Virus record (IMG/VR): IMGVR_UViG_3300009508_000011
Span: 1 to 64,000 of that record
Reading direction: 5' to 3' (one strand)
Length of the DNA: 64,000 nucleotides
The translations under genes and the position numbers were made by a program. Shown in pieces: positions 1-64,000 of the stretch. Positions within the stretch are counted from its first letter, which is position 1. Each line of letters begins with the position of its first letter. The notes under the pieces are model-generated. The model was not told the origin of the DNA, did no database searches, and worked only from the letters and a program-made list of their open reading frames with translations.

Positions 1-827
1 CCGACTTTGCAGCTAATATCATCATGGGTAATAAGTTGATGGTTAAGCGTGTATCAGTTTACCAAGGGGTATTCGTACCATTCCTTACTGATATAGCTAG
101 ACTGTTCACTAGACTGTCACCTAAGATACAAAATCAATTGGTAGATAAGATTACCGAGAGTAAGGTTAAGTTACCTAAAGGTTCAACCATCGAAGAAGTT
201 ATTACTAGTTTCTTGGATAACCTTGAAGTATCTCTACCGTCTCCAGATTCATCTAAAGTTGTTACACAAATGGAAGAGTTAACCTCTTACATCGAAATCC
301 TTGATACGGCACTGGAAGCTTACTTCTCAGAAGACATCATGGATGCTGTAGTTGATACCGACTTGGAAGATTCTATTCTATCTACACAGGCAGCTATACG
401 TGCATACTTTATTCGTAACTGGATGCGTAATAATAACGTACTACCAGAAATCGAAACGTTGTTTGTACAGGATAGTGGTGCTTCAATTCTTGAACAGCAT
501 ACTGAGTTTGTCGAAGACATTCTTGCAATGATGTCAGATAAACTTCGTAAGACTACTAAGGTAGGTCGTAAGCATGAGCGTGATGCGGAGAAGGATATCA
601 ACAAGGAAGAGGAAGCAGCAGCAAAAGCTGAGGAAGAAGCACAAGCTCTTCTTGATGCTCAAGCTGAAGAAGAATCAGGTGGTGACGATAACTTAGATAC
701 CTTAGATGATGAAGAAAACATCGATGGTCAAGATGAGTTAGCTGATAACATCCCTGCTGAAGTTGAAGGTGGTGAAGAACCAACGGATACTCCAGAAGAT
801 GATGAATTAGACTTACCGCCAGCCTAG
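1..827 (+). CDS. 5'-truncated virion protein, probably the C-terminus of the portal (phiKZ gp129-like), with a very acidic tail
   Basis: Frame is open from the window edge (DFAANIIMGNKL...). The C-terminal ~70 aa are D/E-rich. Portal call rests on recalled similarity and synteny. Confidence 0.5.
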   Translation, partial: DFAANIIMGNKLMVKRVSVYQGVFVPFLTDIARLFTRLSPKIQNQLVDKITESKVKLPKGSTIEEVITSFLDNLEVSLPSPDSSKVVTQMEELTSYIEILDTALEAYFSEDIMDAVVDTDLEDSILSTQAAIRAYFIRNWMRNNNVLPEIETLFVQDSGASILEQHTEFVEDILAMMSDKLRKTTKVGRKHERDAEKDINKEEEAAAKAEEEAQALLDAQAEEESGGDDNLDTLDDEENIDGQDELADNIPAEVEGGEEPTDTPEDDELDLPPA

Positions 828-855
828 AGTTGACAAAAAAATAAAGGGCATAAAG

Positions 856-877
856 TAGGGAGCCGAAAGGCTCCCTA
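856..877. terminator. Bidirectional intrinsic terminator between convergent genes
   Basis: TAGGGAGCC-GAAA-GGCTCCCTA perfect stem. Confidence 0.85.
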
Positions 878-926
878 ATTATGACGTTCACTTACTCGTT
901 ATTCACCAAGACAGCATAAAGCAGAA

Positions 927-1214
927 TTAGTAAATAAGGATAATACCTTTATCCGTACGAACACGACCAGCAGCCACGTTAGCCTTAGGTGAACGGTCCA
1001 TTGCGAACGCGTGGAAACCAGCAGAAGTTAGTTCCTTGGTATTTGGTACGTTACGAGTACCGTCTTCGTTCAACATGTAATTAGTGATGCCAGAAATCAA
1101 TCCAGGCCATGTTTGTTCAACATAGGCAGGGTCTAGCTCACCAGTAGATTTCATTGGTAAGTTAGTATCGGCGTTAACCTCACCCAACTTAGCAAGAATT
1201 TCCTCTATAGTCAT
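927..1214 (-). CDS. Small conserved-type jumbo phage hypothetical protein (95 aa)
   Basis: GGAG RBS before ATG at 1214; C-terminus VRTDKGIILIY resembles small phiKZ-like phage proteins. Confidence 0.75.
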   Translation of the reverse strand: MTIEEILAKLGEVNADTNLPMKSTGELDPAYVEQTWPGLISGITNYMLNEDGTRNVPNTKELTSAGFHAFAMDRSPKANVAAGRVRTDKGIILIY

Positions 1215-1340
1215 AGCGGGAATCTCCAAAGTAATGCATTAAAAGAAATAGTTAAAGTAGCAAAGATATCATGAATTAGCGGTTCAGGACTATTATGCGT
1301 TCAGGACTAGCATATATATAGGTAACATTAAGGCAAAAAA

Positions 1341-1364
1341 ATAAAGGGGAGTAACCCCCTTTAT
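1341..1364 (-). terminator. Intrinsic terminator
   Basis: ATAAAGGGG-AGTAAC-CCCCTTTAT stem with an A-tract on the + strand, after the 1384 gene. Confidence 0.8.
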
Positions 1365-1383
1365 TCTGTTTACTAAATACCCA

Positions 1384-3582
1384 CTACTTTACTTTAGTAA
1401 ATGTGTAGGTTTTAGCAACTTGTTCAAGCTTACAGATACGGTAAACAACACCATCGGCCAAACGTAAAGAGAAATCACTAACACCAGTTTTAACTAGGCG
1501 TGAGAATATCGCTTGTACTGACTCATGTAATTGAGCATGGCTTGTATCTTGTATGTAGAACATTTCATCACTAGTAGCTGTAATGTTAAGTTCAGCAAGT
1601 GTGTAAGGTAATGCTAAGATATAACGCTCACGTTCAAGAAGAACTAGATTGTCAGTGGTCTTAGGTGCAGAATCACCTAACGCAGCTATTGCTTCATTAC
1701 GCATTTCGTCAGAAACTAGACGAATGTTATTGTGCATGATACGTGTAAGTATATCTTTCCACAATGCCGCTAGTTTAGCAGAACGGTTTTCAGCTAAGTA
1801 ATCAGTAACGTCACCGATGTCGTCAAATTCAGATATATCCAACTCAGCATCAAGTTGTGCATCTAAAGCATATCGAACATCACTAAGTAATTGTGCCGAT
1901 ACATATAACTGCATTGCACGTGGTAACGAACCAAGCTTCTCAACATATTCATCAAAACCATCAGAATCAAGAGATTCCATATCCGCGAATACTTGACGGT
2001 CAAAATCTTCAGCAACAACAAATGGTGTAACTAACTTGTCGTACGTTTCAATTGACTTATCTACAGAGCCTTGGGTCTGCGCTCTAATGGAAGCTACTGC
2101 AAACTCTTTGGTATCTGCCGTGGAGTAAGTAGCACGACTTTCATCGATAGTCTTACCAGTATGTTTAGTAACCATACCTTCATCTGCAACTTTACTTGCT
2201 GGTGCAGTAAGACTAGCACACTGTACAACGTGTTTAGGATGTACCGGAGCAACTGGTCCGTTTAGTGTGTGTTTAAGGTAATCCATATTTGCTTCCCCTT
2301 GTTTAACAGGAACTGTTTTAGATACGATTGACTCGTCTGAGTAATCAGCCCAGATATAATCAACCAGGATAGTTCCGTCGTCATATCCCATCTTGGCCTT
2401 ATCCGTATTTTCCAATTTAACTACTGGAATATCGGTTTGACCGTGAGGTAAGACTAGAACATTACACTGGTTGTCTTTACCAGTGACTACCGCAGCCTTA
2501 GGTAGATACTGACCATAGATTGCTCTGACTACACTATTTAATACAGGGCACTTGATTGCATCTGTAGAAGTTCGAGCATCGTCTTGCGCTATTGCTGATG
2601 TTACATTTACTTCGTGAGACATATCGGTAGTTCCTGTAGTTTGTGGCCCCTTTATTGGAGTGTCAAAGTTAACATCTTTACCAGTAGACTTAAATTCGTG
2701 TTGTGGTAAAAGTGCATCTAAATCGCTTTCGATTTCAGTAGTTACTTCATCAGTTTGTGACTGTGAAGACCTAGCTCCCCAAACCTTATCGGCATTCATG
2801 GGTTTCTTGTCTACCGCACCACGAGCTTTCCAATCTGTAGTAGATTCCTGTTTAGGTTTAGGACTGCTGTGTTGTTCGAAAGCTGTTGTGGTCGTACGTA
2901 TACCAGCAGCATTGCGAGAACTAACCTGAGGCTGACTATCACTAAAGAAGCCAGAGCGATTAGTACCACTTACTTGACGGTTCTGTGAACCCCAACCACT
3001 TTGAGCTGGTTGTTGGAAACCACCACGTTGTTGCTGCCATGCATTAGTTTGTGCAGGTTGACCAAACGCAGGTCGTTGGTTACCAAAATTACCAGAGGCT
3101 TGAGCGAACGTATTAGTTGGTTGACTAGATGCTACCAATTGCTCGGCTTGACCTTTCCATTCCATAGCACGTTGCTGATACTCAGGCGGTAATATCTGTT
3201 CAGCCAATTGAACATTACTACACCAGCGAACGGCAGCATCCATCTCAAAGATAGGTAACACCACTTCATTCTGGTACGCGTTAGGATTAACACCGCGTTG
3301 TCTTACTGCATCACACATACGTGCAACACAGCGAGCGTAGTCTTGGTTCTCAAAGTTGTTAGCACTTAGAGTGTTCCAAGTAGGAATGAAATATGGTTCA
3401 TCTATAACCACATTCTGTAAGACCCAACGGCCCATCCAGTATAAACCAGTAAACAGTGTAGGGTCGTTAACCTGAACCGTTGAAGGTGGGTTAATTGGCT
3501 GACTGTAATTAGGTTCCTGCTGGAGGGCTGCTTGTTGATTCATCAACTGGGTGAATTGTTGTTGATTACTCTGATTGAACAT
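1384..3582 (-). CDS. Large conserved hypothetical protein next to the nvRNAP gene, with a Q/G/F-rich disordered segment
   Basis: 732-aa ORF, AAGGA RBS; position downstream of gp123-like gene as in phiKZ-like phages. Confidence 0.8.
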   Translation of the reverse strand: MFNQSNQQQFTQLMNQQAALQQEPNYSQPINPPSTVQVNDPTLFTGLYWMGRWVLQNVVIDEPYFIPTWNTLSANNFENQDYARCVARMCDAVRQRGVNPNAYQNEVVLPIFEMDAAVRWCSNVQLAEQILPPEYQQRAMEWKGQAEQLVASSQPTNTFAQASGNFGNQRPAFGQPAQTNAWQQQRGGFQQPAQSGWGSQNRQVSGTNRSGFFSDSQPQVSSRNAAGIRTTTTAFEQHSSPKPKQESTTDWKARGAVDKKPMNADKVWGARSSQSQTDEVTTEIESDLDALLPQHEFKSTGKDVNFDTPIKGPQTTGTTDMSHEVNVTSAIAQDDARTSTDAIKCPVLNSVVRAIYGQYLPKAAVVTGKDNQCNVLVLPHGQTDIPVVKLENTDKAKMGYDDGTILVDYIWADYSDESIVSKTVPVKQGEANMDYLKHTLNGPVAPVHPKHVVQCASLTAPASKVADEGMVTKHTGKTIDESRATYSTADTKEFAVASIRAQTQGSVDKSIETYDKLVTPFVVAEDFDRQVFADMESLDSDGFDEYVEKLGSLPRAMQLYVSAQLLSDVRYALDAQLDAELDISEFDDIGDVTDYLAENRSAKLAALWKDILTRIMHNNIRLVSDEMRNEAIAALGDSAPKTTDNLVLLERERYILALPYTLAELNITATSDEMFYIQDTSHAQLHESVQAIFSRLVKTGVSDFSLRLADGVVYRICKLEQVAKTYTFTKVK

Positions 3583-3624
3583 CACGTTATCCTTTTATTT
3601 ATCAGAAATTAATTCATTGTTAAT

Positions 3625-5280
3625 TTAGTCACGCATGACCACTTTTTCCATTTCACGTAAAACCGCTTCATGGCGTTCAGGGATTTGTACAATATCAGTG
3701 GCGTCTAAGTCGACGTACGGGTTAACACAATCTCGTCCTGTCGGGTTGGACTTTGGTTGATTGAGGTAACTAGCAACAGCCATCTGACTACTGTGTAATA
3801 CTAATTGTGGGTCGTACTCGGTTGTATCCGAACTGTATCCATCATTAGCCTTTGTTTGCTGTACAATGTTACTGGTAATCTTCATGAACATATTGTCACC
3901 AGAGATTTGATGAGTGGCTGTTTCACCATGCTTCTCACCATTAATCTTGAAGATTGCATCGAACTTAAGAGTTTTAGACAAAGTTTCATTTATTGAATCG
4001 AAAGTCAATACTCTTTTATCAGGGGCGAGCTTGTACATTGTCATGAATATGCTGTAAGTAATATCGAATAGTAAGTAACGAAGAATTACGAGATTCTTGT
4101 TAAACATACTTGAGATACCAAGTAAAGCAGTTGTATCATCTACATTACCACGACGTGAACGCATTAAAGCACCCATGTTAGATATAATGTAGTGGAATAA
4201 ATCCCAGACATCAGATACGTTAATATCTGCACGTTTAAACTTCTGTACCGATAGTTCGTCAACATACTCCGATAGTGAAGCCATGTGTACGTCCATTTCA
4301 TTTGCAAGTTTACCTTCACTGCGCTGATTCTTAATAATACGGCCAAGAGCCAAACGCCACATACGAGGGTCATCTAATTCGTCTATTGCAACTTCCAAAG
4401 GAAGATGGTCAGCAACGTAGAAGAATGATGCAATGTAATCACGAACTATCTCACTGAAGTCACTCTTACGAACAACTAAGCGAATGGAACAACTTTCATA
4501 CATCTGCACACGTCTAGCTGCCTTTGGGCGAGTTCCCATGTGAGCATGTAGTGAAGATAATATGTACCATTTGTCAGACGGGTACATCTGACTGGTAAGT
4601 TCTGGACCACCAACAATAACATCAATACCGCAGAATCGACGCATTGTTTCTGTAAAACCAAACTGTGCAAACATGTAATGGATAATTGATACCTCACACT
4701 TAACAGCGTTAGGACCTTTAGCTTTATCGTCACCATTATTATATATGCGTGAAGTTACGACGGCTCCATGGTTTTGCAGGGTACTGTTAACCAAGAAGTT
4801 ATGACTTGCACGTTCAAAGTTTAATTTGGCTCGGGTGAGGGGAATGAACAAACCATTCTGCTCGATGGATATTGCTTTATCTGCAATAACCGGACTTACA
4901 AAGTAACGAGTGCCTTTTATCCGTATACAACCACCAGGCCCTACCGCAGGTAAGAACATGAATTTTGGTGGCATCGGTCGTGGACCTGTTCCGTCATCGT
5001 AGGAGAACATGAACTTAACTAGATAAACATCTGACTTAGAAAGTTCTATCTGATGTTTACCATAACGCTTACGCGTGAGTTCATTGTATTCTTCTTTCGG
5101 GGTACAACGGACAACGTCTTCGAATACCAATCCTTTAGGGAAAGATTTACTAGCACATTTCATTACGCCCTTGATATACATCATAGCTTCTCTGAGGTGC
5201 TCAACAGCTAACCCTCGACAGACTCTCTCATTGAACTTCGGTAGTCCATCATGTATTGAATTGAAAAGAAAGTTATCCAC
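3625..5280 (-). CDS. Non-virion RNA polymerase beta N-terminal subunit (phiKZ gp123-like)
   Basis: GTG start with GGAG; N-terminus LPKFNERVCRGLAVEH...FPKGL...RCTPKEEY matches the gp123 family as I recall it; synteny with MCP. Confidence 0.85.
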   Translation of the reverse strand: MDNFLFNSIHDGLPKFNERVCRGLAVEHLREAMMYIKGVMKCASKSFPKGLVFEDVVRCTPKEEYNELTRKRYGKHQIELSKSDVYLVKFMFSYDDGTGPRPMPPKFMFLPAVGPGGCIRIKGTRYFVSPVIADKAISIEQNGLFIPLTRAKLNFERASHNFLVNSTLQNHGAVVTSRIYNNGDDKAKGPNAVKCEVSIIHYMFAQFGFTETMRRFCGIDVIVGGPELTSQMYPSDKWYILSSLHAHMGTRPKAARRVQMYESCSIRLVVRKSDFSEIVRDYIASFFYVADHLPLEVAIDELDDPRMWRLALGRIIKNQRSEGKLANEMDVHMASLSEYVDELSVQKFKRADINVSDVWDLFHYIISNMGALMRSRRGNVDDTTALLGISSMFNKNLVILRYLLFDITYSIFMTMYKLAPDKRVLTFDSINETLSKTLKFDAIFKINGEKHGETATHQISGDNMFMKITSNIVQQTKANDGYSSDTTEYDPQLVLHSSQMAVASYLNQPKSNPTGRDCVNPYVDLDATDIVQIPERHEAVLREMEKVVMRD

Positions 5281-5372
5281 CTTTATCTCCTGTTATTTTA
5301 ATAAATGGGTATTGGGAAATTTATTACATAATCTACCACTCTATGATATAAGTGAGCGATGTAAAATTTAAC

Positions 5373-6620
5373 CTAAGATAACGCTTTCCATAGACCGACG
5401 CCTATGGTTACTGCACTTGCTACATATTTTAACCATGAACTTGTATCCTCTCTTGATTCACTTCTAATTGCGCTAGATTCTTTTATCTCAGCGAGTTTCA
5501 AATCTAACTCCTTCTTTTCTTTAGCAGTTTCCAGAGACTGCATTTTCATCTTTTGTTCTAACGCCTCCTTCTCCTGTATTAACTTTGCCTGCACGTCACC
5601 ATATTCATCATGTAACTTACTTAAAGCAGCTCTTTCCCGCTCTAGTGTATCCATCTCCATTTGACCGATGATGTTTTGACTAGTAGCAGAATCAGCTTCA
5701 ATGGCAGTTCTGAATATAGGTATCTCGTGCCAAAATTTAGTTATGCCTAATTCATCTTCTTTAACAGGTACGGGAACTACCATTCTATCCCCATCTCTTA
5801 TAAAGCGATAAACCCCAGTTGGTAATTGATGATTTCTCACCACTGGTAAAGTTCGTGTACGCTCACATATTCTAACGTAGTAGTTATGTGGACGCTCTCC
5901 CTCATTCCAGTTTACAAATGCCCCAAACGTAATACCCTTGCCGTAACTTCGTCCTTCAATCTTAGCGATTGCGTCAGGATGATATGGCGCGTCTAGATAA
6001 TTTGTTATCTTCGTTATAAACAGATTAAGCTCCGACATGTATAATGTATCTTCCTGTCCGAACTCACCCGTATAAACTACAGACTCCCAATCACACATCT
6101 TCAGATTGTTAATTCCGCCTGTCTCTCTCCAACCATCATTAATTGCTCTATCAATCAATCGTTCTGATATAATAGCCTCAATCCTCTCAGGTGAGGATTT
6201 ACTGTGAACAGTTACTCCCGAAGCAGCAGTTATTCTACAAGCAATTTCAAATGTACCCGTAATATTGGATGGGTCGTATGGTATTCTCCAATACAATCCT
6301 TTAGAGTCAAATATAACTACGTCAAAACCAAGTCCATTAAAATACTTAGTACGTTCCTCTAGAGAACATGGTCTGCTTCCAATACTAGTTGAGAAATAAT
6401 TCTTACTAGCAATCTCATCAGGTTTAAGTACTTTAATTCTACCAGTCATAGAAGCATTCTCTGTGACGGTTGAACAAGGTAGGTTCTGAGTAGTTAAGTT
6501 TTGCGGTATTAGTTCTGTAGAGTGGGACTCATCCGGATGGACTCTTGGAGTAGCCATTTTACTGAATGACTGTTTCCATAGTTGTCTTTGCCCGCTTACC
6601 ACAGTAGTAGTGCGATGCAT
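5373..6620 (-). CDS. Conserved hypothetical protein with C-terminal coiled coil and hydrophobic tail (gp122-like)
   Basis: ATG at 6620 with GAAGGGG RBS; heptad-rich E/K stretch, then VASAVTIGVGLWKALS. Confidence 0.7.
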   Translation of the reverse strand: MHRTTTVVSGQRQLWKQSFSKMATPRVHPDESHSTELIPQNLTTQNLPCSTVTENASMTGRIKVLKPDEIASKNYFSTSIGSRPCSLEERTKYFNGLGFDVVIFDSKGLYWRIPYDPSNITGTFEIACRITAASGVTVHSKSSPERIEAIISERLIDRAINDGWRETGGINNLKMCDWESVVYTGEFGQEDTLYMSELNLFITKITNYLDAPYHPDAIAKIEGRSYGKGITFGAFVNWNEGERPHNYYVRICERTRTLPVVRNHQLPTGVYRFIRDGDRMVVPVPVKEDELGITKFWHEIPIFRTAIEADSATSQNIIGQMEMDTLERERAALSKLHDEYGDVQAKLIQEKEALEQKMKMQSLETAKEKKELDLKLAEIKESSAIRSESREDTSSWLKYVASAVTIGVGLWKALS

Positions 6621-6657
6621 AAGGCCCCCTTCACTTAAAACTAATTGTCGTATCACC

Positions 6658-6683
6658 AGTATAATATATTTCTGAAATAATTT
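6658..6683 (-). promoter_or_regulatory. phiKZ-type early-like promoter (TATATTAT)
   Basis: Minus strand AAATTATTTCAGAAATATATTATACT; resembles the phiKZ early consensus TATATTAC. Confidence 0.55.
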
Positions 6684-6700
6684 AGGTCAGACGGCATAAA

Positions 6701-6718
6701 GGGTAGCATAAGCTACCC
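6701..6718. terminator. Terminator hairpin flanked by ACGGCATAA
   Basis: GGGTAGC-ATAA-GCTACCC. Confidence 0.75.
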
Positions 6719-6723
6719 ATGAC

Positions 6724-6972
6724 TTATTTAATATCCGGCGATGTTCTGGCTACTGTCTTACCATGGTCATTTATAAAGTAAGCATTACCTTTCATACTGA
6801 AGCCCATCCAAGCTCCACCATCACCAACAAAATCAACCATGATACGCTTAATTGGTTTATCTGTTAATTCGGTGTCAATAACTACCTTAGCTCTTTTACA
6901 TTCCACAAGCTCAAAGGTTTTTGTTGTATCTGAATCCACTCCATCCAGACTATCCATTAATTTAACAAACAT
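6724..6972 (-). CDS. Small hypothetical protein
   Basis: 82 aa, AGGAG RBS; AYFINDHGKTV-type C-terminus seen in phage proteins. Confidence 0.8.
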   Translation of the reverse strand: MFVKLMDSLDGVDSDTTKTFELVECKRAKVVIDTELTDKPIKRIMVDFVGDGGAWMGFSMKGNAYFINDHGKTVARTSPDIK

Positions 6973-7084
6973 TTTAGTTCTCCTAATAGTAGTAATAGTA
7001 GTAGTACCTTTAAGTACATATAAATGTATCAGTACTTATTTTTTTATCTATAGGACATAGGTAGCGGGTTTCCCCGCTTACCTG

Positions 7085-7750
7085 TTATACAGCTCTACGT
7101 ATAGAGCTACGTATCTGTGCAGCTATAGCTACTAGGCCATTTAGACCCACGTAATGGTTGGCGAAGAAAGACTTTGGTAACTTACCTGTATTCTCCTTAA
7201 CCGCTGCCTTTATTAACGTTCTGGCATTGTCACATGCCTTTGAAAAGAATTTACTATAATCTTCAAAGGTGACAATTTCCTTTTTTGCTATAGCTATTGC
7301 TTCTTTGGCAGTAAGGGTCTCACCAACCATATCTATAAAAGACTCACTCTCCAATGGTAGGAATTGACCATCCTTTACACTTTTCAATAGTTTCTTAAAG
7401 CGTTGGTCATCTAATAAAAACATAGATGCTAAGGTAGCGTCTCTCCAAGCAATGCTAGAGTTAATGGCTTCATATGGTACTTTTTTACCACTAAGGTCGA
7501 ATTTATCGATGTAGCCAGTGATATAGTCACCCATGGCTTCTTCCATGTTATCTATACCCATCATCACCCGCTTAATGTCCCAGCCAGTCCAGCCCATAAC
7601 CTTAAGTGCATCGCGCAATGGCTTATATAACAGGTCATCTTTAAAAGCACCAGCTAGTTGTCTAGTAATACCTTCATTACCAATTTCCAATTCCTGCGAA
7701 CACTCAACAGATACATTTAGCTCGATTGCCGACATAATACATTGTCTCAT
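7085..7750 (-). CDS. Hypothetical protein
   Basis: 221-aa ORF with AAGGA RBS. Confidence 0.75.
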   Translation of the reverse strand: MRQCIMSAIELNVSVECSQELEIGNEGITRQLAGAFKDDLLYKPLRDALKVMGWTGWDIKRVMMGIDNMEEAMGDYITGYIDKFDLSGKKVPYEAINSSIAWRDATLASMFLLDDQRFKKLLKSVKDGQFLPLESESFIDMVGETLTAKEAIAIAKKEIVTFEDYSKFFSKACDNARTLIKAAVKENTGKLPKSFFANHYVGLNGLVAIAAQIRSSIRRAV

Positions 7751-7780
7751 TTTTTCTTTTCCTTATATTTAAACAGCAAA

Positions 7781-7803
7781 AGCAAGGGGGGATACCCCTT
7801 GCT
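7781..7803 (-). terminator. Major capsid gene terminator
   Basis: AGCAAGGGG...CCCCTTGCT stem followed by a T-run on the minus strand. Confidence 0.75.
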
Positions 7804-7827
7804 CATGTCTAAATCAATTTAATTAAA

Positions 7828-9951
7828 TTAAACTTTTTCAGATAACACTTTATCAAGGTTGATAACTTTGATGCGTGCCATTACAGGTAACAAGCCAATG
7901 TGACGGTTACGAGTTTGTACAGTAGTAACGTTAGCAGTAGAACCACCACGAGATACTTGTGCACTAGATACCATTTCAGGAATCCAACCGTGAGCACCGA
8001 AGCTCAACGGGTCAGCTTCACCAGAAGCAGCTTCACGAGCGAAAGTCAAGAAGATTTCACCAGTCATGCGCTTGTCAGCTGAAGTAACTACTTTGTGGTC
8101 CATACCAATTGCAGCAGAACGCTCATCACCAGAAACCATGATGTGACGTTGTAATACTGAATCAGTAGCGATAACCAAGCGAGGCTTAGTTTCACGACCA
8201 TTAGTAATTGTTTCTAACGCCGTTTGGTAGTTAGAATCTTGAGCCATTGGGTAAGCTAAAGCACGGATTGCATTGATAATTGTATCTGCAACGTCAGCAG
8301 CTTTTTCATGCGACTTAGTTGAGTTGATTACCGCTGCCATGTCAATAGTAAGCTCTTTGTAGTAAGGGCTAACTAAGTGACGACCTGCACCTTCGATTTC
8401 TGGAACTGGCATGTCACCAGCTACAGCTTCAGCGTACTGCTTAAGCATTTCCGCACGAGAGAACAATTTGCTAACTGCATCGTTTGCATTACGCGTACGA
8501 GAGATTGCTGTGATTGTTTTCAAGTCAGTTGCTTTACGCTTGTCACTTTCGTTGATAGGCGCTTTAGCAGTGATTGGAGCATTGAAACCGATAGAGTAAC
8601 GCTCTACTTTACCAGTATGGCTACCTAAGATACCACGGTGACGCAAGTTAGCGTTTGAGTGATATGCTTCAAGAGTATAACCAACCAATTCGAAAGAAAG
8701 GTTATCGATTAACGCTTTACCAGCACCAGTGTTGATAGAGATACCTTGACCATCTACAGCGAACAAGCCGTTAGCAGAAGGAGCAGGGCTGTATAAGTTT
8801 AACTCACCAGTTTCAAGGTCTAGCTTACCAGACATTTGAAGAGTGATGTTTAACTTCTGGTCGTTTAATGAAGCAAGAGCTTCAGCGGCGATACCAGCAA
8901 TATCTTTACGGTCGCTTTGTAGAACAACAGTTTCGTTAGAGAACTGTACGCTCATTTCACGGTCAGAGTTACCTTCAGGCGACTTGAAGAAGCTTGAACG
9001 TGGTAAACCCTTAACGCTAACAGCGATAACTGAAGACTTAGTTGCCGCAGCATCAGTAACTTTAACATAGATTACGTCAAGGCCAGCGTTGCTGTCAATG
9101 CTATCTTCATCAGTAAGTTCTTGGCCGCCATTTAATGGAGAACCAGAGCTTAACGCTAACAAGTCAACTGAAACACCAGGCTTCAATGGAGCTGTAGTGA
9201 TATCAACACCGTCAACTGATTTTGTTTGTTTTGCAACTACTGCGTCGTCTGTGAAGAACTTAGCATTAGAACCGTCGTCAAGAACGATTGGGTAGATGCG
9301 AGTTGTTTCCGACTCAAGGATAGTGTGGTCAACCACAGCATCCAAAACTTTACGTTTGTTGAAGTCAGTAACATCACCAGTAGCAGCACGGCGAACTTCG
9401 CGATGTACAACTGTTTGCTCGATAGTTACATCAAGACCACCAACTTCTGGCGTAAGAACGATTGTTGGGAAAAGAGTTTCACCAAATTCGTCTTGTTGCG
9501 CAGACTCAAGGTTGAAAGCCATTGAGTAAGATTGGTAGTTACCAATTTTGCTTTGGTCAAATGCTTCCATTGCTGGAACACCTTGGCCATCAGCGATTAC
9601 AGTGACGCCTTCAGTGCTAACTGTAGGTTGAGAAGCTTTATCGTGATAAGCTTCGTAGTCACCAAGACCCATGGCAATAATTGTAGCTGCTTCAACGCCT
9701 ACTGAATCTTGGTCAGGATTTTCGATACCGGCTGCTTCTAAAGACGCAACGATATTACTACGAACATCACCGAACGCTGCTTCATGACGCGATAACGCAT
9801 CAGGGGCAACTGATTCAATACTTACTGTTACTGCTTCAACATTACCTGCTGAAATGAATTCATCGCCTTGAGTAGCGATGTCTGATTTTAGTTGAGTAGC
9901 GATGTCAGCTACACCAACTTTACCTTTCTGTGAAGAACTAAAACGTGACAT
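7828..9951 (-). CDS. Major capsid protein (phiKZ gp120-like)
   Basis: 707 aa from ATG 9951 (AAGGAAG RBS); strongly biased codons; FGETLFPTIVLTP and NLRHRG motifs; AME putative protease site; synteny with DnaB. Confidence 0.9.
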   Translation of the reverse strand: MSRFSSSQKGKVGVADIATQLKSDIATQGDEFISAGNVEAVTVSIESVAPDALSRHEAAFGDVRSNIVASLEAAGIENPDQDSVGVEAATIIAMGLGDYEAYHDKASQPTVSTEGVTVIADGQGVPAMEAFDQSKIGNYQSYSMAFNLESAQQDEFGETLFPTIVLTPEVGGLDVTIEQTVVHREVRRAATGDVTDFNKRKVLDAVVDHTILESETTRIYPIVLDDGSNAKFFTDDAVVAKQTKSVDGVDITTAPLKPGVSVDLLALSSGSPLNGGQELTDEDSIDSNAGLDVIYVKVTDAAATKSSVIAVSVKGLPRSSFFKSPEGNSDREMSVQFSNETVVLQSDRKDIAGIAAEALASLNDQKLNITLQMSGKLDLETGELNLYSPAPSANGLFAVDGQGISINTGAGKALIDNLSFELVGYTLEAYHSNANLRHRGILGSHTGKVERYSIGFNAPITAKAPINESDKRKATDLKTITAISRTRNANDAVSKLFSRAEMLKQYAEAVAGDMPVPEIEGAGRHLVSPYYKELTIDMAAVINSTKSHEKAADVADTIINAIRALAYPMAQDSNYQTALETITNGRETKPRLVIATDSVLQRHIMVSGDERSAAIGMDHKVVTSADKRMTGEIFLTFAREAASGEADPLSFGAHGWIPEMVSSAQVSRGGSTANVTTVQTRNRHIGLLPVMARIKVINLDKVLSEKV

Positions 9952-10035
9952 TCTGTTTTCTTCCTTATAAATACGTATTTTTAAAGAAACTCCATAGAGG
10001 AGTGACAACCACACATACTATAGTTAAAACTTTTA

Positions 10036-10572
10036 CTAAACTTTCTTTACGAACCGTTTAAATAGATTTAACTCAGCGACTTTTTCAAACCCTATCTGTT
10101 TCTGTAAAACATCAAGGAAGTTTTGTAACGAATGGACATTTCCGTCTTCAGTTACAGGGTTAACCACAACAGCAGCTACTTCTGGTTGAAGCATTACCGT
10201 TTCATAGTTATGTAAGTTAAACTTACGATTTTCAACTGACTCCTGTTCTAACACATCACCATAAACAAGTAGGTCACGTGGCAGGCCAGACTGAGTTAAG
10301 TTAAATTCTGCTTGTAGCATCTCCAGTTCGTTTGGACCAAACACATCCAATAAGTTTTCAATCCATCGGTCTACTGGGAATTCCATCTTAATAAGAGGGA
10401 AGTCCAAACCGGCTCCTGTTTCCGTAGCTTCTTGATTTGCTTTTAGAAGAAAAAATAAATCTTCCTTTGTTAGTATAGAAGACAATCGTTCAATATCTGA
10501 AACCACGGTCAAGGCCATGTTGTTAGCTTTGAGTTTACGACTCAGCCAAGCAGGTATAATAAATACTTGCAT
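10036..10572 (-). CDS. Conserved hypothetical protein (gp119-like)
   Basis: 178 aa between MCP and DnaB; AAGGA RBS. Confidence 0.75.
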   Translation of the reverse strand: MQVFIIPAWLSRKLKANNMALTVVSDIERLSSILTKEDLFFLLKANQEATETGAGLDFPLIKMEFPVDRWIENLLDVFGPNELEMLQAEFNLTQSGLPRDLLVYGDVLEQESVENRKFNLHNYETVMLQPEVAAVVVNPVTEDGNVHSLQNFLDVLQKQIGFEKVAELNLFKRFVKKV

Positions 10573-10629
10573 ATCAATTTCCTTAATCGTCTGTTAATGA
10601 ATAAAAATTATTTAGTAAGAGAATAGCCA

Positions 10630-12159
10630 ATGGACCATAAATTAGTTTTAGTCGACTTGATTACTCTAGTATACCGCGAAGCTGAGTATGAAGGCGCAGG
10701 AGTCGATAACACATCTTTAGTCCGTAGTATTGCGGATAAGATAAAAGTGTCCGAATCTGTCTCCGAAGTTACCAGCGGAAGAGATTCTATCGTTGCCTTA
10801 CGTGCAACCGTTTTCTGGATGCTCGAACAGGGCACAGCTACAGCATTCAATCGCGATGACTTGCTTCAAAGAATTAGAGTAAATGTGGCAGATGAATCAT
10901 ATTTAGTAGATGCACTCGAAAACAGTACTATACCTCTAGCAACTCAAGATGAAATTATCGATGCGATACAAAGAGCAGAGACCAAGTTAAGGGTTGAACT
11001 CAATAAAGAACAAGTAAAAGAAATAATTAAACAAGCCTACATGGATACCCACTTCAATGACAACTCCATCGATTGGCCTAACCTACCTGGTAAGATAGCA
11101 ACCAAGATGGAACCCTTTGCGGAATCTATGTCCGGTAGGCAGGTACATGACGAGATGGTGTCTGAGATTGACCTAGGTAACCTAAACTCAGTTGCCGATG
11201 CTTTGGGTAAGGCTAGAAGTACAAACTCCTCAGAAGGCGTTATGCGTCTAGGTTGGCAGGGCTTTAATGCAATGCTTGGTCAGGTGGGTGGTTTACGTAG
11301 AGGCGATGAAGTTTGTTTCGGTGCCCTACAACATAATTTCAAATCTGGCTTGTTGTTACATATACCTCGTCAGATTGCAATGTACAATACTCCATACATG
11401 CTGGATAAAACAAAGAAGCCGTTGATTCTTCACATCTCACTTGAGAATGCCGCTGAAGATAACATGATGATTCTATATAAGTGGTTAAAGGAAAACGAAA
11501 CATTCGAAGACTTTGATACCCGTGACCCAGATATAGATTTACAGGAAGCTGCTTCTTACGTACATGAAAAACTAACCGTCAATGGTTACCACTTTAAATT
11601 TTTAAGGTTCGACCCATCTAGCTTTACATTCGCTAAGTTGTGTACTTTACTTCGTGACTACGAGCGTGAGTATGAAATTCACCTATGCTCTATTGATTAC
11701 TTGAACATGATGTCTAAAGAAGGCTGTATGGGTGGTACCGACTCTGCTTTAATACGTGATTTATTCCGTAGAGTTCGTAACTACACTAACCCACGTGGTA
11801 TAACGCTACTTACAGCTCATCAGTTATCTTCGGATGCAAAACAGTTGGTACGTAATGGTTGTGAGAATTTCGTTAAGGAAGTAGCTAACAAAGGCTACTG
11901 GGCTGACTCTAAACAAATTGACCAAGAGTTAGATTTAGAAATTATTATCAACTTGGAAAGACCTGGTGATGGTTCTACTTTCCTTACAGCACACCGTGGT
12001 AAACATCGTATGCCTTTTATTACTCCAGAGAAAGATTTGTATACCGTATACAAGTTTGCTGAGGTTGGTGCAATACCAGATGACATCAATGGTGAGAGTG
12101 CCGCACTTAAGAAAGTAGGTATGGGTCCCATAGGTGGCGATGAGTTATGGGAGATGTAG
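10630..12159 (+). CDS. dnaB: DnaB-like replicative helicase (gp118-like)
   Basis: GGLRRGD...GALQHNFKS variant Walker A, ISLEN, IDYL Walker B, AHQLS, RGKHR arginine finger. Confidence 0.9.
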   Translation: MDHKLVLVDLITLVYREAEYEGAGVDNTSLVRSIADKIKVSESVSEVTSGRDSIVALRATVFWMLEQGTATAFNRDDLLQRIRVNVADESYLVDALENSTIPLATQDEIIDAIQRAETKLRVELNKEQVKEIIKQAYMDTHFNDNSIDWPNLPGKIATKMEPFAESMSGRQVHDEMVSEIDLGNLNSVADALGKARSTNSSEGVMRLGWQGFNAMLGQVGGLRRGDEVCFGALQHNFKSGLLLHIPRQIAMYNTPYMLDKTKKPLILHISLENAAEDNMMILYKWLKENETFEDFDTRDPDIDLQEAASYVHEKLTVNGYHFKFLRFDPSSFTFAKLCTLLRDYEREYEIHLCSIDYLNMMSKEGCMGGTDSALIRDLFRRVRNYTNPRGITLLTAHQLSSDAKQLVRNGCENFVKEVANKGYWADSKQIDQELDLEIIINLERPGDGSTFLTAHRGKHRMPFITPEKDLYTVYKFAEVGAIPDDINGESAALKKVGMGPIGGDELWEM

Positions 12160-12236
12160 TAACTAGTGGAGGAGTCCTCTCCTCCCTTAATTATATGACT
12201 ATTTTTTTAGTCATAGGTTTTAATTAGGAGAAATAT

Positions 12237-12824
12237 ATGAGCGATGAAGCCCAAGAAGAATGTATAGTGGTAAAGCACGAGTGCATTCAATGTAACAAAA
12301 CTAAGTGTGAAACTAACTTCCGCATTCTACGTGGCGAGCGTCGTGACGTATGTCTTAATTGTGAAAGTAAAAACACACGTGAAGTACAGACACGTAAACT
12401 TCGTAAAGAGTTTAATGTAACAGTGGAGGATATCCCTGGACACATCAAACATTGCCGTGCCTGTGATGAAGTTAAATCTATTAACGACTTCAAGAAGGAC
12501 AAGTCTAAAGACGGACACTACAGTAAATGTGGTGAATGTGCTGAAGCCGGTAATAAGTTAATGACTAATGCCGAATTGTCTGTATTCCGTGCTGGTAAAG
12601 CGGAAGTATTGGCCGAGAAAGTTGAAGAAGCTGTCGAAGATTTCAAGGTTGAAGTATCTGAAGCTGCCAAAGATAAAGTCTCTGCCGTTGTTAGCGATGG
12701 TAAAGAACTTATCGAAGATGTCAAAGACGTGGTTGAAGAAGTAACTGAAGAAGTAAAAGAGCATGTCGAAGAAGCAAAGGGTTTCTTTGTACGTGTTCGC
12801 GCATGGTGGAAGAACTTATTTTAA
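12237..12824 (+). CDS. Protein with two Cys4 zinc-ribbon modules and an acidic amphipathic C-terminus
   Basis: CIQC...CLNC and CRAC...CGEC; AGGAG RBS. Confidence 0.8.
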   Translation: MSDEAQEECIVVKHECIQCNKTKCETNFRILRGERRDVCLNCESKNTREVQTRKLRKEFNVTVEDIPGHIKHCRACDEVKSINDFKKDKSKDGHYSKCGECAEAGNKLMTNAELSVFRAGKAEVLAEKVEEAVEDFKVEVSEAAKDKVSAVVSDGKELIEDVKDVVEEVTEEVKEHVEEAKGFFVRVRAWWKNLF

Positions 12825-13057
12825 TGTTGTTCTCAGTTAACCGTGAAAAAGTACTACTTTTAGTTTTAGGTATCTTTCTATTGTCAGTGGTGGGTGCTCA
12901 TTGTAACACCGGAGATAATGGTATTATTTATTGTGGATTTGCCTTGTACTACGGTACATTAGGTATACTACTATCCTTGGGTTGGGATTGGTTATGTAAA
13001 TCAATCGATGACCTAGATGATACAGATACTCAGCATAAAGCAGAGGAGGGCGGGTAG
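12824..13057 (+). CDS. Small membrane protein with two predicted TM helices
   Basis: TAATG overlap with upstream stop; two hydrophobic stretches and an acidic tail. Confidence 0.7.
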   Translation: MLFSVNREKVLLLVLGIFLLSVVGAHCNTGDNGIIYCGFALYYGTLGILLSLGWDWLCKSIDDLDDTDTQHKAEEGG

Positions 13058-13074
13058 CCCTCCTCTATATGCCG

Positions 13075-14454
13075 TTAATCCAAATCCCGTTTGACCCATA
13101 AGGTCAAAGTACTATTACATCTTAGACGTTGGTCGGTGAATGCTTCTGTCTCTTTAGCGTACGCATGAGCACAGGACACCAATATACCAACAACACTACG
13201 TACTTCATCCTTCGCTGAATAAAGTAGCTTAGCGGGCATCCCAGGGCGTAATACGTCAGGGTCTGAGTTCTCCCACATTAAATTAACTACCGCCCCTCTA
13301 CGTACATTGAGTTCCGATAGTTGTTTATAATGATTAGAGGTTATCTTGTCATTTGAATATGGTACATAGTTTAACATGTCCTCACGTTCTTCGACAATAT
13401 ATTCTCTAAGATTAGAAGCCCTACTTATAGAAGTTATACCAGCTTCGGTTGAGGCATATGTATCCATCAACTTATTAGCATCTTGATATCTTACACCGTT
13501 ACCTAGGTTTTGTAGATAGGCTTCAGTGTTATCCAAATGTTGTATGTTACCAGTAGCTACAAGCTTAACGTGCTTTTCTTCAACTGAAAAAGAATTGTCT
13601 GTGGTTGGAGTAACGTTGTTATCTATCAACGCTATAGTCAGAGTTCTCTCAGATGATTCATACAAGTCAGTATTGTGTAGTCCCCATATATACCATTCAC
13701 CTCTTTCGATATAGCTACCTAGAGAAGTTTCATATAACCCGTACTTATTCTGACAATAATCAGGTAAGTCCATTAACTTAGTACCAGCAGGTATAAGTAA
13801 TTGTTTCGGGTCTGTAGTATTATCAGGTTCTCTAACATCTACACCGGCTAACTCATGTTGCTGTCTTTGATGTACTAAATCCAAATCAACATCTTTTTCC
13901 CAAGGTTCTTTACGAAGTTTAGCACGACATAAAGACCTTAGTAAGTCAGTCCAGTTTCCTGCGAAAATACCGGATATAAATTTAACTCGAATATTATCAA
14001 GTAATGGTTCAACTAACTGGAACTTAACGGGGATACGTTTAGAACGGTCACCCATACCAGTATCGTTGGTCATCTCACTACTTGCCCTTAGGCCTAAACT
14101 GGATTGGTCTACGAGGATAGCCCTATACAACTCTTTAGTGGCAAACTTGTTTGGGTTGATGGTATCAACAGTACCTAGAACAATTGGCTTTCTAAGTACT
14201 TCCACCTTAAGATACGATTTGAAAGGATATATCTTATTTACATAAGTTGCTATTCCAACATCGAAGTTAAGTAATGTCTTATCTGAGAAATCATTTCCAT
14301 AATCTCTCTCGATGGTTAAAGACTTAACATCATCTAAAACAAGTTCACCCTCTGGAGTAAAGAGAGTAACCACCCACATGAACTCAGGATGTGTAGGTGG
14401 AACTTCTGCTATTTTAAGTATTTCTTCGTAGAGGGTTGAGTCTCTTACTTCCAA
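13075..14454 (-). CDS. Virion structural protein (gp101-like, possibly baseplate hub)
   Basis: 459 aa; synteny in the gp98-101 cluster. Confidence 0.65.
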   Translation of the reverse strand: MEVRDSTLYEEILKIAEVPPTHPEFMWVVTLFTPEGELVLDDVKSLTIERDYGNDFSDKTLLNFDVGIATYVNKIYPFKSYLKVEVLRKPIVLGTVDTINPNKFATKELYRAILVDQSSLGLRASSEMTNDTGMGDRSKRIPVKFQLVEPLLDNIRVKFISGIFAGNWTDLLRSLCRAKLRKEPWEKDVDLDLVHQRQQHELAGVDVREPDNTTDPKQLLIPAGTKLMDLPDYCQNKYGLYETSLGSYIERGEWYIWGLHNTDLYESSERTLTIALIDNNVTPTTDNSFSVEEKHVKLVATGNIQHLDNTEAYLQNLGNGVRYQDANKLMDTYASTEAGITSISRASNLREYIVEEREDMLNYVPYSNDKITSNHYKQLSELNVRRGAVVNLMWENSDPDVLRPGMPAKLLYSAKDEVRSVVGILVSCAHAYAKETEAFTDQRLRCNSTLTLWVKRDLD

Positions 14455-14996
14455 TTTCTACTCCCCGTTAAATATCTAGCATCTATCTTAGTAGTTAACG
14501 CTGTATGTGCTTCAGGAGCTGTCTTAGCCTTCTGTTCGGACTTACGTTGACGTTTACCAAGGAATGACATAAGTTTACTAGACGTATCTTCTTCGCTAAC
14601 GAAGTGATGTCTAACGCGAGGGAATATGTAGGCTGCAAATTTATCTAACGTTTGCAAGTCTTCAATTGGTGGCATCTGACCGAATAGTCCATTACGTTGG
14701 AACTCGATGGCATCCTTAATGTGTTGGCAGATAATGCTGTACATCTGGAATGCCTTTTCGTTGTTATCAATCTCTACCTTGAAACCTTTACCATGGATAG
14801 TTGCCATCTCGGCAATTGTACGGATAGCACCAGTTAACATTTTGGCGTTACTAACATCGCGCCCCTCATCACCAGAGACGAATGTACCGAAGTCTTGTAA
14901 GACTGCATCTGAGTAAACTACCATCTCAGGAATTCTACATTGATATTTCCAATGGAATATCTTGTACCCTGCTGTTTGTGAGGAATCGCGTTGCAT
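14445..14996 (-). CDS. Conserved hypothetical protein (gp100-like)
   Basis: 183 aa, overlapping neighbours in an operon. Confidence 0.65.
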   Translation of the reverse strand: MQRDSSQTAGYKIFHWKYQCRIPEMVVYSDAVLQDFGTFVSGDEGRDVSNAKMLTGAIRTIAEMATIHGKGFKVEIDNNEKAFQMYSIICQHIKDAIEFQRNGLFGQMPPIEDLQTLDKFAAYIFPRVRHHFVSEEDTSSKLMSFLGKRQRKSEQKAKTAPEAHTALTTKIDARYLTGSRNWK

Positions 14997-14997
14997 G

Positions 14998-16245
14998 TTA
15001 TCTCTCCAATGCTAGAAGAAGTGCCATTATGATTGGCGTTTGGTAGAACTGACTTAAGTCGTCCCACTCATGTGCTTCTTTTGCTAAGTTAATTATTTCC
15101 GTGGTATCTAAAGCTTTACCTTCAAACCACATCATTAAATAGCGTTCAAGTTTAGACATTCCATCCGTCTGTTCGTTGTAATACCAACTAGATAAACAAT
15201 AATGTTCATCTAAAGTAGATGGGTGGTAGTTAATGTCCACTGGTTCAGTTGGAACAGGTTCCACTGGTAGCTTACCTACGACAGGTCTTCTAACCAACTC
15301 TAAAGTACTCCAAGCAATACCGCCCATAGCTGGCGACTGACTTAGACGTTTAGGTGGAATCTCTTCCATGTATTCTATTTGGTCTACAAACCAACGACTA
15401 CCTTCAAGTAATGTATCCCAGATAGTAGGGCTATCGAAGAACTCAATACCATTAACATTTAACATCGTTGGTACTTTCTGCCAAGGTATATCAAGTTTAG
15501 TAATAAACCTTAATAGGAAATGGTCGTAGATTCTTTTATCTTCACTGGTACTGTAAACTAAGGTGTTGAACTCACCATCCCAGAAGCGTCTTGTATAAGC
15601 TCCTGTAAGGCGTTCTAACAGCTCTCTCACGCTTTCACGCTCAATCACTTCTTCCTTAGTTTCGAATGCCCCTGAACCCTGTCTGAGGGCTTCCTTGTTG
15701 AAGTATACCGATTCGATTACCTTAGATAGTATATCATTCATCTTATCTTCGGTGGAATAGTCAACTAGTTTATATTCAATCTCGTATCCAGCTTCCCTGT
15801 AGATAGTTAATCGTCTAGTTGAGGTCACGGTAAATATCGCAGAACGACCATCGCCTACATCTGCCACAAACATATCGCCAGGATTTGGTTTTATGCTAGG
15901 GTATATATTGGACGTACCGTTAACAGTAAACTTATTAGTTTCTGGGTCTTGGTCTTGAGATAGAGGAGACTGTACTTTGAATTCAAGGTTCTTGATTTCT
16001 TTGTACTGTTGGTATACTTCACTCTGACCTTCATCTTGAGTACTACCAACTTGGTCCTGACCTAATATCTGACCGTAGTAGTTAACAGTCCAACTAGAAC
16101 CACTTACGTAAGTAAGAAGAGAACTATGGTCTACCTCTTTGGTATTGATTACATTATCCTGATACGCCTTAGGTACTTCCCTAGGACGAAGAGGTTCTTC
16201 TTGCTTTATCGGTTCATCAACCGGTTCATCTGTTACTAGAGGCAT
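14998..16245 (-). CDS. Virion structural protein (gp99-like)
   Basis: 415 aa; SLLTYVSGSSWTVNYY and PNPGDMFVADVGDGR motifs typical of this family. Confidence 0.7.
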   Translation of the reverse strand: MPLVTDEPVDEPIKQEEPLRPREVPKAYQDNVINTKEVDHSSLLTYVSGSSWTVNYYGQILGQDQVGSTQDEGQSEVYQQYKEIKNLEFKVQSPLSQDQDPETNKFTVNGTSNIYPSIKPNPGDMFVADVGDGRSAIFTVTSTRRLTIYREAGYEIEYKLVDYSTEDKMNDILSKVIESVYFNKEALRQGSGAFETKEEVIERESVRELLERLTGAYTRRFWDGEFNTLVYSTSEDKRIYDHFLLRFITKLDIPWQKVPTMLNVNGIEFFDSPTIWDTLLEGSRWFVDQIEYMEEIPPKRLSQSPAMGGIAWSTLELVRRPVVGKLPVEPVPTEPVDINYHPSTLDEHYCLSSWYYNEQTDGMSKLERYLMMWFEGKALDTTEIINLAKEAHEWDDLSQFYQTPIIMALLLALER

Positions 16246-17765
16246 TATTCTCTCCCGTAGTTCTGAGCAGTTACAGCAAACTGTCCAACTGTCAGAGTGT
16301 TACTTTCAGCACGAGTGTTATATCGTCTATTGGTTTCCCTAAGTCCTGTCTTTACAACATTCCATCTGGGTAGACTTATAGAATCGTCATCAAGTATATT
16401 AATACTATCCACATCGAATTTAGAATCAACTACGCGAATAACCTGTTTAGCAGTTTCACCATGAATTATTAATTCATCGGTAGCTCGTTCAGATAACATG
16501 GATAAATCATTAACGCAACCAATCCAGATATGGTAATGGTGCCTAGGGTCTAAGTCGAATGTAGCCCTAACAAATAAATTCTCATCTACGTGTATAGCAT
16601 CTTCATGTAATGGTAAACCATCGCGGTACAAGGCAATGTGGAATGGGTTCTGATATGTCTTAGTTAGTTTATCATGGTTCTTAACCATAAACTCACGTAG
16701 TAGTGGGTCTAACTGTACAGTGCCCATAGAGTCCAAATTAAATAGTTCTCTAGGGTCATCACCTACCATCATCATTAAACGTAGTAGAGTAGAATAGTGA
16801 CTACGTACTCGTTCAGGTAACCATTCGTCCCACTCAGGTATACTAACGCCACATATTGATTGCCCTGGTATGGTAGCTCCATCTAAACGCATAAAGCGGC
16901 TCTTGGTGTAATCAGCATGGTTAGGGTCAACTAACATATTGAAGTTTTCACCACGTAACCTAAGTGCCGACGGTACTAACTGATTATGTATCATTAAAGG
17001 ATAACCCATAGCGAATGCAGTAGGTTTATGATACTGGAACGTATAACTAAACGATGCAGACCACTGTTGAGTATTCTGTACTGCCACTGGTGGTTTCTCA
17101 AAACTGTACCAACCATTGAACCCAGTTTGTTTTTCACTAACTGAGAAGTTACTACTAGAACCAGCTTGATTGGTCATTACGGTTACTAACTCAGAGAAGT
17201 TAGCCTTTAACCAAGTCCCGAAGGTATCACCATAACCAGCTCTATTCTCACGTAACTTATAAAGCTCGGCTAGGATGTTCATCATTACTTTAGGTATTGC
17301 AAAGTGATATGCTGCTGTATGCTTCTGGTGTTGTCTACCATTACCTACTCTTCTACGGATACCGTTAACCCAATTATGAGCTGCCGATTCAGAGTTAAAG
17401 TACATTTCAACATTGAGTATTATTTCAACGTTGTGGTATATTGGCTTAATCCATACTCCAAGTTCTGGGTCGACAAAGGCTTCGTTGGTGTTAGGGTCAG
17501 GGATAGTACGTTCTAACATACCGTCATCCATAAACTCTTCTTCCATACTTACCTTAATTTTTTCACCTTGGTCAAACTGAGCTTCACTATCAGTCTCACG
17601 TATACCAGTATTAAGTGTACGTGCTTGACTGTCCCCTTTGTTAAGGTAAATATCAGTTTCCAACGATAAACCAGTTCTTTGGAGTAAGTCTCTAGCCACT
17701 GCGAATATAACTGGACGAGTGACAGCTTCTACCGTCTCTTCGACTTCGTGCGATATGATTGGCAT
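16245..17765 (-). CDS. Virion structural protein (gp98-like)
   Basis: 506 aa, first gene of the operon; TATG late-type motif upstream near 17795. Confidence 0.7.
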   Translation of the reverse strand: MPIISHEVEETVEAVTRPVIFAVARDLLQRTGLSLETDIYLNKGDSQARTLNTGIRETDSEAQFDQGEKIKVSMEEEFMDDGMLERTIPDPNTNEAFVDPELGVWIKPIYHNVEIILNVEMYFNSESAAHNWVNGIRRRVGNGRQHQKHTAAYHFAIPKVMMNILAELYKLRENRAGYGDTFGTWLKANFSELVTVMTNQAGSSSNFSVSEKQTGFNGWYSFEKPPVAVQNTQQWSASFSYTFQYHKPTAFAMGYPLMIHNQLVPSALRLRGENFNMLVDPNHADYTKSRFMRLDGATIPGQSICGVSIPEWDEWLPERVRSHYSTLLRLMMMVGDDPRELFNLDSMGTVQLDPLLREFMVKNHDKLTKTYQNPFHIALYRDGLPLHEDAIHVDENLFVRATFDLDPRHHYHIWIGCVNDLSMLSERATDELIIHGETAKQVIRVVDSKFDVDSINILDDDSISLPRWNVVKTGLRETNRRYNTRAESNTLTVGQFAVTAQNYGRE

Positions 17766-17861
17766 CTGCCGACTCTCCTAAAATGTTTGAATACATAAAA
17801 TTACGAAAACAAAAAAATAAAGGGAGCCTAAGCTCCCGATATTTAGTAACCAATCCAAAGA

Positions 17862-18023
17862 TTAGTTACGTCGACAAACTCCAGCATTACACATAGCGCG
17901 ACATTCACGATACTGACGCATTAAGTCAGCATAGTTAGGGTCAGCTTTACCAAGTGCCATGGCATTGGTACGTAGCTCAAGCATGTGTGCTTTCATCTGA
18001 CCGTGGGTCATTTGATTCATCAT
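17862..18023 (-). CDS. Small protein missed by the ORF track (53 aa, MMNQMTHGQMKAHMLELR...CNAGVCRRN)
   Basis: AGGA RBS, in-frame stop at 17862, followed by hairpin GGGAGC-CTAA-GCTCCC and a T-run. Confidence 0.75.
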   Translation of the reverse strand: MMNQMTHGQMKAHMLELRTNAMALGKADPNYADLMRQYRECRAMCNAGVCRRN

Positions 18024-18081
18024 AATGGATTATCCTAATGCATTTTGTTAATTAACAGTGGAAGAAACAACTCCCATATAA

Positions 18082-18855
18082 TTAATCTGCGGAGTGCACC
18101 CATTTATCAGTAGTTACCGAATACTCCTTGGCTAATGTAAGTATATCACCTCTTACACCTCTCCAACGTATCCAGAAATCACGACGCATACCTAGGCGTA
18201 TTTTGGCTGCTTTTACAGGGCCATTCATTCCCTTAGCGAGTATGGGAGTTTTACTGACTTCAAATGTTTTACCTGCTTCACCAGTTATGTACATGTCAAG
18301 AGACCTAATTTCATAATCAAGTTCATGATTACTCAATCTGTGTATTCTATCTAGTTCATCTTTGGTATACTCAGCCAATACAGTAATCATTGGTCTACCG
18401 TCAGCCTTTGATAATACATCATCCCATTCTTCAATGAGTCTACCCATCATGGCCTTATCGTCTACAGTTATCCTGCCGTCCTGATGACGCAAACCTGCAT
18501 CACCGAACATTAGCTCGAACTTGTACCATAGTGACCAATAGTTAGTTTGTAGTTGCTTAGGTACCTTACGTTCACCCTCTTTACTGTAAAGAGTATCCAT
18601 GCGGTAACCAACCTGATGTGGTTTATCAAAACTACCAATGCTGTGGTAATATCCAGGACGATTATCTGTGATAGCCCAGCCCTCACGGAATATTTTACTA
18701 TCGCCATCATTACCGAAAGAACGTACTTTCTTAAAGAGGTATACAAACTTCTTTTTCTTAAGTATTTCTCTAGCAATACAGATTGCCTCACGTATACAGA
18801 TTTGACCCCATGGGGAACTCTGGAACTCTTCCACGATGTGAAGTTCATTTTTCAT
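18082..18855 (-). CDS. Accessory hypothetical protein
   Basis: 257 aa; AAGGAAAAG RBS within a repeated leader. Confidence 0.8.
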   Translation of the reverse strand: MKNELHIVEEFQSSPWGQICIREAICIAREILKKKKFVYLFKKVRSFGNDGDSKIFREGWAITDNRPGYYHSIGSFDKPHQVGYRMDTLYSKEGERKVPKQLQTNYWSLWYKFELMFGDAGLRHQDGRITVDDKAMMGRLIEEWDDVLSKADGRPMITVLAEYTKDELDRIHRLSNHELDYEIRSLDMYITGEAGKTFEVSKTPILAKGMNGPVKAAKIRLGMRRDFWIRWRGVRGDILTLAKEYSVTTDKWVHSAD

Positions 18856-18887
18856 AATCTTTTCCTTTAATTTAAGATTGTTTAAAA
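18853..18887 (-). repeat. 35-bp leader/RBS repeat, copy 1
   Basis: CATAATCTTTTCCTTTAATTTAAGATTGTTTAAAA identical to 19481-19515. Confidence 0.95.
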
Positions 18888-19483
18888 GTTGAAGACTCGA
18901 TGTCTTCTTGTAGGTGGTCAGCAGATAAAATAAAGCATCTTTTATCTTCGCTGAATTTAATTACATAAGGTTCGAATATTTCAATATGCTCTGGTGAGTT
19001 AAGTCCACTAAGTAACATTTGATAACCTTCGGTGTTTATACTACCATTACTATTACGAGTGAACAAATCTAGGGCGTGTTTAAGAACTTCGTCCTCAACC
19101 AAGCCAATTGCTTCCCAAAGTAGACTACCACATATCAACTCTACCAAATCTTCATTTAGTACAATTTCACCGTCAATGCGATAACTGTTCATAATGTTGT
19201 TAAAGCGAATAGGTACTGAACCTTCAGTTAGAGTCTCACAGAACTCAAGTATGTTACCAAGCCATTCATTACCGCCAACAGCATAGAGTAAAACTAAAGA
19301 TTCAGGCGACATCAATACGTCGTTGTATTGTATATCATAAATCGACTTAGGGTCTTTACGTATCTCAGTAAACCGCTCTGCCTCAAATTTCTGTATATCC
19401 TCAAAGTCCCTAAGGTATAATAACACAGAACCCTTCAAATCTTCTAACGCTTTAATCTCTATATCTTCAAATACCTTACTCAT
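18872..19483 (-). CDS. Accessory hypothetical protein
   Basis: 203 aa, acidic; same leader as neighbour. Confidence 0.8.
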   Translation of the reverse strand: MSKVFEDIEIKALEDLKGSVLLYLRDFEDIQKFEAERFTEIRKDPKSIYDIQYNDVLMSPESLVLLYAVGGNEWLGNILEFCETLTEGSVPIRFNNIMNSYRIDGEIVLNEDLVELICGSLLWEAIGLVEDEVLKHALDLFTRNSNGSINTEGYQMLLSGLNSPEHIEIFEPYVIKFSEDKRCFILSADHLQEDIESSTFKQS

Positions 19484-19515
19484 AATCTTTTCCTTTAATT
19501 TAAGATTGTTTAAAA
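19481..19515 (-). repeat. 35-bp leader/RBS repeat, copy 2
   Basis: Identical to 18853-18887. Confidence 0.95.
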
Positions 19516-19518
19516 TGT

Positions 19519-19839
19519 TTATTCTAATACCGGGCGCATGATACTAAGGTCAACCTTACATCCATTGTCCATGTATAAATTATAAGCTATTCTTCCGTGT
19601 AGTTTTCTTTCTGGGTTACAGTCATCGAACTCTTGACCCAAGCAAGCACTTAGATGTTCTAGGAATAACTCAGCCAATGTGCTGTAGTGACACCAATCAT
19701 CAGTCCATGGTACAGCTATTAAATCTAGGTCTTGTTGTAGACTACCATGTATTGCAAGTGCGTAACCATTATCCCTAGCTATATCACATAGTCCAGCATA
19801 TAGCGTTGCGTACATTGGTGCTTGTGATGGTTCTTTCAT
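19519..19839 (-). CDS. Small nucleotidyltransferase-like protein
   Basis: HGSLQQDLDLIAVP (GS..DxD) plus distal VDL. Confidence 0.55.
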   Translation of the reverse strand: MKEPSQAPMYATLYAGLCDIARDNGYALAIHGSLQQDLDLIAVPWTDDWCHYSTLAELFLEHLSACLGQEFDDCNPERKLHGRIAYNLYMDNGCKVDLSIMRPVLE

Positions 19840-19912
19840 TACTTTCTCTTTTATTTAAAGTTAACTATTCAATAAGATTATATATGTCTGTAAAAAAGTT
19901 GATACGTCATAA

Positions 19913-19934
19913 GGGAGGGGATTTCTCCCCTCCC
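19913..19934 (-). terminator. Terminator after head protein gene
   Basis: GGGAGGGGA-TTTC-TCCCCTCCC. Confidence 0.8.
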
Positions 19935-20011
19935 CATGATAGCTAACACAAACAGCTTAACAATGTGTGGTTGTCAGTTTTGTGTGGTTAACTGTAGGTG
20001 TCAACTAACTT

Positions 20012-21346
20012 CTATTTGTAGTTAGAAAGCGACTTGTTACAAACCGTGATAGCAGCACGAACAGCAGCAAGGCCATTGTTAGTAATGCTAGTATGCGGTT
20101 CTGCAGACCAAGTTGTAAACGACTTAACGAAGTTCATAGCGCTCTTAGGGTAAGCACGAATTTCAGAAGAAGTATCTTCTAAACTAGATTCGGCTTTCTT
20201 AAGAGTATCACCACCCTTTTCAATGTCGTTAACAAGACCTTTGATAGTCTTGATGTTCTTTCCGCGCTCCCAAGCTTCAACACCGTCAACGATGTCAATA
20301 CAGAAATCAACAATTGATTTGATATCGGCTACAGCAAGTGTATCGATTTCAAGTTCTTCGATTGCGTCTTGTGAACGTTCGAAAGTAGACATGATACGAA
20401 CAGTGCGACCACGGAAACCTTCAGCAACGCCTAATGTACCAGCACCAGCTTCTTTTTCTGGTTCTTGTACAAAGATAGACATGTTACCAGGTAAGGCAGT
20501 ACCATAAACTTTAACGTTTTCAGAGAAACGACGGTCTTTGGTTTTAACTTCAGAAGCATCAAATGCTTTCTTGATTTTGCCCCAATCGTTATCGAATGCA
20601 TGAACCTTAGCAAGAGCAGAAGCATGTTGTTCAACAGTCCAGTCTTTACCAGGTTTGTATTCTTTAAGACCAGCTTTGATTACATCGCCACGGTCAATTA
20701 CACAACGAGTGTATGTATCGAACAAGCCATCAACAACAGCCTTAACAGTTTCAAGAGCATCTTGGATGTCTTTAGCTGACTTAGGAGCAACGTTGTTAAC
20801 AACTAATGGGTTGCCTGCGCTACCTACATCGGTTTTGCTTTCTTCAATTGATTTATCGATGTAGCCATCAGCACGTTCACGTAAAGCAATTAACTGCTTA
20901 CGAAGACGAGGTAATGCACCGAAGATTTTGTGGAAGAAGTCATCAACACGCTTCCAAATCTTTTTAACGAATTCTTTAATCGCTTTCCAGATATCCTGAG
21001 CGATAGATTTGATACCTTCAACAGATACCGTTTGACCTTCAGCACTTTCAAGACCAGGAGTAACAACCTCACCAGTGTGGATTGAACCAGCCATTGCTAA
21101 ATCAGAAGCTACGTCGATAAGACCAAGTTCGATAGCAGTAGCGCTTTCGATACCAGTAGAAACAGCAGCAAGGTTTTCTAAACCAGTTGCTAAGTCTTCA
21201 AAGCGGTCAGCTTCTTCGCCAAGTTGTACGATGTCCATGTGTGCTTCTACAGAAGCAACGATTGCGTTAGCTTGTTCAATTTCATCAAGCTCAACACGAG
21301 GAGCATGTTGTTGAGACACGCTACCAATAGTATTTAATCGAGACAT
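20012..21346 (-). CDS. Internal head (inner body) protein, gp93/95/97 family
   Basis: 444 aa; propeptide ending near VSVE; IWKAIKEFVKKIWKRVDDFF amphipathic helix. Confidence 0.8.
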   Translation of the reverse strand: MSRLNTIGSVSQQHAPRVELDEIEQANAIVASVEAHMDIVQLGEEADRFEDLATGLENLAAVSTGIESATAIELGLIDVASDLAMAGSIHTGEVVTPGLESAEGQTVSVEGIKSIAQDIWKAIKEFVKKIWKRVDDFFHKIFGALPRLRKQLIALRERADGYIDKSIEESKTDVGSAGNPLVVNNVAPKSAKDIQDALETVKAVVDGLFDTYTRCVIDRGDVIKAGLKEYKPGKDWTVEQHASALAKVHAFDNDWGKIKKAFDASEVKTKDRRFSENVKVYGTALPGNMSIFVQEPEKEAGAGTLGVAEGFRGRTVRIMSTFERSQDAIEELEIDTLAVADIKSIVDFCIDIVDGVEAWERGKNIKTIKGLVNDIEKGGDTLKKAESSLEDTSSEIRAYPKSAMNFVKSFTTWSAEPHTSITNNGLAAVRAAITVCNKSLSNYK

Positions 21347-21375
21347 TTGTGAATCCCTAAATTGAGTTCAAAAAA

Positions 21376-21399
21376 CTAGGGAGTCCGAAGACTCCCTAG
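21376..21399 (-). terminator. Terminator between head paralogues
   Basis: CTAGGGAGTC-CGAA-GACTCCCTAG with a T-run on the minus strand. Confidence 0.85.
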
Positions 21400-21432
21400 A
21401 GCTTTCAGTAGTTCTTAGCTATCGCTAACTAA

Positions 21433-22740
21433 TTAGTCGTATTGACCAAGTGACTTGTCACAAACTTCCAATGCAGCTTTAGCAGAAGTTATTGCTGCAC
21501 CAGTGAAACCATTGATTGGGTTCTGTAGTGCTTTCTGCGCGGCAGAGTAAGAAGCATTTGCTACTTTCTCAGCTGCTTTACCAGCTGAACCTAGGTCATT
21601 TTTACCTAGAGCATCGCCAAGTTTCAATGCTGACTTATCAGCAGCTTCTAAGTTTTTAGCGTGCTTGAAGTAATCGCTTTCGAAAGAAATGATTTCTTCA
21701 GCTAATGCTACAACTTGCTCAGCAATGTTTTTAGCAACGTCAGGAACTACAGCTTCAAACTCTTGGTCTTCTTTGAACTTAGGTGCTTCACCTTCAAATT
21801 CATAGCTAACGCCAAGTTTGTCAATGTTAGTTTTTAATGCAGTTGCATCATCACCGCCAGTAGGTGCAGTCACTACGAACTTACGACCACCAAGGAATGT
21901 ATCACTTGGGTAGTCAGTTGGGTAAGCACCAATAATGTCAACGTCCATGAATTTACCGGCAGCGATAAATTTACTTACGTCAGAACTTTGTAGGTCTTCT
22001 TTAGAAGCGCCAGCAAGTTTATCCATTGCACCAGCAATTTCACCAGCGAAATCACTAACGCCTTTAGAATTTTTACCGTACAAAGAAGTAGCTGTAGAAG
22101 TTAAGCTCTTAACGCCATCTGCAAGGTCATTTACATTGAAAGCACCATCAGTACCCATTAACGCTTTACCGAAAGAACCAAGTTTGATTTTTTCTGCGCC
22201 TTCTTTCTTAGTGCCTTTTTTGTCAACAGCTTTCTTAGCGATGCCTTCAGCACGTTTCTTCAACATTGCAGCACCAGAGAAAACTTTCTTAAACCAGGCA
22301 AAAACTTTCTGGCGAACTTCTTTGAACTTCTTAACTAAGTATTCCCAAAGCTGCTTAGCTTTGTCTTTGATAGCTTCAACAGAAACTTGAGTAGCTTCTA
22401 ATTGAGTGCTTGTTCCGCCGAATGCTTCAACAGAGATAACAGCATCAGAAGCAGAAAGACCAACACGTGACATGTGTGATTCAACAGAAACTTCTAACAT
22501 GCCAGCAGCTTGGCGGTCAAGACCACCGTCAGCGATTGAAGAGGCAGCTTGCTCAGCGATAGATTCAAGTGAACCGATAACGTTATCAAGGTCACCACAC
22601 AATGCCATGTCAGCTTCGATTTGTAGAGCTTCTACAGCTACTTCAGATTGAATAGCTTCAAGGCCTTCAGATGAACCGATTTCTACATTGGCGTATTTTG
22701 ATTGGGCAATTTGTGCCCCGATTTGATTTAAACGACTCAT
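21433..22740 (-). CDS. Internal head (inner body) protein, gp93/95/97 family
   Basis: 435 aa paralogue of 20012-21346; several SVE/SLE sites. Confidence 0.8.
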   Translation of the reverse strand: MSRLNQIGAQIAQSKYANVEIGSSEGLEAIQSEVAVEALQIEADMALCGDLDNVIGSLESIAEQAASSIADGGLDRQAAGMLEVSVESHMSRVGLSASDAVISVEAFGGTSTQLEATQVSVEAIKDKAKQLWEYLVKKFKEVRQKVFAWFKKVFSGAAMLKKRAEGIAKKAVDKKGTKKEGAEKIKLGSFGKALMGTDGAFNVNDLADGVKSLTSTATSLYGKNSKGVSDFAGEIAGAMDKLAGASKEDLQSSDVSKFIAAGKFMDVDIIGAYPTDYPSDTFLGGRKFVVTAPTGGDDATALKTNIDKLGVSYEFEGEAPKFKEDQEFEAVVPDVAKNIAEQVVALAEEIISFESDYFKHAKNLEAADKSALKLGDALGKNDLGSAGKAAEKVANASYSAAQKALQNPINGFTGAAITSAKAALEVCDKSLGQYD

Positions 22741-22753
22741 TTAAGAGTACTCC

Positions 22754-23293
22754 CTAGTTTGTTGCAACAAAGTTGGATTGGTTGCCGAATAAAACGACTA
22801 ACGTACATAACATATCGTTCACACCGTTTGGTTGTTGTAACCAGCGAGTGTATACGGACTCACACGGTTGTGAAGACCGTTTCATACGTGGCGAATTACC
22901 AGGCGGTAAGGATTTGAGAGGATGATAAATTATTTTTTCATCTTCTCCGTGGAATTCCACCAGCTGACGTCGGGTGTTAACACCCATCGGTCTATTACCT
23001 GTCTCAATAAATGAAACGGTATCTTGAAGGAAATCATAACTATAGTCAGATACACCAACAAGAGCACGGCGCTCATATATGGAAGATAAATGTTGAATTG
23101 GATTCTGGCCAAGTAATGTCTTAGCCGTACGAACCAATCTACCAATGAAATCCATAGAAACATTTTTAGACGTTGAGGTTCTATACTCAGCGTACAATGC
23201 TTCTACTTCAGGAGTGGCGAGGACTCGAACTTTCTCCCCCGCCTTAGGTGAGCCGAAGCAGAAGCCGAATGGACTAACTGCTACTTTACTCAT
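22754..23293 (-). CDS. Conserved head-cluster protein (gp91/92-like)
   Basis: ATG 23293 overlaps upstream stop; 179 aa. Confidence 0.65.
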   Translation of the reverse strand: MSKVAVSPFGFCFGSPKAGEKVRVLATPEVEALYAEYRTSTSKNVSMDFIGRLVRTAKTLLGQNPIQHLSSIYERRALVGVSDYSYDFLQDTVSFIETGNRPMGVNTRRQLVEFHGEDEKIIYHPLKSLPPGNSPRMKRSSQPCESVYTRWLQQPNGVNDMLCTLVVLFGNQSNFVATN

Positions 23294-24170
23294 CTTCAAA
23301 CATCTCCTGAGTTTGGAACTGTAACTTTTGAACACGAGCTTCATATCGCTCGATTATTTCTTCAAGTTTGGCATCCTTCTTACCTTCACGCTGATTGCGC
23401 AAGTGAGCAAGTTTGAATTCCAGAAGTTCTTTTTCTTCTTCTGCTTGACGCAAGCGGTGTACCTGCCATTTAATCCAAGCCATGCGAATATGATAGGCTG
23501 GGTTAAGGCGAGCACTGATAAAACCAAAACCGTTAGGGTCAATCTTATTTGAACCAACTGTTTCTTTAACCACTGCGATAGCTTCTGGTTTAACCTGCAT
23601 GTCAGGAATTTCTTCAAACTCTTTCTTAAGAACTTTTTCTTTCTTTAAGTTTGCTTTAACACAAACTAGGAAATCATTGAAGCGTTTTTCAATCCATCGT
23701 AGGTCACGAGAAAGAGCTTTGTCAACAGTGCCAGTATTACCCATAGCTTCTAAGCCGTAAGTAACTAACAATAAACGTCGAGCGTAAATTGACATAAAGC
23801 TCATTGATTCGATGTACTGGTTAATGTTAACCTTTAGGTAGGTCATCCCATCACGTACTACATCGTTGGAGTAGTGCTTATCAACTAACTCAATAACAGT
23901 TCCCACGTTTTTGGTACTTTGCTCAAGTGCAGTTCTTGCAAGCAATACAAGGTTCTTAGCTCGATGGTCAACTCTACGGTCTGCTATTTTCTGCAGTGCC
24001 AAGATATCTCTTGACTTAAAAGTGTAGTTCTTATCAAAGAACTCAGACGCACTAACGTAAGGAGGAATGGACTTACCATCCAATTCCTCTTTAAGATTAC
24101 GTAAGTCTTCTTTAATCTGCACTTTTTCCATAGAGGGTAACATTGAGCGAATGTAATTTTCGACTTTCAT
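23286..24170 (-). CDS. Internal head protein (gp90-like)
   Basis: 294 aa; GFISARLNPAYHIRM motif; synteny. Confidence 0.7.
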   Translation of the reverse strand: MKVENYIRSMLPSMEKVQIKEDLRNLKEELDGKSIPPYVSASEFFDKNYTFKSRDILALQKIADRRVDHRAKNLVLLARTALEQSTKNVGTVIELVDKHYSNDVVRDGMTYLKVNINQYIESMSFMSIYARRLLLVTYGLEAMGNTGTVDKALSRDLRWIEKRFNDFLVCVKANLKKEKVLKKEFEEIPDMQVKPEAIAVVKETVGSNKIDPNGFGFISARLNPAYHIRMAWIKWQVHRLRQAEEEKELLEFKLAHLRNQREGKKDAKLEEIIERYEARVQKLQFQTQEMFEDE

Positions 24171-24181
24171 GTTTACTCCGT

Positions 24182-25264
24182 TTAGAATTGTGGGGAATTA
24201 CCAAGTTGATAAGCCTTTAGAATCTCACCAACATCAGGGCCAGTACCTTTGTTCAATGACTTAAGTTCTTTAACGGCTAGTTGGGTTGGTTCTTCGATAC
24301 CACGATGGTAGATTGTAATTTGTTCCCACTCAGTATCAATGACCATCATAATCATTGTAAGAGTGTTCTCAAACATACGCTCACGGTCTTTAAAGCGTTT
24401 CATCTTGCCACCCAAATCTTTTTCGATTTGACGGCGAGTTTGGTCGCTTACGATAACCATTGCAGATGCATTGTTCACTGATGGCTCACCAGAGAATATT
24501 CCAGCGATACGATTCTTAGTCCGGCGATTGGCTAGCGTTGCAATCGTACCGTCCTTGTCCTGTATCATAGCCTTCTTATTCGCATCGATAAGGTCACTAC
24601 AGAGAACAATATCTCTCCAAAGCGAAAGTTCTTTTGCGTCCCATTGGATGTAACGCATTCGAGCTGAGGTGTCTTTCGCCTTACCGGCCATAAGCTTGAC
24701 AATAGCGTCTTGACCAGTGCTCTTAACACGTAGTCTAACAGACACATCAATATCGGCTTCGTGGCCATTTTCTTTAATCTGTACTTTAAGTAATTTACCT
24801 ACAGCAAGATTAGAAGCATCTGCTAATTTAGCATGTGCTCCAGAGTCAGTTCTTGAACTTGAGTCGTCTTCTTTACCACGACGTGAACGACGTGCTTCAG
24901 TTGAAACCGTCGGAAGCCCAACATCATATGACTCCATAGATAAAAACGAGCTGAAAGAACCAGCCGCAGATTTAACTGGAGAACGTTCAGTGCTAAGTTT
25001 ATCGAGTAGACGTGCTACGTCAACATTACCTACGTTAGTAGAGATACTAACTGCTTGTAAGTAATAGCCTGAAAAGATGCTTACTAATGAATGTAGAGCA
25101 TCGGTAATGTATGGTTGCTGGCGTAAGTTCTGGTCTAAGATAACTATCGGCTCAACACGAGTATCTTTAGTATACTCGATTAATGATTCAGAAGTGGCGC
25201 TACGCATTAGGTCGGTTACACGCCCTACCACTGAAAGGGTAGTGTCTACACTGTCCTTATACAT
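24182..25264 (-). CDS. Internal head protein (gp89-like)
   Basis: 360 aa; SLIEYTKDTRVEPIV, SGYYLQAV and SME motifs; synteny. Confidence 0.75.
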   Translation of the reverse strand: MYKDSVDTTLSVVGRVTDLMRSATSESLIEYTKDTRVEPIVILDQNLRQQPYITDALHSLVSIFSGYYLQAVSISTNVGNVDVARLLDKLSTERSPVKSAAGSFSSFLSMESYDVGLPTVSTEARRSRRGKEDDSSSRTDSGAHAKLADASNLAVGKLLKVQIKENGHEADIDVSVRLRVKSTGQDAIVKLMAGKAKDTSARMRYIQWDAKELSLWRDIVLCSDLIDANKKAMIQDKDGTIATLANRRTKNRIAGIFSGEPSVNNASAMVIVSDQTRRQIEKDLGGKMKRFKDRERMFENTLTMIMMVIDTEWEQITIYHRGIEEPTQLAVKELKSLNKGTGPDVGEILKAYQLGNSPQF

Positions 25265-25293
25265 GTTTTCTTTCCCCTTAGGAGTTAAGTTAA

Positions 25294-26388
25294 ATGTCTG
25301 ACAACAACAACGACAACCTTGGCTATAAGAACCAATCTGCTGTTCGCGATGCCGTATCTAAAGTAGGGAGTTCCAGAGGGGAACTCTCTAAGGCGGCCAC
25401 TAATGCGTTTTATGGCTTCAATCACCGTAATATTGGTTCACAAGTAAAGCCAAATAGCGATAACCACGGGTTAACGTTTTTTACCCGCCCTAGACTAAAT
25501 TTGTCATATGATAATATAGCTGGGGTGCGTACTTTTGCTCCGCTGCTTACCGGCGACGCCTTTACAATGGCAAGAGCAGTGCGAAGTATTCTAGACCCAG
25601 TATCACATAAAGGGATTGAAAAGCCAGGAATAGGACCTTTACAGTGTCCCATGGTGGACCCCCTCAATCCGTTTATACCTATACTATCAAACTTATTAAC
25701 TAGTGTTTCTGGTTGGCCTGATTCGGTAATGGATACACATACTTCACCCAATGGTCTCGCTAATGAATCATGGAGTATGATTGATTCACTACCCATGGAC
25801 TACAGTACTAATGACATTACAGTTAATCTACGTAATATATCAGGTGACCCCATTAGTTTACTCATGCATATCTGGACACAGTACGCCGCTCGTGTATCTG
25901 AAGGTAGTATGATGCCATGGCCAGAAGCCATTGCTGAAAATGAAAAGGATTACGATACTAGAATTTATCGTCTAGTCTTAGATAGTCGCCGTAAGTACGT
26001 TACGAAGATAGCTGCTTGTGGATACGGTGCTCCATACGTAAACCCACTAGGTGCTGACTTCAATTACGATTCAACACAACCAATGGTGCAAGACAACTTA
26101 GAAAAGTCTATACCTTTCAAGTGTAGTGGTTTTATATATAACGACCCCATTTTAATTATAGAGTTTAATACTCTAGTGACCTCGTTTAATAAAGCTATGG
26201 GTAATTCACTTCGTGACCAATTAATGGTTAAATTAAAGGACGAAGAAAAAGATTACTTTAACTATCAATCATATCCTCGTATAAACGAGAATGGTACGAT
26301 GGAACTTGAATGGTGGGTAAATAAACAAGACTATCTAGATGCAGCCGAAGAGTTGAAACAATTTAACCCCAATCAATATATTAGATAG
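25294..26388 (+). CDS. Virion structural protein (gp88-like)
   Basis: 364 aa; GLTFFTRPRLNLSYDNI motif; synteny. Confidence 0.75.
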   Translation: MSDNNNDNLGYKNQSAVRDAVSKVGSSRGELSKAATNAFYGFNHRNIGSQVKPNSDNHGLTFFTRPRLNLSYDNIAGVRTFAPLLTGDAFTMARAVRSILDPVSHKGIEKPGIGPLQCPMVDPLNPFIPILSNLLTSVSGWPDSVMDTHTSPNGLANESWSMIDSLPMDYSTNDITVNLRNISGDPISLLMHIWTQYAARVSEGSMMPWPEAIAENEKDYDTRIYRLVLDSRRKYVTKIAACGYGAPYVNPLGADFNYDSTQPMVQDNLEKSIPFKCSGFIYNDPILIIEFNTLVTSFNKAMGNSLRDQLMVKLKDEEKDYFNYQSYPRINENGTMELEWWVNKQDYLDAAEELKQFNPNQYIR

Positions 26389-26399
26389 AGGATTTAATA

Positions 26400-29306
26400 A
26401 TGGATAATATCCAATCTAGTGAATTACTTAATGACTTGGAAAAGTTTAGGAAGAATCCTAATGCCGTCCAGCGTTCAGTGTACTCACTTTTAGAAAAAGC
26501 CTCGGACGGTAGATTAAACATTATCGACCCAACTAACCCATTCTCCTTGTTATTAGAAAGTGCTGCAGTAATGAGCGCTGACGGTCTGAGTGAATGTGAA
26601 GCACTGACTCGTAGAGTATACCCTAAGTTGGTATCTAATGAAGACGAGTTATACGGACACATCTCAGATATGGAATATGTTGGTGTTTGGGGTTCTCCAA
26701 GTAGCAGTAACTTTCTATTCATGTTTAACGTGGATGAACTTAAGTCGTTATCTAAACAGATTACTGGTTCAACTAACCGTAAGTTGGTAATACCTAGAGA
26801 GACTCGTGTACAGGTAGCTAATGCTAATTTTAGTTTTTCCTACCCGATAGAGATAATCTTTGCTGCGTCTGGTGCTATCAGTGTTCTTTACGATACTTCT
26901 ATTCAATCGCCTTTCATGGCCTTGGAATCTAACGTCATCAATTTCAGAACTATGGTACATGATGGACACAATGTAATTATGTTTGAAGTTCCGGGTATGC
27001 AGTATACTATAGATTCGTCTATAGCATCTCTATCCAGCGCTAGTGGCTTCTCAACCACTATGTCTATACCAAACTACTTATATTACTGTAGAGTCTATCA
27101 CAGAGCCATTGGTGGTGACTGGGAAGAAATGGCCACTACTCACTCTGGTCAAGTTTATGATTCTGGTGTTCCAACGGCTACGTTAAAATACGTGGATTCG
27201 AAATTACGTGTTAAAGTTCCTGAGATATATTTTAATAAGGGACTGATGGGTGCGGATATACGAATTGATGTATACTCTACACGTGGTGATGTTCAATTGG
27301 CCTTGGCTGAATATCCACCTAATGCTGTAAAGGTTAGATGGACCGATTTAAACCACACTGATGAAGGCAGGTACACGGCTCCGTTATCCCAACTTACACA
27401 TAGTGTAATTGTTGGTACTGATGTTACCTCTGGCGGTAGTAATGGATTATCTTTCACTGAGCTACAGAACAGAACTGTTCGTAACTCTACTTATAAACCT
27501 GCTCCTGTAACTGAATACGATTTAAACAACGTATTGGAAGATAAAGGATACAATGTATTAAGTGTGATTGATAACGTGACTGACCGTACGTTCCTTGCGT
27601 CTAGAGCCATGCCTGCCCCAGTTGGTGGCCTAAGTTCTAGTCCTATAGGTACTACTGTAGAATCTATTCGCAGTTACCCTGAACTATTGTCTACGTTATC
27701 TACTGTACACTACAGTAATAAGGTTTGGAGTATTATGCCAAATACTCTATATAAGCGAGACGGTGAATCCATTACTTACGTGAGTGACATAGAGCGTCTA
27801 GAGCTAGAAGCCTCTTCAGGGGATGAACTGATATCGTTATTGGAACAAGAAGAATATTTCTTCAGTCCTTTCTTAACGGTTATGGATACTAACGATGATG
27901 TATTTGAATATAACAACTACTACATCGATGGTCCAGTCATCAATAATAAGTTCTTTGCCGCTGCCAATAGTAAAGTTGATTTTAAGGCCACCATAGGTGA
28001 TATATCTATTTACAGAGCACCTAACGGTTACGAGTTAGCAATCACTGTTAAGGGTGCGGTTGGTCATGAAGAATTACATCCTAGTAAAATAGGTCTTCAG
28101 TTAGCCTACCGTCCGGGCGGACAGATACAAAGAACCTACATTGACGGCGTTAACTACGGTAGAGATGCTGATGGTAACGTTATCTTTAGGTTCCCTATCG
28201 ATACTAAGTTTGAAGTACTTAAGGAACATCAGCTCCAGATAGAAAACTTCAATATGGTTGAGGGCGATACTTTAATGTATCCGGTAACTCCAGATACTGA
28301 GTTTGATTTCATACACTACATTAGTAATGTTGGACTCGATGTCGATAAGAGAGATGACCTACATGACATACTTGGTAAACCATTTGCTCCTGAAGATGCC
28401 ATTGTAATAACTCACGAAACAGCTAACATCAGATTGTTCGAGAGTCTAGATGGACTCATCAATCGTTCACGTGTAAGTATAAATGAACCAACATATGCAG
28501 TTTGGGATAGAGATGTTCCTAGCGTATATAAAGATGATGTTTATCAACGTGAAGCCGATACTGGACATTTAGTTTTAGTTGAGAATGATGGTGTATTTGA
28601 ACCTATACTACTACACTCTGAGGGTGACCCAGTGTTAGACAGTGAAGGTGTTCAATTGTACGACTTCCGTCAGGGTGACTATAAACTTGATGAGAAAGGG
28701 GAGCGTGTGGTTATTGGTAGTAACGGTGCGGTTTATTTCATAGAACAGATGTTGTTAGATGGTAGGTATCGCTTTGCTACTGAATCTGGTACTACTACTT
28801 ACCTAACTAACGTAGCTAATACGATAGTAAATTGGGTTAAGAACGACATTGAATCTATTGCTGATAAACTACTGGCAAGAACCGATTTGCTATTCTCACC
28901 TAAGAAGTCAAGTGGTACGTTAACTGCCTACTCTGTAGTTGGTGAACCTAAGAACATCAAAGCTGCTATCAGTGCACGTGTTGACCTGTATGTTAGTTAC
29001 AACGCATATTCCAATGCATCCATTAGGGGTAGTATAATAGATTCTGTAAAAGAAACTGTTATTGATGAACTTGGTAAATCTGAAATATCCACTGGTTCAA
29101 TTCACGATAAGTTAAGAAAGTTAGTTAGTGATGATGTTATCACTATTAAAGTACACTCATTCAACGGTGACTCTAACTTAGATGCGTTTGTTGTGGATAA
29201 TGATTCTGTAGGTTGTAGCCTAGCTAAATTACTAGAGCGTCAACCAGATGGGTCAATAGCACTAGTTGATGATTTGGAGATAAACTTCATACGTCACAAA
29301 AACTAA
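26400..29306 (+). CDS. Large virion/baseplate wedge protein (gp87-like)
   Basis: 968 aa; DPTNPFSLLLE, GGSNGLSFTEL motifs; synteny. Confidence 0.75.
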   Translation: MDNIQSSELLNDLEKFRKNPNAVQRSVYSLLEKASDGRLNIIDPTNPFSLLLESAAVMSADGLSECEALTRRVYPKLVSNEDELYGHISDMEYVGVWGSPSSSNFLFMFNVDELKSLSKQITGSTNRKLVIPRETRVQVANANFSFSYPIEIIFAASGAISVLYDTSIQSPFMALESNVINFRTMVHDGHNVIMFEVPGMQYTIDSSIASLSSASGFSTTMSIPNYLYYCRVYHRAIGGDWEEMATTHSGQVYDSGVPTATLKYVDSKLRVKVPEIYFNKGLMGADIRIDVYSTRGDVQLALAEYPPNAVKVRWTDLNHTDEGRYTAPLSQLTHSVIVGTDVTSGGSNGLSFTELQNRTVRNSTYKPAPVTEYDLNNVLEDKGYNVLSVIDNVTDRTFLASRAMPAPVGGLSSSPIGTTVESIRSYPELLSTLSTVHYSNKVWSIMPNTLYKRDGESITYVSDIERLELEASSGDELISLLEQEEYFFSPFLTVMDTNDDVFEYNNYYIDGPVINNKFFAAANSKVDFKATIGDISIYRAPNGYELAITVKGAVGHEELHPSKIGLQLAYRPGGQIQRTYIDGVNYGRDADGNVIFRFPIDTKFEVLKEHQLQIENFNMVEGDTLMYPVTPDTEFDFIHYISNVGLDVDKRDDLHDILGKPFAPEDAIVITHETANIRLFESLDGLINRSRVSINEPTYAVWDRDVPSVYKDDVYQREADTGHLVLVENDGVFEPILLHSEGDPVLDSEGVQLYDFRQGDYKLDEKGERVVIGSNGAVYFIEQMLLDGRYRFATESGTTTYLTNVANTIVNWVKNDIESIADKLLARTDLLFSPKKSSGTLTAYSVVGEPKNIKAAISARVDLYVSYNAYSNASIRGSIIDSVKETVIDELGKSEISTGSIHDKLRKLVSDDVITIKVHSFNGDSNLDAFVVDNDSVGCSLAKLLERQPDGSIALVDDLEINFIRHKN

Positions 29307-29319
29307 AAGACGGCATAAA

Positions 29320-29341
29320 GGAGTGGTCTACTGACCACTCC
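29320..29341. terminator. Bidirectional terminator flanked by ACGGCATAA
   Basis: GGAGTGGTC-TACT-GACCACTCC between convergent genes. Confidence 0.85.
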
Positions 29342-29354
29342 TGTCTTTATGCTG

Positions 29355-30590
29355 TTAGGTAGATTTCTTAGCATTGGCAAATGCGTCTTCAACAATTTTA
29401 TTGGTAAGTTTAATACCTTTAAAGAGAGAGCGTTTACCTTTGATTGAAACCATAGTCATAATCCTAATGAAGTTATTGGTAGTGCGGATAACCGTCAACT
29501 GTAAGTTAATAGCATCACGTACCATCTTAACGTCAGTAGAACTTAGTGCTAGTTTCTCTAAGTCATCACCACCAAGTTTATTGATTTTATCTTTAAGCTT
29601 TTCAAATGCCTTGGTGTAATCATCTACGCTATCAAACAGTTCTTCGTCAGACTTTTCAAAATTGAGACTAGCCTTCAATTCATCTAGGAAAGGACGAACC
29701 TTGTTTAGTTTACCAGCGTAGTGTTTAATGATTATTTCGTTACCTACTTCACTAGATTCTAGCTCACGAACCTTATCTTCAAGTTTGCGATAAGACTCTG
29801 CTACTTTACTGATGTCTGAAACATCACCACCACCTATTCCCAAATTACTAAACTGGCTAGTGAGGAACTTAGAGGCTGTAGCTGTGATACCTTTAGATGC
29901 TTTAGTTGGTACCGTAAGTAAATCTTGATGTGTTGCAAAGAATGCATCACCACCTTTCAATTTACCGTAGGCTTGTATGAATTTCTGAGTAGTTGATACC
30001 ATCTCTTCATACATGTCAATTATAAAGTCGTTGATGCCGTTGTACATGTTAACGTCTGGGTTGACTAATATCTTAACATCCCATTCATTCATCTTTGTAT
30101 TATCAACTACATCTTTAATAACTTTAACATTGGCAAAGGCAGCCTTTATAACATCGCCAGCATCTACCGTAACCTTTTCGATGGTCTTATCCAGAATTTC
30201 TTCATGTTTAGCAATGGCTCCATCTTTCTTAGAGTCTCCATCACCGAATAACCATTCAAAAGGCTTAATGAATAATTTCAAGACGCCGAATATCAAATTA
30301 AATATTAATTCGAATATCTTCCCGATTCCATTAGCAATACCTTCCCAGAATCCTTCGACTGCTACATTTACGTTAGTCTTAGTTGGGAACATAGTGAACA
30401 TGTTCGGGGTCACTGATTCTAAGGACGGAACCTGATTGATAATTGTCATACCGGTCTCACGGTCAACAGTGTTGCTAGATTCAATCGAAACGAAAGCACC
30501 TAGCAAATCATTCTGTCCATCAACAATCAGAGCGGCTTCTTGAGAAACTTGAGCATGTAGTGCGTCTAATTCTTCAAGAAACGTTTCCAT
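29355..30590 (-). CDS. Virion head protein with cleavable propeptide (gp86-like)
   Basis: 411 aa; SIE/SLE/AVE sites followed by GFWEGIANGIGKIFELIF helix. Confidence 0.65.
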   Translation of the reverse strand: METFLEELDALHAQVSQEAALIVDGQNDLLGAFVSIESSNTVDRETGMTIINQVPSLESVTPNMFTMFPTKTNVNVAVEGFWEGIANGIGKIFELIFNLIFGVLKLFIKPFEWLFGDGDSKKDGAIAKHEEILDKTIEKVTVDAGDVIKAAFANVKVIKDVVDNTKMNEWDVKILVNPDVNMYNGINDFIIDMYEEMVSTTQKFIQAYGKLKGGDAFFATHQDLLTVPTKASKGITATASKFLTSQFSNLGIGGGDVSDISKVAESYRKLEDKVRELESSEVGNEIIIKHYAGKLNKVRPFLDELKASLNFEKSDEELFDSVDDYTKAFEKLKDKINKLGGDDLEKLALSSTDVKMVRDAINLQLTVIRTTNNFIRIMTMVSIKGKRSLFKGIKLTNKIVEDAFANAKKST

Positions 30591-30994
30591 TATTTAACCC
30601 CTAGTACCTGATAGATGAAGTTAAGGTCATCGGCACAGTCAGTGTATTCGGCTTTCATTGCAGCAACAGTACCAACCATTGGGAAGTGTACTAATTCATA
30701 ACGCTTCTTCCAAAGACGATATACTTCAGCTTGTACCGCATCTACATTAACAACTACGTGTTCATTAATCTTACCGATTAATTCATTAGCGTTAATAGCG
30801 TTAACGTTCATGTAGTGTATTTTAGGATTGTTCTCTAAGCGAGACGATGGTAATTCAAGTTTAGCTGCTACAATAGCCGCTACGAACTTGGTTTGTAGTG
30901 CTTCACGTTTTTCTAATGGAATATTACCATTGTCAAACGCCACGCGTAACACACGTACGCGACTAATCATTTCTTTTATTTGTTCAATAGACAT
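30590..30994 (-). CDS. Small virion protein (gp85-like)
   Basis: 134 aa, coupled to neighbours. Confidence 0.65.
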   Translation of the reverse strand: MSIEQIKEMISRVRVLRVAFDNGNIPLEKREALQTKFVAAIVAAKLELPSSRLENNPKIHYMNVNAINANELIGKINEHVVVNVDAVQAEVYRLWKKRYELVHFPMVGTVAAMKAEYTDCADDLNFIYQVLGVK

Positions 30995-30997
30995 GGC

Positions 30998-32266
30998 TTA
31001 ACTAGCTCCCAGATTACTGAATTTAGCAGCAGTTACAAAGAAGTCATTATTTAGTAACTTCTCGATTGTTTGCTGTGCTTCCTTTTGCTTTAATTGGTTT
31101 CGTGTAGACGGAGATAAAACTTTCCACACCAATTGTAAAGAACCATTACGTTGAGTCATGGACTCGGTGATTGCATCAATAGCTGCAAGGTCGTCGACCA
31201 ACGCTTGTTTAGTATCTTTGTCAAGCTTCTTATTTTTAAGTTGCTCAACTAAATCACGACGAATGCGGTCTACTCTATCCTTAGGAAGGTCATACGTAGA
31301 CTCATGTGGGTTATTTGAAACAACCAACATAGCTAGTAAGATAGTAGCCGGACCACCAAAATATATAGCGGCAAAAAAGCTCAATGCTTTTAACATTTCT
31401 AGACTATAGAAGACACCAGAATTGCGATATACAGGATTACGGTTATAACGTTGGATTTTATCCAATGCAGTAACCAATGCCATACCACCACCATGCCTAG
31501 TAGCAAATTGGTCAGAGATAAATTCAAAGCCGGTAGCGTCATACATGCTAGCACCAGTCTCAGAGACAGACTTCTGAATCTCAGCTTGAAGCATTACAGT
31601 AGCTACACCTTCTTTGTTCTCCATGTTAATCAATGCTTGCTTGTCTTCAAAGGAAACATTACGTAGCTTTTCATAAGCATCTATAATCTTAACCTTGTCA
31701 GTTTTTCGTTCAGGGTAGAACAAAGCACCTACAGCGGCATTAACGGCATGATTCATTGTGATTGTCTGACCGACCATTTCAAAGTAACCAAATAGGTGAC
31801 CTAGTTCATGTAAGATAATAGCAGCTATCTCAGCACTAGACATCTTTTCAGACCTGAATAAGTTCTCAGCAACCCAGATAGAGGTTTGTACTTTACGGAA
31901 GTCTCCGTGTACCTTACCTTCTTCTAAGTCAACCCAACCTTCAACAATATCTTTACCTTTAGAAATTACGGCTAGAGCGTCCTCGTCACCATAATTCACA
32001 TTTTTCATTTTACCTAACAAGGGATGATTCTTGTCAAGCTTTGGAACGCTAGCGAAAGCACTCCAGTCAATTTCTGTTAGGCTAAGGGTAACGTTGATGT
32101 GTGTTTTCTTTTCAATCAAGTCCGCGATACCTGATTTGATTAGAGTGACTTTATTAATATCCCCTTTACGGAAAGTATCAATCAGACCAGTCAAACTTAA
32201 AAACAACACGTCACTACGCTGAACCTTAATTGCCTCAATGCCTATACCGGCAGTACGCAGATTCAT
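30998..32266 (-). CDS. Virion protein with HExxH zincin motif (gp84-like)
   Basis: AIILHELGH; distal EFISDQFATRHG (E..AD.FA-like); hydrophobic segment. Confidence 0.75.
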   Translation of the reverse strand: MNLRTAGIGIEAIKVQRSDVLFLSLTGLIDTFRKGDINKVTLIKSGIADLIEKKTHINVTLSLTEIDWSAFASVPKLDKNHPLLGKMKNVNYGDEDALAVISKGKDIVEGWVDLEEGKVHGDFRKVQTSIWVAENLFRSEKMSSAEIAAIILHELGHLFGYFEMVGQTITMNHAVNAAVGALFYPERKTDKVKIIDAYEKLRNVSFEDKQALINMENKEGVATVMLQAEIQKSVSETGASMYDATGFEFISDQFATRHGGGMALVTALDKIQRYNRNPVYRNSGVFYSLEMLKALSFFAAIYFGGPATILLAMLVVSNNPHESTYDLPKDRVDRIRRDLVEQLKNKKLDKDTKQALVDDLAAIDAITESMTQRNGSLQLVWKVLSPSTRNQLKQKEAQQTIEKLLNNDFFVTAAKFSNLGAS

Positions 32267-32553
32267 TTGGGATAACTCCTTGCAAGGTTAGTGTTTGTGC
32301 AATTGCATAACATAATGAGTTTTTCTTATTTAGTCGACACATAACCCAGTCCTTAGAGACTGGTAATACTTAGTGTAGTATACTTACTATCTTTTATTTA
32401 AGGCATAGTAATCCCTAATCCACTAGTTATATACTAACGTATAAACTATTGTCTTGGCGTTCACCTAAACGATAACTATTTTGAGTATTTTTTTAAAATC
32501 AACTAAATCTAGAAACCAAAAAAAAAAGAATCCCGGAAGATTCTTAATTTTAG

Positions 32554-32892
32554 TTATGCGTCGTGCATATCGAATACGCCGTCTATGGTCAATTCATTGT
32601 ATTTACTTAAGAAAGATAAAAGCTCATCCACTTGTTCATCCGATGTAATAACGGTAACCTTTATATCATTGAATTTATTAACTGGGAATGTTGCATAATG
32701 TACAAATTCATTAATTTCGTGCATTAACGGTTTAAGGTCTTCGTCCATAGTCTTAATTGAAACCGTAACCTCCTTTCCATTTGGGCGTCCCATAACGGAT
32801 AGTCCCTTGGCAAAGGCACTTGGAGTTAAGACCTTTTTCTCGACCAATAATTCTTGCATTGTTAGTACGTGTTTCTTTACATTTTTCATCAT
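32554..32892 (-). CDS. Accessory early protein, paralogue of 53052-53363
   Basis: 112 aa behind the 46-bp cassette; aligns by eye with the 53052 ORF. Confidence 0.8.
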   Translation of the reverse strand: MMKNVKKHVLTMQELLVEKKVLTPSAFAKGLSVMGRPNGKEVTVSIKTMDEDLKPLMHEINEFVHYATFPVNKFNDIKVTVITSDEQVDELLSFLSKYNELTIDGVFDMHDA

Positions 32893-32924
32893 CTTTTCCT
32901 TTTATTTAAGATTAATATATTAAG

Positions 32925-32970
32925 TCACTAATGTAATATGTATCTATCGTTTTCTGGGAACGACAAAAAA
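32925..32970 (-). promoter_or_regulatory. 46-bp early promoter/stem-loop cassette, copy 1
   Basis: TCACTAATGTAATATGTATCTATCGTTTTCTGGGAACGACAAAAAA; minus strand holds CATATTAC. Confidence 0.8.
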
Positions 32971-33014
32971 TACTGAGCCACTTCTTGTTATAGACCAATC
33001 TAAAGAGTTAAATC

Positions 33015-33248
33015 ATGGGGTTAGAATCATCACCAATAGACCCAGAACAATTAAAGTTCGGGGACACAATTTATTCCCATAAAGGACATAGACCATTTGT
33101 GGTTATGGGGTTTTGTAAATACGCACTTGACTGTAGTATCACTATGGTTAAATTTGTTAATGTTAAAGCTACTGCTGATACGCCACCCGGTCAAGAGTGG
33201 GTGTTAGACCTATCAACAGTTCTAAAGATGTTTGTTAAGGATATTTAA
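33015..33248 (+). CDS. Small hypothetical protein (SH3-like/DUF1653-like pattern)
   Basis: GDTIYSHKGHRPFVVMG pattern; coupled to the polymerase start. Confidence 0.6.
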   Translation: MGLESSPIDPEQLKFGDTIYSHKGHRPFVVMGFCKYALDCSITMVKFVNVKATADTPPGQEWVLDLSTVLKMFVKDI

Positions 33249-33249
33249 A

Positions 33250-35031
33250 ATGAGTAATTTACCAAAAGGTGTTAAAGGTTACGAGTGTAAACACGCCTTC
33301 TACACAGAAGCTACTGATAAGTCAAAAGACGACATAGTCTTAGTTAAACGTAATGTTCACCATGAAGACGGTACGATTACTCCAGAAGTAACCTTTGTGG
33401 AAAACTATGAGCGTGAGTTCTGGGTTGTCAATGAAGCACACCGTACCTACACTGAAAAGAAAGCGTGGGAAGATGAATTCAAATGTCGTAAGTTTAAAAC
33501 TCGTCAAAGTTACCTTACCGATAAAGTTACTCGTGCTTTAGGCCGTAGTCCTAGTGGTTGGGTTAGTAAGTCTATCCTATTCCGTTCACCTTACGTGTAT
33601 GGGGCAGATATAACAACCTCTGCTTTAATCAAGCGAGCATACATGGATAAGTTTGAAGATTGTACTTCTGAATCTACCATGGGCGTAATGGATATCGAGA
33701 CCGATGTTGTTAATGGTAACGGTAGTGAGATAATTTCTGCCTCATTTACTTTCCGCGATAATATTTACCTTGCCTACACTGAAAAGTTCATGGGTAAGGT
33801 TATGGACTACTCTAAGAAACTACAAGAGAAATATGAGTTCTATATCTCAGGCCTTGCTGATGATTTAGATAAAGTCTTACAGGGTAATGAAATCACTAAG
33901 AAGCGCAGACAGGTACTTGAACGTGCTCAGGCTACCTTACGTGCTCGTTCTAAAGTTAAGATACACACAAAGCTTGTGGGGAGTCCTGCACAGGTAACTA
34001 ACTATGTATTTAACGCAGCCCATGAACATAAGCCAGACTTCATTGCTTTCTGGAACATGAACTTCGATTTACCCAAAATGATTGCTTCCTTAGAACAAGC
34101 TGGAGTAGACCCTAAGCATGTTTTCTGTGAACCAACTTTACCTGAGAGATATAAACGTTTCAACTATAGAGCTGGTCAAGCCATTAAGCAAATTGCTGGT
34201 GGACGTACAATGTCTAAACATCCTGCCGACCTTTGGCATGTTGTTGATGCACCTGCATCATTCTACTTAATCGATGCTATGTCAGTATTTAAACAGGTAC
34301 GTGTAACCGAGGGTAACCGTAATAGTTATTCGTTAGATGCAATACTAACAGGTGAACTGAACCTTGGTAAACTTAAGTTTACTGAAGCAGACCACCTTAC
34401 TGGTCTAGATTGGCACGTATTCATGCAGACCAACTACAAACTAGAATATCTTATCTATAACATCTTTGACTGTATGTCAATTGAAATCTTAGATGATAAA
34501 AATAAAGATATTGCGCTAACGGTACCTACTCTTTGTCAGCATTCTGACTACGCTAGATTCCCTAGTACACCTAGACGCCTGTGTGACGACATGCACTTCT
34601 TCTTGAAGCAACACAAGAAAGTTATATCTACAACATCAGATGCCATGTCTGAAGATTTAGATAAATACGTTGTTGGCTCTAACGATTGGATTGTTACACT
34701 ACCTAGTCACTTGGTTGCAGATAACGGTCTTAAGTTATTAGATGAAGCACCGCATATAAGTTCAATGCTTCGTGTACACGTTGCCGACCTAGATGTTGCG
34801 TCTAGTTACCCTAACACAGGTTCTTTCATGAACATGTCAATGGAAACTACTAAACGTGAATTGGTTGGTGTTGGTGATATTAGTGAGTACGATAAACGCA
34901 TGTCTGGTTTGAACCTAACCGCCGCACGTACTAACGCAGTGGAATGTGCTGGTACATTCTTTAAGTTCCCTACCATGGATTCAATGTTAACTGAATTCCG
35001 TAAACAAAGAGAAGCTGGAGAATTACAGTAA
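33250..35031 (+). CDS. Split family-B DNA polymerase, exonuclease plus motif-A subunit (gp82-like)
   Basis: ExoI MDIETD, ExoII FWNMNFD, ExoIII YNIFDC, motif A DLDVASSYP; motifs B/C absent. Confidence 0.88.
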   Translation: MSNLPKGVKGYECKHAFYTEATDKSKDDIVLVKRNVHHEDGTITPEVTFVENYEREFWVVNEAHRTYTEKKAWEDEFKCRKFKTRQSYLTDKVTRALGRSPSGWVSKSILFRSPYVYGADITTSALIKRAYMDKFEDCTSESTMGVMDIETDVVNGNGSEIISASFTFRDNIYLAYTEKFMGKVMDYSKKLQEKYEFYISGLADDLDKVLQGNEITKKRRQVLERAQATLRARSKVKIHTKLVGSPAQVTNYVFNAAHEHKPDFIAFWNMNFDLPKMIASLEQAGVDPKHVFCEPTLPERYKRFNYRAGQAIKQIAGGRTMSKHPADLWHVVDAPASFYLIDAMSVFKQVRVTEGNRNSYSLDAILTGELNLGKLKFTEADHLTGLDWHVFMQTNYKLEYLIYNIFDCMSIEILDDKNKDIALTVPTLCQHSDYARFPSTPRRLCDDMHFFLKQHKKVISTTSDAMSEDLDKYVVGSNDWIVTLPSHLVADNGLKLLDEAPHISSMLRVHVADLDVASSYPNTGSFMNMSMETTKRELVGVGDISEYDKRMSGLNLTAARTNAVECAGTFFKFPTMDSMLTEFRKQREAGELQ

Positions 35032-35050
35032 GAGGCAAAAAAAAATAAGT

Positions 35051-35080
35051 GGAGAGCTTCGGCTCTCCCTTATGCCGTAT
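35051..35080. terminator. Bidirectional terminator plus TTATGCCGT; 30 bp identical to 43507-43536
   Basis: GGAGAGC-TTCG-GCTCTCC CTTATGCCGTAT. Confidence 0.9.
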
Positions 35081-35134
35081 AAACTTTATGTCCAGTTTCT
35101 ATTAGTTATAGAACATTCAAATTTATAGAATTCA

Positions 35135-35542
35135 CTAAACATCCCGCTCTCCGTTACCAATACGCTTAAGGTTATTGTCATCGTAGAAGTTATCTACCTT
35201 AGCCATAGTCCAAGCTAACTTGAATCGTGTCCACCACCTTAAAGGCTTAACACGCATTCTACGTTTAGCTTCTCTGTACTTCCTGCCATTTCCAAACTCA
35301 AACATGTACTGACCAGAATAATACTTAACTTCAATAAACCAAAAGTTTATGAACATAAAGTTCATGAGGATAGTATCCCCATCACGTAACCACCTAGCTG
35401 AGGTGTCCCTTTCTAAGACGTCGCTAAGTTTATAAGAGGCCTCAATCGCTTCCTCTAATGCAGCTATTTCTTCTTCATTTAAATCCAATTTTTTATTACC
35501 CACGAAGTCTCTCCTTTTATTTAAACGGTATAGACGAGGCAC
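35135..35542 (-). CDS. Hypothetical protein
   Basis: 135-aa ORF; start uncertain. Confidence 0.6.
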   Translation of the reverse strand: MPRLYRLNKRRDFVGNKKLDLNEEEIAALEEAIEASYKLSDVLERDTSARWLRDGDTILMNFMFINFWFIEVKYYSGQYMFEFGNGRKYREAKRRMRVKPLRWWTRFKLAWTMAKVDNFYDDNNLKRIGNGERDV

Positions 35543-35565
35543 TAGGCCTCGCTATTTATTGGGTG

Positions 35566-35946
35566 TTAAACTTCTGGTTCAGGTGGTGGCTCTACAGGAG
35601 CAACTGTTGTTGTAACAGTGCGGTAAGCATAGCCATTTTCATCTCCAGTGCGTTGATAGAAATCGCCACGATAGCAAAGTAATGTAGTAACTGCATCGGT
35701 AACTTCTTCAAGACCATCTTCTAACCCATCATCAAATGCTTGCTTGATGTAGTCGTCAGAATCAATTGCTTCCGCAGGAACTTCGTACACAGTAGTAGAT
35801 TCTGGAATAGAACCATATACCTTACCATCAATGATGCCTTTAAGTACCATAGGACGCTTGGTATTTAGATTTACGGTGTGGTCCATTTCCACGAATTGGT
35901 CTGTGATTGCCGGGTCGTTAATTAAAATCAATTCAACTTTATCCAC
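35566..35946 (-). CDS. Hypothetical acidic protein
   Basis: GTG start with AGGAG RBS; 126 aa. Confidence 0.75.
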   Translation of the reverse strand: MDKVELILINDPAITDQFVEMDHTVNLNTKRPMVLKGIIDGKVYGSIPESTTVYEVPAEAIDSDDYIKQAFDDGLEDGLEEVTDAVTTLLCYRGDFYQRTGDENGYAYRTVTTTVAPVEPPPEPEV

Positions 35947-35959
35947 GAGTTTCTCCTAG

Positions 35960-36901
35960 TTAGAATATTAGTAGTTGACCAACCTCTATCAGAGAAGGGT
36001 CTTTAATATCGTTCTTTGCAACCAGTTCACCTACGGTTGTATTAAGACGACGTGCTATAGAATAAAGGGTATCCCCATTGGTAACTAGATATAAGTTCTC
36101 AGTTACGTCTATAAAGGTACCATATTTAAGAGTGGTGTAGCTAACACCATTGACAGACATAAGAACTTCTGGGTGTATATTGTACATCTCAGCAATCTCT
36201 CCAATGGTATCGCCACGTTGTACATAATACTTGGTTCCGTTAACAAACCCCATGATGTCCTGAACATATGCTCTGGTCTCACGGAAGTTAGGTAATAGGT
36301 AACCACCATTAACCTTGCGTAGGTTATTAGGCCCTGCATTGTACGCACCCAAAACAATCTTAAGTGTGTACTCACTATGTTCAGATAAAGGCTTATCGAA
36401 TAGTAAGTCGTGTAGGTAAGCTAGATAACGAGCAGCGGCATCTGCCGACTCAAAGTTATCCATTATGTTTTCAACACCAAGGAAGTTAGCAGTACGGGGA
36501 CGTATCTGAAACATACCTTTAGCATTACGGTGAGATACCCTAGTATTATCTAGATGTGTCTCTTTCATACCCATACCTAGGAGTACTTTACCCGGTAGAC
36601 CATATTGATAACCTATAACATCCAACTCATCTATAGTTGGTACATCATCTGGATATCTGTTAAACGTAACAGCAGTTACCTTAACGTCTTCTACTATTAC
36701 TTCTTCTTCAACCACAGGTTCCTCAACCTTAGGTTCTATTTTTACTGGTTCAGGAGCCGCAACTGGCTCCACCTTTACTACTGCTGGTTCTATTACTTTA
36801 GGTTCATGTAAGTATTCAGATAACATCCATGTAGTCATCACCGCAATAATTATCGTCGTTACAAACGAGTAACGGGTTAGGGTCTTCTTTAGCATTTTCA
36901 T
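35960..36901 (-). CDS. Membrane-anchored SLT lytic transglycosylase with two LysM domains
   Basis: N-terminal TM; KETH catalytic Glu, AKGMFQI, YNAGP; YYVQRGDTIGEIA and YLVTNGDTLYSIA LysM repeats. Confidence 0.9.
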   Translation of the reverse strand: MKMLKKTLTRYSFVTTIIIAVMTTWMLSEYLHEPKVIEPAVVKVEPVAAPEPVKIEPKVEEPVVEEEVIVEDVKVTAVTFNRYPDDVPTIDELDVIGYQYGLPGKVLLGMGMKETHLDNTRVSHRNAKGMFQIRPRTANFLGVENIMDNFESADAAARYLAYLHDLLFDKPLSEHSEYTLKIVLGAYNAGPNNLRKVNGGYLLPNFRETRAYVQDIMGFVNGTKYYVQRGDTIGEIAEMYNIHPEVLMSVNGVSYTTLKYGTFIDVTENLYLVTNGDTLYSIARRLNTTVGELVAKNDIKDPSLIEVGQLLIF

Positions 36902-36906
36902 ATCTC

Positions 36907-37161
36907 CTATACTAAAGTATATAATACAGAAAGTTCAGAATTAACTTCTTTAACTTCTTGGTTTCTGTATTTATTTAAGTGAGTAATCACTTGGTTTATT
37001 TTCTCTTTTATTTCTTTACGTGTTTTAGAGCTAACAATCCATTTGATATACTGTAAGATTTTGGCAGCCGTAGCAGCCTTAAGAGTATTGCATGTATCAG
37101 TACTCACAATAACAAGAGAGCTATGTAGAGTCTGTATACGAGTTTTAAATATGTTTGACAT
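36907..37161 (-). CDS. Small basic accessory early protein
   Basis: 84 aa behind cassette copy 2; AAGGA RBS. Confidence 0.75.
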   Translation of the reverse strand: MSNIFKTRIQTLHSSLVIVSTDTCNTLKAATAAKILQYIKWIVSSKTRKEIKEKINQVITHLNKYRNQEVKEVNSELSVLYTLV

Positions 37162-37222
37162 GACGATTTCCTTTTATTTAATCGCTATAAAATTAATGGG
37201 TTGAGTATATTTTCATACTACT

Positions 37223-37268
37223 TCACTAATGTAATATGTATCTATCGTTTTCTGGGAACGACAAAAAA
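37223..37268 (-). promoter_or_regulatory. 46-bp early promoter/stem-loop cassette, copy 2
   Basis: Identical to 32925-32970. Confidence 0.8.
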
Positions 37269-37272
37269 ATAA

Positions 37273-37292
37273 GGAGGGACCGAAGTCCCTCC
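37273..37292 (-). terminator. Terminator abutting the cassette
   Basis: GGAGGGAC-CGAA-GTCCCTCC. Confidence 0.85.
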
Positions 37293-37349
37293 CTGTCCAA
37301 GTCGGACAATGCTGTGGGCTCCAGAGAGATACAACCCACATAACATTGA

Positions 37350-37784
37350 CTACTTAGCTATACGTTTACGAATGGTTACAGAGGTGATTGAATCTATGCG
37401 GTTAATCCAACTGAAGTCAAACTCTTCTATAGTATCTTCAGGTGGTGCCATAGAGGTACTTTTAAACACATCACGGCAATCGGAGTACCTTTCAATTCCT
37501 CTAATGGTAGTGATGTAAATAATAAAATCGCCAGTGTCTATTTCTAACTCAGCAACTTTGACATTAGGCTTTTTAATCTCAACCAGTACGATTGCTTCCA
37601 ACTCCCCACGAATGAGAGCTTCCAATTTATCATAATCGATAACTCTTTTCTGGCCGCTGTCAGTGTTATGTTCATTAATGAAGTTCTTCCATGCTCCCTT
37701 GAAATTAACAACTTCAACTGGAGAGAATTCAAATGAGGTATCCTCATCATTTCTTAAAACCTTTCTTACCTTTATAGGGTACAT
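37350..37784 (-). CDS. Accessory hypothetical protein
   Basis: 144 aa; AAGGAAAAG RBS; CATATTATAC early-like motif near 37833-37842. Confidence 0.75.
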   Translation of the reverse strand: MYPIKVRKVLRNDEDTSFEFSPVEVVNFKGAWKNFINEHNTDSGQKRVIDYDKLEALIRGELEAIVLVEIKKPNVKVAELEIDTGDFIIYITTIRGIERYSDCRDVFKSTSMAPPEDTIEEFDFSWINRIDSITSVTIRKRIAK

Positions 37785-37877
37785 ATTACTTTCCTTTTAC
37801 ACAGTACTAAGTTTAATGCTTTATTGCACTAGTATAATATGTGTTTGTTATTGTTTATAATTAAAGGTGTAGGTATA

Positions 37878-38021
37878 ATGAAGAAACGAAGACTTCTTCT
37901 AGCATTACTTTTCGTATCACCGTTGTTAATAACCCCAGCTACCATTTTACTAGAACCAATGCACGGTGCGGATATGATAGATGGTTGGGTTGAGAGAACA
38001 ACAGATACTAGATATGCATAG
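37878..38021 (+). CDS. Small signal-peptide/membrane protein (47 aa)
   Basis: MKKRRLLLALLFVSPLLITPA; AGGT RBS; hairpin downstream. Confidence 0.55.
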   Translation: MKKRRLLLALLFVSPLLITPATILLEPMHGADMIDGWVERTTDTRYA

Positions 38022-38029
38022 ATGTCATA

Positions 38030-38055
38030 AGTAGGAGTCCCAACGGACTCCTACT
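38030..38055. terminator. Bidirectional terminator followed by TTATGCCGT
   Basis: AGTAGGAGTCC-CAAC-GGACTCCTACT. Confidence 0.85.
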
Positions 38056-38071
38056 CACTTATGCCGTTTAA

Positions 38072-38803
38072 CTACTTAGAACTGTAGAAACCACGAACCT
38101 TCTGACCAATGTCAGCTGTATATTCACTCAATAACGTATCGAATGAAATAGCTTTCAATGCAGCACCACGACCTTCTTTATCCGCAGTAGAAGACATCAA
38201 TACTAAGATGTTTTCGAAACGAGCACGAGAGGCAGGTGGAATACGCATTTCATTGAAACCACGGAATAACATGTTATCTGCGAACGTACCTGGGTACTCA
38301 GCCATGATATCCAAAGCACTACCGAACACTTCAGTAAATGCAGCACCTTCAAGGTTGTTAATGATTGCACTAATCGCTTGGTACAATTTCATTTGATTAC
38401 GTAAAATTGTTAACTTGTCATTAGGCTTGTTAGGAGCCATTGTAACAGCGTATTCAAGAATTGTTTGACAGTTAGGGTTTAACTCAGCTTTAACTTCTTC
38501 TGAGATTGTTTCTAACTCAACAGCAGGACTAGCAGGAGTTTCCTGACTATCACCAGCAGGCGGTGGAGTTTGCTCAGTGTCGTCGCCAGCAGGTGGGATA
38601 ACTACTGTTTCTTCAGAACCAGCCGCAGGACCTTCTTCGTCACCACTACCTTCAGTAGGAGTTCCTTCAGCAGGTTTGTTGTTAGATACTTGTTCAGGTG
38701 TGCCACCCGTTTGTTCAGTACCTTCAACTTTAGTTTCGGTGTTTTGCTCGTCACCAGATTTAACTTCTTGCTCTTTAGCAACTGTTTGTTTTTTTCTAGA
38801 CAT
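38072..38803 (-). CDS. Conserved hypothetical protein with disordered P/E/T-rich N-terminus
   Basis: ATG 38803 with GGAG; folded C-terminal half (EYAVTMAPNKP...NQMKLYQAI). Confidence 0.75.
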   Translation of the reverse strand: MSRKKQTVAKEQEVKSGDEQNTETKVEGTEQTGGTPEQVSNNKPAEGTPTEGSGDEEGPAAGSEETVVIPPAGDDTEQTPPPAGDSQETPASPAVELETISEEVKAELNPNCQTILEYAVTMAPNKPNDKLTILRNQMKLYQAISAIINNLEGAAFTEVFGSALDIMAEYPGTFADNMLFRGFNEMRIPPASRARFENILVLMSSTADKEGRGAALKAISFDTLLSEYTADIGQKVRGFYSSK

Positions 38804-38816
38804 TCTCATATCTCCG

Positions 38817-39266
38817 TTAGTTATCATTCATTTCGTCTTCGAGGTCTTGTAGGGCATTGTTCTTCTCTTTAGATATCTCTAAAGCAACATCCATGATGTG
38901 CTCAGCTATATCACGAGGCAACTCCATAAATTCATTCAAGGACAAACCAAAAGTTTTAGCGATGTTACGCTTACCAAACTTACGAATGGCATCATATAGT
39001 AAGCTGTCAGGACTGACCTGCTCAGCTGGATACATCTTAACGTAATCCAAGCCAGTAACATCTCTGTCATCGTAATTAGCTATACCATACGCTGTGTCGT
39101 AAGCCTCTACTTGCAAAGTCTTTGCGAGCAAAGTACTAATACCGGTTTGGGTTTCGAAAAGGTTGCTAAGTTCTTTACCGTACTCAACACCCCTCTCTAA
39201 TCCAAATTTAGTATCTATGACAGAGGTCGGCTTACCGTCGACTGAATTCTTTGCTCGCAGAGGGTA
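38817..39266 (-). CDS. Tail/baseplate assembly chaperone-like C-terminal ORF, probably reached by -1 frameshift
   Basis: Frame open from 39311 with no ATG/GTG/TTG before TTG 39131 and no RBS there; FGLSLNEFMELP resembles T4 gp51/tail-chaperone T motifs. Confidence 0.55.
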   Translation of the reverse strand, partial: YPLRAKNSVDGKPTSVIDTKFGLERGVEYGKELSNLFETQTGISTLLAKTLQVEAYDTAYGIANYDDRDVTGLDYVKMYPAEQVSPDSLLYDAIRKFGKRNIAKTFGLSLNEFMELPRDIAEHIMDVALEISKEKNNALQDLEDEMNDN

Positions 39267-40672
39267 AAAAAAGTTGTGGTCATATCCAAAGGAATGAATT
39301 CCGGAACATGTTCACCACGGATAACTTCATCAGGGTTATCACCTTTACCTTCTTTGATACTATCGCCGTAGCGGAGTCCACACGATGGACAATCAGTATT
39401 CGGGTAACCAATAACTGCAATGGTACAATCTTCAATGTACTCACCAATACTATTCATGATTGATGTACGGATTGTATCTTCCGCAGAAAAATCAGAACAG
39501 ATACTATCGATTGTATCGCGGTCATCGATAACGTCAGGAGATTCTTCATCACCCAAGTCGATAGATTTAATCCAGTGTGAATACTGACGCAGTGTTGCTA
39601 AACGACCTTGGTCTGTAATGTACTGGTCACGCTCACCACCTTTAAGTGGGATACGGAAAGCCTTGTCAACCATATTAACAGTAGTGTCAACCCAGTTGAA
39701 ACCAACTTGTTCAAAGTCGTATACGTTAGGAACCGCCAGTGTCATTTTAATACCGTCACCACCAAGTATTTCAGTAGTGCGAGTATTAAAAGCAAAGCCT
39801 TCTTGGTACTTAGCAATGTCTTCAGCAGTGTGTGTAGCATTACGCTTAGACATATGTTTCATTTGTTCTTCCGATAACTTAGAAGTATCAACTACACGTA
39901 AACGTGCAATGTTAACAGTACCTTCAGAAATATGATTACATTTAGTAATCTGTGCAACACAAGGTTCACGTAGCTCGTACCCATCAGGATACATAGTACA
40001 GACAATGCCCCATACCAGACTAGGTAAGTCAGTAGAAAGAATGATACGTTTTAGTTCTTCAGTATCTTTAGTACCAAAAGTAGTATCGTAAACATGCGCA
40101 AGGATAAAGTTAACTAAATAACTTTGAATATATACGCTACTGTTAGAGAAAATCATTCCGTTGGTAACACGACCAAGTGTAATCTTCTCTTGAGCAATGC
40201 GACGATTAAGTTCAAGAATAGCTGCGTTACTAGGAGCTTTAAGAGTTACCCACCCGCCAGTGTGCCATAAAGGAATAGGTACAATAGAACCAAGACCAAG
40301 TCTAGCCTTAACTTTCATTACTGCGGCTTCACCTGAAACAATACCAGAAGAGTCTTTAGCTCTTAAACGTGAAGCAGTGATTGGCTTATCATCGTGAGTA
40401 GGTCGGTTTGTCCATTCAGCTGAATCATCTTCCAAACGTTTACGGAATGTCTGACCACTCATTAAATGGTCTACACCTTTAGATACCGCTTCCATCCATA
40501 GTAAGGCATTTGGTCCAGCCTGTTGAATGTTTGGTAATTTACGAACATCTTTATCGATGGTGGTTGCGTTTGCATTGAGAAGCACTAAAGCTTCTTCAAT
40601 CGTTACAGGTTTTTCGCTAGGTTTATCACGTAGCGATTTAATCTCTGCCTTTGGGTCAATATTAACTGACAT
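39215..40672 (-). CDS. Baseplate hub/tail assembly protein (gp77-like; T4 gp26-like Cys motifs)
   Basis: 485 aa; PC...KC and CPSCG; ends with FF codons on a T7 run. Confidence 0.6.
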   Translation of the reverse strand: MSVNIDPKAEIKSLRDKPSEKPVTIEEALVLLNANATTIDKDVRKLPNIQQAGPNALLWMEAVSKGVDHLMSGQTFRKRLEDDSAEWTNRPTHDDKPITASRLRAKDSSGIVSGEAAVMKVKARLGLGSIVPIPLWHTGGWVTLKAPSNAAILELNRRIAQEKITLGRVTNGMIFSNSSVYIQSYLVNFILAHVYDTTFGTKDTEELKRIILSTDLPSLVWGIVCTMYPDGYELREPCVAQITKCNHISEGTVNIARLRVVDTSKLSEEQMKHMSKRNATHTAEDIAKYQEGFAFNTRTTEILGGDGIKMTLAVPNVYDFEQVGFNWVDTTVNMVDKAFRIPLKGGERDQYITDQGRLATLRQYSHWIKSIDLGDEESPDVIDDRDTIDSICSDFSAEDTIRTSIMNSIGEYIEDCTIAVIGYPNTDCPSCGLRYGDSIKEGKGDNPDEVIRGEHVPEFIPLDMTTTFFTLCEQRIQSTVSRPLS

Positions 40673-40674
40673 TA

Positions 40675-41124
40675 TTACTCCCCTAAATTACCGGCACACA
40701 GTTCGGTGATTTGCTCCATAGTTGGAGCTGTTAAGTTAATGAAACGGTCTTGCCATTGTTGATAGCGAGAACCAACACTGATTGTAATATTCATTACTTC
40801 AATGTCACTGGTCTTTTTACCAATGGCATCTATTTCAGACATACATTGTTTATCGATGTTGTCCAATTCGATTTTTAATGCATTCAGGTCACGAGCTAAG
40901 GTATTAGCAAGTGCACCAACAGCAACTTCATCCAGTTTAACTTCTGGATTACTTTTAGCTGCTATAATCAATTCTTTGATTTGGGCACTATTACCGATTA
41001 ACCCTAAACAGGCTGCTCGAATGTCTTTGGCTTCTGCGATAAAAGTATCACGCTTAGATGCTTTCTTAGCAACTTGCTTAACTGGTACTTTGCCATTTTT
41101 ACGTTTGTTATTAGATTCGGGCAT
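40675..41124 (-). CDS. Conserved hypothetical protein (gp78-like)
   Basis: 149 aa; basic N-terminus; TATG late-type motif upstream near 41168. Confidence 0.7.
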   Translation of the reverse strand: MPESNNKRKNGKVPVKQVAKKASKRDTFIAEAKDIRAACLGLIGNSAQIKELIIAAKSNPEVKLDEVAVGALANTLARDLNALKIELDNIDKQCMSEIDAIGKKTSDIEVMNITISVGSRYQQWQDRFINLTAPTMEQITELCAGNLGE

Positions 41125-41215
41125 CGATTGCTCCTTTAATATGAATTCAATTAAATTTAGTGCTACACATAACTAAACAGATGTGAGTAAAAAATACCCT
41201 AAGGAGAAATGAGTC

Positions 41216-42040
41216 ATGTATTTAGGCGAATTACTTAGAAATAATTACGACATCGAACGTGTCGCTATTACTATCAAAGCCCTTGAGCTTTTCATGTCGA
41301 TGGACTATTTACAAGCCGAGGCTGACTTAGAGAAACTTATTAGTGACTGGGGTAACCTTACAGACACATCTAGTCTCCTTAGTGAAATAGATAACAGAAT
41401 CATCGAACACCTAGTATTCATTGTTCACGAATACGGCATAACACTCAATAGCGACTACAATCCATCCTTGTACGAAATGTACACTTTGGTTAACGGTATA
41501 GAGTTATTAACTCAGTACGACCAACCAGAAGACCTGTTGGATGTTATCGAAGCACAGGAAGATAATGTAGAACGTATGGTAGAGGCCATAGGGTTAGTTG
41601 TTAAGGATATGTTAACTGGTAATATCCTAGACTACTATAACATAGTGGAAAGCACTACCGAAGATTTCTGGAAGAATTTGATTTTGGTGGTTGAAGGTAC
41701 TAAAGAAGAGATTGTGGACTTCGATGCTAAGGTAAATATTAAACCTCCTCTTACTCCTAGTAAAGTGTGGGAGTGGATTGAACTTAGTGGACGTGCTGGT
41801 TACAGACTAGATGCTGCATTTAAGTTACATGACCAGATGTTAGAAGAAACTCTGGAACAGACTCCTAAGCGCGTTGCTATACAACAAATTTGTTTGGAGC
41901 TTAAGACCTTAGTACATTACTCAGGCAATGAAGATAAATCTGACGATGTTGTTTATCAACTATTAGAAGAACTTGACCCCAATCCAGACACATTACTAAT
42001 GGCTCAGTCGTTCCTACCGTACATTGACTTGGGACTTTAA
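41216..42040 (+). CDS. Conserved acidic hypothetical protein (gp79-like)
   Basis: 274 aa directly before the vRNAP subunit; AAGGAG RBS. Confidence 0.7.
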   Translation: MYLGELLRNNYDIERVAITIKALELFMSMDYLQAEADLEKLISDWGNLTDTSSLLSEIDNRIIEHLVFIVHEYGITLNSDYNPSLYEMYTLVNGIELLTQYDQPEDLLDVIEAQEDNVERMVEAIGLVVKDMLTGNILDYYNIVESTTEDFWKNLILVVEGTKEEIVDFDAKVNIKPPLTPSKVWEWIELSGRAGYRLDAAFKLHDQMLEETLEQTPKRVAIQQICLELKTLVHYSGNEDKSDDVVYQLLEELDPNPDTLLMAQSFLPYIDLGL

Positions 42041-42058
42041 CAGACCAAAGGTTTAAAC

Positions 42059-43315
42059 ATGAATAAAAAAGCTTTTTTATTATTCCTTGCCCGTAATAAG
42101 TTATACGCAAAAAAGAAAGTATTAATTTCTTCTTTCGCTATAATTCAACCGGAAGAGCAAGGTACATCTGAACCTTACGTGGGTCAGGTAACAACACGTG
42201 ATGGTAAAGTGACCATCATGGATGACCAATTAGAACCTCAAATACTTGAAGGTTGGGTTGATGGTAAACCATATCTAGACGTAAACGAAATCGTAGAGTT
42301 AGACTCAGGCGATATCCCAAACGTTAAAGATAAAGTTAAAACTACATACGGCATTGCTTTAGTTAACCTACTAATGCTTACACATGCTTTTGGTGACAAA
42401 ATTCCATACATGAATGGTGTTATCGGGTACGGTAGACTTGAGTCTAAGGTATTAGAAGCACTACATGGTGGAGACATCAGTGTAGAGGAGCTTAGGGTCT
42501 TTCTTAAAGCCGCTTCTTGGTCTACTGGCATAATGCCATTGTTTATAGCACCGACCTCTCCTAAGTCCATACAGGGCGCTCCAGAGGCCAAGGCACTACG
42601 TAAGAAATTAATCGAAGAACGCAAAGATAGATTGGATGACCCAACTGCTCTTGCTGAAATCGATACCGCACTTTCAAAACTAGATAAAGAATACATCGAG
42701 GGTGATGTTACTGAGGCTTTCTATAAGTCAGGTAAGGCACACAACGTAACTCGTAAACGTATGTACTCTATATTCGGTGGTGAAGCAGATATGGAGAATC
42801 CATCTAAGATGAATCTTGTATCTAACTCATTGGAAGAAGAGTGGGACGTAGAACAAATGCCAGCAATGATTAATGCCTTGCGTATGGGTTCTTATAAGCG
42901 TGGTGCAGAAACTGCATTAGGTGGTGCTGACTTTAAAGATTTATCTCGTATGTTCCAAAACATCAAGATAACCGAAGATGACTGCGGTACTAAGGTTGGT
43001 AAGAGAACTTTATTTACTAATGAAAACTACAAACGTCTAACTGGTCGTACTACGGTTAAAGGTAAGAAATTATCTGATACAGATGCTAAAGCTTTAATTG
43101 GTAAACGGGAACTGTTACGTTCACCACAAGCCTGTAAGACTAAGGGTTCTAACTTCTGTAAGGTTTGTGTTGGTGAAGCAGTATCAATCAATCCTAACTC
43201 CGTAGGTATGCTTGCAGCTAATCTAGGTGCTTCTTTCTTAAGTATCATGATGGCAGCCATGCATGGCCGTGCGTTGACACTGGTAGAAGCAGACTTAAAT
43301 GAGGTACTATCGTAA
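42059..43315 (+). CDS. Virion RNA polymerase beta'-middle subunit (gp80-like)
   Basis: RMGSYKRGAETALGG, ITEDDCGT, LRSPQAC...FCKVCVG Zn site, MAAMHG. Confidence 0.88.
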   Translation: MNKKAFLLFLARNKLYAKKKVLISSFAIIQPEEQGTSEPYVGQVTTRDGKVTIMDDQLEPQILEGWVDGKPYLDVNEIVELDSGDIPNVKDKVKTTYGIALVNLLMLTHAFGDKIPYMNGVIGYGRLESKVLEALHGGDISVEELRVFLKAASWSTGIMPLFIAPTSPKSIQGAPEAKALRKKLIEERKDRLDDPTALAEIDTALSKLDKEYIEGDVTEAFYKSGKAHNVTRKRMYSIFGGEADMENPSKMNLVSNSLEEEWDVEQMPAMINALRMGSYKRGAETALGGADFKDLSRMFQNIKITEDDCGTKVGKRTLFTNENYKRLTGRTTVKGKKLSDTDAKALIGKRELLRSPQACKTKGSNFCKVCVGEAVSINPNSVGMLAANLGASFLSIMMAAMHGRALTLVEADLNEVLS

Positions 43316-43488
43316 TGAATTACTTTAACAGAGTACATAGACACATCAGTGACGTAGCTAATGTTACATTACCATATCGGGACATCGATGCGCATAATAA
43401 CTCACGCATTAAGGCCTCTAAGCTTTTTAAGCCTCGTGGTAAAACCTTCGATAAAATGTGTAAGTTAAGTAAAACAACCAAATGGTAA
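43315..43488 (+). CDS. Small basic protein missed by the ORF track (57 aa)
   Basis: TAATG overlap, GAGG RBS, ends just before terminator 43507. Confidence 0.65.
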   Translation: MNYFNRVHRHISDVANVTLPYRDIDAHNNSRIKASKLFKPRGKTFDKMCKLSKTTKW

Positions 43489-43506
43489 TAAGTAAGTACA
43501 TAATCA

Positions 43507-43536
43507 GGAGAGCTTCGGCTCTCCCTTATGCCGTAT
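43507..43536 (+). terminator. Terminator plus TTATGCCGT; identical to 35051-35080
   Basis: GGAGAGCTTCGGCTCTCCCTTATGCCGTAT. Confidence 0.9.
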
Positions 43537-43596
43537 TTGTATGATAGTCGCCAGCTATCAATCGTGGTTAACTACATTAACTGAAAGGATTAAACC

Positions 43597-43989
43597 ATGG
43601 ACATTGAAAGTGCATTAAGGTTGGCGTATCGTGCTGGTAAGGAAGATGCATTATTACCTGATGGGGAAAACGAAGCAGTGGTGAGTATATTAAAAAATAT
43701 AAACCTTCGTAGATTCTCAATAGGTGATTGGATATTCGATATTAAACAAGTAAGAGCTTTAAAGGCACCTGTACATGGTGTACCATACAGTGCCACTGCC
43801 ATGATGACCTTGAATGGTGCAAGTGCTTACATAGATACTTTTCTAACTAAGGATTACGGTAGTTTAAGTAGAAAAGATTTTACGTCGATGACCACCGCAT
43901 CAAAATTGTTAGGTACTGAACGTTTGACATATGACCGCATTAAACCAAACCTTAAAAGAAGTGAAAGTTTAGACTTAACATCTACCTAA
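43597..43989 (+). CDS. Hypothetical protein
   Basis: 130 aa; AAGGA RBS; terminator at 44006-44023. Confidence 0.75.
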   Translation: MDIESALRLAYRAGKEDALLPDGENEAVVSILKNINLRRFSIGDWIFDIKQVRALKAPVHGVPYSATAMMTLNGASAYIDTFLTKDYGSLSRKDFTSMTTASKLLGTERLTYDRIKPNLKRSESLDLTST

Positions 43990-44027
43990 GGTGAAAAAAA
44001 AATAAGGAGGGCTAGTGCCCTCCGTAT

Positions 44028-44762
44028 TTATGCAGTCCATTCATAACCAGTGGACATTAACCCATCCCACACATCTTTAGTGTATACTTTAAAGGGTCCA
44101 ATTAATTCTGTACTGTTGGACAGTATGTGCTCAATTAAATCCTCCTCTTTAATCGTATACCAACCATCTAGATAATCAACAACCTCAGAGGTGTCATTGA
44201 AAATATATGGCACATTAGAAATAGTGTGAACAAGTACTGGTTCGATATCCAGACGCCTCCATACGTTGGTTCTATCAACCATATACATATTGCGTCTAAG
44301 TTTCTTATCGAACACGCAAATCATACTTGGTTTAGGCGAGTCATCCTTACGCAAAACTCCGTGAGTATAGAATTTTAATCTACCGTGAATAAATCTAATC
44401 TGTCCCCTAAGTAAATAATTTAAGAAGACTTTGGTCGAGGTATCCACAGGAATGAATAGTACTACTGTAGCACCTTTCCTAGATTCATCCCAAGCCTTCT
44501 TAATGAACTTACCCTTATTAGCGGTATCGTTAGGTGGTGCACAGAAGACTACTTCATTGCTCCAATCTTTCACTAGTGCATCATCTTCAATGGTGTAGTA
44601 TTTATCACACTTAGCATTATCGGCACTAGCTGCTGCATCTAGAGTAAAGTTAAACTCTCTATCCAGCTGATTGAAAATGTCCTCTATGGTCCCGTTGCTG
44701 TCAGGGGTACTGGGTCCAAGATAGGTCTTGTCCACAAAGTTATTCTTAATTCTATCTGCCAT
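44028..44762 (-). CDS. Phage N6-adenine DNA methyltransferase family protein with degenerate catalytic motif
   Basis: FTLDAAAS...NAKC..YYT.EDDAL..DW and IRFIHGRLKF family motifs; motif IV reads FCAPPN instead of NPPY/F. Confidence 0.8.
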   Translation of the reverse strand: MADRIKNNFVDKTYLGPSTPDSNGTIEDIFNQLDREFNFTLDAAASADNAKCDKYYTIEDDALVKDWSNEVVFCAPPNDTANKGKFIKKAWDESRKGATVVLFIPVDTSTKVFLNYLLRGQIRFIHGRLKFYTHGVLRKDDSPKPSMICVFDKKLRRNMYMVDRTNVWRRLDIEPVLVHTISNVPYIFNDTSEVVDYLDGWYTIKEEDLIEHILSNSTELIGPFKVYTKDVWDGLMSTGYEWTA

Positions 44763-44850
44763 CGTAATTCCTCATTTTATTTAAACTTTCCTTTTATGTG
44801 TTTACGAAAAAAATAAAGGGGCACTAAGCCCCTTTTTATTCTCAGCTATT

Positions 44851-45936
44851 TTATTGCTGGTCAAGTAGACCGACCTTAGTAACTAAACTTAACAGACAAG
44901 TTTGTGCTTCATCTGATTCCATTCGGTTAATAATATCGAAAACGAATTGAGAGGCAAAATCGGATAGCCTTACACACTCTGCTGTGGTTATGGTGTATTG
45001 TCCAGGATTAGAGAATAAAAGTATTGAGCGTTCTTTCTGTACATCAGTAAGACGCTGTATCAATAATTCTTTCCTTTGTTCCAATGGCATACGACCAAGT
45101 GTGTATGAAATAGCTTTACCAACTATCACGCCCTCATGAGTTAGAGATGGATAGGTCTGTACTACAGGTTCCTTATCCACTATATCTTCCTCATCGAACA
45201 GGATTTCTTTACGTATCTTAACCTTGGCGTAAACCTCAGTCATGGTATTCATACTTGTATACCCACGTAAGATGTCTTGTTGCTTTTCTGACATATCTTT
45301 CAATTGACGATTGGTCAACTTACAATTCAGATGTAACAACTCCTTAATTGAATCGGAATCAAATGTCAGGTCTTCGCTATAAGTAGCTAAGTTAGCATTC
45401 GCCCAATTTCTTAAGGATGACTCCAGTTCGTCTTCATATACAACACCATCATCGCTCACTCCTGCAAGTAACATTATTGCAGCGACGTCTCTTGCATCAC
45501 GTTCACGTAGTTTTAATACGTTAAGCTCAGAAGAGTTGAACTCTACCCTTAAACCGTTAGATAAGGCGTCTAGGATTTCGTCAGGTGTTTTACACGGGTC
45601 TGATTTCAGATTCAGAACGTTTAATAAAGACCCTAGCTGCTTGCGTTCGATTATTTCGTCTACAAGTCTAGTAAGAGTTATCCTATCAAGGTGCCTAATT
45701 TCAGATACCAATCCACGGACTACAAATACTGCTATTGTCGTATCATCACTTCCGATTAGTTCCCTAACCGTTGAAAGATAATTACAGGTCTTTTGGACCC
45801 AACGTTCAGTCACCTGTGGTTCCATCATAAACCGTGACCATATTGTTATTAGAACTGCTGCCAGTTCGTTTTCTTTGATGGATGAGTGTTCAACAATTGG
45901 AACTTTTCTAATAAGTCCTGTATCAACTGTGTACAT
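44851..45936 (-). CDS. Hypothetical protein
   Basis: 361 aa; AGGAG RBS; terminator at 44815-44835. Confidence 0.8.
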   Translation of the reverse strand: MYTVDTGLIRKVPIVEHSSIKENELAAVLITIWSRFMMEPQVTERWVQKTCNYLSTVRELIGSDDTTIAVFVVRGLVSEIRHLDRITLTRLVDEIIERKQLGSLLNVLNLKSDPCKTPDEILDALSNGLRVEFNSSELNVLKLRERDARDVAAIMLLAGVSDDGVVYEDELESSLRNWANANLATYSEDLTFDSDSIKELLHLNCKLTNRQLKDMSEKQQDILRGYTSMNTMTEVYAKVKIRKEILFDEEDIVDKEPVVQTYPSLTHEGVIVGKAISYTLGRMPLEQRKELLIQRLTDVQKERSILLFSNPGQYTITTAECVRLSDFASQFVFDIINRMESDEAQTCLLSLVTKVGLLDQQ

Positions 45937-46005
45937 TGTTTTTAACTCCTAATATAGGTGATATCACAATGAGTTGTTAGTTGCACTGCTACTCCATGGT
46001 ACTAC

Positions 46006-46767
46006 TTAGTTTATATCAAACTCACCACGCACTTTCATGCTGGAGTTCAGGTTGATGTTAATGCTAGCAACCCTTTTTCTAAAGTACAGAGGCATGTTAA
46101 TGAAAGCCAGTAGGTCTAGTATTGCTAAAGACATACTTGACGGTAACTTACCTGTATCCTTAATAACGACTAACAACTCCCCTTTTTCTTTCAACGCATA
46201 ATCGTCCTCCAATGTTTCTATAAACTTACTACACATAGCCGCACGACAAACTAATGTCTCTTGGTTCTGTATAGATATAACACCACACATCTTGGCATAG
46301 TGGAACAGCCAATCAGTTTGACCTTCAAAACAAGCCTTGTTACCAGCTTTGAGTTGTGTCAAATAGTACTCCATAGATTTCAGGATAATATCTGCCATGA
46401 AATCATTGCAACCTTGTAACTCTCGGATTTCTACCAATAGTTCATGTCGGTACACCTCTACCAAAGCCGCGTACACTCTAAATGAGCTAGGCATGGTGAA
46501 GTACTCTGACAAATACAAGTTTGACGGTATATCGGATATATCAACGTAATTAATTGTTTCAATATCCGGACTAGTTTGAGCGACAACTTCTTTTTGCTTT
46601 GGTTGTACCACCTCAGTTGGTGGTCTATGTACTTGGTTGTCTTTTGCTTCAGATTTTTCGGTAATAGCGCCGTCCCTAAGGTTGGCGCATTTAGCAGCTA
46701 CGTTTAATGCTACATTACCAAGAAATTCTAAAGTCCAGTTGGTTATGGGCTTTAGTCTTTCCTTCAC
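46006..46767 (-). CDS. Hypothetical protein
   Basis: 253 aa; GTGA overlap with helicase stop. Confidence 0.7.
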   Translation of the reverse strand: MKERLKPITNWTLEFLGNVALNVAAKCANLRDGAITEKSEAKDNQVHRPPTEVVQPKQKEVVAQTSPDIETINYVDISDIPSNLYLSEYFTMPSSFRVYAALVEVYRHELLVEIRELQGCNDFMADIILKSMEYYLTQLKAGNKACFEGQTDWLFHYAKMCGVISIQNQETLVCRAAMCSKFIETLEDDYALKEKGELLVVIKDTGKLPSSMSLAILDLLAFINMPLYFRKRVASININLNSSMKVRGEFDIN

Positions 46768-48293
46768 TTTAGCGGTCTCCCTATAATGAATGAAGATTCC
46801 ATTTCACCTATCGATTTAACACGTGGACGGAGAAGCTTTTTCTTCTTCTCATGGTACTCCATATGCTTCGGTAGATTCCTCGCTAGGATATACATGAAAT
46901 CTGGTTCAACATCAGGCCAATCCTTTAACTTCCTCAACCTGCCCACAATCTGGATATTAGCCTGACTGGAACTGATATTGGTCGTCATTAGACTGTAGCG
47001 TAACCCTGGTATATCAACACCAGTACCTGCCGATAAAGCAGTAGACACAGAAATGTCTGATTCCATAAGGACTTCATAGTCATCCTCAGAAATGTACCGT
47101 GCAACATCTAGGGTAGGGTTTCGTATAGCCAAGTGGTCAGCTATCTTACCACACATCTCCTTAGTAGCCGCAAAGACTAAAGCTTTCTGCCCGTCCTCTC
47201 TACGACCAACGTACATGTCATATACCAGAGCATCAATCATCGCTAGGTATTGTGCTAGATAAAGAGGCTTCTTAAGAATGCTTTCTTCAAATAGCGTATG
47301 ACTATACATCTTCTGTTGGTTGATGTGTCTAATCTTCTCAGGTTCCCACAACTCGTACGTAAGTGCTCGCACACGAATGTATCTATCGAAATCACCAGGC
47401 ATGAAACGCATTCGCTCAGGCCATTGTATCTGTAACATTTTGTTACGGAATGGTGAGTCGGTAGTTATAGTAGCCGATAGGAAGATGGTCTTAGGTATAT
47501 GTGCATACAAGTCCATCTTGAAGATTTGATGTTGGTTTTCATGGGCTTCGTCAACAACTCTTAATCCAACCCCTAGAACTTTCCACAGCTCCCAAGGTTT
47601 TATCGGATAACCTCTCAGCTTACCCATCTCGTAATCTTTATAGAAACGAGCAAGTGTTGTAGTTGAAGCAATGATAGCCTTGTAATTGAATTCTCCAGCC
47701 AGTGATAAATTGATTGCACTTAACAAAGCTTTACTGCCACGTATAACGCAAATCTCTTTCTTACTTAACTGTAGACATTCTTCAAGGTCACCAATCCATT
47801 TCTCGATATACTTACCACCCATTTGGAAACAGGTAAGTACCCCAAGAGTTTCAGCAGCTTTTTGACTACAGAAAGTTTTACCTTGTCCTGTAGCAAGTGT
47901 AACTACTTTAGATTCACCGGGGTCTTCCATATACTGGATTACCCGTGGTTGGTCATCTCTTGGTTGCCAATGGTCAGGAATACTGTAATTCACTTCATTA
48001 GGAGTGTACATTCGCTTATGCGTTATGTCAATCAGATGAATTGGAATGCCAGCGTTCTTTACCATATCGATGAATTCATCGTACTGGTTAATGTGGAAAC
48101 GATAATAGCTTCTGTCAGCACACGAGGCTGCATAGACTTTCTTAGCTTCCTTGTGAAACTTACCTCTCGCGTAGAATCCCGCCCACTCAATGAGAGGACG
48201 GAGAAAATTACCGATGAGAGGTCGCATACGAGGTGATATCTTAGTCACCGAGAAATGGTGACTATAAACAGATATGTTACAATATTGACTCAA
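46764..48293 (-). CDS. Superfamily 2 DEAH helicase (gp75-like)
   Basis: LATGQGKT, VVDEAH, LSAT, QIVGRLR. Confidence 0.92.
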   Translation of the reverse strand: MSQYCNISVYSHHFSVTKISPRMRPLIGNFLRPLIEWAGFYARGKFHKEAKKVYAASCADRSYYRFHINQYDEFIDMVKNAGIPIHLIDITHKRMYTPNEVNYSIPDHWQPRDDQPRVIQYMEDPGESKVVTLATGQGKTFCSQKAAETLGVLTCFQMGGKYIEKWIGDLEECLQLSKKEICVIRGSKALLSAINLSLAGEFNYKAIIASTTTLARFYKDYEMGKLRGYPIKPWELWKVLGVGLRVVDEAHENQHQIFKMDLYAHIPKTIFLSATITTDSPFRNKMLQIQWPERMRFMPGDFDRYIRVRALTYELWEPEKIRHINQQKMYSHTLFEESILKKPLYLAQYLAMIDALVYDMYVGRREDGQKALVFAATKEMCGKIADHLAIRNPTLDVARYISEDDYEVLMESDISVSTALSAGTGVDIPGLRYSLMTTNISSSQANIQIVGRLRKLKDWPDVEPDFMYILARNLPKHMEYHEKKKKLLRPRVKSIGEMESSFIIGRPLK

Positions 48294-48318
48294 AATTAAC
48301 CTCTCCCGTTGTTGCCAG

Positions 48319-50295
48319 TTACCCCGCTAGAATATTGTCGAAGTTGTGGTCAGGATTATTCTTGTTGATATAAGACGAAGCACGCATTATAACATCACCA
48401 TGTCTTTCAAATGCCATAGCCGCAGACATACTACGGTTAAACATATTCTCACGATGAATGTTAAACGATTCTTCCTCTTGACCAATAGGTGGACAATTTG
48501 AATTGGCCCGCACAGTTGATGTTACCATAGACGACAATAACAATATCTCAAGATGCAATACATTTACATTAGCTCTGCTATTTACAATATCGTAAAGTTT
48601 ACGCAGCGCCTCAGCAGAAGTCTTACATGCAAAGACACCATTACGACCTTTCTTCTCAATGAAGTTAGATATGCTTTTCATGTACTCAAGCATGTTCATG
48701 TGTCGTTGTGGCATTACCAAGAATGGTTTACTAAACGTCCAATGTGCTAAATCAATCACATAGTCGCCATAGTTATCAACTTCCCAACCGTACTTCTTCA
48801 AGTACTCTAGAAATTCATAAGTAAAGCTAGCTAGACGTGGTCCTACTGAAGTAGGTACAATATTATCCACGTTCTCATCTACACCTTTACTGTTTTTGAT
48901 TGTTCGTCTAATAACGATTTCAGCCATAGCAGCAAGTGTTGTAGTAGGGAGAATTTTAACATCAACAACTTCAGGGTTATTAATGTCTTCCAGATATTTA
49001 ACGTACTGTTCTGGAATAACTAACTTTGGACTTTGGTCTTTCAGGGTCATGTGGAATTGAATCTTAGACTGGTCAGTAGTGTTCAACTTAATGAACTCCG
49101 CATCACGAGCTTCTATATTCAAATGTTCAGCAACCGATGAACCATCTTCATGTTTGGTAGACATTACCTTTTGGGTTACGAATGAACATAACGCAATAGC
49201 ACTAATGTGTCCCAATCTAGTAGCCTGCTTATAATACATCTGACTTGGTATTGAATAACTCAAAGACCCACAGCATGTTTCACAGACCATATACTCATGA
49301 CGATGTTTACATTCCAAAGCAGAACGTAAGCGAATTAACTTACCTTCCAAATGTTTAGATTGCTTAGTAATTTCTTCCAGTTTACCATCTGCTGTAACAT
49401 GTACCTTACCAGCAAGATTACCAAGTGATTTCTTTGTAACTAAGAATTCAACTGTACCGGAAGTTCCACAGTCACCGGGAACTAAACCTTTTACGTATTG
49501 GTTTTGTAAAGATACTTTACGACCAAAGTACTCAGTAGCACGTAGAGGTTCAGTTGTAACTTTAAGTGCCTTAGTACCAGAGCGTGACTCCATAGCAGAA
49601 TCAGCAATCTTCTTAAGACCCTCAGCGTATCCCGGCATAACTGGTCTACGGAATATATTGGAATCGTAATCTGTTATAAAACCACGAGGACCAATAGCCT
49701 GTAATACCTGACCAACCGATATTAAAGATGCACGACACGCTACACAGACAGCATTGTCATTAAGTGTAGGACAGTTCATTATAATGTCAGTAATCTGGCG
49801 ATAGGTTTGCTCAAGACTAGCAGTACTAGGACGCGCTTCAGCCTTAGCTTCCTTTATTACAGGATGTTCTAACAGTTCAAGATAATCGAGAACTGAGATT
49901 GTTGTTACGTATGCTTCTAGTTCTTCACCAGTAAACACAAATACATTGTTAAAGATAATCATTGCCATACGGTTTAATAAATCCATATCGCGACAGATAC
50001 CTTGGTCGAAACATTCCCACAGAGGCCGTGAGATTAATTTCTTATGGACACTATTACCGAAAACAACATTACCGATATGGTGATGTGGCAATAGAGGTAA
50101 CTGAGGGAATTGACGATGGTAATCCCAATAGATAGTTGACACTATAGTCTTACGACCATTGAGTGTTTCTATTGTACCATCATCGAACTCCACCTGCATC
50201 GTTAACACGTCACAGTAACGTTCCATAAGTTCTTCCATCGAGAGAGGTAACAAGTCTCTCGCTTTAACTACGCCATCAAGGTGTATTGGATGCAT
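48319..50295 (-). CDS. Non-virion RNA polymerase beta' C-terminal subunit (gp74-like)
   Basis: IGPRGF, ESRSGTKAL, DCGT, LRSALEC...CETCCG, TQKVMSTKH trigger-loop equivalent. Confidence 0.9.
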   Translation of the reverse strand: MHPIHLDGVVKARDLLPLSMEELMERYCDVLTMQVEFDDGTIETLNGRKTIVSTIYWDYHRQFPQLPLLPHHHIGNVVFGNSVHKKLISRPLWECFDQGICRDMDLLNRMAMIIFNNVFVFTGEELEAYVTTISVLDYLELLEHPVIKEAKAEARPSTASLEQTYRQITDIIMNCPTLNDNAVCVACRASLISVGQVLQAIGPRGFITDYDSNIFRRPVMPGYAEGLKKIADSAMESRSGTKALKVTTEPLRATEYFGRKVSLQNQYVKGLVPGDCGTSGTVEFLVTKKSLGNLAGKVHVTADGKLEEITKQSKHLEGKLIRLRSALECKHRHEYMVCETCCGSLSYSIPSQMYYKQATRLGHISAIALCSFVTQKVMSTKHEDGSSVAEHLNIEARDAEFIKLNTTDQSKIQFHMTLKDQSPKLVIPEQYVKYLEDINNPEVVDVKILPTTTLAAMAEIVIRRTIKNSKGVDENVDNIVPTSVGPRLASFTYEFLEYLKKYGWEVDNYGDYVIDLAHWTFSKPFLVMPQRHMNMLEYMKSISNFIEKKGRNGVFACKTSAEALRKLYDIVNSRANVNVLHLEILLLSSMVTSTVRANSNCPPIGQEEESFNIHRENMFNRSMSAAMAFERHGDVIMRASSYINKNNPDHNFDNILAG

Positions 50296-50324
50296 AATTG
50301 AATATTTCCTTTTAAGTTAATTCG

Positions 50325-52493
50325 TTATTTACCAGGTTTATACGGAGCGTATCTAAATTCAACGCCACCGCACATCATCAAATGTTTCATGAGTTGCAAT
50401 GGACGTGAGTTACCACGAGGTATTTTCTTACGGTTAACAACACAATCAATATCGGTAGGTTTCTCAGCCGTCATTATATTGTGGTTAATTTCTTCTGATG
50501 AATACAACGAGTTAGTTCTATCCAACAATTCCGCTACTATATCTGGGTCCATAACCGCAGACATTAGACGTACCTCTGATTCACCTGCAAAACGCACAGG
50601 AGATTCACGATAAGGGTTAAGATATTTATCCGCTCTACCCAACTGTACAACAATGCCGTGATGTTGACGCTTAGCAATTGAAGTAGTTGACCAATCTTCA
50701 CCAGTTTTATCTAGCAACATCATGTACTTAGTATCAATGGCTACAGGACGCTTAGTAGTAATCATCTTACCTGAGTTACCACGATAGGTAACAGGACCGA
50801 CAATACTTTTACAATTAGCTTCTATATCCTTGACTTGCTGAATACCGATGTTAGGACTATTTGGTGGCAGCATTAAAGTAATGGCTTCTTGGTCAGTTAG
50901 TTTAGGATTACCCACTTCACGAACATGATTATCTTGTTTATCTTTACTATCAAGATGTTTCATGCAATACCAATACATATACGGCGACGCTGCTTTATAA
51001 TACGCCATTAGAATCTGATAACCTTCTTCCAATGATGCACAAGCACGAACACGTCTAGCACATTGTGTACTGGCTTGGTTAGTCCACTGCTCAAATATCT
51101 GACCAACATTAGAACGCTTAATTACTGAAAGCGGGTCTTTAATAACATCTGCTACAATACCACAAGCAGTAGTAGGCATATCAGCATCTGGACGAATACC
51201 AACTATTACACCTTTTGTACCGTGAGTATCCGTAATCTTGTAACCGATTGTTGGAACCTTACGATAGGCATAAGTTATTTCAATGTTGAAGTCATCTAGA
51301 GGGGCTTTGTTCTTGGTGCGAACAACTCTATCCTTACTTGAGTCATTAAAGTTAGCATACGCTTCAACTACCCAAGAATGGAAAGCAGGAGTTATATCCA
51401 AGTTACCACGACGTTTACTATTGTTCTGCTGATAAAGCTCTATTATTTTTCTATAGAACAAATCCTTACTTTGCACATACTTCAACATCTCGTCATCCAT
51501 TCCAGTAGGAGTGGTTCGATATCTAGCATTGTGGTCAGTTAGTATTTCAACATCTACAATAGTTGCACCAGGCTGAGCATAAATCGTTTTGTCAAATTCG
51601 ATGTCTACTCTATCACCCAACAGATTACGAGGATGTAAATCTGAGATGGTTAAGTTTTCATCTATCGTACGGAAAGCCATAACTAAACCGTCTTCACGAA
51701 TTTTCTCACCGGGACCAGGGAAAGGTTTATAGTGATTCTCATCACCGTACAGATTAAGTGGGAATATATGCTTACCACAAGAAGCTGTACGAGTACCTAA
51801 CATAGTCGTTGCCAACTTACGTTGATAACTCTCACTAATTTCAAAACCATCCTCAATGATACCTGGGACAGTCATGTAAGCTACGTTAGTTTCAATACCG
51901 TACTCGTAGTTACCTTCATTATCTACACAAGGAGAATCTGCAAGTACTGTACCTTTACCAACATTGCCACCTTTAGTGATGCGTTGTAAAGCATGTGTGT
52001 TCTGTTTGTATTTCCAACCCAGACTTGTGTGCTGGAAGAAGTATTTCTCAAGTAGGATACTTCCGATTTCTTTTGTTTCAAAATCTTCATATACTACCAA
52101 GGTAGAAGGGTTTTCTTTAATAGCTCCCTGAGATACCTGCTTAGCATATTTAGGGAACACACCAAGGATTGTTGCATTGACAGGAATGCGTTGATTAAAA
52201 GTGTACTTACCAAATTCACGTTCCGTACCAGTAAGGTTACGACGTACTGTAGAGCCTTCAGTTACCAAACGTTGTTTAAGGTGAGATGCTTGCATCTGCT
52301 GACGAGATGCTGAGTTAACGGCTACCCAAGGATTCAAATTTGTTGGAGCACCAACAAGTTCAATATCTAATTCGTTGACTAAACTGGCCTTCCCCTCATC
52401 GTCAAGGGTCACGAACAGTTCTGTCTGTAAATCCATATACAATGGTTCACCGTCCATATCCGTGATATGAAGAAATCGTTTATCATCAATCAT
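50325..52493 (-). CDS. Non-virion RNA polymerase beta C-terminal subunit (gp71-73-like), uninterrupted
   Basis: GYKITDTHGTKG, PLSVIKRSNVGQIFE, VRFAGESEVR. Confidence 0.92.
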   Translation of the reverse strand: MIDDKRFLHITDMDGEPLYMDLQTELFVTLDDEGKASLVNELDIELVGAPTNLNPWVAVNSASRQQMQASHLKQRLVTEGSTVRRNLTGTEREFGKYTFNQRIPVNATILGVFPKYAKQVSQGAIKENPSTLVVYEDFETKEIGSILLEKYFFQHTSLGWKYKQNTHALQRITKGGNVGKGTVLADSPCVDNEGNYEYGIETNVAYMTVPGIIEDGFEISESYQRKLATTMLGTRTASCGKHIFPLNLYGDENHYKPFPGPGEKIREDGLVMAFRTIDENLTISDLHPRNLLGDRVDIEFDKTIYAQPGATIVDVEILTDHNARYRTTPTGMDDEMLKYVQSKDLFYRKIIELYQQNNSKRRGNLDITPAFHSWVVEAYANFNDSSKDRVVRTKNKAPLDDFNIEITYAYRKVPTIGYKITDTHGTKGVIVGIRPDADMPTTACGIVADVIKDPLSVIKRSNVGQIFEQWTNQASTQCARRVRACASLEEGYQILMAYYKAASPYMYWYCMKHLDSKDKQDNHVREVGNPKLTDQEAITLMLPPNSPNIGIQQVKDIEANCKSIVGPVTYRGNSGKMITTKRPVAIDTKYMMLLDKTGEDWSTTSIAKRQHHGIVVQLGRADKYLNPYRESPVRFAGESEVRLMSAVMDPDIVAELLDRTNSLYSSEEINHNIMTAEKPTDIDCVVNRKKIPRGNSRPLQLMKHLMMCGGVEFRYAPYKPGK

Positions 52494-52615
52494 TCTTATA
52501 GTTTCCTTTTATTTTATTAAGAGTGTATGCCATTAGATAATATATGTTTATAATTATTTAATCGGGTAGGTATCTCTTTTTATGTTTAGTTCTTAGAAGC
52601 TTCGGAGACCAGCTA

Positions 52616-52951
52616 ATGGATATCACCAAAAGCATGAATAGTGAAGGAGCTGACATTTTCTACGACTCCGATTTCCGGAGTGTTCTGGAAGACCATGTCC
52701 CTCTACTGAGAGATGATGCTGCTACAGAAATAGTTAATGTCAAATCTAACGTAGCCTATAAATTTGAATACGATTTAACTGGCTATTTATCATCTATTAA
52801 TGTACCACATTACTTACATTGGATAACAATGAGAATTAATGGATGGAAGAAGGATACAGAGTTCTTCAACCCAACTATGATTCGAATTCCGCATCGTAAT
52901 AGTGTAAATAAAATAAAACAAATGTTTGAAGCAACCACTACAAAAAAATAG
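52616..52951 (+). CDS. Small conserved protein, LysM/T4 gp53-like baseplate wedge candidate
   Basis: HWITMRING...IRIP pattern; TATG motif at 52581; GGAG RBS. Confidence 0.5.
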   Translation: MDITKSMNSEGADIFYDSDFRSVLEDHVPLLRDDAATEIVNVKSNVAYKFEYDLTGYLSSINVPHYLHWITMRINGWKKDTEFFNPTMIRIPHRNSVNKIKQMFEATTTKK

Positions 52952-53051
52952 ATGGCTGCGTATTTTTTTCACTTAAAAAGCAGGGGATTCTCAGGAATCC
53001 TCGCTTATGCCGTTCGGTTAAAACAAAAAAAAGAGGGAATCCCCTCTTTCT

Positions 53052-53363
53052 TCATCGGATAGATATTCTACTTACAGAACAACTAGATTTCCCCACTAAC
53101 TTCTCAAGCTCTATGGCATCACTATCCTCATCCACATCGATGACGACCGCTAATGTTTTTGGTTTATTGACAGTGTAATAATCCAATAATTTGTTTAGGT
53201 CAGGAACCATTGAGTCCTTATCTTCACCAGTCAGTAATATGGTAACCTTGCCACTATGTGGACCACTGACATATATACCCTTTTTAATCGTGCAAGGAGT
53301 AATAACTCCTAACTCTACCAATTTCTCATGTGTGCCCATTGGTGCTTTATTAACGTTTCTCAT
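53052..53363 (-). CDS. Accessory early protein, paralogue of 32554-32892
   Basis: 103 aa behind cassette copy 3. Confidence 0.8.
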   Translation of the reverse strand: MRNVNKAPMGTHEKLVELGVITPCTIKKGIYVSGPHSGKVTILLTGEDKDSMVPDLNKLLDYYTVNKPKTLAVVIDVDEDSDAIELEKLVGKSSCSVSRISIR

Positions 53364-53416
53364 TTATCTTTTCCTTTTATTTAAAGATTAACGATACTAA
53401 TGATTTAGTATCTAAC

Positions 53417-53462
53417 TCACTATTGTAATATGTATCTATTGTTTTCTGGGAACGACAAAAAA
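53417..53462 (-). promoter_or_regulatory. 46-bp early promoter/stem-loop cassette, copy 3
   Basis: 44 of 46 bases identical to copies 1 and 2. Confidence 0.8.
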
Positions 53463-53569
53463 AAGAAGAGCGCTGGCCCTTCTTTTAGATTGGTTACCAA
53501 AATCATGTTCAAGGAGAAGAACATGCAAGGTAATCCTCTAATGAAGACTACCTAACATGTAACTCCTAC

Positions 53570-54850
53570 TTACCAGCTACCACGATTGAAACTGTTTCCG
53601 AATCCACCTTGGTTACCTGTAGGGTAAGGGGTAGATTGGCGACCAGTTGGTTGTTGACCAAATGGGTTTCTTTGTGGGTTAGACCAACTAGGACCTGATT
53701 CTTGATGGAATCCAGTATTTTGTTGGAATGGTGTTGCTTGGCGAACAGGCTGTGCTTGTGGTTGTGCAAACATGTCTTGAAATCGTTTCTTACCACCATC
53801 CTGCTCAACTGGAGCTGGCTGTTTGTGTTGTTGGAACGGTTTCGGTGTAACAGGTTGTTGCTGAGCTAACTTTTCAGATAGCGTCATTTTACGACCTTCT
53901 TCACGTGCTTGTTCTGCCTTAGCACCCCAATCTAATTTCTTAGTTGGTTTGGCAACAGCAGCTGCTGTGTCTTCAACCTTTTCAACTTCATCAGGGTCAA
54001 CAGAACCTTCATTGCCACGAAGATTAGGAATAACACCTTTGTATTGGTCAAGGTCTTTAACATCATCAGCCCAATCGATATCGATTAATAGGTCTTCAAA
54101 GTCATCACCCCAAACTTTCTGGAACTTACGAAGAACTACATTTAAACGATGTGCGATATTGATGTAGGCGTGTAACAACGCGTGGAACGATGGAGCCACC
54201 ATTGAGTTACTACCAAAGCTATACGCTTGGTCGTTAATGTCAGGTAGAATGAAATCAAACATATCGAAGAATGGTTGGTAATCACACTTACGGAACTTAA
54301 CGCCAAATATAGTACGGTCTTTGTTTTCACTTTCAGTACGCAGCGGAGAATGAATACTGGCAAGGCGTTTAAATTTCTTACCGTCCATTTCACCAGAACG
54401 CTTAATGAATAAACCAATAATCTTTTCGGCTTCGTTAGGATTGATTTTATCCAATAGCGAATCCATTGACTTAAAGGTCTTCTCATCGAACTCAGGTACA
54501 AGAGTAAGGTACTCTTTTTGCTTAGTGGTTAATTGTTTTTGACGCGCTGGGTCAGTAGCAATTTCACCGAGTACGTGAATGATTGTTGCAGCAGTGAAGT
54601 TCAATTTAAATTGCATCTGTTTACGTAGTTCAAACAGAACAGCAGATTCACCACGCATTACATTTTCAGACATCGGATGGAAAGCAATACAGTTATCCCA
54701 ATCTGGGTTACGTAATACTTTCTTAGTAGGTAAGATTAATTGCTTATCAGCAATCTCCACAGGACCTTTAAAGGCTGTAATAGCACCTTCTTTATTAACA
54801 TCCCAACCAGCAGATTCTGCAATTGCCGTATATAATTCTATTAAATCCAT
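53570..54850 (-). CDS. Nucleus-localised protein (phiKZ gp70/Nlp-like) with Q/G/F-rich C-terminal tail
   Basis: 426 aa; AFHPMSENVMRGES motif; directly downstream of the gp69-like gene. Confidence 0.7.
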   Translation of the reverse strand: MDLIELYTAIAESAGWDVNKEGAITAFKGPVEIADKQLILPTKKVLRNPDWDNCIAFHPMSENVMRGESAVLFELRKQMQFKLNFTAATIIHVLGEIATDPARQKQLTTKQKEYLTLVPEFDEKTFKSMDSLLDKINPNEAEKIIGLFIKRSGEMDGKKFKRLASIHSPLRTESENKDRTIFGVKFRKCDYQPFFDMFDFILPDINDQAYSFGSNSMVAPSFHALLHAYINIAHRLNVVLRKFQKVWGDDFEDLLIDIDWADDVKDLDQYKGVIPNLRGNEGSVDPDEVEKVEDTAAAVAKPTKKLDWGAKAEQAREEGRKMTLSEKLAQQQPVTPKPFQQHKQPAPVEQDGGKKRFQDMFAQPQAQPVRQATPFQQNTGFHQESGPSWSNPQRNPFGQQPTGRQSTPYPTGNQGGFGNSFNRGSW

Positions 54851-54906
54851 TATGGACTCCCGTTTATTAAAGTCTTGTTGTAGGGGATGTAATCATCCCC
54901 GTGTTA

Positions 54907-56334
54907 TTACCAGTTATTGTTGTTACCGCCACCGAATATCTGAATGTTACTTGCAGGTTCGGTAGTCATCCCAATAGATGAGGTGATTGAATCGATATCA
55001 ACAGCCAATGAATTAAGGTCGTTGTTAGTAGAACCTATAATAGGTGCAGTAAGACCATCAGCAAACGAAGGTATTACATACGGTACAGGAACATCGCCAT
55101 CAACGCTAATCTCAATACGTGTCTCACCAAGAATATCTACATCAACATCTATAGTAACAATGAAGTTCCAGTTATTGGTAACATCAGGCATTACGATATT
55201 AATAAGACGGTCAAGGAACAGTTGAATGTAACTGTCTAGAGGAATGTCCTCTACGAATCCACGTGGTACATCCGTGATACGTGCATCAGGTTGCCCATTT
55301 AAAGTAGCATTGGTTGCTGAGAACTTAACACGAGTAAGTAGACACTCCATAGCTAGAGGAGGTACTGTATTCGATAAGATTGTTGACATAACTGCTGTTA
55401 CATCAGAACCTTTAAAGTGCTCAGTATGTGACGTGTGTTGCGTAGCTTGCTTAAGCGCAGGCTTCAACTCAAAGTGGTTAGTTACGTGCATGGTGGATGG
55501 TGACATATCACATAATGCTCCGTAGGTAATGAAACCATCTTCGAAGTAATTGTTTTGGTCATCCCATAGACGTAGTAAACCATCATCCTGAATACTAGAC
55601 TCACGAACCTTAGTTGTTGCTTCACTATATATGTCAGACATTGTACCTGCCATATGGTCAGCATTGTTCTGAGCCGAATGAAGTGCTTTCATTGACTTAG
55701 CCAAATACTGATTGTGGTTAGTGTTAGCACGTTCAGATTTAAATGCACCACGAGCAATGTTAGCTCTGAAATCTAGTACATCCATATCTTGTTGCTGGTA
55801 ATAACTAGTAGCCTGTAGACTATTGAATACATCTTCAGGACGCATTACTACACTTTGACTTTGGAAACCTTGACCATGTATCTTAAGGTCATTAACCACG
55901 ATGTGATTAGATTCAAAAATCTGCCACTGGTTAAGACCGATTAGACGCAATACAATAACGTTGTTAATGTACATACGCATGTTAGGGTCAAGACTACCAC
56001 CCATGCCTACACCTACGTGGTCGGTATAACCAATTACGATTTTACGAACCGGTGTATTAGCTACCATCATCTCCACTTCCATGAAGAAACGGTAACGGCG
56101 TTCACCCCAACCATGACTGATGTTAATATCACGACCAGCCTCAGAAGTAGGACGTATAATAGTAGAAGCTACACCAGCTACACTGTTAGCTGAAATGTTT
56201 CTACCATCTTGCGTAGCATTCTTTAATAGTTCAATGTTACGCGTATCGTCCAAATAAGTATTGTAGGGACGAGCTGCCTGTTGGTGGTACTCGCCTGTTT
56301 CAATAAACATTAACTTAGTTACGTTAAATGACAT
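54907..56334 (-). CDS. picA: Phage-nucleus protein importer PicA/Imp1 (gp69-like)
   Basis: 475 aa between gp68- and gp70-like genes; GWGERRYRFFMEVE and MRPEDVF motifs; assigned by synteny. Confidence 0.7.
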   Translation of the reverse strand: MSFNVTKLMFIETGEYHQQAARPYNTYLDDTRNIELLKNATQDGRNISANSVAGVASTIIRPTSEAGRDINISHGWGERRYRFFMEVEMMVANTPVRKIVIGYTDHVGVGMGGSLDPNMRMYINNVIVLRLIGLNQWQIFESNHIVVNDLKIHGQGFQSQSVVMRPEDVFNSLQATSYYQQQDMDVLDFRANIARGAFKSERANTNHNQYLAKSMKALHSAQNNADHMAGTMSDIYSEATTKVRESSIQDDGLLRLWDDQNNYFEDGFITYGALCDMSPSTMHVTNHFELKPALKQATQHTSHTEHFKGSDVTAVMSTILSNTVPPLAMECLLTRVKFSATNATLNGQPDARITDVPRGFVEDIPLDSYIQLFLDRLINIVMPDVTNNWNFIVTIDVDVDILGETRIEISVDGDVPVPYVIPSFADGLTAPIIGSTNNDLNSLAVDIDSITSSIGMTTEPASNIQIFGGGNNNNW

Positions 56335-56420
56335 TTTAACTTTCCTTTTATTTAGCAATAAGATGCTTGAAGTTGTTGATTACACTACGATAATATATAC
56401 TTAAATATCGTACGGATAGA

Positions 56421-57953
56421 TTATACGGTTTCTTCATTGTTGGTAGATAAACCACGGAAGCGTTTATCCAAGTCCATCAAGAAGCGTGCACACTCAGGTC
56501 TGAAGTTTCCGGGAACAATCAGTTGAGTACCTGTAAGATTTTCTTCATCAATTGACGGTGGTAGGTTATACTCGATATTGACTGAGCTAATCTTGTTAAG
56601 TAGAGAGTCAATCCAATCATTACCTACATTATTCTTAGGCGTAAGTTGTTTAGCACTTGAACGTCTATAATGCGGGTAGATATCAGATAGTATCTCTAGG
56701 TCTGCTCTTGACACACGAGACTTAACATGTCCTTCACCACCAAGGGAGAATTCATCTGGGTCACGTGCTGTGAACTTAGCACTACATAAATTACCAAGTA
56801 TCGGAAAACCACGAGTATAGTATATTGCCTGAACAATACCTAACAAATGACACATATGTACATGGGTAATGTGATACTGAGCACTAGGTGCGAATATCTC
56901 ACCAGCCAAGCTTCCACAAAGCATGTAATGGGCTTCGTTGATTACCAAGTTAGAACGATTGAGGGTATCAATACATTCCTTCACGAACTTGAGGTTAACA
57001 TCTGGTTCAAGACGTGTTGCCATCTCTCTCCAGTGTTTGATAATGTAATGTTCAATATCGCGAGGAACCCGTTTGGATAACTCTTGTCGAACACGTGTGT
57101 TTTCCATGATGGAGAGATTATCTTCATCTCGGTTAGTTTCGGTGGGTCGATGTTTATCACCAATACGCTCAAACGATTTATCCATCTGGTCCATTTTGGA
57201 TTTCAGATAGTTATACATTTTACGTACGATGTGTTCAGTACCGTCATTAGGGTCTATTAAAAGAACCTTACGAATAACTGCAAAGGCAAGTAACCACTCA
57301 GGTAATTCTTCAGTACTTAAAGCACCATATACTGCCGATGTTGTTTTACGACTGTATGTAGAGTTTACCGTGACGTATGTTGATAACCTTTCCCATTCTG
57401 GTCTAGCTAAGATACGTGGGTCTATAAGTTCCATTGTACGGTACTCTTTATAAGCAGTACCAACGTCTTTATAGATTACTGCCATATACTCACCAATAAT
57501 TGGGAGTAAAGGTTTGAGCACCATACCTAAACGAACCAGTCCCTTATACTCACTACGAATATAAGTTAATTCACGAGGGCCATCATCTGGACTATAATGT
57601 TCATTCACTTCACCTGCATTAATATCCAAGTGTAACTCTAGCCATCTAAACATTCTACAGACATCTAACGTATCGTACAGTCGTGAGATATGAGATTTCA
57701 ACTTAGCAGTTAAACGCTCACGGGAACGCACTGAATCAAATGAATCACGTATGTCATCGTAGATACCTAAAACATCTCTTTGTTCATCAGGTGTTAAAGA
57801 AGCAAGATATCGATTAAGTGGCTCTATGCTTCTACCTGGGTCGCTCACATTACTTCGGTCGAAGTTCTGCGTATTAAACTTGACTTGTAAATCATCAAGC
57901 TCAACATCCACAGTTGTGAACTTATTGTTAGTCGGGGTTATCGTTAAAGGCAT
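56421..57953 (-). CDS. nvRNAP promoter-specificity (sigma-like) subunit (gp68-like)
   Basis: 510 aa; TYIRSEY, LKPLLPIIGEY motifs; own early-like promoter at about 57995-58020; synteny. Confidence 0.75.
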   Translation of the reverse strand: MPLTITPTNNKFTTVDVELDDLQVKFNTQNFDRSNVSDPGRSIEPLNRYLASLTPDEQRDVLGIYDDIRDSFDSVRSRERLTAKLKSHISRLYDTLDVCRMFRWLELHLDINAGEVNEHYSPDDGPRELTYIRSEYKGLVRLGMVLKPLLPIIGEYMAVIYKDVGTAYKEYRTMELIDPRILARPEWERLSTYVTVNSTYSRKTTSAVYGALSTEELPEWLLAFAVIRKVLLIDPNDGTEHIVRKMYNYLKSKMDQMDKSFERIGDKHRPTETNRDEDNLSIMENTRVRQELSKRVPRDIEHYIIKHWREMATRLEPDVNLKFVKECIDTLNRSNLVINEAHYMLCGSLAGEIFAPSAQYHITHVHMCHLLGIVQAIYYTRGFPILGNLCSAKFTARDPDEFSLGGEGHVKSRVSRADLEILSDIYPHYRRSSAKQLTPKNNVGNDWIDSLLNKISSVNIEYNLPPSIDEENLTGTQLIVPGNFRPECARFLMDLDKRFRGLSTNNEETV

Positions 57954-57989
57954 TCTGTTCTCCATACTTTTATTAACAGGGTCTTAACT

Positions 57990-58020
57990 CACTAAGATAA
58001 TATATGTTTAAAATTATTTA
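57990..58020 (-). promoter_or_regulatory. Early-like promoter (TATATTATC)
   Basis: Minus strand AAATAATTTTAAACATATATTATC; near-identical copy at about 52536-52560 and a related one at about 56388-56408. Confidence 0.6.
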
Positions 58021-58509
58021 GTTGTAGTTCTCTAACCACATATTTATCGGGGTAAGACTAGCCACCGTAAATGGTTCATATTTATCACTATAGTCTCTCT
58101 CCACAGTGAAGTAATCAATCTCGGTTAAGATACCATCGAAGGTAGCACCAGAAACACCGATGGAATAATCCACATCTTCAAGTATTCCTATCCTAGGGTT
58201 ATAACCTAATACCTCACCAATTAACATCATCTCCCCTGAGTCTGCACATCTACTAATTGATAAATTATTAACGTAACAGAAGGTAAGTTCATCAGTTGGG
58301 GTAGTACGGCAATGTACACCTATAGAATCTGCACTGAAGTCCGTAATGGTAGGTTCACCTGACACTAACCTAAAGAAGCTTCTACACTTTATATTTCTAA
58401 ATAGTACATCGTAACCATTGGGGTATAGTTCTTTTTCTAGAGTAAGAAGTTTAACATACCACTTACCTAGTAAACTATGTCCTTTATTTATTGTTCTAAA
58501 ATTAGACAC
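58018..58509 (-). CDS. Accessory hypothetical protein
   Basis: 163 aa; AAGGGG RBS. Confidence 0.75.
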   Translation of the reverse strand: MSNFRTINKGHSLLGKWYVKLLTLEKELYPNGYDVLFRNIKCRSFFRLVSGEPTITDFSADSIGVHCRTTPTDELTFCYVNNLSISRCADSGEMMLIGEVLGYNPRIGILEDVDYSIGVSGATFDGILTEIDYFTVERDYSDKYEPFTVASLTPINMWLENYN

Positions 58510-58580
58510 TTCAATTCCCCTTTAAGCAAAAAAATAATGGGGACGAGAATCCCCAATATTGTTCCCTTTTTTAGAGGGTC

Positions 58581-59048
58581 TTACTTAAGATTCCAAAACA
58601 CTCTCGATTGACCGTTGGTAGAACGACGAGCTGCCTGAGCATCTTTCTTAAGTCTACCTTTACTTGGTCTATTCTTCTTATCTGCTTTAACAGCACGAGG
58701 ATTAACACAAGCTGGATAGACATCCATTTCTTTCAGGTACATGGTATCACGCCCAAACTCTTTATAAGCCTCGTTACCAATGAGACCTGTATGAAGATGT
58801 TCGAGATTACCCACCTCGTTTATAAAGAACTCACCGTGCGGTAGGAATTTACGTTCAAACTTCCCATGCCACTCACCATTAAACTCTTTATGTTTCTCAC
58901 CAGATGGGTATTCCGTAGGAGCACATGCGCTACACTTAGCGATGCCTAAATCTTCAGGCTTATTCATGGACTCCATATTTTTACAATGATACCAGCCAAG
59001 GGCTGTATTTTCACTACAGCCACATACTTGACATTGGTATATACTCAT
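58581..59048 (-). CDS. Cys-rich (CxxC x2) hypothetical phage protein
   Basis: CQVCGCSENT...CSAC...GEWHGKF. Confidence 0.75.
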   Translation of the reverse strand: MSIYQCQVCGCSENTALGWYHCKNMESMNKPEDLGIAKCSACAPTEYPSGEKHKEFNGEWHGKFERKFLPHGEFFINEVGNLEHLHTGLIGNEAYKEFGRDTMYLKEMDVYPACVNPRAVKADKKNRPSKGRLKKDAQAARRSTNGQSRVFWNLK

Positions 59049-59051
59049 TCT

Positions 59052-59741
59052 TTAAAATGGTATATCTTTATCGAATCCATCATTACCACCAGATGGAGCA
59101 GGTTTACTGTAACTATTGTTATTATTGTTGTTGCTGTAGTTGTTACCACCACCCTGACCGCCGTGTTGACCACGTGGTGCAGGTTCTTTGTAAATAGCAG
59201 TAGCAACGTTAGCAAGCAACTCACCAACATGGTTAAAGTAACCACGAGTAAATAACTTAGATTCGAAATCTTTAGGTACAGGTTGACCTTCAGCATCGGT
59301 TAAGTTATGGAAGAATGGGGACTGCATGTAGAAAATCGCTTTAGGGCGGTCTTTAGCAACCAATGAGATGTAGATACGACCATCTTCAGCTTTACCGATT
59401 ACGGTCTTGGAAATTTCTACAGGTGTATCAGAACGCTTACCGCCAGGCCATAAGTAGTTCTTGTTAGAAATGTAATAGCGACAAGGACCTGCATGGTTAA
59501 CAACTTCTTCGCTAAGTTCAAGTAATGCACGTGCTGTACGGATATCCATAGCTGCACGGATTAAACCATTATCTTTATCACCTTCAACGCCAGTATAGAC
59601 ATCGATACGTGGATTGCCATCTTCAGTAAGATAGAATAGGAAAGAAGGTGCTTGTTTAGCTCCGTCAATCTTCTCGCCATACATACGAAGTTTCTGATGG
59701 TCCAAAGCGGTTTTGGTACGCTTTTTAAATTGTTGTGACAT
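59052..59741 (-). CDS. chmC: ChmC-like nucleus-associated nucleic-acid-binding protein (gp67-like) with SSB-like C-terminal tip
   Basis: 229 aa upstream of the gp68-like gene; G/N-rich linker ending FDKDIPF; assigned by synteny. Confidence 0.65.
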   Translation of the reverse strand: MSQQFKKRTKTALDHQKLRMYGEKIDGAKQAPSFLFYLTEDGNPRIDVYTGVEGDKDNGLIRAAMDIRTARALLELSEEVVNHAGPCRYYISNKNYLWPGGKRSDTPVEISKTVIGKAEDGRIYISLVAKDRPKAIFYMQSPFFHNLTDAEGQPVPKDFESKLFTRGYFNHVGELLANVATAIYKEPAPRGQHGGQGGGNNYSNNNNNNSYSKPAPSGGNDGFDKDIPF

Positions 59742-59773
59742 CGTTTAAATTCCTTACTAGGTTCTTATCAATA

Positions 59774-59796
59774 AATAGGAGAGCAGTGTAATTTTT
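59774..59796 (-). promoter_or_regulatory. Middle-type promoter (AAAATTACAC)
   Basis: Minus strand GAAAAATTACAC; similar AAATTTACAC near 63510 and AAATTTTACA near 5360. Confidence 0.45.
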
Positions 59797-59883
59797 CACC
59801 GTAATGCTAACTTATTCGTTTTGTTAATGAGTCAAGGCGACTACTATATAATCGCCTCAGTGTGTACTTTTTATACTAAGAAG

Positions 59884-60699
59884 TTATCTTGGTTTACTAC
59901 GTAACATTTCCCTAAGTAGGTCAGCTCCCAATTTATCAGTGAGCTTACTTAAGTCAGATTCAATCTTTGGTTTAGTAGTTATCGGAGACCATTTACGCTC
60001 CTTGGCCAATGTTATTAACTCAGTTTTAAGTTTACGTGGGTAGGCTGCAAAGCTTTCCCCGTCCCCAAATATCTGTAAAGTCATTGCGTTGAATGGCATA
60101 AGCTCCGTATCCTTACCAGACAGTTTACTGTTCCAGTAAGTTTTGTTTTTGACTTTGCCTGTATGCGATTCTAATAATTTACAAGATGGGAAACTATATT
60201 CTGATAATAAATCAATTGGTTGGTGTGTTAATAATAGTACGGGTCTATCTTCCCCGATTAACTTTATGTCAAAGATTTTAACCATCTCACCAAGTGCACC
60301 TACTACTTCTAATAGGGTTTCGTTGGTAAGCTGTAGTTCGTGTTTCTGCTTTGCTGTTTTATGACCTTTAGGCAATGCATGTTTGAAACACTTAGCCAAA
60401 CTTTTCTTCTCGGTGACATAATATACGACACGACGAGAATCATGACTCGCTTGTTGTATTATATCTCCAAGTAGTTGTACTTCTTCTAAGATAACAGGAG
60501 CGACATCCATAGGACTAATAGATATCTTCTCATCTGTCGACAAACAATTAAGGCAGTTACGAACTAGAGTACGTAGGTTAATCCAAATATCTCCAGACTC
60601 GCCACCTTCTTTTAAAACCACTTCCTCAATTGGGATAGCGGTAGGTACAGATACCGGGACTTGCTGTCCCAGTTCTCTGTTTAATAGTGCTGTATTCAT
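59884..60699 (-). CDS. Conserved core hypothetical protein (gp66-like)
   Basis: 271 aa; WINLRTLVRN and LLESHTG motifs; synteny. Confidence 0.7.
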   Translation of the reverse strand: MNTALLNRELGQQVPVSVPTAIPIEEVVLKEGGESGDIWINLRTLVRNCLNCLSTDEKISISPMDVAPVILEEVQLLGDIIQQASHDSRRVVYYVTEKKSLAKCFKHALPKGHKTAKQKHELQLTNETLLEVVGALGEMVKIFDIKLIGEDRPVLLLTHQPIDLLSEYSFPSCKLLESHTGKVKNKTYWNSKLSGKDTELMPFNAMTLQIFGDGESFAAYPRKLKTELITLAKERKWSPITTKPKIESDLSKLTDKLGADLLREMLRSKPR

Positions 60700-60701
60700 A
60701 A

Positions 60702-61847
60702 TTACAATACTCCGTCAAGGAGACTTAACATCTCCTGTCTCTTAGGTGCATCTATATGTTCAAGACGACCCTCAAGTAAACGTTTGACAGATTCTTTAGT
60801 AATGTCTACGGTTTGATACTTAGTGACTAATTCCATCTTAGAATCATTAACCATATCCTCAGCCGCCTCACGATTAATTGTCCACTTCATGGTTTCCCAC
60901 ATCATTTCCAATTCACGTTTAGCAGTAGCTACTTCCGAACCAGCTCTTGCAATTATTCTGACATGTGAACCACCACGTAACTTCTCAAGACGTTCCTTTA
61001 AAACATCTAATGTGTCCGCTAGTGATAAGTCCAAACAATTTACCGTAATAAACTTAGTAGCCAAGTCATTTTCAACAAAGATGATATCATTAGGGGCATC
61101 TGCGTGTATCTTAACACGGTAATGTCCCTTAGCACCCTCTTCACCATGACACAATCTATCGAACGAACCATTTACTAAAACCATGGAATCGTATTTAGAT
61201 AGCTTATGTGAGCGTTGAGTGTGATGATGACCTATGTCGATAAAGTATTCTGTTATACCTAGGTATCTATCGGAAAGGTGATGTGAAATGTTTATGTGCT
61301 GTGGTATTTGAAATTCAAACAAACCGTGCATTACACTGAAGTCAACTTTCTTTAGACCTTGGTCATGTAACAGACCTTTAACCTGCTTCCAAGTATCGTT
61401 AGGGTCATGTTCCCATTCATCTGGTACATAGAGTACATTTATATCTAAAGACTCTATATATTCGATTGAGAGGTTCTCAACCCATCTGAAATCACATCTG
61501 GATTCCAGTAGCTCATGTATCTGTGTAAACATACAACCCTGCTTCCAGTCATGAGAGGGTGTCCCCTCAAGTAGACGCAAAACGATGTTATGTTTTTCAC
61601 ATAGTTGTAAAAGGTAGCGAATGAATATCTGAATCTCACCCACACCATTAAACGATAGATACAAGTTACGGTCGAAGAAGTCCCCAGCAATAAAGATTAC
61701 ATCTAATTCAGAAGTTTCTTTGTTGTTAGGGAATGCCTTATAAAGACCTTCAACGATGTTTACAGTTGGTACTCTAGGGTGACCAACATGAATGTCAGAA
61801 ATAAAAGCAGCGTTTAATTCACCGCGTTTAAGTCTTTTAGAAATCAA
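60702..61847 (-). CDS. sbcD: SbcD/Mre11-like metallophosphoesterase nuclease (gp65-like)
   Basis: SDIHVGH, AGDFFDR, EGTPSHD, MHG, GHHH, NGSFDR. Confidence 0.88.
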   Translation of the reverse strand: MISKRLKRGELNAAFISDIHVGHPRVPTVNIVEGLYKAFPNNKETSELDVIFIAGDFFDRNLYLSFNGVGEIQIFIRYLLQLCEKHNIVLRLLEGTPSHDWKQGCMFTQIHELLESRCDFRWVENLSIEYIESLDINVLYVPDEWEHDPNDTWKQVKGLLHDQGLKKVDFSVMHGLFEFQIPQHINISHHLSDRYLGITEYFIDIGHHHTQRSHKLSKYDSMVLVNGSFDRLCHGEEGAKGHYRVKIHADAPNDIIFVENDLATKFITVNCLDLSLADTLDVLKERLEKLRGGSHVRIIARAGSEVATAKRELEMMWETMKWTINREAAEDMVNDSKMELVTKYQTVDITKESVKRLLEGRLEHIDAPKRQEMLSLLDGVL

Positions 61848-62402
61848 TTACATTTCCTCAAAATCATCTTCATCCAATTGTGGTTGTGGAGCATCAGCCT
61901 TTATCTCACCAGCGGCTTTTACATTACCTATTGGTGGATATCCGTAATATTCAAGAATGGCATTCCATTGACGTATCTCATCAATATTTACACCTTCTTT
62001 AACCACCTTACTACCAAGGTTATCTACCAAGTACTTAACACCTAAACTTGGATGTCTATCTTGGTACTGCCTGGCTTCATTGGCTATTGTATTAGCACTT
62101 ACACGTGAGTCGACGTTAATAAGCGTTGGATGACGTTTAACCAAAGGTGGAACAATAAAGATAACCTCATTGTTCTTAATCACATTAACTGATTCGTAAG
62201 CTGTGCCCGAAATATCTAACCATGGAGATAGGTCGACATTCTTTTCCGTAGATACAAACATAGGTAAGTATTTACTACGGAATTCTGATTCAGGGATAGC
62301 TCTAACTATATTATCAGTCATTTCTGAGATACTCAACATTGCATCGACTAATTCGCTAGGCATTGTCATCTCATTTGTTTCGTAATCGTCTCTATCTGAC
62401 AT
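61848..62402 (-). CDS. Conserved hypothetical protein (gp64-like)
   Basis: 184 aa; IPESEFRSKYLPMF and FIVPPL motifs. Confidence 0.7.
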   Translation of the reverse strand: MSDRDDYETNEMTMPSELVDAMLSISEMTDNIVRAIPESEFRSKYLPMFVSTEKNVDLSPWLDISGTAYESVNVIKNNEVIFIVPPLVKRHPTLINVDSRVSANTIANEARQYQDRHPSLGVKYLVDNLGSKVVKEGVNIDEIRQWNAILEYYGYPPIGNVKAAGEIKADAPQPQLDEDDFEEM

Positions 62403-62808
62403 CTACTGGTTCCCCATTATTAAGTTGGTCAACAACCGTCTCCAAGGAAGAGTTACGTACAGTTAATAGATACTGCATGTCTGCCTTAGAACCATCATTG
62501 ATGACCATACCACGAACAACTATGTTTAGTTGTGAACCTTCTTCCTTTATAGTAACGTTAATATCCACTGAGTCAAATTGCTTAGCCAGATATTCATCTA
62601 GTAGTTTTTGCATAGAACTTTGTAGTTGTACTAGATTGTTATTATATTCGGAGATGACCCACTGAATACTGGTTATCTTTTCAGAAAAGGTAACCGATTG
62701 AGAGAAATCACTTGAGAACGCATAGGCCATAGCAGCATCTAAGCGCTCTGGTACGTCCTCGTTATGTAGCCAACCCTTAGGTGACAGTTTAGGTATCGTT
62801 CTTTCCAT
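62392..62808 (-). CDS. Conserved virion protein (gp63-like; possible gp25-type sheath initiator)
   Basis: 138 aa; IPKLSPKGW...SDFSQS pattern. Confidence 0.55.
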   Translation of the reverse strand: MERTIPKLSPKGWLHNEDVPERLDAAMAYAFSSDFSQSVTFSEKITSIQWVISEYNNNLVQLQSSMQKLLDEYLAKQFDSVDINVTIKEEGSQLNIVVRGMVINDGSKADMQYLLTVRNSSLETVVDQLNNGEPVDVR

Positions 62809-62856
62809 TCTGGAATGACTCCATTACAAAAAAGAAAGGGCGAACCCTTTCCTCAA

Positions 62857-63462
62857 TTATAGTCTGTCGTTAAGACGAGACGTTGTGTCTTCACGACCGC
62901 GCTTCATCAACATACGTTGAGTTTGCCACGCTGCTTCAATGTCTACTTGCTGTTGGAAAGTTAAAACATCCTCATCAGCTGTGTATGATTCGAAGTAACT
63001 TGTACAACCACCACCATCTTCGTCTTCTATAAAGATTCCGTCAGTGACACGTCGATAATCGTAATGGTCTTCACCAATACGGTCAGGTTCCCAATCATCA
63101 TACTTATCAGAATAACCATCACATAGTTGGTCATTTCTCATTTGTCGTATAACTGGGTCAGCCATTAGCCAACGTTGCATAGTAGTTTTAGCTTGCTGTA
63201 GCCCGCCTAAATCACCAATATACTTAATGTCGTCTGTATCCCACATATGTCGGAACTTACGAGCTAAAGCTTCGGTGCGTCGGAATGCTTCATCACTTGT
63301 GGCACGTTCAACCATTTCTTTCTTTTCTTCGAAAAAGGTTCGTCCCATGTCGGTTAGGTTTTCCCAACCGCGAGAGAACTGTTCTTTGACATAGTCAACG
63401 GTTCCCTGATGTGGCATACCATAGACGGCAGCATCAAAAACGTCTAGCGAATCTATCTGCAT
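62857..63462 (-). CDS. Conserved hypothetical protein (gp62-like)
   Basis: 201 aa; QRWLMADP...LCDGYS...HYDYRRVTDG. Confidence 0.7.
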   Translation of the reverse strand: MQIDSLDVFDAAVYGMPHQGTVDYVKEQFSRGWENLTDMGRTFFEEKKEMVERATSDEAFRRTEALARKFRHMWDTDDIKYIGDLGGLQQAKTTMQRWLMADPVIRQMRNDQLCDGYSDKYDDWEPDRIGEDHYDYRRVTDGIFIEDEDGGGCTSYFESYTADEDVLTFQQQVDIEAAWQTQRMLMKRGREDTTSRLNDRL

Positions 63463-63520
63463 TCTAGTATCCTTTTATTGATTAAGCCTACCTATAAAGA
63501 TAGGCACTAGTGTAAATTTA

Positions 63521-63958
63521 CTATTTGGTTTTACTTTCTTTCTCTACTTCATCAAAGAACATATCCAATTCTTCCAGACGACGTTCAACGTCATCGTTCA
63601 GATGTGACATAAATTCTTTATTGAAGTGTTGCAGTGGTACAAAGATAATACTACGATGTACCTTTACGATATCATCACCCCACTCACCTTCTAAGTCGTC
63701 AGGTAAGTCACCAGGATAATATATGCCTATACGAGCTTTCATTCGTTCTTTTACGAACTCCATAGTCTCTTTATCTAGGCGGTAGTCACCCTGCTCAATT
63801 GAACATTCTGGATTATACAGCTCTATGTTCTCATTGTAACATAAAGAGTATACCTTAAGTTCATCCTCACTCATTGAACGTGGTGGGCGATGTAGAAAGA
63901 ATGGATTGTTAGGTAGTTGGTCACGTACAGATATAAAATTAGCACCTGCCATTTCCAA
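63521..63958 (-). CDS. Hypothetical protein
   Basis: 145-aa ORF; start may differ. Confidence 0.65.
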   Translation of the reverse strand: MEMAGANFISVRDQLPNNPFFLHRPPRSMSEDELKVYSLCYNENIELYNPECSIEQGDYRLDKETMEFVKERMKARIGIYYPGDLPDDLEGEWGDDIVKVHRSIIFVPLQHFNKEFMSHLNDDVERRLEELDMFFDEVEKESKTK

Positions 63959-64000
63959 CTCTTCTTTCTGTACATTAGTTTCTAGATTAGGGTAGTCGAA

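Follow-up and report, generated by a model that had tools for sequence, protein, structure and literature searches.

A pair of small, divergent genes and the near-identical DNA that precedes each of them are ordinary phage genome architecture. On the explanation that we consider probable as a whole, the two genes (paralogues A and B) would go back to an orphan gene that was duplicated within the genome long ago, each copy now held in a promoter–leader–ORF–terminator unit at a variable slot. The 46-bp cassette that they share would be a phage promoter, placed right after the terminator T-tail of the upstream gene, with the strong ribosome-binding leader standard in this phage coming next. Recognition by polymerase and ribosome would constrain this regulatory DNA and, together with the copying of whole modules, would keep it near-identical, whilst the coding parts would be free to drift, down to 37% identity.

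The window analysed here (64,000 nucleotides) makes up the opening 64 kb of a record that is 206 kb long and bears direct terminal repeats. Judged from its sequence, the source is a marine phiKZ-like (chimallivirus-type) jumbo phage with its own multisubunit RNA polymerases. Both the phage type and the argument on temporal class made below are anchored by one gene in the window, the orthologue of phiKZ gp71+gp73, whose RNA polymerase beta-like product is 34–36% identical to its counterparts in phiKZ-like phages. In phiKZ itself the gene for the non-virion RNA polymerase (nvRNAP) beta subunit is early (PMC8287921). The features of the two paralogue regions and their surroundings are collected in Table 1.

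Table 1 Positions of the paralogues, cassette copies and neighbouring signals in the window
Feature	Positions	Strand	Remarks
AAAAATAC motif, abundant second promoter-like class	32485..32492	-	upstream of conserved 422-aa gene 30998-32266, for which it is a putative restart of transcription
Intrinsic-terminator-like hairpin and 10-T run	32516..32545	-	directly 3' of paralogue A; -12 kcal/mol, z -2.3
Paralogue A ORF	32554..32892	-	small soluble protein, pI 5.5; 112 aa counted from first ATG
Paralogue A predicted 5'UTR and translation-initiation region (…AATCTTAAATAAAAGGAAAAGAT)	32893..32924	-	unstructured; fits genome-wide RBS context
Cassette copy 1 (T-run, then GTCGTTCCCAGAAAACGATAGATAC, then core ATATTACATTAGTGA)	32925..32970	-	upstream of paralogue A
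AAAAATAC motif	32966..32973	+	overlaps copy-1 T-run; likely drives the divergent 77-aa ORF and DNA-polymerase operon (33015, 33232, +)
Cassette copy 2	37230..37262	-	upstream of 84-aa ORF (36907-37161) and SLT+LysM transglycosylase (35960-36901)
nvRNAP beta-like subunit, phiKZ gp71-73 orthologue	50325..52493	-	Pfam Rpb2_6
General-class promoter-like core (TAAACATATATTATCTAATGG)	52537..52544	-	upstream of nvRNAP beta gene
Terminator-like hairpin and T-run	53026..53053	-	directly 3' of paralogue B; second hairpin 52985-53000
Paralogue B ORF	53052..53363	-	103 aa, pI 6.7
Paralogue B predicted 5'UTR, ending TTAAATAAAAGGAAAAGATAA	53364..53416	-	longer than that of copy 1; 8-bp hairpin 53393-53412
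Cassette copy 3 (GTCGTTCCCAGAAAACAATAGATAC, then ATATTACAATAGTGA)	53417..53462	-	upstream of paralogue B
Terminator-like hairpin of upstream 426-aa gene	53461..53486	-	T-tail extends into cassette copy 3

Both ORFs are present on the minus strand where a first-pass annotation of this DNA had placed them, and its description of the two as divergent paralogues is borne out by pairwise alignment. BLASTP aligns them over 90 aa at 37% identity (E 4e-11), and their Smith–Waterman score of 106 stands against 27.7±4.9 (maximum 59) in 5000 shuffles; dS between them is saturated. For paralogue A the second ATG, at 32889, is likely the true start, giving a protein of 111 aa: the spacing from Shine–Dalgarno sequence to ATG then equals that of the other copies, and public gene calls also use 111 aa. 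When all 948 ORFs of the genome were searched with phmmer, A and B found each other in both directions (E ~3e-8) and nothing beyond the pair emerged, although a third, distant paralogue at 176622-176966 is probable. The ORF at 176622-176966 sits two genes away from a Tad2-like gene.

The proteins belong to a tiny orphan family, which has five real clusters among 1.84 billion representative proteins and no similarity in sequence to any Pfam or PHROG family. Modelling suggests small soluble alpha/beta proteins (the AlphaFold2 model of paralogue A has a pLDDT of 81.5), but fold matches are weak and the models of paralogue A and of the third paralogue point to different folds. The former matches STAS-like chains at Z 4.2–5.8, under the tool's informative level, and an acetyltransferase at Z 4.5 only. 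The latter matches the NUDT6 N-domain (Z 8.7), antizyme (Z 8.2), AcrVA5 (Z 7.0, 84/95 residues) and GNAT toxins (Foldseek E 2e-3 to 6e-3). None of these GNAT-like, antizyme-like or STAS matches reaches the significance guides of the tools themselves, and no suitably placed acetyl-CoA motif (R/Q-x-x-G-x-G/A) could be recognised by eye. What the paralogues have in common with small GNAT-like or antizyme-like folds, such as the anti-CRISPR AcrVA5 (PDB 6iuf), and with STAS-domain proteins is a length of ~100–115 aa and an H-H-E-E-H-E-H-E alpha/beta topology; the lack of Pfam or PHROG relatives sets them apart from the GNAT, antizyme and STAS folds alike.

The shared upstream element is equally real: a 35-nt pattern drawn from it has three matches in the window, where none is expected, and five in the genome. 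All five full cassette copies lie on the minus (coding) strand, 44–75 nt upstream of start codons (44–53 nt for paralogues A and B). Copies 2, 4 and 5 lead genes unrelated to the paralogues, these being the 84-aa ORF with the SLT/LysM gene, a five-gene operon and, for copy 5, a 211-aa gene. Copies 2–5 come directly after a GC-rich hairpin and T-tail; copy 1 has the T-run only, no hairpin having been identified upstream of it. The core of the element, ATATTAC-N2-TAGTGA, occurs seven times in this genome and three times in a related 218-kb phage (G001), each time upstream of a gene, and belongs to a wider TATATTAY…GTGA class of ~15 intergenic, gene-oriented copies with the core (C/T)ATATTA(C/T).

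Common to this wider class is the octamer TATATTAC, which we take to match the core of the phiKZ early promoters; its strand enrichment in phiKZ (33 forward occurrences vs 9 reverse, with control counts of 10 and 12) is further support. This enrichment agrees with the 28–32 AT-rich early promoters reported for that phage (PMC8244752, PMC10914365, PMC7598289). Like the promoters read by the phiKZ virion RNA polymerase, the elements described here have an AT-rich conserved core of ~10 nt (PMC8244752, PMC7598289, PMC10914365), identical or 7/8 identical to the octamer, lying ~45–75 nt from the ATG. As in phiKZ, a class member precedes an nvRNAP subunit gene, the gp71-73 orthologue, which is true of the wider class and not of the cassette subclass itself. 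Absent from the description of the phiKZ promoters are two additions of the five cassettes, an extension of 25 nt on the upstream side and, downstream, a TAGTGA box. No sigma-70-like site was found in either paralogue region, where 2.3–3.7 are expected. By analogy with phiKZ, the cassette is most likely one of the phage's early promoters, which the virion RNA polymerase would read. The leader between cassette and start codon, which had been described as shared by the two genes, is indeed shared but is not specific to them: it is the genome-wide ribosome-binding consensus, with TTAAATAAAAGGAA (at most one mismatch) found ahead of 21 start codons here and 16 in a relative.

With a terminator-like hairpin on its 3' side, each paralogue reads as a free-standing promoter–ORF–terminator unit of the moron or PeSL type, set in a variable slot of the conserved core. 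That the cassette and its gene behave as a portable unit is supported by what is seen in relatives. In G001, which has neither paralogue, 270 bp replace the 908-bp paralogue A interval and unrelated ORFs occupy the paralogue B slot. In a near-identical strain from sequencing run X2 (flanks >99% identical), 92 bp stand in place of positions 32494-33031 (538 bp); the paralogue A gene is retained in runs X3 and X4. A terminator and a promoter that are neighbours in G001 are here separated by a clean insertion of 760 bp, made up of copy 5 and its 211-aa gene. In all, three of the five cassette-led units are missing or replaced in relatives, with boundaries at the junction of terminator tail and cassette (between TTATG and TCGTT…) and at the next terminator tail.

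Phage morons, for which Juhala et al. 2000 is reportedly the source, offer one parallel. The classic ones were defined on temperate lambdoid phages, where the host RNA polymerase often transcribes them from the prophage. The units described here resemble them in consisting of a single non-core ORF with a promoter-like element upstream and a terminator-like hairpin downstream, inserted between two genes that a related phage has side by side or almost so, and in varying in presence from strain to strain. They differ in belonging to a virulent-type jumbo phage, in having a phage-RNAP-type promoter and in their GC content, which is not atypical (36.3% and 38.5% for the two paralogues, against a gene mean of 39.9%, sd 2.5%, and a genome value of ~40%). 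Morons have been discussed for the monocistronic transcription units of virulent phages, phiKZ included (PMC10914365). We infer that the paralogue proteins would be dispensable, early-expressed accessories in host takeover or anti-defence.

The second parallel is the promoter-early stem-loop (PeSL) of T4-type phages, a mobile cassette of terminator stem-loop, early promoter and Shine–Dalgarno sequence that stands upstream of ORFans, at the edges of segments that close relatives have inserted, deleted or replaced (PMC2839356, PMC4122927). The composite make-up, the ORFan downstream and the position at indel boundaries are all repeated here, and one of our cassettes adjoins the DNA-polymerase locus just as PeSLs border g43 in RB49 and phi1. 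The PeSL promoters have a sigma-70 consensus, however, and there are ~50 PeSLs per T4-type genome, compared with five cassettes here (~15 with the wider class). The precedent raises the possibility, which we put forward tentatively as an extension of the duplication account, that homologous exchange between terminator/promoter cassettes excises, inserts and swaps ORFs, possibly via mini-circles, and so produced the duplication. The boundaries described above, the turnover of three of the five units and the mosaic leaders speak for it, as does the PeSL precedent (PMC2839356, PMC4122927). On the other side stand the small number of copies, the type of promoter and the fact that breakpoints are known for three events only; nor were circular or excision joints seen among the cassettes in contigs, which cannot show rare forms. 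One 'goes back' joint was considered as evidence for a circle or excision and rejected as cross-mapping of repeat copies.

A different role for the cassette, as a promoter of another temporal class or under operator control, strikes us as unlikely, though it has some points in its favour. The extended upstream half (GTCGTTYCCARAAAACRATAGATAC, 25 nt) is confined to the five cassette copies and conserved in their orthologues in G001 and in a more distant phage (L056), whereas the general class has a different upstream context, AAATTATTT-AAACA; the upstream half could be a regulator's operator or the mark of a distinct class. Were it bound by a phage regulator or a modified polymerase, the five units would make up a separate regulon instead of a set of ordinary early genes, and the transglycosylase led by copy 2 has no obvious early function. 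The core is nevertheless that of the general class and of the phiKZ octamer, neither copy 3 nor the L041 variant keeps intact the small hairpin of the upstream half, and no candidate regulator was identified.

In the first-pass annotation the contrast between near-identical regulatory DNA and diverged proteins had been read as ongoing homogenisation of the cassettes, coupled to the diversification of their cargo proteins, perhaps against a variable host target; gene conversion would be the means of homogenisation. The contrast itself is sharp, with cassette copies 89–98% alike, protein identity at 37% and a saturated dS, but conserved regulatory DNA needs no homogenisation here, because the same promoter-like signal fronts unrelated genes and is kept at orthologous sites elsewhere. 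Two other phage genomes, whose coding sequences have diverged far more, conserve the element at orthologous positions. Copy 4 has one mismatch in 46 to its G001 orthologue, the aligned regions of the two genomes being ~75% identical, and orthologous copies are kept in L056 too. Conversion within one genome cannot account for this conservation, nor does it fit the variant signature of copy 4, TTTCCAAA(A/T)AAC, being common to its G001 and L056 orthologues, or the leader being a genome-wide consensus. All the same, the promoter copies have likely undergone some copy-and-paste or recombination among themselves. Copy 2 has 2–3 mismatches to its paralogues within the genome but six to its G001 orthologue, the pattern expected from some gene conversion; limited conversion is also made possible by copy 5, apparently a mosaic whose 5' half matches copy 4 and whose leader matches copy 1.

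Nor is diversifying selection seen. Paralogue A does have a higher dN/dS (0.60, from 12 non-synonymous and five synonymous changes) than its neighbour (0.19), but the value is below 1 and, from these counts, is a matter of relaxed constraint and not of positive selection. At least 24 contigs, drawn from many samples, encode the paralogue B protein without a single difference; in the eight contigs for which DNA was compared, its gene and promoter show 0–1 nucleotide changes and the neighbouring gene 20–48. The family, moreover, has two members in the genome, with a possible distant third, where an expanding family should have more. We regard homogenisation with diversifying effectors as very improbable. 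A cis-regulatory RNA (riboswitch or leader) or a transposable repeat (MITE or integron attC) is hardly credible: the element is a repeated, highly conserved intergenic one ahead of genes with a weak 5-bp inverted repeat in its upstream half, but the window has no Rfam match at the gathering threshold. Conservation is strongest upstream of where transcription is predicted to start, the copies do not preserve the inverted repeat, and the leader of copy 1 lacks structure. All copies have a single orientation and a fixed relation to start codons, and neither terminal inverted repeats nor duplicated target sites were seen at the insertion junctions inspected.

When diverged phage genes are preceded by near-identical DNA, as here, this is the mark of a shared promoter and ribosome-binding module and not of concerted evolution with an arms race; the main value of the analysis lies in correcting that over-reading, its positive value being modest. 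For a marine chimallivirus-like phage that is uncultured, it does provide a candidate early-promoter consensus and, in AAAAAATAC, another promoter-like class, and it shows modular turnover of the moron or PeSL type in this phage group, backed by presence/absence polymorphism at the population level. A bolder reading, which we think rather a long shot, is that nucleus-forming jumbo phages have an equivalent of the PeSL, in which portable recombination modules of terminator and virion-RNAP promoter copy, paste and swap early ORFans from slot to slot in the conserved core, and that the 32554/53052/176622 family comprises new small early anti-defence proteins, possibly mini-GNAT-like as in AcrVA5. 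The orphan family and a few strain-specific accessory genes are candidates for host-takeover or anti-defence screens.

The two small genes, paralogues A and B, are divergent copies of one another, as the first-pass annotation had proposed. Both ORFs exist on the minus strand, and their products share 37% identity over 90 residues (BLASTP, E 4e-11). Against 5000 shuffles the alignment is significant, with a Smith-Waterman score of 106 compared with 27.7±4.9 (maximum 59) for the controls. When phmmer was run against the complete set of 948 ORFs (minimum length 40 aa) in the phage genome (206,117 bp, with direct terminal repeats), A and B found each other with E about 3e-8 and no additional match appeared; tblastn agrees.

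A third, distant paralogue is probably encoded by the gene that closes the operon led by cassette copy 4. This ORF aligns with B with a Smith-Waterman score of 58, reached in none of 5000 shuffles, ranks first among the non-self matches to a two-sequence HMM (E 0.03) and is matched by hhalign over its N-terminal 42 columns (E 8e-5, probability 62%). Its AlphaFold2 (AF2) model, derived from an independent alignment, repeats the element order of paralogue A (H-H-E-E-H-E-H-E). Unlike A and B, the third paralogue is conserved in relatives.

Beyond this genome the family is sparse. Pfam and PHROGs gave nothing usable for A, B or the other cassette-led genes, phrog_10040 (E 7e-4) being set aside as it covers just 43 residues of a 299-position profile. 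No match was found by tblastn in 50,697 cultured phage records, and a word-index protein search returned only the query itself and one 89% variant. An exhaustive HMM search of 1.84 billion representative proteins found five genuine small clusters; the new small matches P0005 and P0008 and a homologue in the related 218-kb phage G001 group with the third paralogue. Five long hits (942-1461 aa, matched in 4-9 stretches) were rejected as repeat proteins of the filamin, cadherin or low-complexity kind, in which summing the scores over repeats inflates significance.

Structure prediction yields leads rather than assignments. The AF2 model of paralogue A (pLDDT 81.5) has no significant structural match: VIA reaches Z 5.9 at most, several of its rows being of STAS type, and the best Foldseek E values are 0.098 (PDB) and 0.021 (BFVD). 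Searching the ESM Atlas by features gave no usable hit, and by shape generic alpha/beta rows at TM 0.5-0.6. The third-paralogue model (pLDDT 70.9) matches the NUDT6 N-domain (Z 8.7), antizyme (Z 8.2), the 92-aa anti-CRISPR acetyltransferase AcrVA5 (Z 7.0) and TacT/AtaT (Foldseek E 2e-3 to 6e-3). A GNAT-like or antizyme-like fold for the third paralogue, and a STAS-type fold for A, are leads from these models.

The upstream element that the first-pass annotation saw before both genes is real, with three copies in the window where none is expected and five in the genome. All five are intergenic, lie on the coding strand and have a start codon 44-75 nt downstream; two lead paralogues and the other three lead other genes. 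Each cassette opens with the T-tail that ends the terminator before it (hairpin-TTTAT…GTCGT, a recurrent motif); 25 nt of GTCGTTYCCARAAAACRATAGATAC follow, and a core, ATATTAC-NN-TAGTGA, completes it. The core alone occurs seven times in the genome and three times in the relative, always upstream of genes. To these a wider class, AAACA-TATATTAY-N3-4-GTGA, contributes some nine further sites, intergenic and oriented with their genes; one lies immediately 5′ of the gene for the beta-like subunit of non-virion RNA polymerase (nvRNAP). In phiKZ, the octamer TATATTAC is strongly strand-biased (33 forward against 9 reverse; controls 10 and 12), and its sites precede ORFs, PHIKZ005 and PHIKZ006 among them, by about 50 nt; this strand-enrichment test took the place of a full-text literature search with the octamer, which returned only noise. 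The enrichment agrees with reports that the virion RNAP of phiKZ uses 28-32 early promoters rich in AT (PMC8244752, PMC10914365), and with the published statement that a motif of this kind precedes the early operons in every jumbo phage that encodes an RNAP (PMC7598289). A sigma-70 promoter can be dismissed, as neither paralogue's region holds a sigma-70-like site, and an Rfam scan of the whole window matched no family. Given this placement, the core class and the phiKZ octamer bias, we read the cassette as a putative phage-RNAP promoter, probably, by analogy with phiKZ, of the early class. A TCGTT/AACGA hairpin considered as a conserved structure in the upstream half was rejected, being broken in copy 3 and in the compared locus L041. 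An exact 17-mer scan of IMG/VR gave 20 loci; G001 is the only relative among them, and the other 19 match by chance on unrelated contigs.

The phage itself fits such a reading. The window, bases 1-64000 of the 206,117-bp virus record, is gene-dense, about 40% GC and predominantly minus-strand coding. The nvRNAP beta-like ORF carries Pfam RNA_pol_Rpb2_6, shares 34-36% identity with the RNAP beta-like proteins found in 303 phiKZ-like jumbo phages and aligns end to end with phiKZ gp71 and gp73. Together, these two proteins make up the nvRNAP beta-like subunit, and the polymerase is encoded by early genes (PMC8287921). Here the gene is a single ORF, and the orthologous region of phiKZ is split into gp71 and gp73 by gp72. 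Near-identical DNA is present in the metagenomes of 14 studies (marine, aquaculture, seawater and sponge). Because of this orthology and occurrence, the source is, as judged from sequence, an uncultured marine chimallivirus-like jumbo phage that would transcribe with its own polymerases.

The leader AAATAAAAGGAAAAGAT is indeed present before both genes, as first noted, but it is not specific to them, as the phage uses it generally as a context for translation initiation: TTAAATAAAAGGAA (with one mismatch at most) stands before 21 start codons here and before 16 in the relative, and is the most over-represented intergenic word family. Stereotyped terminators also occur genome-wide, as a GC-rich hairpin followed by TTTATTTTTTT or TTTATGTCGT. 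Their GTCGT tail often directly abuts the RBS leader, and the first six bases of the cassette are therefore part of the terminator-tail motif. The 5′UTR of paralogue B holds a perfect 8-bp hairpin (GAUACUAA/UUAGUAUC) that is lacking in that of A, and part of its leader (TTAGATACTAAATC) recurs behind a promoter elsewhere in the genome. A second abundant motif, (T)AAAAAATAC, has about 20 intergenic sites genome-wide, often with a TATAGT/TATAAT-like box 15-25 nt further on, and resembles the phiKZ middle promoters, described as an A-rich repeat plus TACT centred at -22 (PMC8244752).

Coordinates of the features discussed, in the phage genome (G000)
Feature	Position	Strand	Remark
Paralogue A	32554-32892	-	led by cassette copy 1
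Paralogue B	53052-53363	-	led by cassette copy 3
Third paralogue (probable)	176622-176966	-
Cassette copy 2	37230-37262		leads 84-aa ORF, then SLT+LysM transglycosylase
Cassette copy 4	178560		leads five-gene operon of small ORFs
Cassette copy 5	198681		leads 211-aa protein with HExxH motif
Copy-5 gene	198003-198638	-	L007:4004-4639
Tad2-like gene	175019-175543	-	L006:1020-1544; 174 aa
nvRNAP beta-like gene	50325-52493	-	722 aa
Stereotyped terminators (examples)	17822, 44818 (window); 77402, 67813 (G000)
(T)AAAAAATAC sites (examples)	32485-32492	-
	52960-52967	-
	41190	+
Hairpin in paralogue B 5′UTR	53393-53412	-
Recurrence of TTAGATACTAAATC	93821
Copy 1 T-run/AAAAATAC A-run	32964-32973	-/+
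Stretch replaced in run X2	32494-33031
Segment absent from four runs	35058-35521		464 bp; joint 35057->35522
Accessory ORF	35135-35542	-	135 aa
Region compared with L051	53570-54850

Paralogues A and B each form a monocistronic unit in the order terminator tail or T-run, cassette, leader, ORF, terminator-like hairpin with T-run and then AAAAAATAC, which would restart transcription for the next conserved gene. The flanks are conserved jumbo-phage core genes (phrog_2767, DNA polymerase phrog_3011, phrog_3520 and nvRNAP beta). G001 encodes neither A nor B: the slot of A measures 270 bp there and 908 bp here (only the edges of the alignment across it were used, its interior not being meaningful), and that of B holds unrelated ORFs of similar total length. 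Cassette copy 5 and its gene form a clean 760-bp insertion, the flanking terminator and putative AAAAAATAC promoter being directly adjacent in G001. Variation extends to close strains. A 16.9-kb contig from metagenome run X2, with two differences in 994 bp of flank, has 92 other letters in place of the terminator, gene, leader and cassette of A; runs X3 and X4 (~97% identity) retain A.

The paralogue units thus fit the definition of morons. They closely resemble the T4-type promoter-early stem-loop (PeSL) cassettes, in which a terminator, early promoter and SD precede ORFans at indel boundaries (PMC2839356, PMC4122927), but differ in that the cassette promoter is not of the sigma-70 type and its copies are few. 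The GC content of A and B is unremarkable, as would be expected if they arose in the phage lineage and were not recently captured from a foreign source.

The T-run of copy 1 is, on the opposite strand, the A-run of a AAAAATAC motif, giving back-to-back divergent promoter-like signals between A and a 77-aa ORF/DNA-polymerase operon; G001 retains the plus-strand motif without cassette or paralogue A. Adjoining the DNA-polymerase gene, a segment absent from the contigs of all four runs compared (with 26 other letters at the joint in three) corresponds to a strain-specific accessory gene matching neither Pfam nor PHROGs. In the 207-kb contig L051 the 426-aa gene upstream of B differs at 48 positions in 1.3 kb, and no difference is seen in the 2 kb that follow (promoter, B, intergenic DNA and the beginning of the RNAP gene), a sharp boundary that suggests inter-strain recombination at or near the cassette.

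Since dS between A and B is saturated, a neutral promoter would have decayed too, and either purifying selection or gene conversion could have preserved it. Purifying selection is favoured by the G001 orthologue of copy 4, which differs at 1 of 46 positions although the two genomes share only ~75% nucleotide identity over 169 kb. Even in the more distant relative L056, where the orthologous protein is ~40% identical, terminator hairpin and cassette are recognisable in place with 9 of 46 differences, and copy 4 and its orthologues keep a signature, TTTCCAAA(A/T)AAC, that is absent from copies 1-3. Function thus explains the conservation of the regulatory DNA, and the ongoing homogenisation first proposed is not required. 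Some room is left for conversion or copying between cassettes, since copy 2 has 2-3 mismatches to its paralogous copies against 6 to its G001 orthologue, and copy 5 looks like a mosaic, equal to copy 4 in its 5′ half and to copy 1 in the leader.

The suggestion that the two proteins are diversifying effectors is not borne out. At least 24 contigs from many samples encode an identical paralogue B protein, and the gene plus promoter show 0-1 nucleotide differences in the eight contigs whose DNA was compared, against 20-48 in 1.3 kb of the upstream neighbour. Variants of A comprise three near-identical sequences and one at 89% identity, against which dN/dS is 0.60 (12 non-synonymous and 5 synonymous changes, small counts) compared with 0.19 for the neighbouring gene; the pattern is that of a dispensable gene under relaxed constraint and not of positive selection.

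The DNA itself shows that A and B are paralogous, that they share promoter-like and RBS modules, that terminator-like hairpins follow them and that the units vary in presence. By analogy with phiKZ, the virion RNAP would transcribe the units early in infection, and each small gene would thereby be strongly and independently expressed. Two genes from the third paralogue lies a Tad2-like (Thoeris anti-defence 2) gene (Pfam E 1e-6, 29.6 bits, cutoff 25 bits), with a weak Tad2-like hit at the syntenic place in L056. The copy-5 product is very acidic (pI 4.7) and carries HEVTH; G001 holds two paralogues of it elsewhere (32-34% identity). Because A and B are small soluble orphans, moron-like and strain-variable, and the third member lies near an anti-Thoeris-like protein, we tentatively suggest that the products may be dispensable host-takeover or anti-defence factors, a role we hold with low confidence. 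Morons, modular shuffling of the PeSL type and conserved early-promoter motifs in jumbo phages that encode an RNAP are already known; what is new here is a further example of them, in an uncultured marine lineage, and a tiny orphan protein family.

What the first reader, a model, noticed from the sequence alone, without database searches (positions are those of the whole stretch)
32925..53462. Dispersed 46-bp promoter/stem-loop cassette driving lone accessory genes
Copies at 32925-32970 and 37223-37268 are identical, and 53417-53462 differs at 2 positions. Each contains an early-type CATATTAC, an upstream TCGTT-N7-AACGA mini-hairpin and a T-run. Each drives one short minus-strand ORF with its own downstream terminator or gene boundary inside a core block. 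The conserved length far exceeds a promoter consensus. This parallels the PeSL mobile regulatory cassettes of T4-type phage RB49; I know of no description in chimalliviruses.
Basis: partly seen in the sequence, partly recalled or inferred. Interest (0 to 1): 0.72.

Follow-up and report, generated by a model that had tools for sequence, protein, structure and literature searches.

The report
Portable early-promoter cassette in jumbo phage
A marine nucleus-forming jumbo phage carries five near-identical copies of a terminator-tail plus early-type promoter unit, and the small unknown genes directly behind these units are gained, lost or swapped between relatives, much like the promoter/stem-loop cassettes of T4-like phages.

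Summary
The repeat is real. The three window copies are exactly as described, and the 206-kb genome holds two more, at 178553 and 198674. All five are on the minus strand.

The 46-mer is a composite. Columns 1-6 are the T-rich tail of an upstream terminator. Columns 7-46 are a distinct subclass of this phage's phiKZ/OBP-type early promoter, ending at GTGA, the predicted start site. The "mini-hairpin" is not supported: weak fold, no covariation, 3' arm polymorphic.

Two copies (37223, 178553) are ancestral and lead operons. Three (32925, 53417, 198674) head self-contained promoter-leader-ORFan-terminator modules. Both sequenced relatives lack all three modules, and the first is also missing in near-identical marine strains.

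In relatives, the same promoter family carries unrelated cargo at the same sites.

So the PeSL parallel holds for architecture and for gene turnover. It fails on promoter type (not sigma-70) and on paired flanking copies.

No transcription data exist, and a causal role for the cassette in recombination is inferred.

Verdict: a new variant of a known kind (PeSL/moron-like), moderately interesting.

The parts
32925..32970 (-). Cassette copy A (type I). The promoter part is 32925-32964. The T-run 32965-32970 is shared with a divergent AAAAAATAC motif (32965-32973, + strand) upstream of the DNA polymerase gene.
   Evidence: T-run present at the empty site in G001, G002 and strain L052
32887..32924 (-). 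Leader of module A, containing the conserved ribosome-binding block TAAATAAAAGGA. With the cassette it forms an 81-nt stretch that is 93% identical to copy C at 198634-198714.
32554..32892 (-). Cargo A: a 112-aa ORFan, 37% identical to its paralog cargo B. It is absent from G001, G002 and G004 and from the strains in runs X2 and X4.
32518..32545 (-). Module A's own terminator (hairpin plus T10), marking the 3' boundary of the inserted module.
37223..37268 (-). Cassette copy at the ancestral type I locus. It is conserved at the orthologous place in G001 (4 mismatches) and G002 (2 mismatches).
37272..37294 (-). GC-rich terminator hairpin directly abutting the 37223 cassette. Its T tail supplies columns 1-6 of the 46-mer.
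35566..37161 (-). Operon behind the 37223 cassette: an 84-aa ORF (36907-37161), an SLT/LysM transglycosylase (35960-36901) and a 126-aa ORF (35566-35946), ending at terminator 35533-35552. The cargo is fixed in relatives and in near-identical strains.
53417..53462 (-). Cassette copy B (type I, 2 substitutions, one of them in the 3' arm of the supposed mini-hairpin).
53463..53486 (-). Terminator hairpin directly abutting cassette B.
53052..53363 (-). Cargo B: a 103-aa ORFan. It is absent from G001 and G002 but present in all near-identical strains that were looked up.
53026..53053 (-). Module B's own terminator (hairpin plus T-run plus GT). Its tail resembles the tail at the empty site in G002.
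52530..52560 (-). General-class early-type promoter (TATATTAT...) upstream of the homolog of phiKZ nvRNAP gp071/073 (50325-52493). It serves as the reference for the promoter class.
37825..37857 (-). General-class early-type promoter upstream of 37350-37784.
56381..56413 (-). General-class early-type promoter upstream of 54907-56358.
57988..58020 (-). General-class early-type promoter upstream of 56421-57965, and the best PWM score in the genome.

Best explanation
The 46-mer is the interval from the tail of an intrinsic terminator to a predicted transcription start.

Anatomy: columns 1-6 (T-run or TTAT) are terminator tail. Columns 7-46 (GTCGTTYCCARAAAAC, then ATAGATA-CATATTAC-AWTA-GTGA) are a conserved subclass of the phage's own early promoter. 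That promoter type is the one phiKZ-like phages use for the injected virion RNA polymerase. Transcription is predicted to start at or next to GTGA and to run through a 32-61 nt leader with a shared ribosome-binding block into small ORFan genes.

Evolution: two loci are old and lead operons. The position directly behind the cassette is a cargo slot. Complete 'promoter - leader - ORFan - own terminator' modules sit at terminator tails between conserved genes, and they differ between relatives and strains.

Inferred step: the cassette, its leader and the terminator tails are the longest conserved non-coding sequences shared within and between co-infecting relatives. They would therefore act as portable short homology for recombination. 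New genes would arrive already wired for early expression and insulated from their neighbours, as PeSLs do in T4-like phages and morons do in lambdoid phages.
For: SHOWN
- Copies and conservation: there are 5 copies, and 36 of 46 columns are invariant across 10 copies from three genomes plus one strain. Those genomes are only 72-75% identical in DNA overall.
- Promoter class: the core matches the published early-promoter consensuses (201phi2-1 ...TATATTACDWHDGTG; OBP/N1M2 ...KATATTATYWAAGTG; phiKZ TATATTAC; PMC7058600).
- Early assignment: a general class of about 15-20 such sites per genome stands upstream of homologs of phiKZ nvRNAP gp055, gp071/073/074 and chimallin. It does not stand upstream of the vRNAP gp080 homolog. 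This fits early genes as described in PMC7598289, PMC8244752 and PMC13282480.
- Terminators: hairpins abut 4 of 5 copies. Modules A, B and C have their own downstream terminators.
- Lineage-specific modules: A, B and C are absent from G001 and G002, which show clean empty sites ending in the same T-run or TTATGCCG tails.
- Strain polymorphism: module A is missing from a >99%-identical strain (contig L052) and from the strain in run X4.
- Cargo differences behind the same promoter family (unrelated genes at the same site, or genes added or missing):
  - G001 has an extra 144-aa gene behind the type II cassette, flanked by 30-nt perfect repeats.
  - At the 93822 site, G000 and G001 carry unrelated ORFs behind the same promoter, and G002 is empty.
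  - A fourth relative has a type II cassette plus a duplicated terminator hairpin at site C with an unrelated 124-aa cargo. At its 178553-type locus the first two genes are missing.
- Mosaic copies: copy C matches the 178553 copy 49/49 nt, then shares its leader with copy A (81 nt, 93%).
- Association: 3 of 5 cassette-led first genes are lineage-specific, against 22 of 225 other genes (Fisher p = 0.01). For the wider ATATTAC family it is 4 of 7, against 2 of 15 for the general class.
Against: - No transcript 5' ends are available, so promoter activity, timing and polymerase are inferred from sequence class and gene context only.
- Each module carries one cassette, not two flanking ones. The empty sites in relatives hold no cassette. 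Cassette-to-cassette homologous recombination therefore cannot by itself explain first insertions; junction homology is only a 6-10 nt T-run or TTATG-CG tail.
- In the X2-type strain the variant block (32494-33031) is wider than the module. That looks like allele replacement through flanking homology rather than precise insertion.
- Other accessory genes turn over without the cassette: 35135-35542, the 77-aa ORF at 33015-33248, and G001's gene at site B.
- The statistics rest on very small counts and partly post hoc classes.
- High identity among copies could be purifying selection alone, because orthologous copies are just as conserved.
Confidence: 0.6

Rival explanations
1. This is an ordinary, strongly constrained promoter and nothing more. 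The copies look alike because the polymerase or a factor needs all 40 nt. Accessory genes come and go at intergenic sites by unrelated illegitimate recombination, and only arrivals that happen to carry or capture a working early promoter survive. The link between cassette and variable cargo would then be a selection filter, not a mechanism.
For: - Orthologous copies in G001 and G002 are as conserved (91-98%) as the paralogous ones, so selection alone can hold the sequence.
- Published early promoters of phiKZ-like phages are conserved over about 34 nt.
- Other genes turn over without the cassette.
- Junction homology at the empty sites is only a T-run.
Against: - Copy A is identical (46/46) to the resident 37223 copy, whereas the G001 ortholog differs at 4 positions. 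Copy C equals the 178553 copy over 49 nt including leader bases. Both point to copying within the lineage rather than independent arrival.
- Promoter and leader segments are mosaic between copies.
- In the fourth relative the hairpin plus cassette is duplicated as one unit of about 85 nt at the same site C, with different cargo.
- Perfect 30-36 nt direct repeats of leader sequence flank inserted genes.
Confidence: 0.3
2. The upstream half of the cassette (GTCGTTYCCARAAAAC) is an operator for a phage-encoded factor. It would give this promoter subclass its own timing or strength, for example immediate-early or dual early/late expression. In type II copies it overlaps a TATG, which is the phiKZ late-start motif. 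This reading is compatible with the best explanation.
For: - The upstream half is invariant across genomes, yet it differs from the T-rich tract of the general class.
- A diverged member at 98899 keeps GTCGTTTCC separate from the terminator tail, and G004 keeps GTTGTTTTCAAAAAGC.
- phiKZ late starts use T-3ATG+1 (PMC7598289).
Against: - No candidate factor has been identified.
- TATG is absent from type I copies.
- The TTATGYCGT motif mostly lies between convergent genes or ahead of another promoter, so it behaves as a terminator tail.
Confidence: 0.15
3. The TCGTT-N7-AACGA mini-hairpin is a functional DNA or RNA structure.
For: A 5-bp stem can be drawn, and 4 of the 5 pairs never vary.
Against: - The fold is weak: -2.7 kcal/mol, z = -1.17, with 25 of 200 shuffles folding as well.
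- The only variable pair is broken (G to A or T) in 4 of 9 distinct copies with no compensating change. The covariation score is 0.
- The stem lies upstream of the predicted start, so this promoter would not transcribe it.
Confidence: 0.03
4. It is a true PeSL, that is, a host sigma-70 early promoter plus stem-loop.
For: The composite of terminator plus promoter and the association with ORFans.
Against: - No sigma-70-like -35/-10 pair is called on any of the three window copies.
- The core matches the vRNAP-type consensus.
- The phage encodes both phiKZ-type RNA polymerases and chimallin.
Confidence: 0.03

Closest known systems
PeSL (promoter-early stem-loop) cassettes of T4-like phages RB49/phi1, PST, nt-1 (PMC2839356, PMC4122927)
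   Same: - A composite of a terminator stem-loop directly upstream of an early promoter and a Shine-Dalgarno region.
- Repeated through the genome and associated with ORFans.
- Insertions, deletions and replacements between relatives map to the element.
- Chimeric copies occur.
- Modules are insulated from neighbouring genes.
   Different: - The promoter is of the phiKZ-like virion-RNAP early type, not sigma-70.
- There are few copies (2-5 per genome) in single slots inside conserved blocks, not dense hyperplastic regions.
- Modules carry one cassette plus a plain terminator, not two flanking cassettes.
- No mini-circles have been shown.
Morons of lambdoid phages (promoter-gene-terminator units inserted between genes adjacent in relatives; from my own knowledge of Juhala et al. 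2000 and Hendrix, not read here)
   Same: Modules A, B and C are single ORFs with their own predicted promoter and their own terminator. Each lies between genes that are adjacent in G001 and G002. Their GC content is slightly below the gene mean.
   Different: - The phage is lytic and nucleus-forming.
- The promoter is the phage's own early type and is nearly identical between modules.
- Morons do not share a common promoter cassette.
Early (vRNAP) promoters of phiKZ-like phages: phiKZ, 201phi2-1, OBP, EL, N1M2 (PMC7058600, PMC7598289, PMC8244752, PMC11512511)
   Same: - The ATATTA(C/T) core followed by N4-GTG.
- Conservation over 30-35 nt.
- Location on the main coding strand upstream of early operons.
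- 5' leaders of about 30-60 nt.
   Different: - The cassette subclass replaces the T-rich upstream tract by GTCGTTYCCARAAAAC.
- It begins with C (CATATTAC).
- It is fused directly to a terminator tail.
- It is linked to variable cargo.

Membership tests
PeSL cassettes (T4-like phages) | Terminator-type stem-loop immediately upstream of an early promoter, forming one conserved composite | tested here: met
   GC-rich hairpins (-14 to -24 kcal/mol) abut 4 of 5 copies. In the fourth relative the hairpin plus cassette is duplicated as one unit. Copy 32925 has no hairpin.
PeSL cassettes (T4-like phages) | Promoter matches the host sigma-70 consensus with an AT-rich upstream region | tested here: not met
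   No sigma-70-like hexamer pair is called on the three window copies. The core matches the phiKZ-type early consensus.
PeSL cassettes (T4-like phages) | Preferential association with ORFans and variable genes | tested here: met
   3 of 5 first genes are lineage-specific, against 22 of 225 others (p = 0.01). All cargo lacks Pfam matches. However, the sites are single slots in conserved blocks, not hyperplastic regions.
PeSL cassettes (T4-like phages) | Indels and replacements between close relatives map to the element | tested here: met
PeSL cassettes (T4-like phages) | ORFans flanked by two copies, whose recombination excises mini-circles | tested here: not met
   Each module has one cassette. 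Its downstream end is a plain terminator, and the flanking repeats are only T-runs. Circles themselves are not testable here.
phiKZ-like vRNAP early promoters | Conserved AT-rich element ...ATATTA(C/T) centred near -10, with GTG near the start | tested here: met
   Alignment A1 compared with the published consensuses.
phiKZ-like vRNAP early promoters | T-rich tract upstream of about -19 | tested here: not met
   The cassette has GTCGTTYCCARAAAAC at that place, whereas the general class has the T-rich tract.
phiKZ-like vRNAP early promoters | Stands upstream of known early genes (nvRNAP subunits, chimallin) | tested here: inconclusive
   This holds for the general class. The cassette subclass precedes ORFans and a transglycosylase operon whose timing is unknown.
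phiKZ-like vRNAP early promoters | Mapped transcription start; host-RNAP-independent, protein-synthesis-independent transcription | not testable with these tools
   The only RNA-type run (X19) is held as contigs, and those contigs break at the repeat.
Morons | Single gene with its own promoter and terminator, between genes that are adjacent in relatives | tested here: met
   Modules A, B and C. The promoter is predicted, not shown.

The most novel reading that the evidence does not exclude
Terminator-promoter cassettes recognised by the injected virion RNA polymerase are an active gene-exchange device of nucleus-forming jumbo phages. Under this reading, recombination at cassette, leader and terminator-tail sequences (possibly through excised circles, as with PeSLs) moves ready-to-express early ORFans between co-infecting relatives into a few insulated slots. 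The special upstream half of the cassette would mark an 'accessory early' promoter class with its own regulation.
Probability: 0.25. Interest if true: 0.75.

Novelty: new variant of a known kind. Interest (0 to 1): 0.55.

Why it matters
Chimalliviruses (nucleus-forming jumbo phages) carry many non-essential early genes of unknown function, and some are thought to serve host take-over and counter-defence. How such genes enter a genome transcribed by the phage's own polymerases is not described in the papers I could search.

If this cassette is the entry point, three things follow:
- It gives a sequence handle for finding the variable early gene set in uncultured jumbo phages.
- It shows that PeSL/moron-like modular shuffling arose again on a non-sigma-70 promoter.
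- It gives engineers a natural, insulated 'landing pad' (terminator - early promoter - leader - gene - terminator) for jumbo-phage genomes.

It also shows that in this clade the early promoter has at least two subclasses, which transcript mapping could test.

Tried and rejected
- DNA searches: megablast and blastn of the region against 50,697 phage records gave no match. Exact-pattern scans found the cassette only in G001 and G002 among viral contigs, in strains of this clade among metagenome contigs, and nowhere in bacterial or archaeal genomes.
- Cargo function: Pfam and PHROGs gave nothing usable. Related-locus scans for cargo A and cargo C gave nothing. Homology searches found only the phage's own strains and weak paralogs. 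The Atlas search for cargo A gave nothing usable. The AlphaFold2 model of cargo C from a 3-sequence alignment had mean pLDDT 34.6, so no fold search was run.
- Mini-hairpin: rejected as a functional element.
- Sigma-70 promoter reading: rejected.
- TTATG(C/T)CGT as a late promoter: considered because phiKZ late starts use TATG. Most copies lie between convergent genes or ahead of another promoter, so I treat it as a terminator tail.
- Start-site inference from run X19: rejected, because its contigs break at the repeated cassette and leader.
- Ceyssens 2014 and the OBP genome paper are not held in the library. phiKZ and OBP promoter facts are therefore cited second-hand from PMC7058600, PMC7598289 and PMC8244752.
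Full report
**1. Observation**

The 46-mer at 32925-32970 equals 37223-37268. The copy at 53417-53462 differs at two positions. None of 100 shuffles gave any match. The window is bases 1-64000 of a 206,117-bp virus record with direct terminal repeats. The full genome has two further copies on the same strand, at 178553-178598 and 198674-198719. Self-BLAST shows this family is the main dispersed repeat of the genome. About 80% of genes lie on that strand (183 of 230 crude calls), so the shared orientation is not remarkable in itself.

**2. What genome this is**

- No DNA-level match exists in the phage collection.
- It encodes phiKZ-type multisubunit RNA polymerase pieces. Homologs of nvRNAP gp055, gp071/073 and gp074 and of vRNAP gp080 have E-values of 1e-42 to 1e-94.
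- It encodes a homolog of the phiKZ nuclear shell protein chimallin (E = 3e-35). It is therefore a chimallivirus-type jumbo phage.
- Near-identical sequence occurs in many marine metagenomes.
- Four relatives were recovered:

| Relative | DNA-pol aa identity to G000 | Mean aa identity to G000 |
|---|---|---|
| G001 | 87% | 69% |
| G002 | 82% | 65% |
| G003 (a fragment like G002) | 82% | not computed |
| G004 | 57% | 47% |

- DNA identity is 74.6% for G000-G001, 71.8% for G000-G002 and 71.6% for G001-G002.

**3. Anatomy**

An alignment of ten copies (five from G000, two from G001, two from G002, one strain variant) has 36 of 46 columns invariant. There are two subtypes.

- Type I starts TTTTTTGTCGTTCCCAG: copies 32925, 37223 and 53417, plus one copy each in G001 and G002.
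- Type II starts ATTTATGTCGTTTCCAAAAAAC: copies 178553 and 198674, plus one copy each in G001 and G002.

In four of the five G000 copies a GC-rich hairpin (-14 to -24 kcal/mol) ends exactly where the 46-mer begins. Columns 1-6 are therefore its T-rich tail. At 32925 there is no hairpin. There the T-run is the reverse complement of an AAAAAATAC motif upstream of the divergent DNA polymerase gene, and it is present at the empty site in all relatives.

Conservation stops at GTGA. What follows is a variable 32-61 nt leader ending in a shared TAAATAAAAGGA ribosome-binding block.

Modules 32925, 53417 and 198674 have their own hairpin-plus-T-run terminator right after a single ORF. The 37223 and 178553 copies run into operons.

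**4. The promoter class**

A position matrix built from twelve non-cassette sites finds about 15-20 sites per genome in all four genomes. All are on the main coding strand and lie 20-80 nt upstream of starts. The consensus is a T-rich tract, then CAGACA-TATATTAT-CNNA-GTGA.

This matches the predicted early promoters tabulated in PMC7058600: the OBP and N1M2 consensus, 201phi2-1 (...TATATTACDWHDGTG) and phiKZ (TATATTAC). Reviews state that such roughly 10-nt AT-rich elements sit near -10 of early vRNAP promoters (PMC7598289). They also state that phiKZ early promoters drive the nvRNAP genes and gp054 (PMC13282480; PMC8244752).

In this genome the general class stands upstream of the homologs of gp055, gp071/073(/074) and chimallin. 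It does not stand upstream of the vRNAP gp080 homolog. I therefore read the class as early promoters. This is an inference, because no transcript data exist.

The cassette shares the core (ATAGATA-CATATTAC-AWTA-GTGA) but replaces the T-rich tract by GTCGTTYCCARAAAAC. Two further sites show that this upstream half belongs to the promoter and is old:

- A diverged member at about 98899 is conserved in G001 and G002, and keeps GTCGTTTCC separate from the terminator tail.
- A site in G004 reads GTTGTTTTCAAAAAGC-TATAGATACATATTAC.

No sigma-70-like hexamer pair is called on any window copy.

Published consensuses span about 34 nt. A 40-nt promoter plus a 6-nt terminator tail therefore accounts for the 46 nt, and the length is not anomalous.

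**5. The mini-hairpin**

As single-stranded DNA it folds at -2.7 kcal/mol (z = -1.17; 25 of 200 shuffles fold as well). Its only variable pair (C9:G23) is broken (G to A or T) in 4 of 9 distinct copies with no compensating change. The covariation score is 0. I reject it as a functional structure.

**6. Relatives**

*Ancestral loci.* The 37223 and 178553 loci are ancestral. The same cargo orthologs (56-67% aa identity) follow the cassette in G001 and G002.

*Lineage-specific modules.* Modules A (32925), B (53417) and C (198674) and their cargo have no counterpart in G001, G002 or G004. The junctions are as follows.

| Site | State in relatives | Junction detail |
|---|---|---|
| A | G001 and G002 empty | Both keep '...cagtaTTTTTT' and then continue into unrelated short sequence |
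| B | G002 empty; G001 holds a different gene without a cassette | G002 has hairpin-T8-GTCTAG, then the convergent terminator. G000 has hairpin-T-run-GTCGTT..., the module, then hairpin-T8-GTTTT before the same convergent terminator |
| C | G001 and G002 empty | Both have hairpin-TTTATGCCGY followed by the next gene's AAAAATAC-type motif. G000 has hairpin-TTATGTCGTT..., the module, then hairpin-T-run-GTCT before that motif |

Each inserted unit therefore runs from just after a terminator tail to the end of its own terminator tail.

Given the tree ((G000,G001),G002), gain in the G000 lineage is the parsimonious reading. Three of five cassette-led first genes are lineage-specific, against 22 of 225 other genes (Fisher p = 0.01).

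**7. Strains**

Contigs from other marine samples were laid on 31600-37500. They show a >99%-identical strain (run X2; the same contig was fetched as L052) that skips 32494-33031, with 92 other letters in its place. A 96-98%-identical strain (run X4) skips 32494-33242. Both therefore lack module A.

The aligned empty allele reads '...cagtaATTTTTagaatc...'. The replaced block is somewhat wider than the module, which suggests allele exchange through flanking homology.

The X2 strain still has the other four copies, as shown by loose ends. Modules B and C and the two ancestral loci are unchanged in all contigs that carry identical flanking proteins. Another strain carries module A with an 89%-identical cargo and a cassette differing at two positions.

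**8. Same promoter, different cargo**

- In G001 an extra 144-aa gene with no homolog in G000, G002 or G004 sits directly behind the type II cassette. It is flanked by perfect 30-nt repeats of the leader/RBS/start.
- Behind the related promoter at about 93822 (TATATTAC-TATAGTGA), G000 has a 318-aa ORF, G001 has an unrelated 286-aa ORF, and G002 has only a terminator.
- A fourth relative was found by a metagenome scan, as contigs L083 and L088. At site C it has a type II cassette with an unrelated 124-aa ORF and its own terminator. Here the upstream terminator hairpin is duplicated together with the cassette, as an 85-nt unit shared with that phage's 178553-type locus. At that 178553-type locus the cassette is followed directly by the ortholog of 177320-177673, so the first two G000 genes are absent.
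- Site C has thus been filled at least twice, with different breakpoints and different cargo.

**9. Mosaicism**

Copy C equals the 178553 copy over 49 nt. It shares 8 leader bases with 37223. It then shares the rest of its leader with copy A (81 nt at 93% overall). Copy B shares leader bases with the 93822 promoter.

Elsewhere in the window, the lineage-specific gene 18872-19483 is flanked by perfect 36-nt repeats of leader/RBS sequence. These are the footprints expected if short conserved regulatory sequences serve as recombination substrates.

**10. Cargo**

- All cargo genes are ORFans by Pfam and PHROGs.
- Cargo A and cargo B are paralogs at 37% identity, while their cassettes are 96% identical.
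- Cargo C has an HExxH motif and a conserved LPWELEAYATMYTDE block. It is a 32%-identical paralog of 195421-196110 and its G001 ortholog. A metallopeptidase is a guess only, because the structure model failed.
- Cargo GC is 0.30-0.385, against a gene mean of 0.399 (sd 0.024).

**11. Interpretation**

*Shown:* the repeat, its composite anatomy, its conservation, and the turnover of cargo behind it.

*Inferred from class and context:* early, vRNAP-type promoter activity with a start near GTGA.

*Inferred from mosaic copies, flanking repeats and recurrent use of the same sites:* the cassette, leader and terminator tails act as portable homology that mediates the turnover.

*Main rival:* selection alone explains the link, because only insertions with a working early promoter persist. 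I cannot exclude this, for two reasons. The empty sites hold no cassette, and junction homology is only a T-run.

**12. Comparison and novelty**

*PeSLs.* PeSLs are stem-loop terminator plus AT-rich region plus sigma-70 early promoter composites. They flank ORFans in T4-like phages, recombine with each other and yield mini-circles (PMC2839356; PMC4122927). The present element shares the composite architecture, the ORFan link and the indel mapping. It fails on promoter type and on paired flanking copies.

*Morons.* Modules A, B and C also fit the classical definition of morons (from my own knowledge, not read here).

*Literature check.* Searches of the held literature found no PeSL-like description for phiKZ-like phages. 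Absence from this library is not proof of absence.

*Rating.* I rate it a new variant of a known kind.

Noticed in passing
genome-wide; in the window e.g. 6698(-), 13068(+), 29317(-), 35071(+), 38060(+), 43527(+), 53006(+): A GC-rich hairpin followed by cTTATG(C/T)CGT occurs about 24 times. The + strand copies carry an A-run on the other side, making them bidirectional terminators. It looks like a conserved terminator-tail motif. It contains TATG, the phiKZ late-start motif, but mostly lies between convergent genes or ahead of another promoter.
   Followed up: partly
genome-wide; in the window 32493(-), 32965(+), 41189(+), 52968(-): AAAAAATAC occurs 19 times, and 54 of the 64 AAAAAATA 8-mers lie in intergenic DNA. 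It usually sits 25-70 nt upstream of genes and is often followed by TATAGAAC-like bases. It resembles the phiKZ middle-promoter description (an A-rich run plus TACT near -22, PMC8244752). It is probably the middle-promoter class of this phage.
   Followed up: partly
window 18852-18887 and 19480-19515, flanking 18872-19483: A lineage-specific 203-aa gene is flanked by perfect 36-nt direct repeats of leader/RBS/start-codon sequence. This is a second kind of insertion footprint, without the promoter cassette.
   Followed up: partly
window 35135-35542 (-): This 135-aa ORF has no counterpart in G001 or G002. It is skipped in the contigs of runs X2 and X19 and replaced by 230 other letters in X4. 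It follows a hairpin plus TAAATAAAAGGAG with no early-type promoter.
   Followed up: partly
window 33015-33248 (+): A 77-aa ORF just upstream of the DNA polymerase gene is absent from G001, G002 and the X4 strain. The polymerase itself starts at ATG 33250, not at the TTG at 33232 given by the ORF list.
   Followed up: partly
genome-wide, 15 sites, all on the - strand (e.g. window 3601, 35523, 56354): The block TAAATAA(A/C)AGGA lies just before start codons, giving a strongly conserved leader/RBS shared by many genes. In two cases (67812, 77401) it follows hairpin-TTATGTCGTT directly, that is, the cassette's two ends without the promoter between them.
   Followed up: no
G004 (loci L045/L046): 130474-130523 = 136986-137035; also 30822-30854 = 141501-141533: The most distant relative has its own sets of identical promoter-plus-leader repeats (up to 50 nt) of the general TATATTAT class. 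Near-identical promoter copies within a genome are therefore a clade-wide habit.
   Followed up: no
G000 198003-198638 (outside the window) and 195421-196110: Cargo C and its paralog share HExxH and LPWELEAYATMYTDE blocks, so they may be small metallopeptidases. No Pfam family matches, and the AlphaFold model was unusable.
   Followed up: partly
G000 185256-185375 and 191282-191401 (outside the window): A 120-nt direct repeat (97.5% identical) lies inside or near large + strand genes. It is unrelated to the cassette.
   Followed up: no
window 1-123 = G000 205995-206117: A 123-bp terminal direct repeat of the record. It is an assembly-type overlap consistent with a complete, circularly assembled genome, although CheckV rates the record 76% complete.
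   Followed up: no

What the first reader, a model, noticed from the sequence alone, without database searches (positions are those of the whole stretch)
38817..39311. Probable programmed -1 frameshift fusing a baseplate/tail-assembly gene to its downstream ORF
Near the end of the 485-aa gene the minus strand reads ACT TTT TTT ACC. This is a U UUU UUU slippery heptamer (T7 run at 39266-39272) in the correct X XXY YYZ phase. The -1 frame continues stop-free (YPLRAKNSVDGKPTSVIDTKFGLERGVEYGKELSNLFETQTGISTLLAK...) into the 38817 ORF. That frame opens only about 40 nt before the slip site and has no ATG/GTG/TTG for 45 codons, and the TTG at 39131 lacks an RBS. Predicted products are 485 aa and about 618 aa, the G/GT logic of tail assembly chaperones. 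The downstream FGLSLNEFMELP motif fits gpT/gp51-type segments. I know of no report of this in phiKZ-like phages.
Basis: partly seen in the sequence, partly recalled or inferred. Interest (0 to 1): 0.85.

Follow-up and report, generated by a model that had tools for sequence, protein, structure and literature searches.

The report
Conserved -1 frameshift in jumbo-phage gp77
A run of seven T's near the end of a conserved jumbo-phage gene (the phiKZ gp77 family) very probably makes some ribosomes slip back one base and add a 149-residue tail, and the same signal is present in every phiKZ-like phage examined, phiKZ included, where no report or annotation of it was found.

Summary
On the minus strand the 485-aa ORF (39215-40672) reads ACT TTT TTT ACC. 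The T7 run (39266-39272) is in X XXY YYZ phase. The -1 frame stays open for 149 codons to a TAA at 38819-38817, with no ATG/GTG/TTG for 45 codons and no ribosome-binding site.

The gene is a homologue of phiKZ gp77. The -1 ORF is a homologue of PhiPA3 gp073.

Across 65 related loci (60 distinct junctions), including phiKZ, PhiPA3, Goslar, RAY, PCH45 and SPN3US-like, EL-like and Vibrio phages:
- Every locus has a T5-T9 run at the homologous Phe-Phe codons.
- The P-site codon is TTT in 60/60, although TTT is only 34% of the other Phe codons in these genes.
- The -1 frame runs on for 149-181 codons; the +1 control has a median of 10.
- 33 of 57 loci have no start codon upstream of a conserved motif, and one has essentially none at all.
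- No relative encodes the fusion in a single frame.

So this is a family-wide recoding site that yields 485-aa and 618-aa isoforms. Ribosomal -1 slippage is most likely. Transcriptional slippage would give the same protein and is not excluded.

The tail-chaperone (G/GT) label is an analogy only. Gene order and fold do not match, and there is only a weak fold link to T4-like baseplate-hub assembly proteins. I found no published report.

The parts
39215..40672 (-). 0-frame ORF, 485 aa plus TAG; homologue of phiKZ gp77, PhiPA3 gp074 and 201phi2-1 gp136 (phrog_4585)
   Evidence: The AlphaFold2 model has pLDDT 80.5 and pTM 0.83, and the Phe-Phe pair sits in the last helix, residues 464-480.
39266..39272 (-). 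Slippery heptamer T TTT TTT (U UUU UUU in the mRNA) in X XXY YYZ phase; P-site TTT 39271-39269, A-site TTT 39268-39266
   Evidence: It is conserved at the homologous codons in 65/65 loci. The P-site codon is TTT in 60/60 unique junctions and the first base is T in 55/60.
38817..39266 (-). -1 frame extension, 149 codons plus TAA; homologue of PhiPA3 gp073, 201phi2-1 gp135 and the full-length form of PHIKZ076.4 (phrog_12109)
   Evidence: The AlphaFold2 model shows a roughly 30-residue low-confidence linker followed by a helical domain with a long C-terminal helix.
39215..39265 (-). Dual-coding overlap: 16 codons of the 0-frame tail plus its stop, read in the -1 frame as the start of the linker
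   Evidence: The 0-frame tail carries conserved residues (L471 and a Q-R pair), so the unshifted product is also under selection.
39312..39314 (-). TGA that closes the -1 frame 15 codons upstream of the slip site
38801..38815 (-). GGAG (38815-38812) and ATG (38803-38801) of the next gene, starting just after the -1 frame stop
   Evidence: The nominal ATG at 38827 has no Shine-Dalgarno sequence.
37271..37294 (-). First strong minus-strand intrinsic terminator downstream; none lies between the 485-aa ORF and the extension, so both frames are on one transcript

Best explanation
This is a programmed -1 recoding site in the jumbo-phage gp77 gene family. Most ribosomes read ACU UUU UUU ACC in frame and stop 16 codons later, giving a 485-aa protein that ends in a conserved helix. 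A fraction slip back one base while the two Phe-tRNAs occupy UUU UUU on the U UUU UUU heptamer and re-pair in the -1 frame. They then continue with UAC CCU ... for 149 codons. The result is a 618-aa isoform in which the last 16 residues are replaced by a flexible linker of about 30 residues and a helical domain of about 115 residues. The downstream 'gene' therefore has no initiation signals of its own in this phage and is expressed as a C-terminal extension. Shown here: the signal, its phase, the open frame, the absence of start signals, and family-wide conservation at synonymous sites. Inferred: that the shift happens on the ribosome rather than in the RNA polymerase; that both isoforms are made at a fixed ratio; and that the extension tethers the gp77 body to a partner, possibly during baseplate-hub or tail assembly. 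I put recoding of either kind at about 0.88. The 0.62 given as confidence is for the ribosomal mechanism specifically.
For: (1) Window anatomy.
(2) Family survey: 65 loci with 60 unique junctions all have a T5-T9 run at the same Phe-Phe codons. Heptamer counts are T TTT TTT 35, T TTT TTC 17, T TTT TTG 3, G/A TTT TTY 5. The -1 frame is open for 149-181 codons in 59/59 untruncated loci, against a +1 control with median 10 and maximum 102.
(3) Selection at synonymous sites: the P-site codon is always TTT although TTT is 34% of the other Phe codons in these genes, and 0 of 9-16 in several GC-rich ones. The base before it is T in 48/52 against a 28% third-position T background.
(4) No independent start: 33/57 loci have no ATG/GTG/TTG in the -1 frame upstream of a Phe conserved in over 90% of sequences. 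Only 2 have even a weak SD. L044 has no start until codon 151 of 154. In the window's clade, the ATG that L012, L067 and L068 carry at -1 codon 3 alternates with CTG, TTG and TAC, which tracks synonymous wobble of the 0-frame Leu codon.
(5) The linker from the slip site to the conserved Phe takes 16 different lengths (16-40 codons), always in frame.
(6) None of 50 gp77 homologues (480-564 aa) and none of the top 150 of 1,654 extension-family clusters (93-182 aa) is an in-frame fusion. The called N-termini of the extension are ragged, starting at profile positions 1-65.
(7) H_HH.U_UU.Y heptamers are among the most efficient -1 motifs in E. coli, and UUUUUUU is otherwise avoided in genes (PMC4066793).
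(8) One sub-clade (L035, L038, L044, L045, L047, weaker in L037) has a stem of roughly 8-13 bp (8-10 in most loci) starting 6-7 nt after the heptamer, which is the canonical stimulator geometry.
(9) No terminator separates the two frames.
Against: There is no protein, Ribo-seq or reporter evidence. No stimulatory RNA structure is conserved across the family: the mean z-score of the 60 nt downstream is +0.44, and many loci are unusually unstructured there. In the window's own clade RNAalifold finds nothing downstream (-3.5 kcal/mol). Some relatives, such as D6, PhiPA3 and L017, do have an ATG before the conserved motif, so independent initiation could contribute there. T7-T9 runs can also make RNA polymerase slip, which would yield the identical protein. 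The Phe-Phe pair lies in a structural helix, so part of its conservation is at the protein level.
Confidence: 0.62

Rival explanations
1. Programmed transcriptional slippage. The RNA polymerase, here probably the phage's own multisubunit enzyme, adds one extra U while copying the T-run. A subset of mRNAs then carries the extension in frame. The protein products would be identical to those of ribosomal slippage.
For: The site is a pure homopolymer of T7-T9 in 51/60 junctions. No conserved stimulatory RNA structure was found. UUUUUUU runs are discussed as transcriptional-slippage hazards in PMC4066793.
Against: Nine of 60 junctions have only T5-T6, which by general knowledge is short for polymerase slippage. 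In 18/60 junctions the A-site codon is TTC, cutting the run short even though TTT would lengthen it. The run always contains two in-phase Phe/Leu codons with TTT in the P site, which ribosomal tandem slippage requires and polymerase slippage does not. One clade has a hairpin at the ribosomal stimulator distance. No GC-rich hairpin sits directly upstream of the run in the window.
Confidence: 0.25
2. Two separate genes. The downstream ORF is initiated independently, by a non-canonical start codon or by termination-reinitiation coupling, and the T-run is only the codons of a conserved Phe-Phe pair.
For: Annotators and gene callers treat it this way in the annotated phage records examined here and in the metagenome gene calls. 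Some relatives have an ATG or GTG shortly after the upstream stop, and L012, L067 and L068 have an ATG two codons after the run.
Against: 33/57 loci lack any canonical start before the conserved N-terminal motif, only 2 have a weak SD, and L044 has no usable start at all. The first start lies anywhere from -87 to +151 codons from the run. The downstream gene is always in the -1 frame and always open back to the run, despite 16 different linker lengths. TTT is used at the P site in 60/60 against a 34% background. The window itself has no SD before any candidate start.
Confidence: 0.06
3. Artefact or decay: a homopolymer sequencing error, or a recent frameshift mutation splitting a single 618-aa gene.
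For: Homopolymer runs are error-prone in sequencing and in replication.
Against: The split into two frames is present in all 65 loci, from isolates and many independent metagenomes. No in-frame fused version appears among 50 gp77 homologues or among the top 150 extension-family hits. The 0-frame tail after the run is itself conserved.
Confidence: 0.01

Closest known systems
Lambda gpG/gpGT and the conserved tail-assembly-chaperone frameshift of tailed phages (Xu et al. 2004; from my own knowledge)
   Same: A -1 shift near the 3' end of the first ORF gives a short product and a C-terminally extended product from one mRNA. The second ORF has no start of its own. The arrangement is conserved across distant phages while the sequences diverge.
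   Different: It is not located between the tail-tube and tape-measure genes. The first ORF is 485-650 aa with an alpha/beta fold and four conserved Cys, rather than a helical protein of about 100-150 aa. There is no sequence or fold match to chaperone families. The slippery sequence is a U-run. I treat it as an analogue, not a member.
IS3-family orfA/orfAB -1 frameshifting
   Same: The heptamer type is the same: U_UU.U_UU.C is listed among the motifs used by IS elements. It produces a trans-frame fusion at a set ratio (PMC4066793).
   Different: IS sites normally have a downstream pseudoknot or hairpin and often an upstream SD-like element. Here none is conserved across the family. The proteins are unrelated.
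HIV-1 gag-pol frameshift site U UUU UUA
   Same: A U-run heptamer on which two tRNAs slip back one base (abstract of PMC4373837).
   Different: It is a eukaryotic ribosome system with a defined downstream stem-loop and an unrelated biological setting.
E. coli dnaX tau/gamma
   Same: A cellular or phage-type -1 frameshift that yields two isoforms sharing an N-terminal body and differing at the C-terminus (general knowledge).
   Different: In dnaX the shifted product is the shorter one. That site uses A AAA AAG with both an upstream SD-like element and a downstream hairpin.
Programmed transcriptional slippage (Thermus dnaX and IS elements; Baranov et al. 2005, as cited in PMC4066793)
   Same: A homopolymer run in the coding strand, and the same protein outcome.
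   Different: Known cases use runs of about 8-9 or more (general knowledge). Here the run is 5-7 in 38/60 junctions and is always in heptamer phase.
T4-like baseplate hub assembly proteins (Pfam PF12322 T4_baseplate; T4 gp26/gp51-type)
   Same: The predicted gp77 structure matches predicted structures of proteins of about 250 aa carrying these names, at Foldseek E 6e-5 to 3e-3 and target TM 0.39-0.56.
   Different: There is no significant sequence match: 1 of 33 members at E 0.067. gp77 is twice as long. As far as I know, no frameshift is known in the T4 genes.

Membership tests
-1 programmed ribosomal frameshift site (tandem-slippage X XXY YYZ type) | Slippery heptamer in the correct phase of the upstream ORF | tested here: met
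   T TTT TTT at 39272-39266 in phase. A perfect X XXY YYZ heptamer is in phase in 55/60 unique junctions; the other 5 have N TTT TTY.
-1 programmed ribosomal frameshift site (tandem-slippage X XXY YYZ type) | -1 ORF open from the heptamer, substantially long, and without initiation signals of its own | tested here: met
   149 codons in the window and 149-181 codons in 59/59 loci. 33/57 have no canonical start before the conserved motif. The window has no SD.
-1 programmed ribosomal frameshift site (tandem-slippage X XXY YYZ type) | Heptamer conserved at synonymous positions among orthologues | tested here: met
   P-site TTT in 60/60 against 34% TTT elsewhere. The first base is T in 48/52 against a 28% background.
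-1 programmed ribosomal frameshift site (tandem-slippage X XXY YYZ type) | Stimulatory element (downstream hairpin or pseudoknot at 5-9 nt, or an upstream SD-like sequence) | tested here: inconclusive
   Not conserved across the family (mean z +0.44) and absent in the window's clade. It is present in one sub-clade, where the stem starts 6-7 nt after the heptamer with z down to -3.3.
-1 programmed ribosomal frameshift site (tandem-slippage X XXY YYZ type) | Trans-frame protein detected and dependent on the heptamer | not testable with these tools
   Needs mass spectrometry, a western blot or a reporter assay.
Tail assembly chaperone G/GT pair | Located between the tail tube gene and the tape measure gene | tested here: not met
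   Neighbours are gp78/gp79-like genes, an RNA polymerase beta-like gene, a DNA polymerase and a helicase, both in the window and in phiKZ, PhiPA3, D6, FLC9 and LucasX.
Tail assembly chaperone G/GT pair | -1 shift near the 3' end of the first ORF giving a C-terminal extension | tested here: met
   The shift is 16 codons before the stop and the extension is 149 aa.
Tail assembly chaperone G/GT pair | Sequence or fold of a known chaperone family | tested here: not met
   No Pfam, NCBIfam or PDB sequence hits. Foldseek against PDB finds nothing. A 'tape-measure chaperone' entry in BFVD appears only at E 0.8.
T4-like baseplate hub assembly protein (PF12322) | Match to the Pfam model above its threshold | tested here: not met
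   The window protein has no hit. 1 of 33 homologues matches at E 0.067.
T4-like baseplate hub assembly protein (PF12322) | Shared fold | tested here: inconclusive
   BFVD predicted structures named 'baseplate hub subunit' or 'hub assembly protein' match at E 6e-5 to 3e-3, target TM 0.39-0.56 and 8-12% identity. Predicted structures are being compared with predicted structures, and no solved structure matches.
phiKZ gp77 family (phrog_4585) with downstream phrog_12109 | Significant full-length sequence similarity and conserved gene order | tested here: met
   phrog_4585 at E 1e-108 and phrog_12109 at E 8e-18. tblastn finds 215-240 phage records. PhiPA3 record notes link gp074 to phiKZ gp077.
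Programmed transcriptional slippage site | Long homopolymer run (typically 8-9 or more) irrespective of codon phase | tested here: inconclusive
   Run lengths are 5 (1 junction), 6 (8), 7 (29), 8 (18) and 9 (4), always containing in-phase TTT TTN. The slippage behaviour of the phage polymerases is unknown.

The most novel reading that the evidence does not exclude
The extra frame is reached not on the ribosome but by the phage's own non-canonical multisubunit RNA polymerase stuttering on the T-run. That would be a family-wide programmed transcriptional slippage used by nucleus-forming jumbo phages to set the ratio of two isoforms of a core protein, and the ratio could change as the phage switches from its virion polymerase to its non-virion polymerase during infection.
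Probability: 0.2. Interest if true: 0.8.

Novelty: new member of a known kind. Interest (0 to 1): 0.68.

Why it matters
phiKZ-like (Chimalliviridae) phages are the main model for the phage nucleus and are candidates for therapy, yet most of their conserved genes have no known function. This result has four consequences.

- It adds a protein isoform of roughly 620-700 aa that I did not find annotated in any record examined.
- It explains a 218-nt 'intergenic' gap in phiKZ, between PHIKZ077 and the truncated PHIKZ076.4.
- It shows that the small downstream 'genes', called with ragged N-termini in the phage records and metagenome gene calls examined (1,654 protein clusters match the family), are really the C-terminal extension of gp77.
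- It adds a recoding site outside the tail-chaperone module that is conserved across an entire phage family.

It also gives a concrete handle on gp77 function, since the two isoforms can be separated genetically. It provides a natural test bed for U-run frameshifting without an obvious stimulator. Finally, it may show whether phage factors that bind ribosomes, or the phage polymerases, tune recoding.

Tried and rejected
- Near-identity DNA search of the phage collection found nothing.
- The search for related loci with single distant proteins, or with the 8-sequence alignment, found only self-hits or failed. A 4-sequence alignment worked.
- Pfam and NCBIfam gave no family for either piece.
- PDB sequence profiles gave nothing, and Foldseek against PDB gave nothing for either model.
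- I looked for a universal downstream stimulatory structure by single-sequence folding against in-gene controls and by RNAalifold in the window's clade. Neither found one.
- An ATG two codons after the run in some close relatives looked like a possible real start. I rejected it because it alternates with CTG, TTG and TAC, following the wobble base of the overlapping Leu codon.
- I looked for natural in-frame fusions as 'Rosetta stone' evidence and found none.
- Literature searches for a prior report found none. This included the Goslar structure, Tn-seq, core-genome, antisense-screen and nucleus-interactome papers. 'gp77' in the Goslar and PCH45 papers refers to different genes.
- I tried to read the essentiality of the PCH45 homologue from the Tn-seq paper's main text. 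The gene numbering could not be mapped.
Full report
**1. The observation**

On the minus strand the 485-aa ORF (39215-40672) reads ACT TTT TTT ACC.
- The seven T's occupy 39272-39266, with TTT TTT as in-frame codons preceded by T. This is a U UUU UUU heptamer in X XXY YYZ phase.
- The ORF ends at TAG (39217-39215), 16 codons later.
- The -1 frame is closed by TGA at 39314-39312. After the slip it reads from TAC (39266) for 149 codons to TAA at 38819-38817.
- Its first ATG/GTG/TTG is the TTG at 39131, 45 codons in.
- No Shine-Dalgarno-like sequence precedes that TTG or any near-cognate codon. Of 17 ORF starts listed nearby, 14 have a GGAG/AGGA/GGGAG-type motif upstream.
- The next real gene starts with GGAG-N8-ATG (38815-38801), immediately after the -1 stop.
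- No minus-strand terminator separates the two frames. The first strong one is at 37294-37271.

**2. What the two pieces are**

The 485-aa protein belongs to phrog_4585 (E 1e-108). The -1 piece belongs to phrog_12109 (E 8e-18, covering profile positions 10-141 of 147). Neither family has an assigned function.

tblastn finds the first piece in 215-240 jumbo-phage genomes, including Pseudomonas, Erwinia, Salmonella, Serratia, Ralstonia, Vibrio, Klebsiella, Burkholderia, Escherichia and Xanthomonas phages. The PhiPA3 record identifies it as gp074, equivalent to phiKZ gp077 and 201phi2-1 gp136, with the downstream gene as gp073, equivalent to 201phi2-1 gp135.

The window is 100% identical over this locus to a 206-kb IMG/VR contig. 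It carries phiKZ-type neighbours: an RNA polymerase beta-like gene, a DNA polymerase, a helicase and a lytic transglycosylase.

**3. Comparative test**

I collected 65 loci giving 60 distinct junction sequences. They comprise:
- 46 loci from IMG/VR;
- six window-clade relatives from other metagenomes;
- 13 named phages: pEa_SNUABM_54, LucasX, FLC9, PhiPA3, D6, phiKZ, Goslar, RAY, SPFM17, VP4B, an EL-like phage, Viktualia and PCH45.

Every locus has a T5-T9 run at the homologous Phe-Phe (or Phe-Leu) codons, 8-44 codons before the stop. In every untruncated case the -1 frame continues from the run for 149-181 codons (median 165). The +1 frame control runs a median of 10 codons.

Heptamer counts among the 60 junctions:

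| Heptamer | Count |
|---|---|
| T TTT TTT | 35 |
| T TTT TTC | 17 |
| T TTT TTG | 3 |
| G/A TTT TTY | 5 |

The signal is selected at the nucleotide level.
- The P-site codon is TTT in all junctions, although TTT makes up only 34% of the other Phe codons in the same genes. In several GC-rich phages it is 0 of 9-16.
- The preceding base is T in 48/52, against a 28% background of T at third positions.
- UUUUUUU is normally avoided in coding sequence (PMC4066793).

**4. The downstream ORF is not an independent gene**

- A Phe in an 'HV..FG' motif is conserved in over 90% of the -1 peptides.
- In 33 of 57 loci, including the window, phiKZ and Goslar, no ATG/GTG/TTG lies upstream of that motif in the -1 frame.
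- Only two loci have even a weak SD before any such start.
- In L044 the first start codon is codon 151 of 154.
- The distance from the slip site to the conserved Phe takes 16 different values (16-40 codons), always in frame. The 'spacer' therefore evolves as coding sequence.
- Annotators have dealt with this inconsistently. In phiKZ there is a 218-nt unannotated gap and an 80-aa PHIKZ076.4 that starts at an internal Met. pEa_SNUABM_54 has a 75-aa stub. RAY gp266 is started upstream, inside gp267.
- In an exhaustive profile search the extension family has 1,654 clusters at 50% identity. The 150 best are all 93-182 aa, and their N-termini fall anywhere between profile positions 1 and 65.
- None of these, and none of 50 gp77 homologues (480-564 aa), is an in-frame fusion. 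This suggests that both the short and the long product are maintained.
- In the window's clade the string TTTTTTACCCT is invariant. The ATG that L012, L067 and L068 carry two codons after the run alternates with CTG, TTG and TAC, following the wobble base of the overlapping Leu codon. It is not a conserved start.

**5. Mechanism**

The site fits tandem -1 slippage. Both Phe-tRNAs can re-pair on UUU after moving back one base.

Heptamers of the H_HH.U_UU.Y class are among the most efficient in E. coli. U_UU.U_UU.U and U_UU.U_UU.C shift measurably even without stimulators (PMC4066793).

I found no stimulatory structure common to the family. The 60 nt after the heptamer are on average less structured than the rest of the gene (mean z +0.44). 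RNAalifold on nine window-clade sequences gives -3.5 kcal/mol with no covariation.

Two sub-clades do have hairpins:
- A stem of roughly 8-13 bp (8-10 in most loci; ACTCAGCG...CGCTGAGT) starts 6-7 nt after the heptamer in L035, L038, L044, L045 and L047, and more weakly in L037. This is the canonical geometry.
- A stem starts 2 nt after the T TTT TTG heptamers of pEa_SNUABM_54-like phages.

Transcriptional slippage on the T-run would give exactly the same protein and cannot be excluded. Four points argue against it as the general mechanism:
- nine junctions have only T5-T6;
- 18 junctions have a TTC A-site codon that shortens the run;
- an in-phase TTT sits in the P site without exception;
- one clade has a hairpin at the ribosomal stimulator distance.

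I put recoding of either kind at about 0.88, and the ribosomal route at about 0.6.

**6. What the products might do**

AlphaFold2 with 33-sequence alignments gives a confident model of the body (pLDDT 80.5, pTM 0.83). It is an alpha/beta protein with four conserved Cys (C238, C245, C428, C431). The Phe-Phe pair lies in the last helix, residues 464-480. The shift therefore removes most of that terminal helix. In its place it adds a low-confidence linker of about 30 residues and a helical domain with a long C-terminal helix (pLDDT 77.6).

Neither model matches any solved structure. Against predicted viral structures, the body matches its jumbo-phage homologues. It also matches, more weakly, proteins of about 250 aa named 'baseplate hub subunit' or 'T4-like baseplate hub assembly protein' (E 6e-5 to 3e-3, target TM 0.39-0.56). 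The Pfam model PF12322 is not matched significantly.

Two observations from the literature bear on function:
- The Goslar virion paper does not name gp80, gp81 or gp82 in its main text.
- A proteomics study lists the Churi homologue of phiKZ gp077 among early-expressed proteins.

An assembly role is therefore a lead, not a finding. The operational logic resembles lambda G/GT: a fixed minority of molecules carry an extra tethering domain. However, gene order, size, sequence and fold all fail the membership test for tail assembly chaperones.

**7. Novelty**

Full-text searches for frameshifting or slippage combined with phiKZ, Chimalliviridae, jumbo phages or gp077 found no report. None of the phage records I opened annotates a joined CDS at this site.

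The mechanism is of a well-known kind. What is new is its presence in this gene family, its conservation across the whole phiKZ-like lineage, and the reannotation that follows from it.

**8. Verdict**

The recoding interpretation is strongly supported by comparative genomics and remains untested experimentally. The tail-chaperone and gpT labelling is not supported beyond analogy.

Noticed in passing
window 836, 1336, 17812, 35038, 37264, 43995, 44808, 58529 (+ strand coordinates): A recurring motif, A7-9 followed by TAA(A)GGG and a GC-rich hairpin. The pattern AAAAAATAAAGGG gives 6 matches against 0.21 expected. Read on the minus strand these are hairpins followed by a T-tract, so they look like intrinsic terminators of minus-strand operons. 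Some, such as 1336 and 44808, look bidirectional.
   Followed up: partly
window 38801-38827 (-): The 251-aa ORF listed from ATG 38827 has no SD. An in-frame ATG at 38803 is preceded by GGAG at the usual spacing and lies just after the -1 frame stop, so it is probably the real start (243 aa).
   Followed up: partly
window 38789-38795 (-): The next gene begins Met-Ser-Arg-Lys-Lys-Gln, with AGA AAA AAA CAA. This is an A7 run (A AAA AAC heptamer) at codons 3-5. It is probably just a Lys-rich N-terminus and was not examined for recoding.
   Followed up: no
L060 (phiKZ AF399011 71442-73504): phiKZ has a 218-nt unannotated gap between PHIKZ077 and PHIKZ076.4. The gap is open in the -1 frame of gp77 and homologous to the extension family, and PHIKZ076.4 (80 aa) starts at an internal Met. 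Similar truncations or over-extensions occur in pEa_SNUABM_54 (75 aa), Goslar gp082, RAY gp266 and PCH45.
   Followed up: yes
L035, L037, L038, L044, L045, L047 (about 6-50 nt after the heptamer): A clade-specific hairpin, ACTCAGCG...CGCTGAGT. Its 5' arm encodes the conserved Thr-Gln-Arg of the 0-frame tail, and its 3' arm contains the 0-frame TGA stop. MFE is -15 to -19 kcal/mol in five of the six loci (L037 is weaker, -8.5 kcal/mol, z +0.65), with z down to -3.3.
   Followed up: partly
window 39261-39265 and homologous positions in other loci: The bases after the run are unusually fixed. ACCCT is invariant in the window's clade and 'NCC C' is very common across the family. This makes a Pro the second residue after the shift in most loci. 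It could reflect selection on the trans-frame peptide or a nucleotide-context effect on slippage.
   Followed up: no
window 39215-40672 (-), residues 238, 245, 428, 431: Four Cys are conserved in at least 90% of 33 homologues (C...C and CPxC). This suggests a structural zinc site in gp77-family proteins.
   Followed up: no
many loci, 60 nt after the heptamer (e.g. L017-L027, L054, L055): The region just downstream of the run is markedly G-poor and unstructured (z about +3 relative to the rest of the gene) in several clades. This is the opposite of what a stimulatory structure would give and remains unexplained.
   Followed up: no
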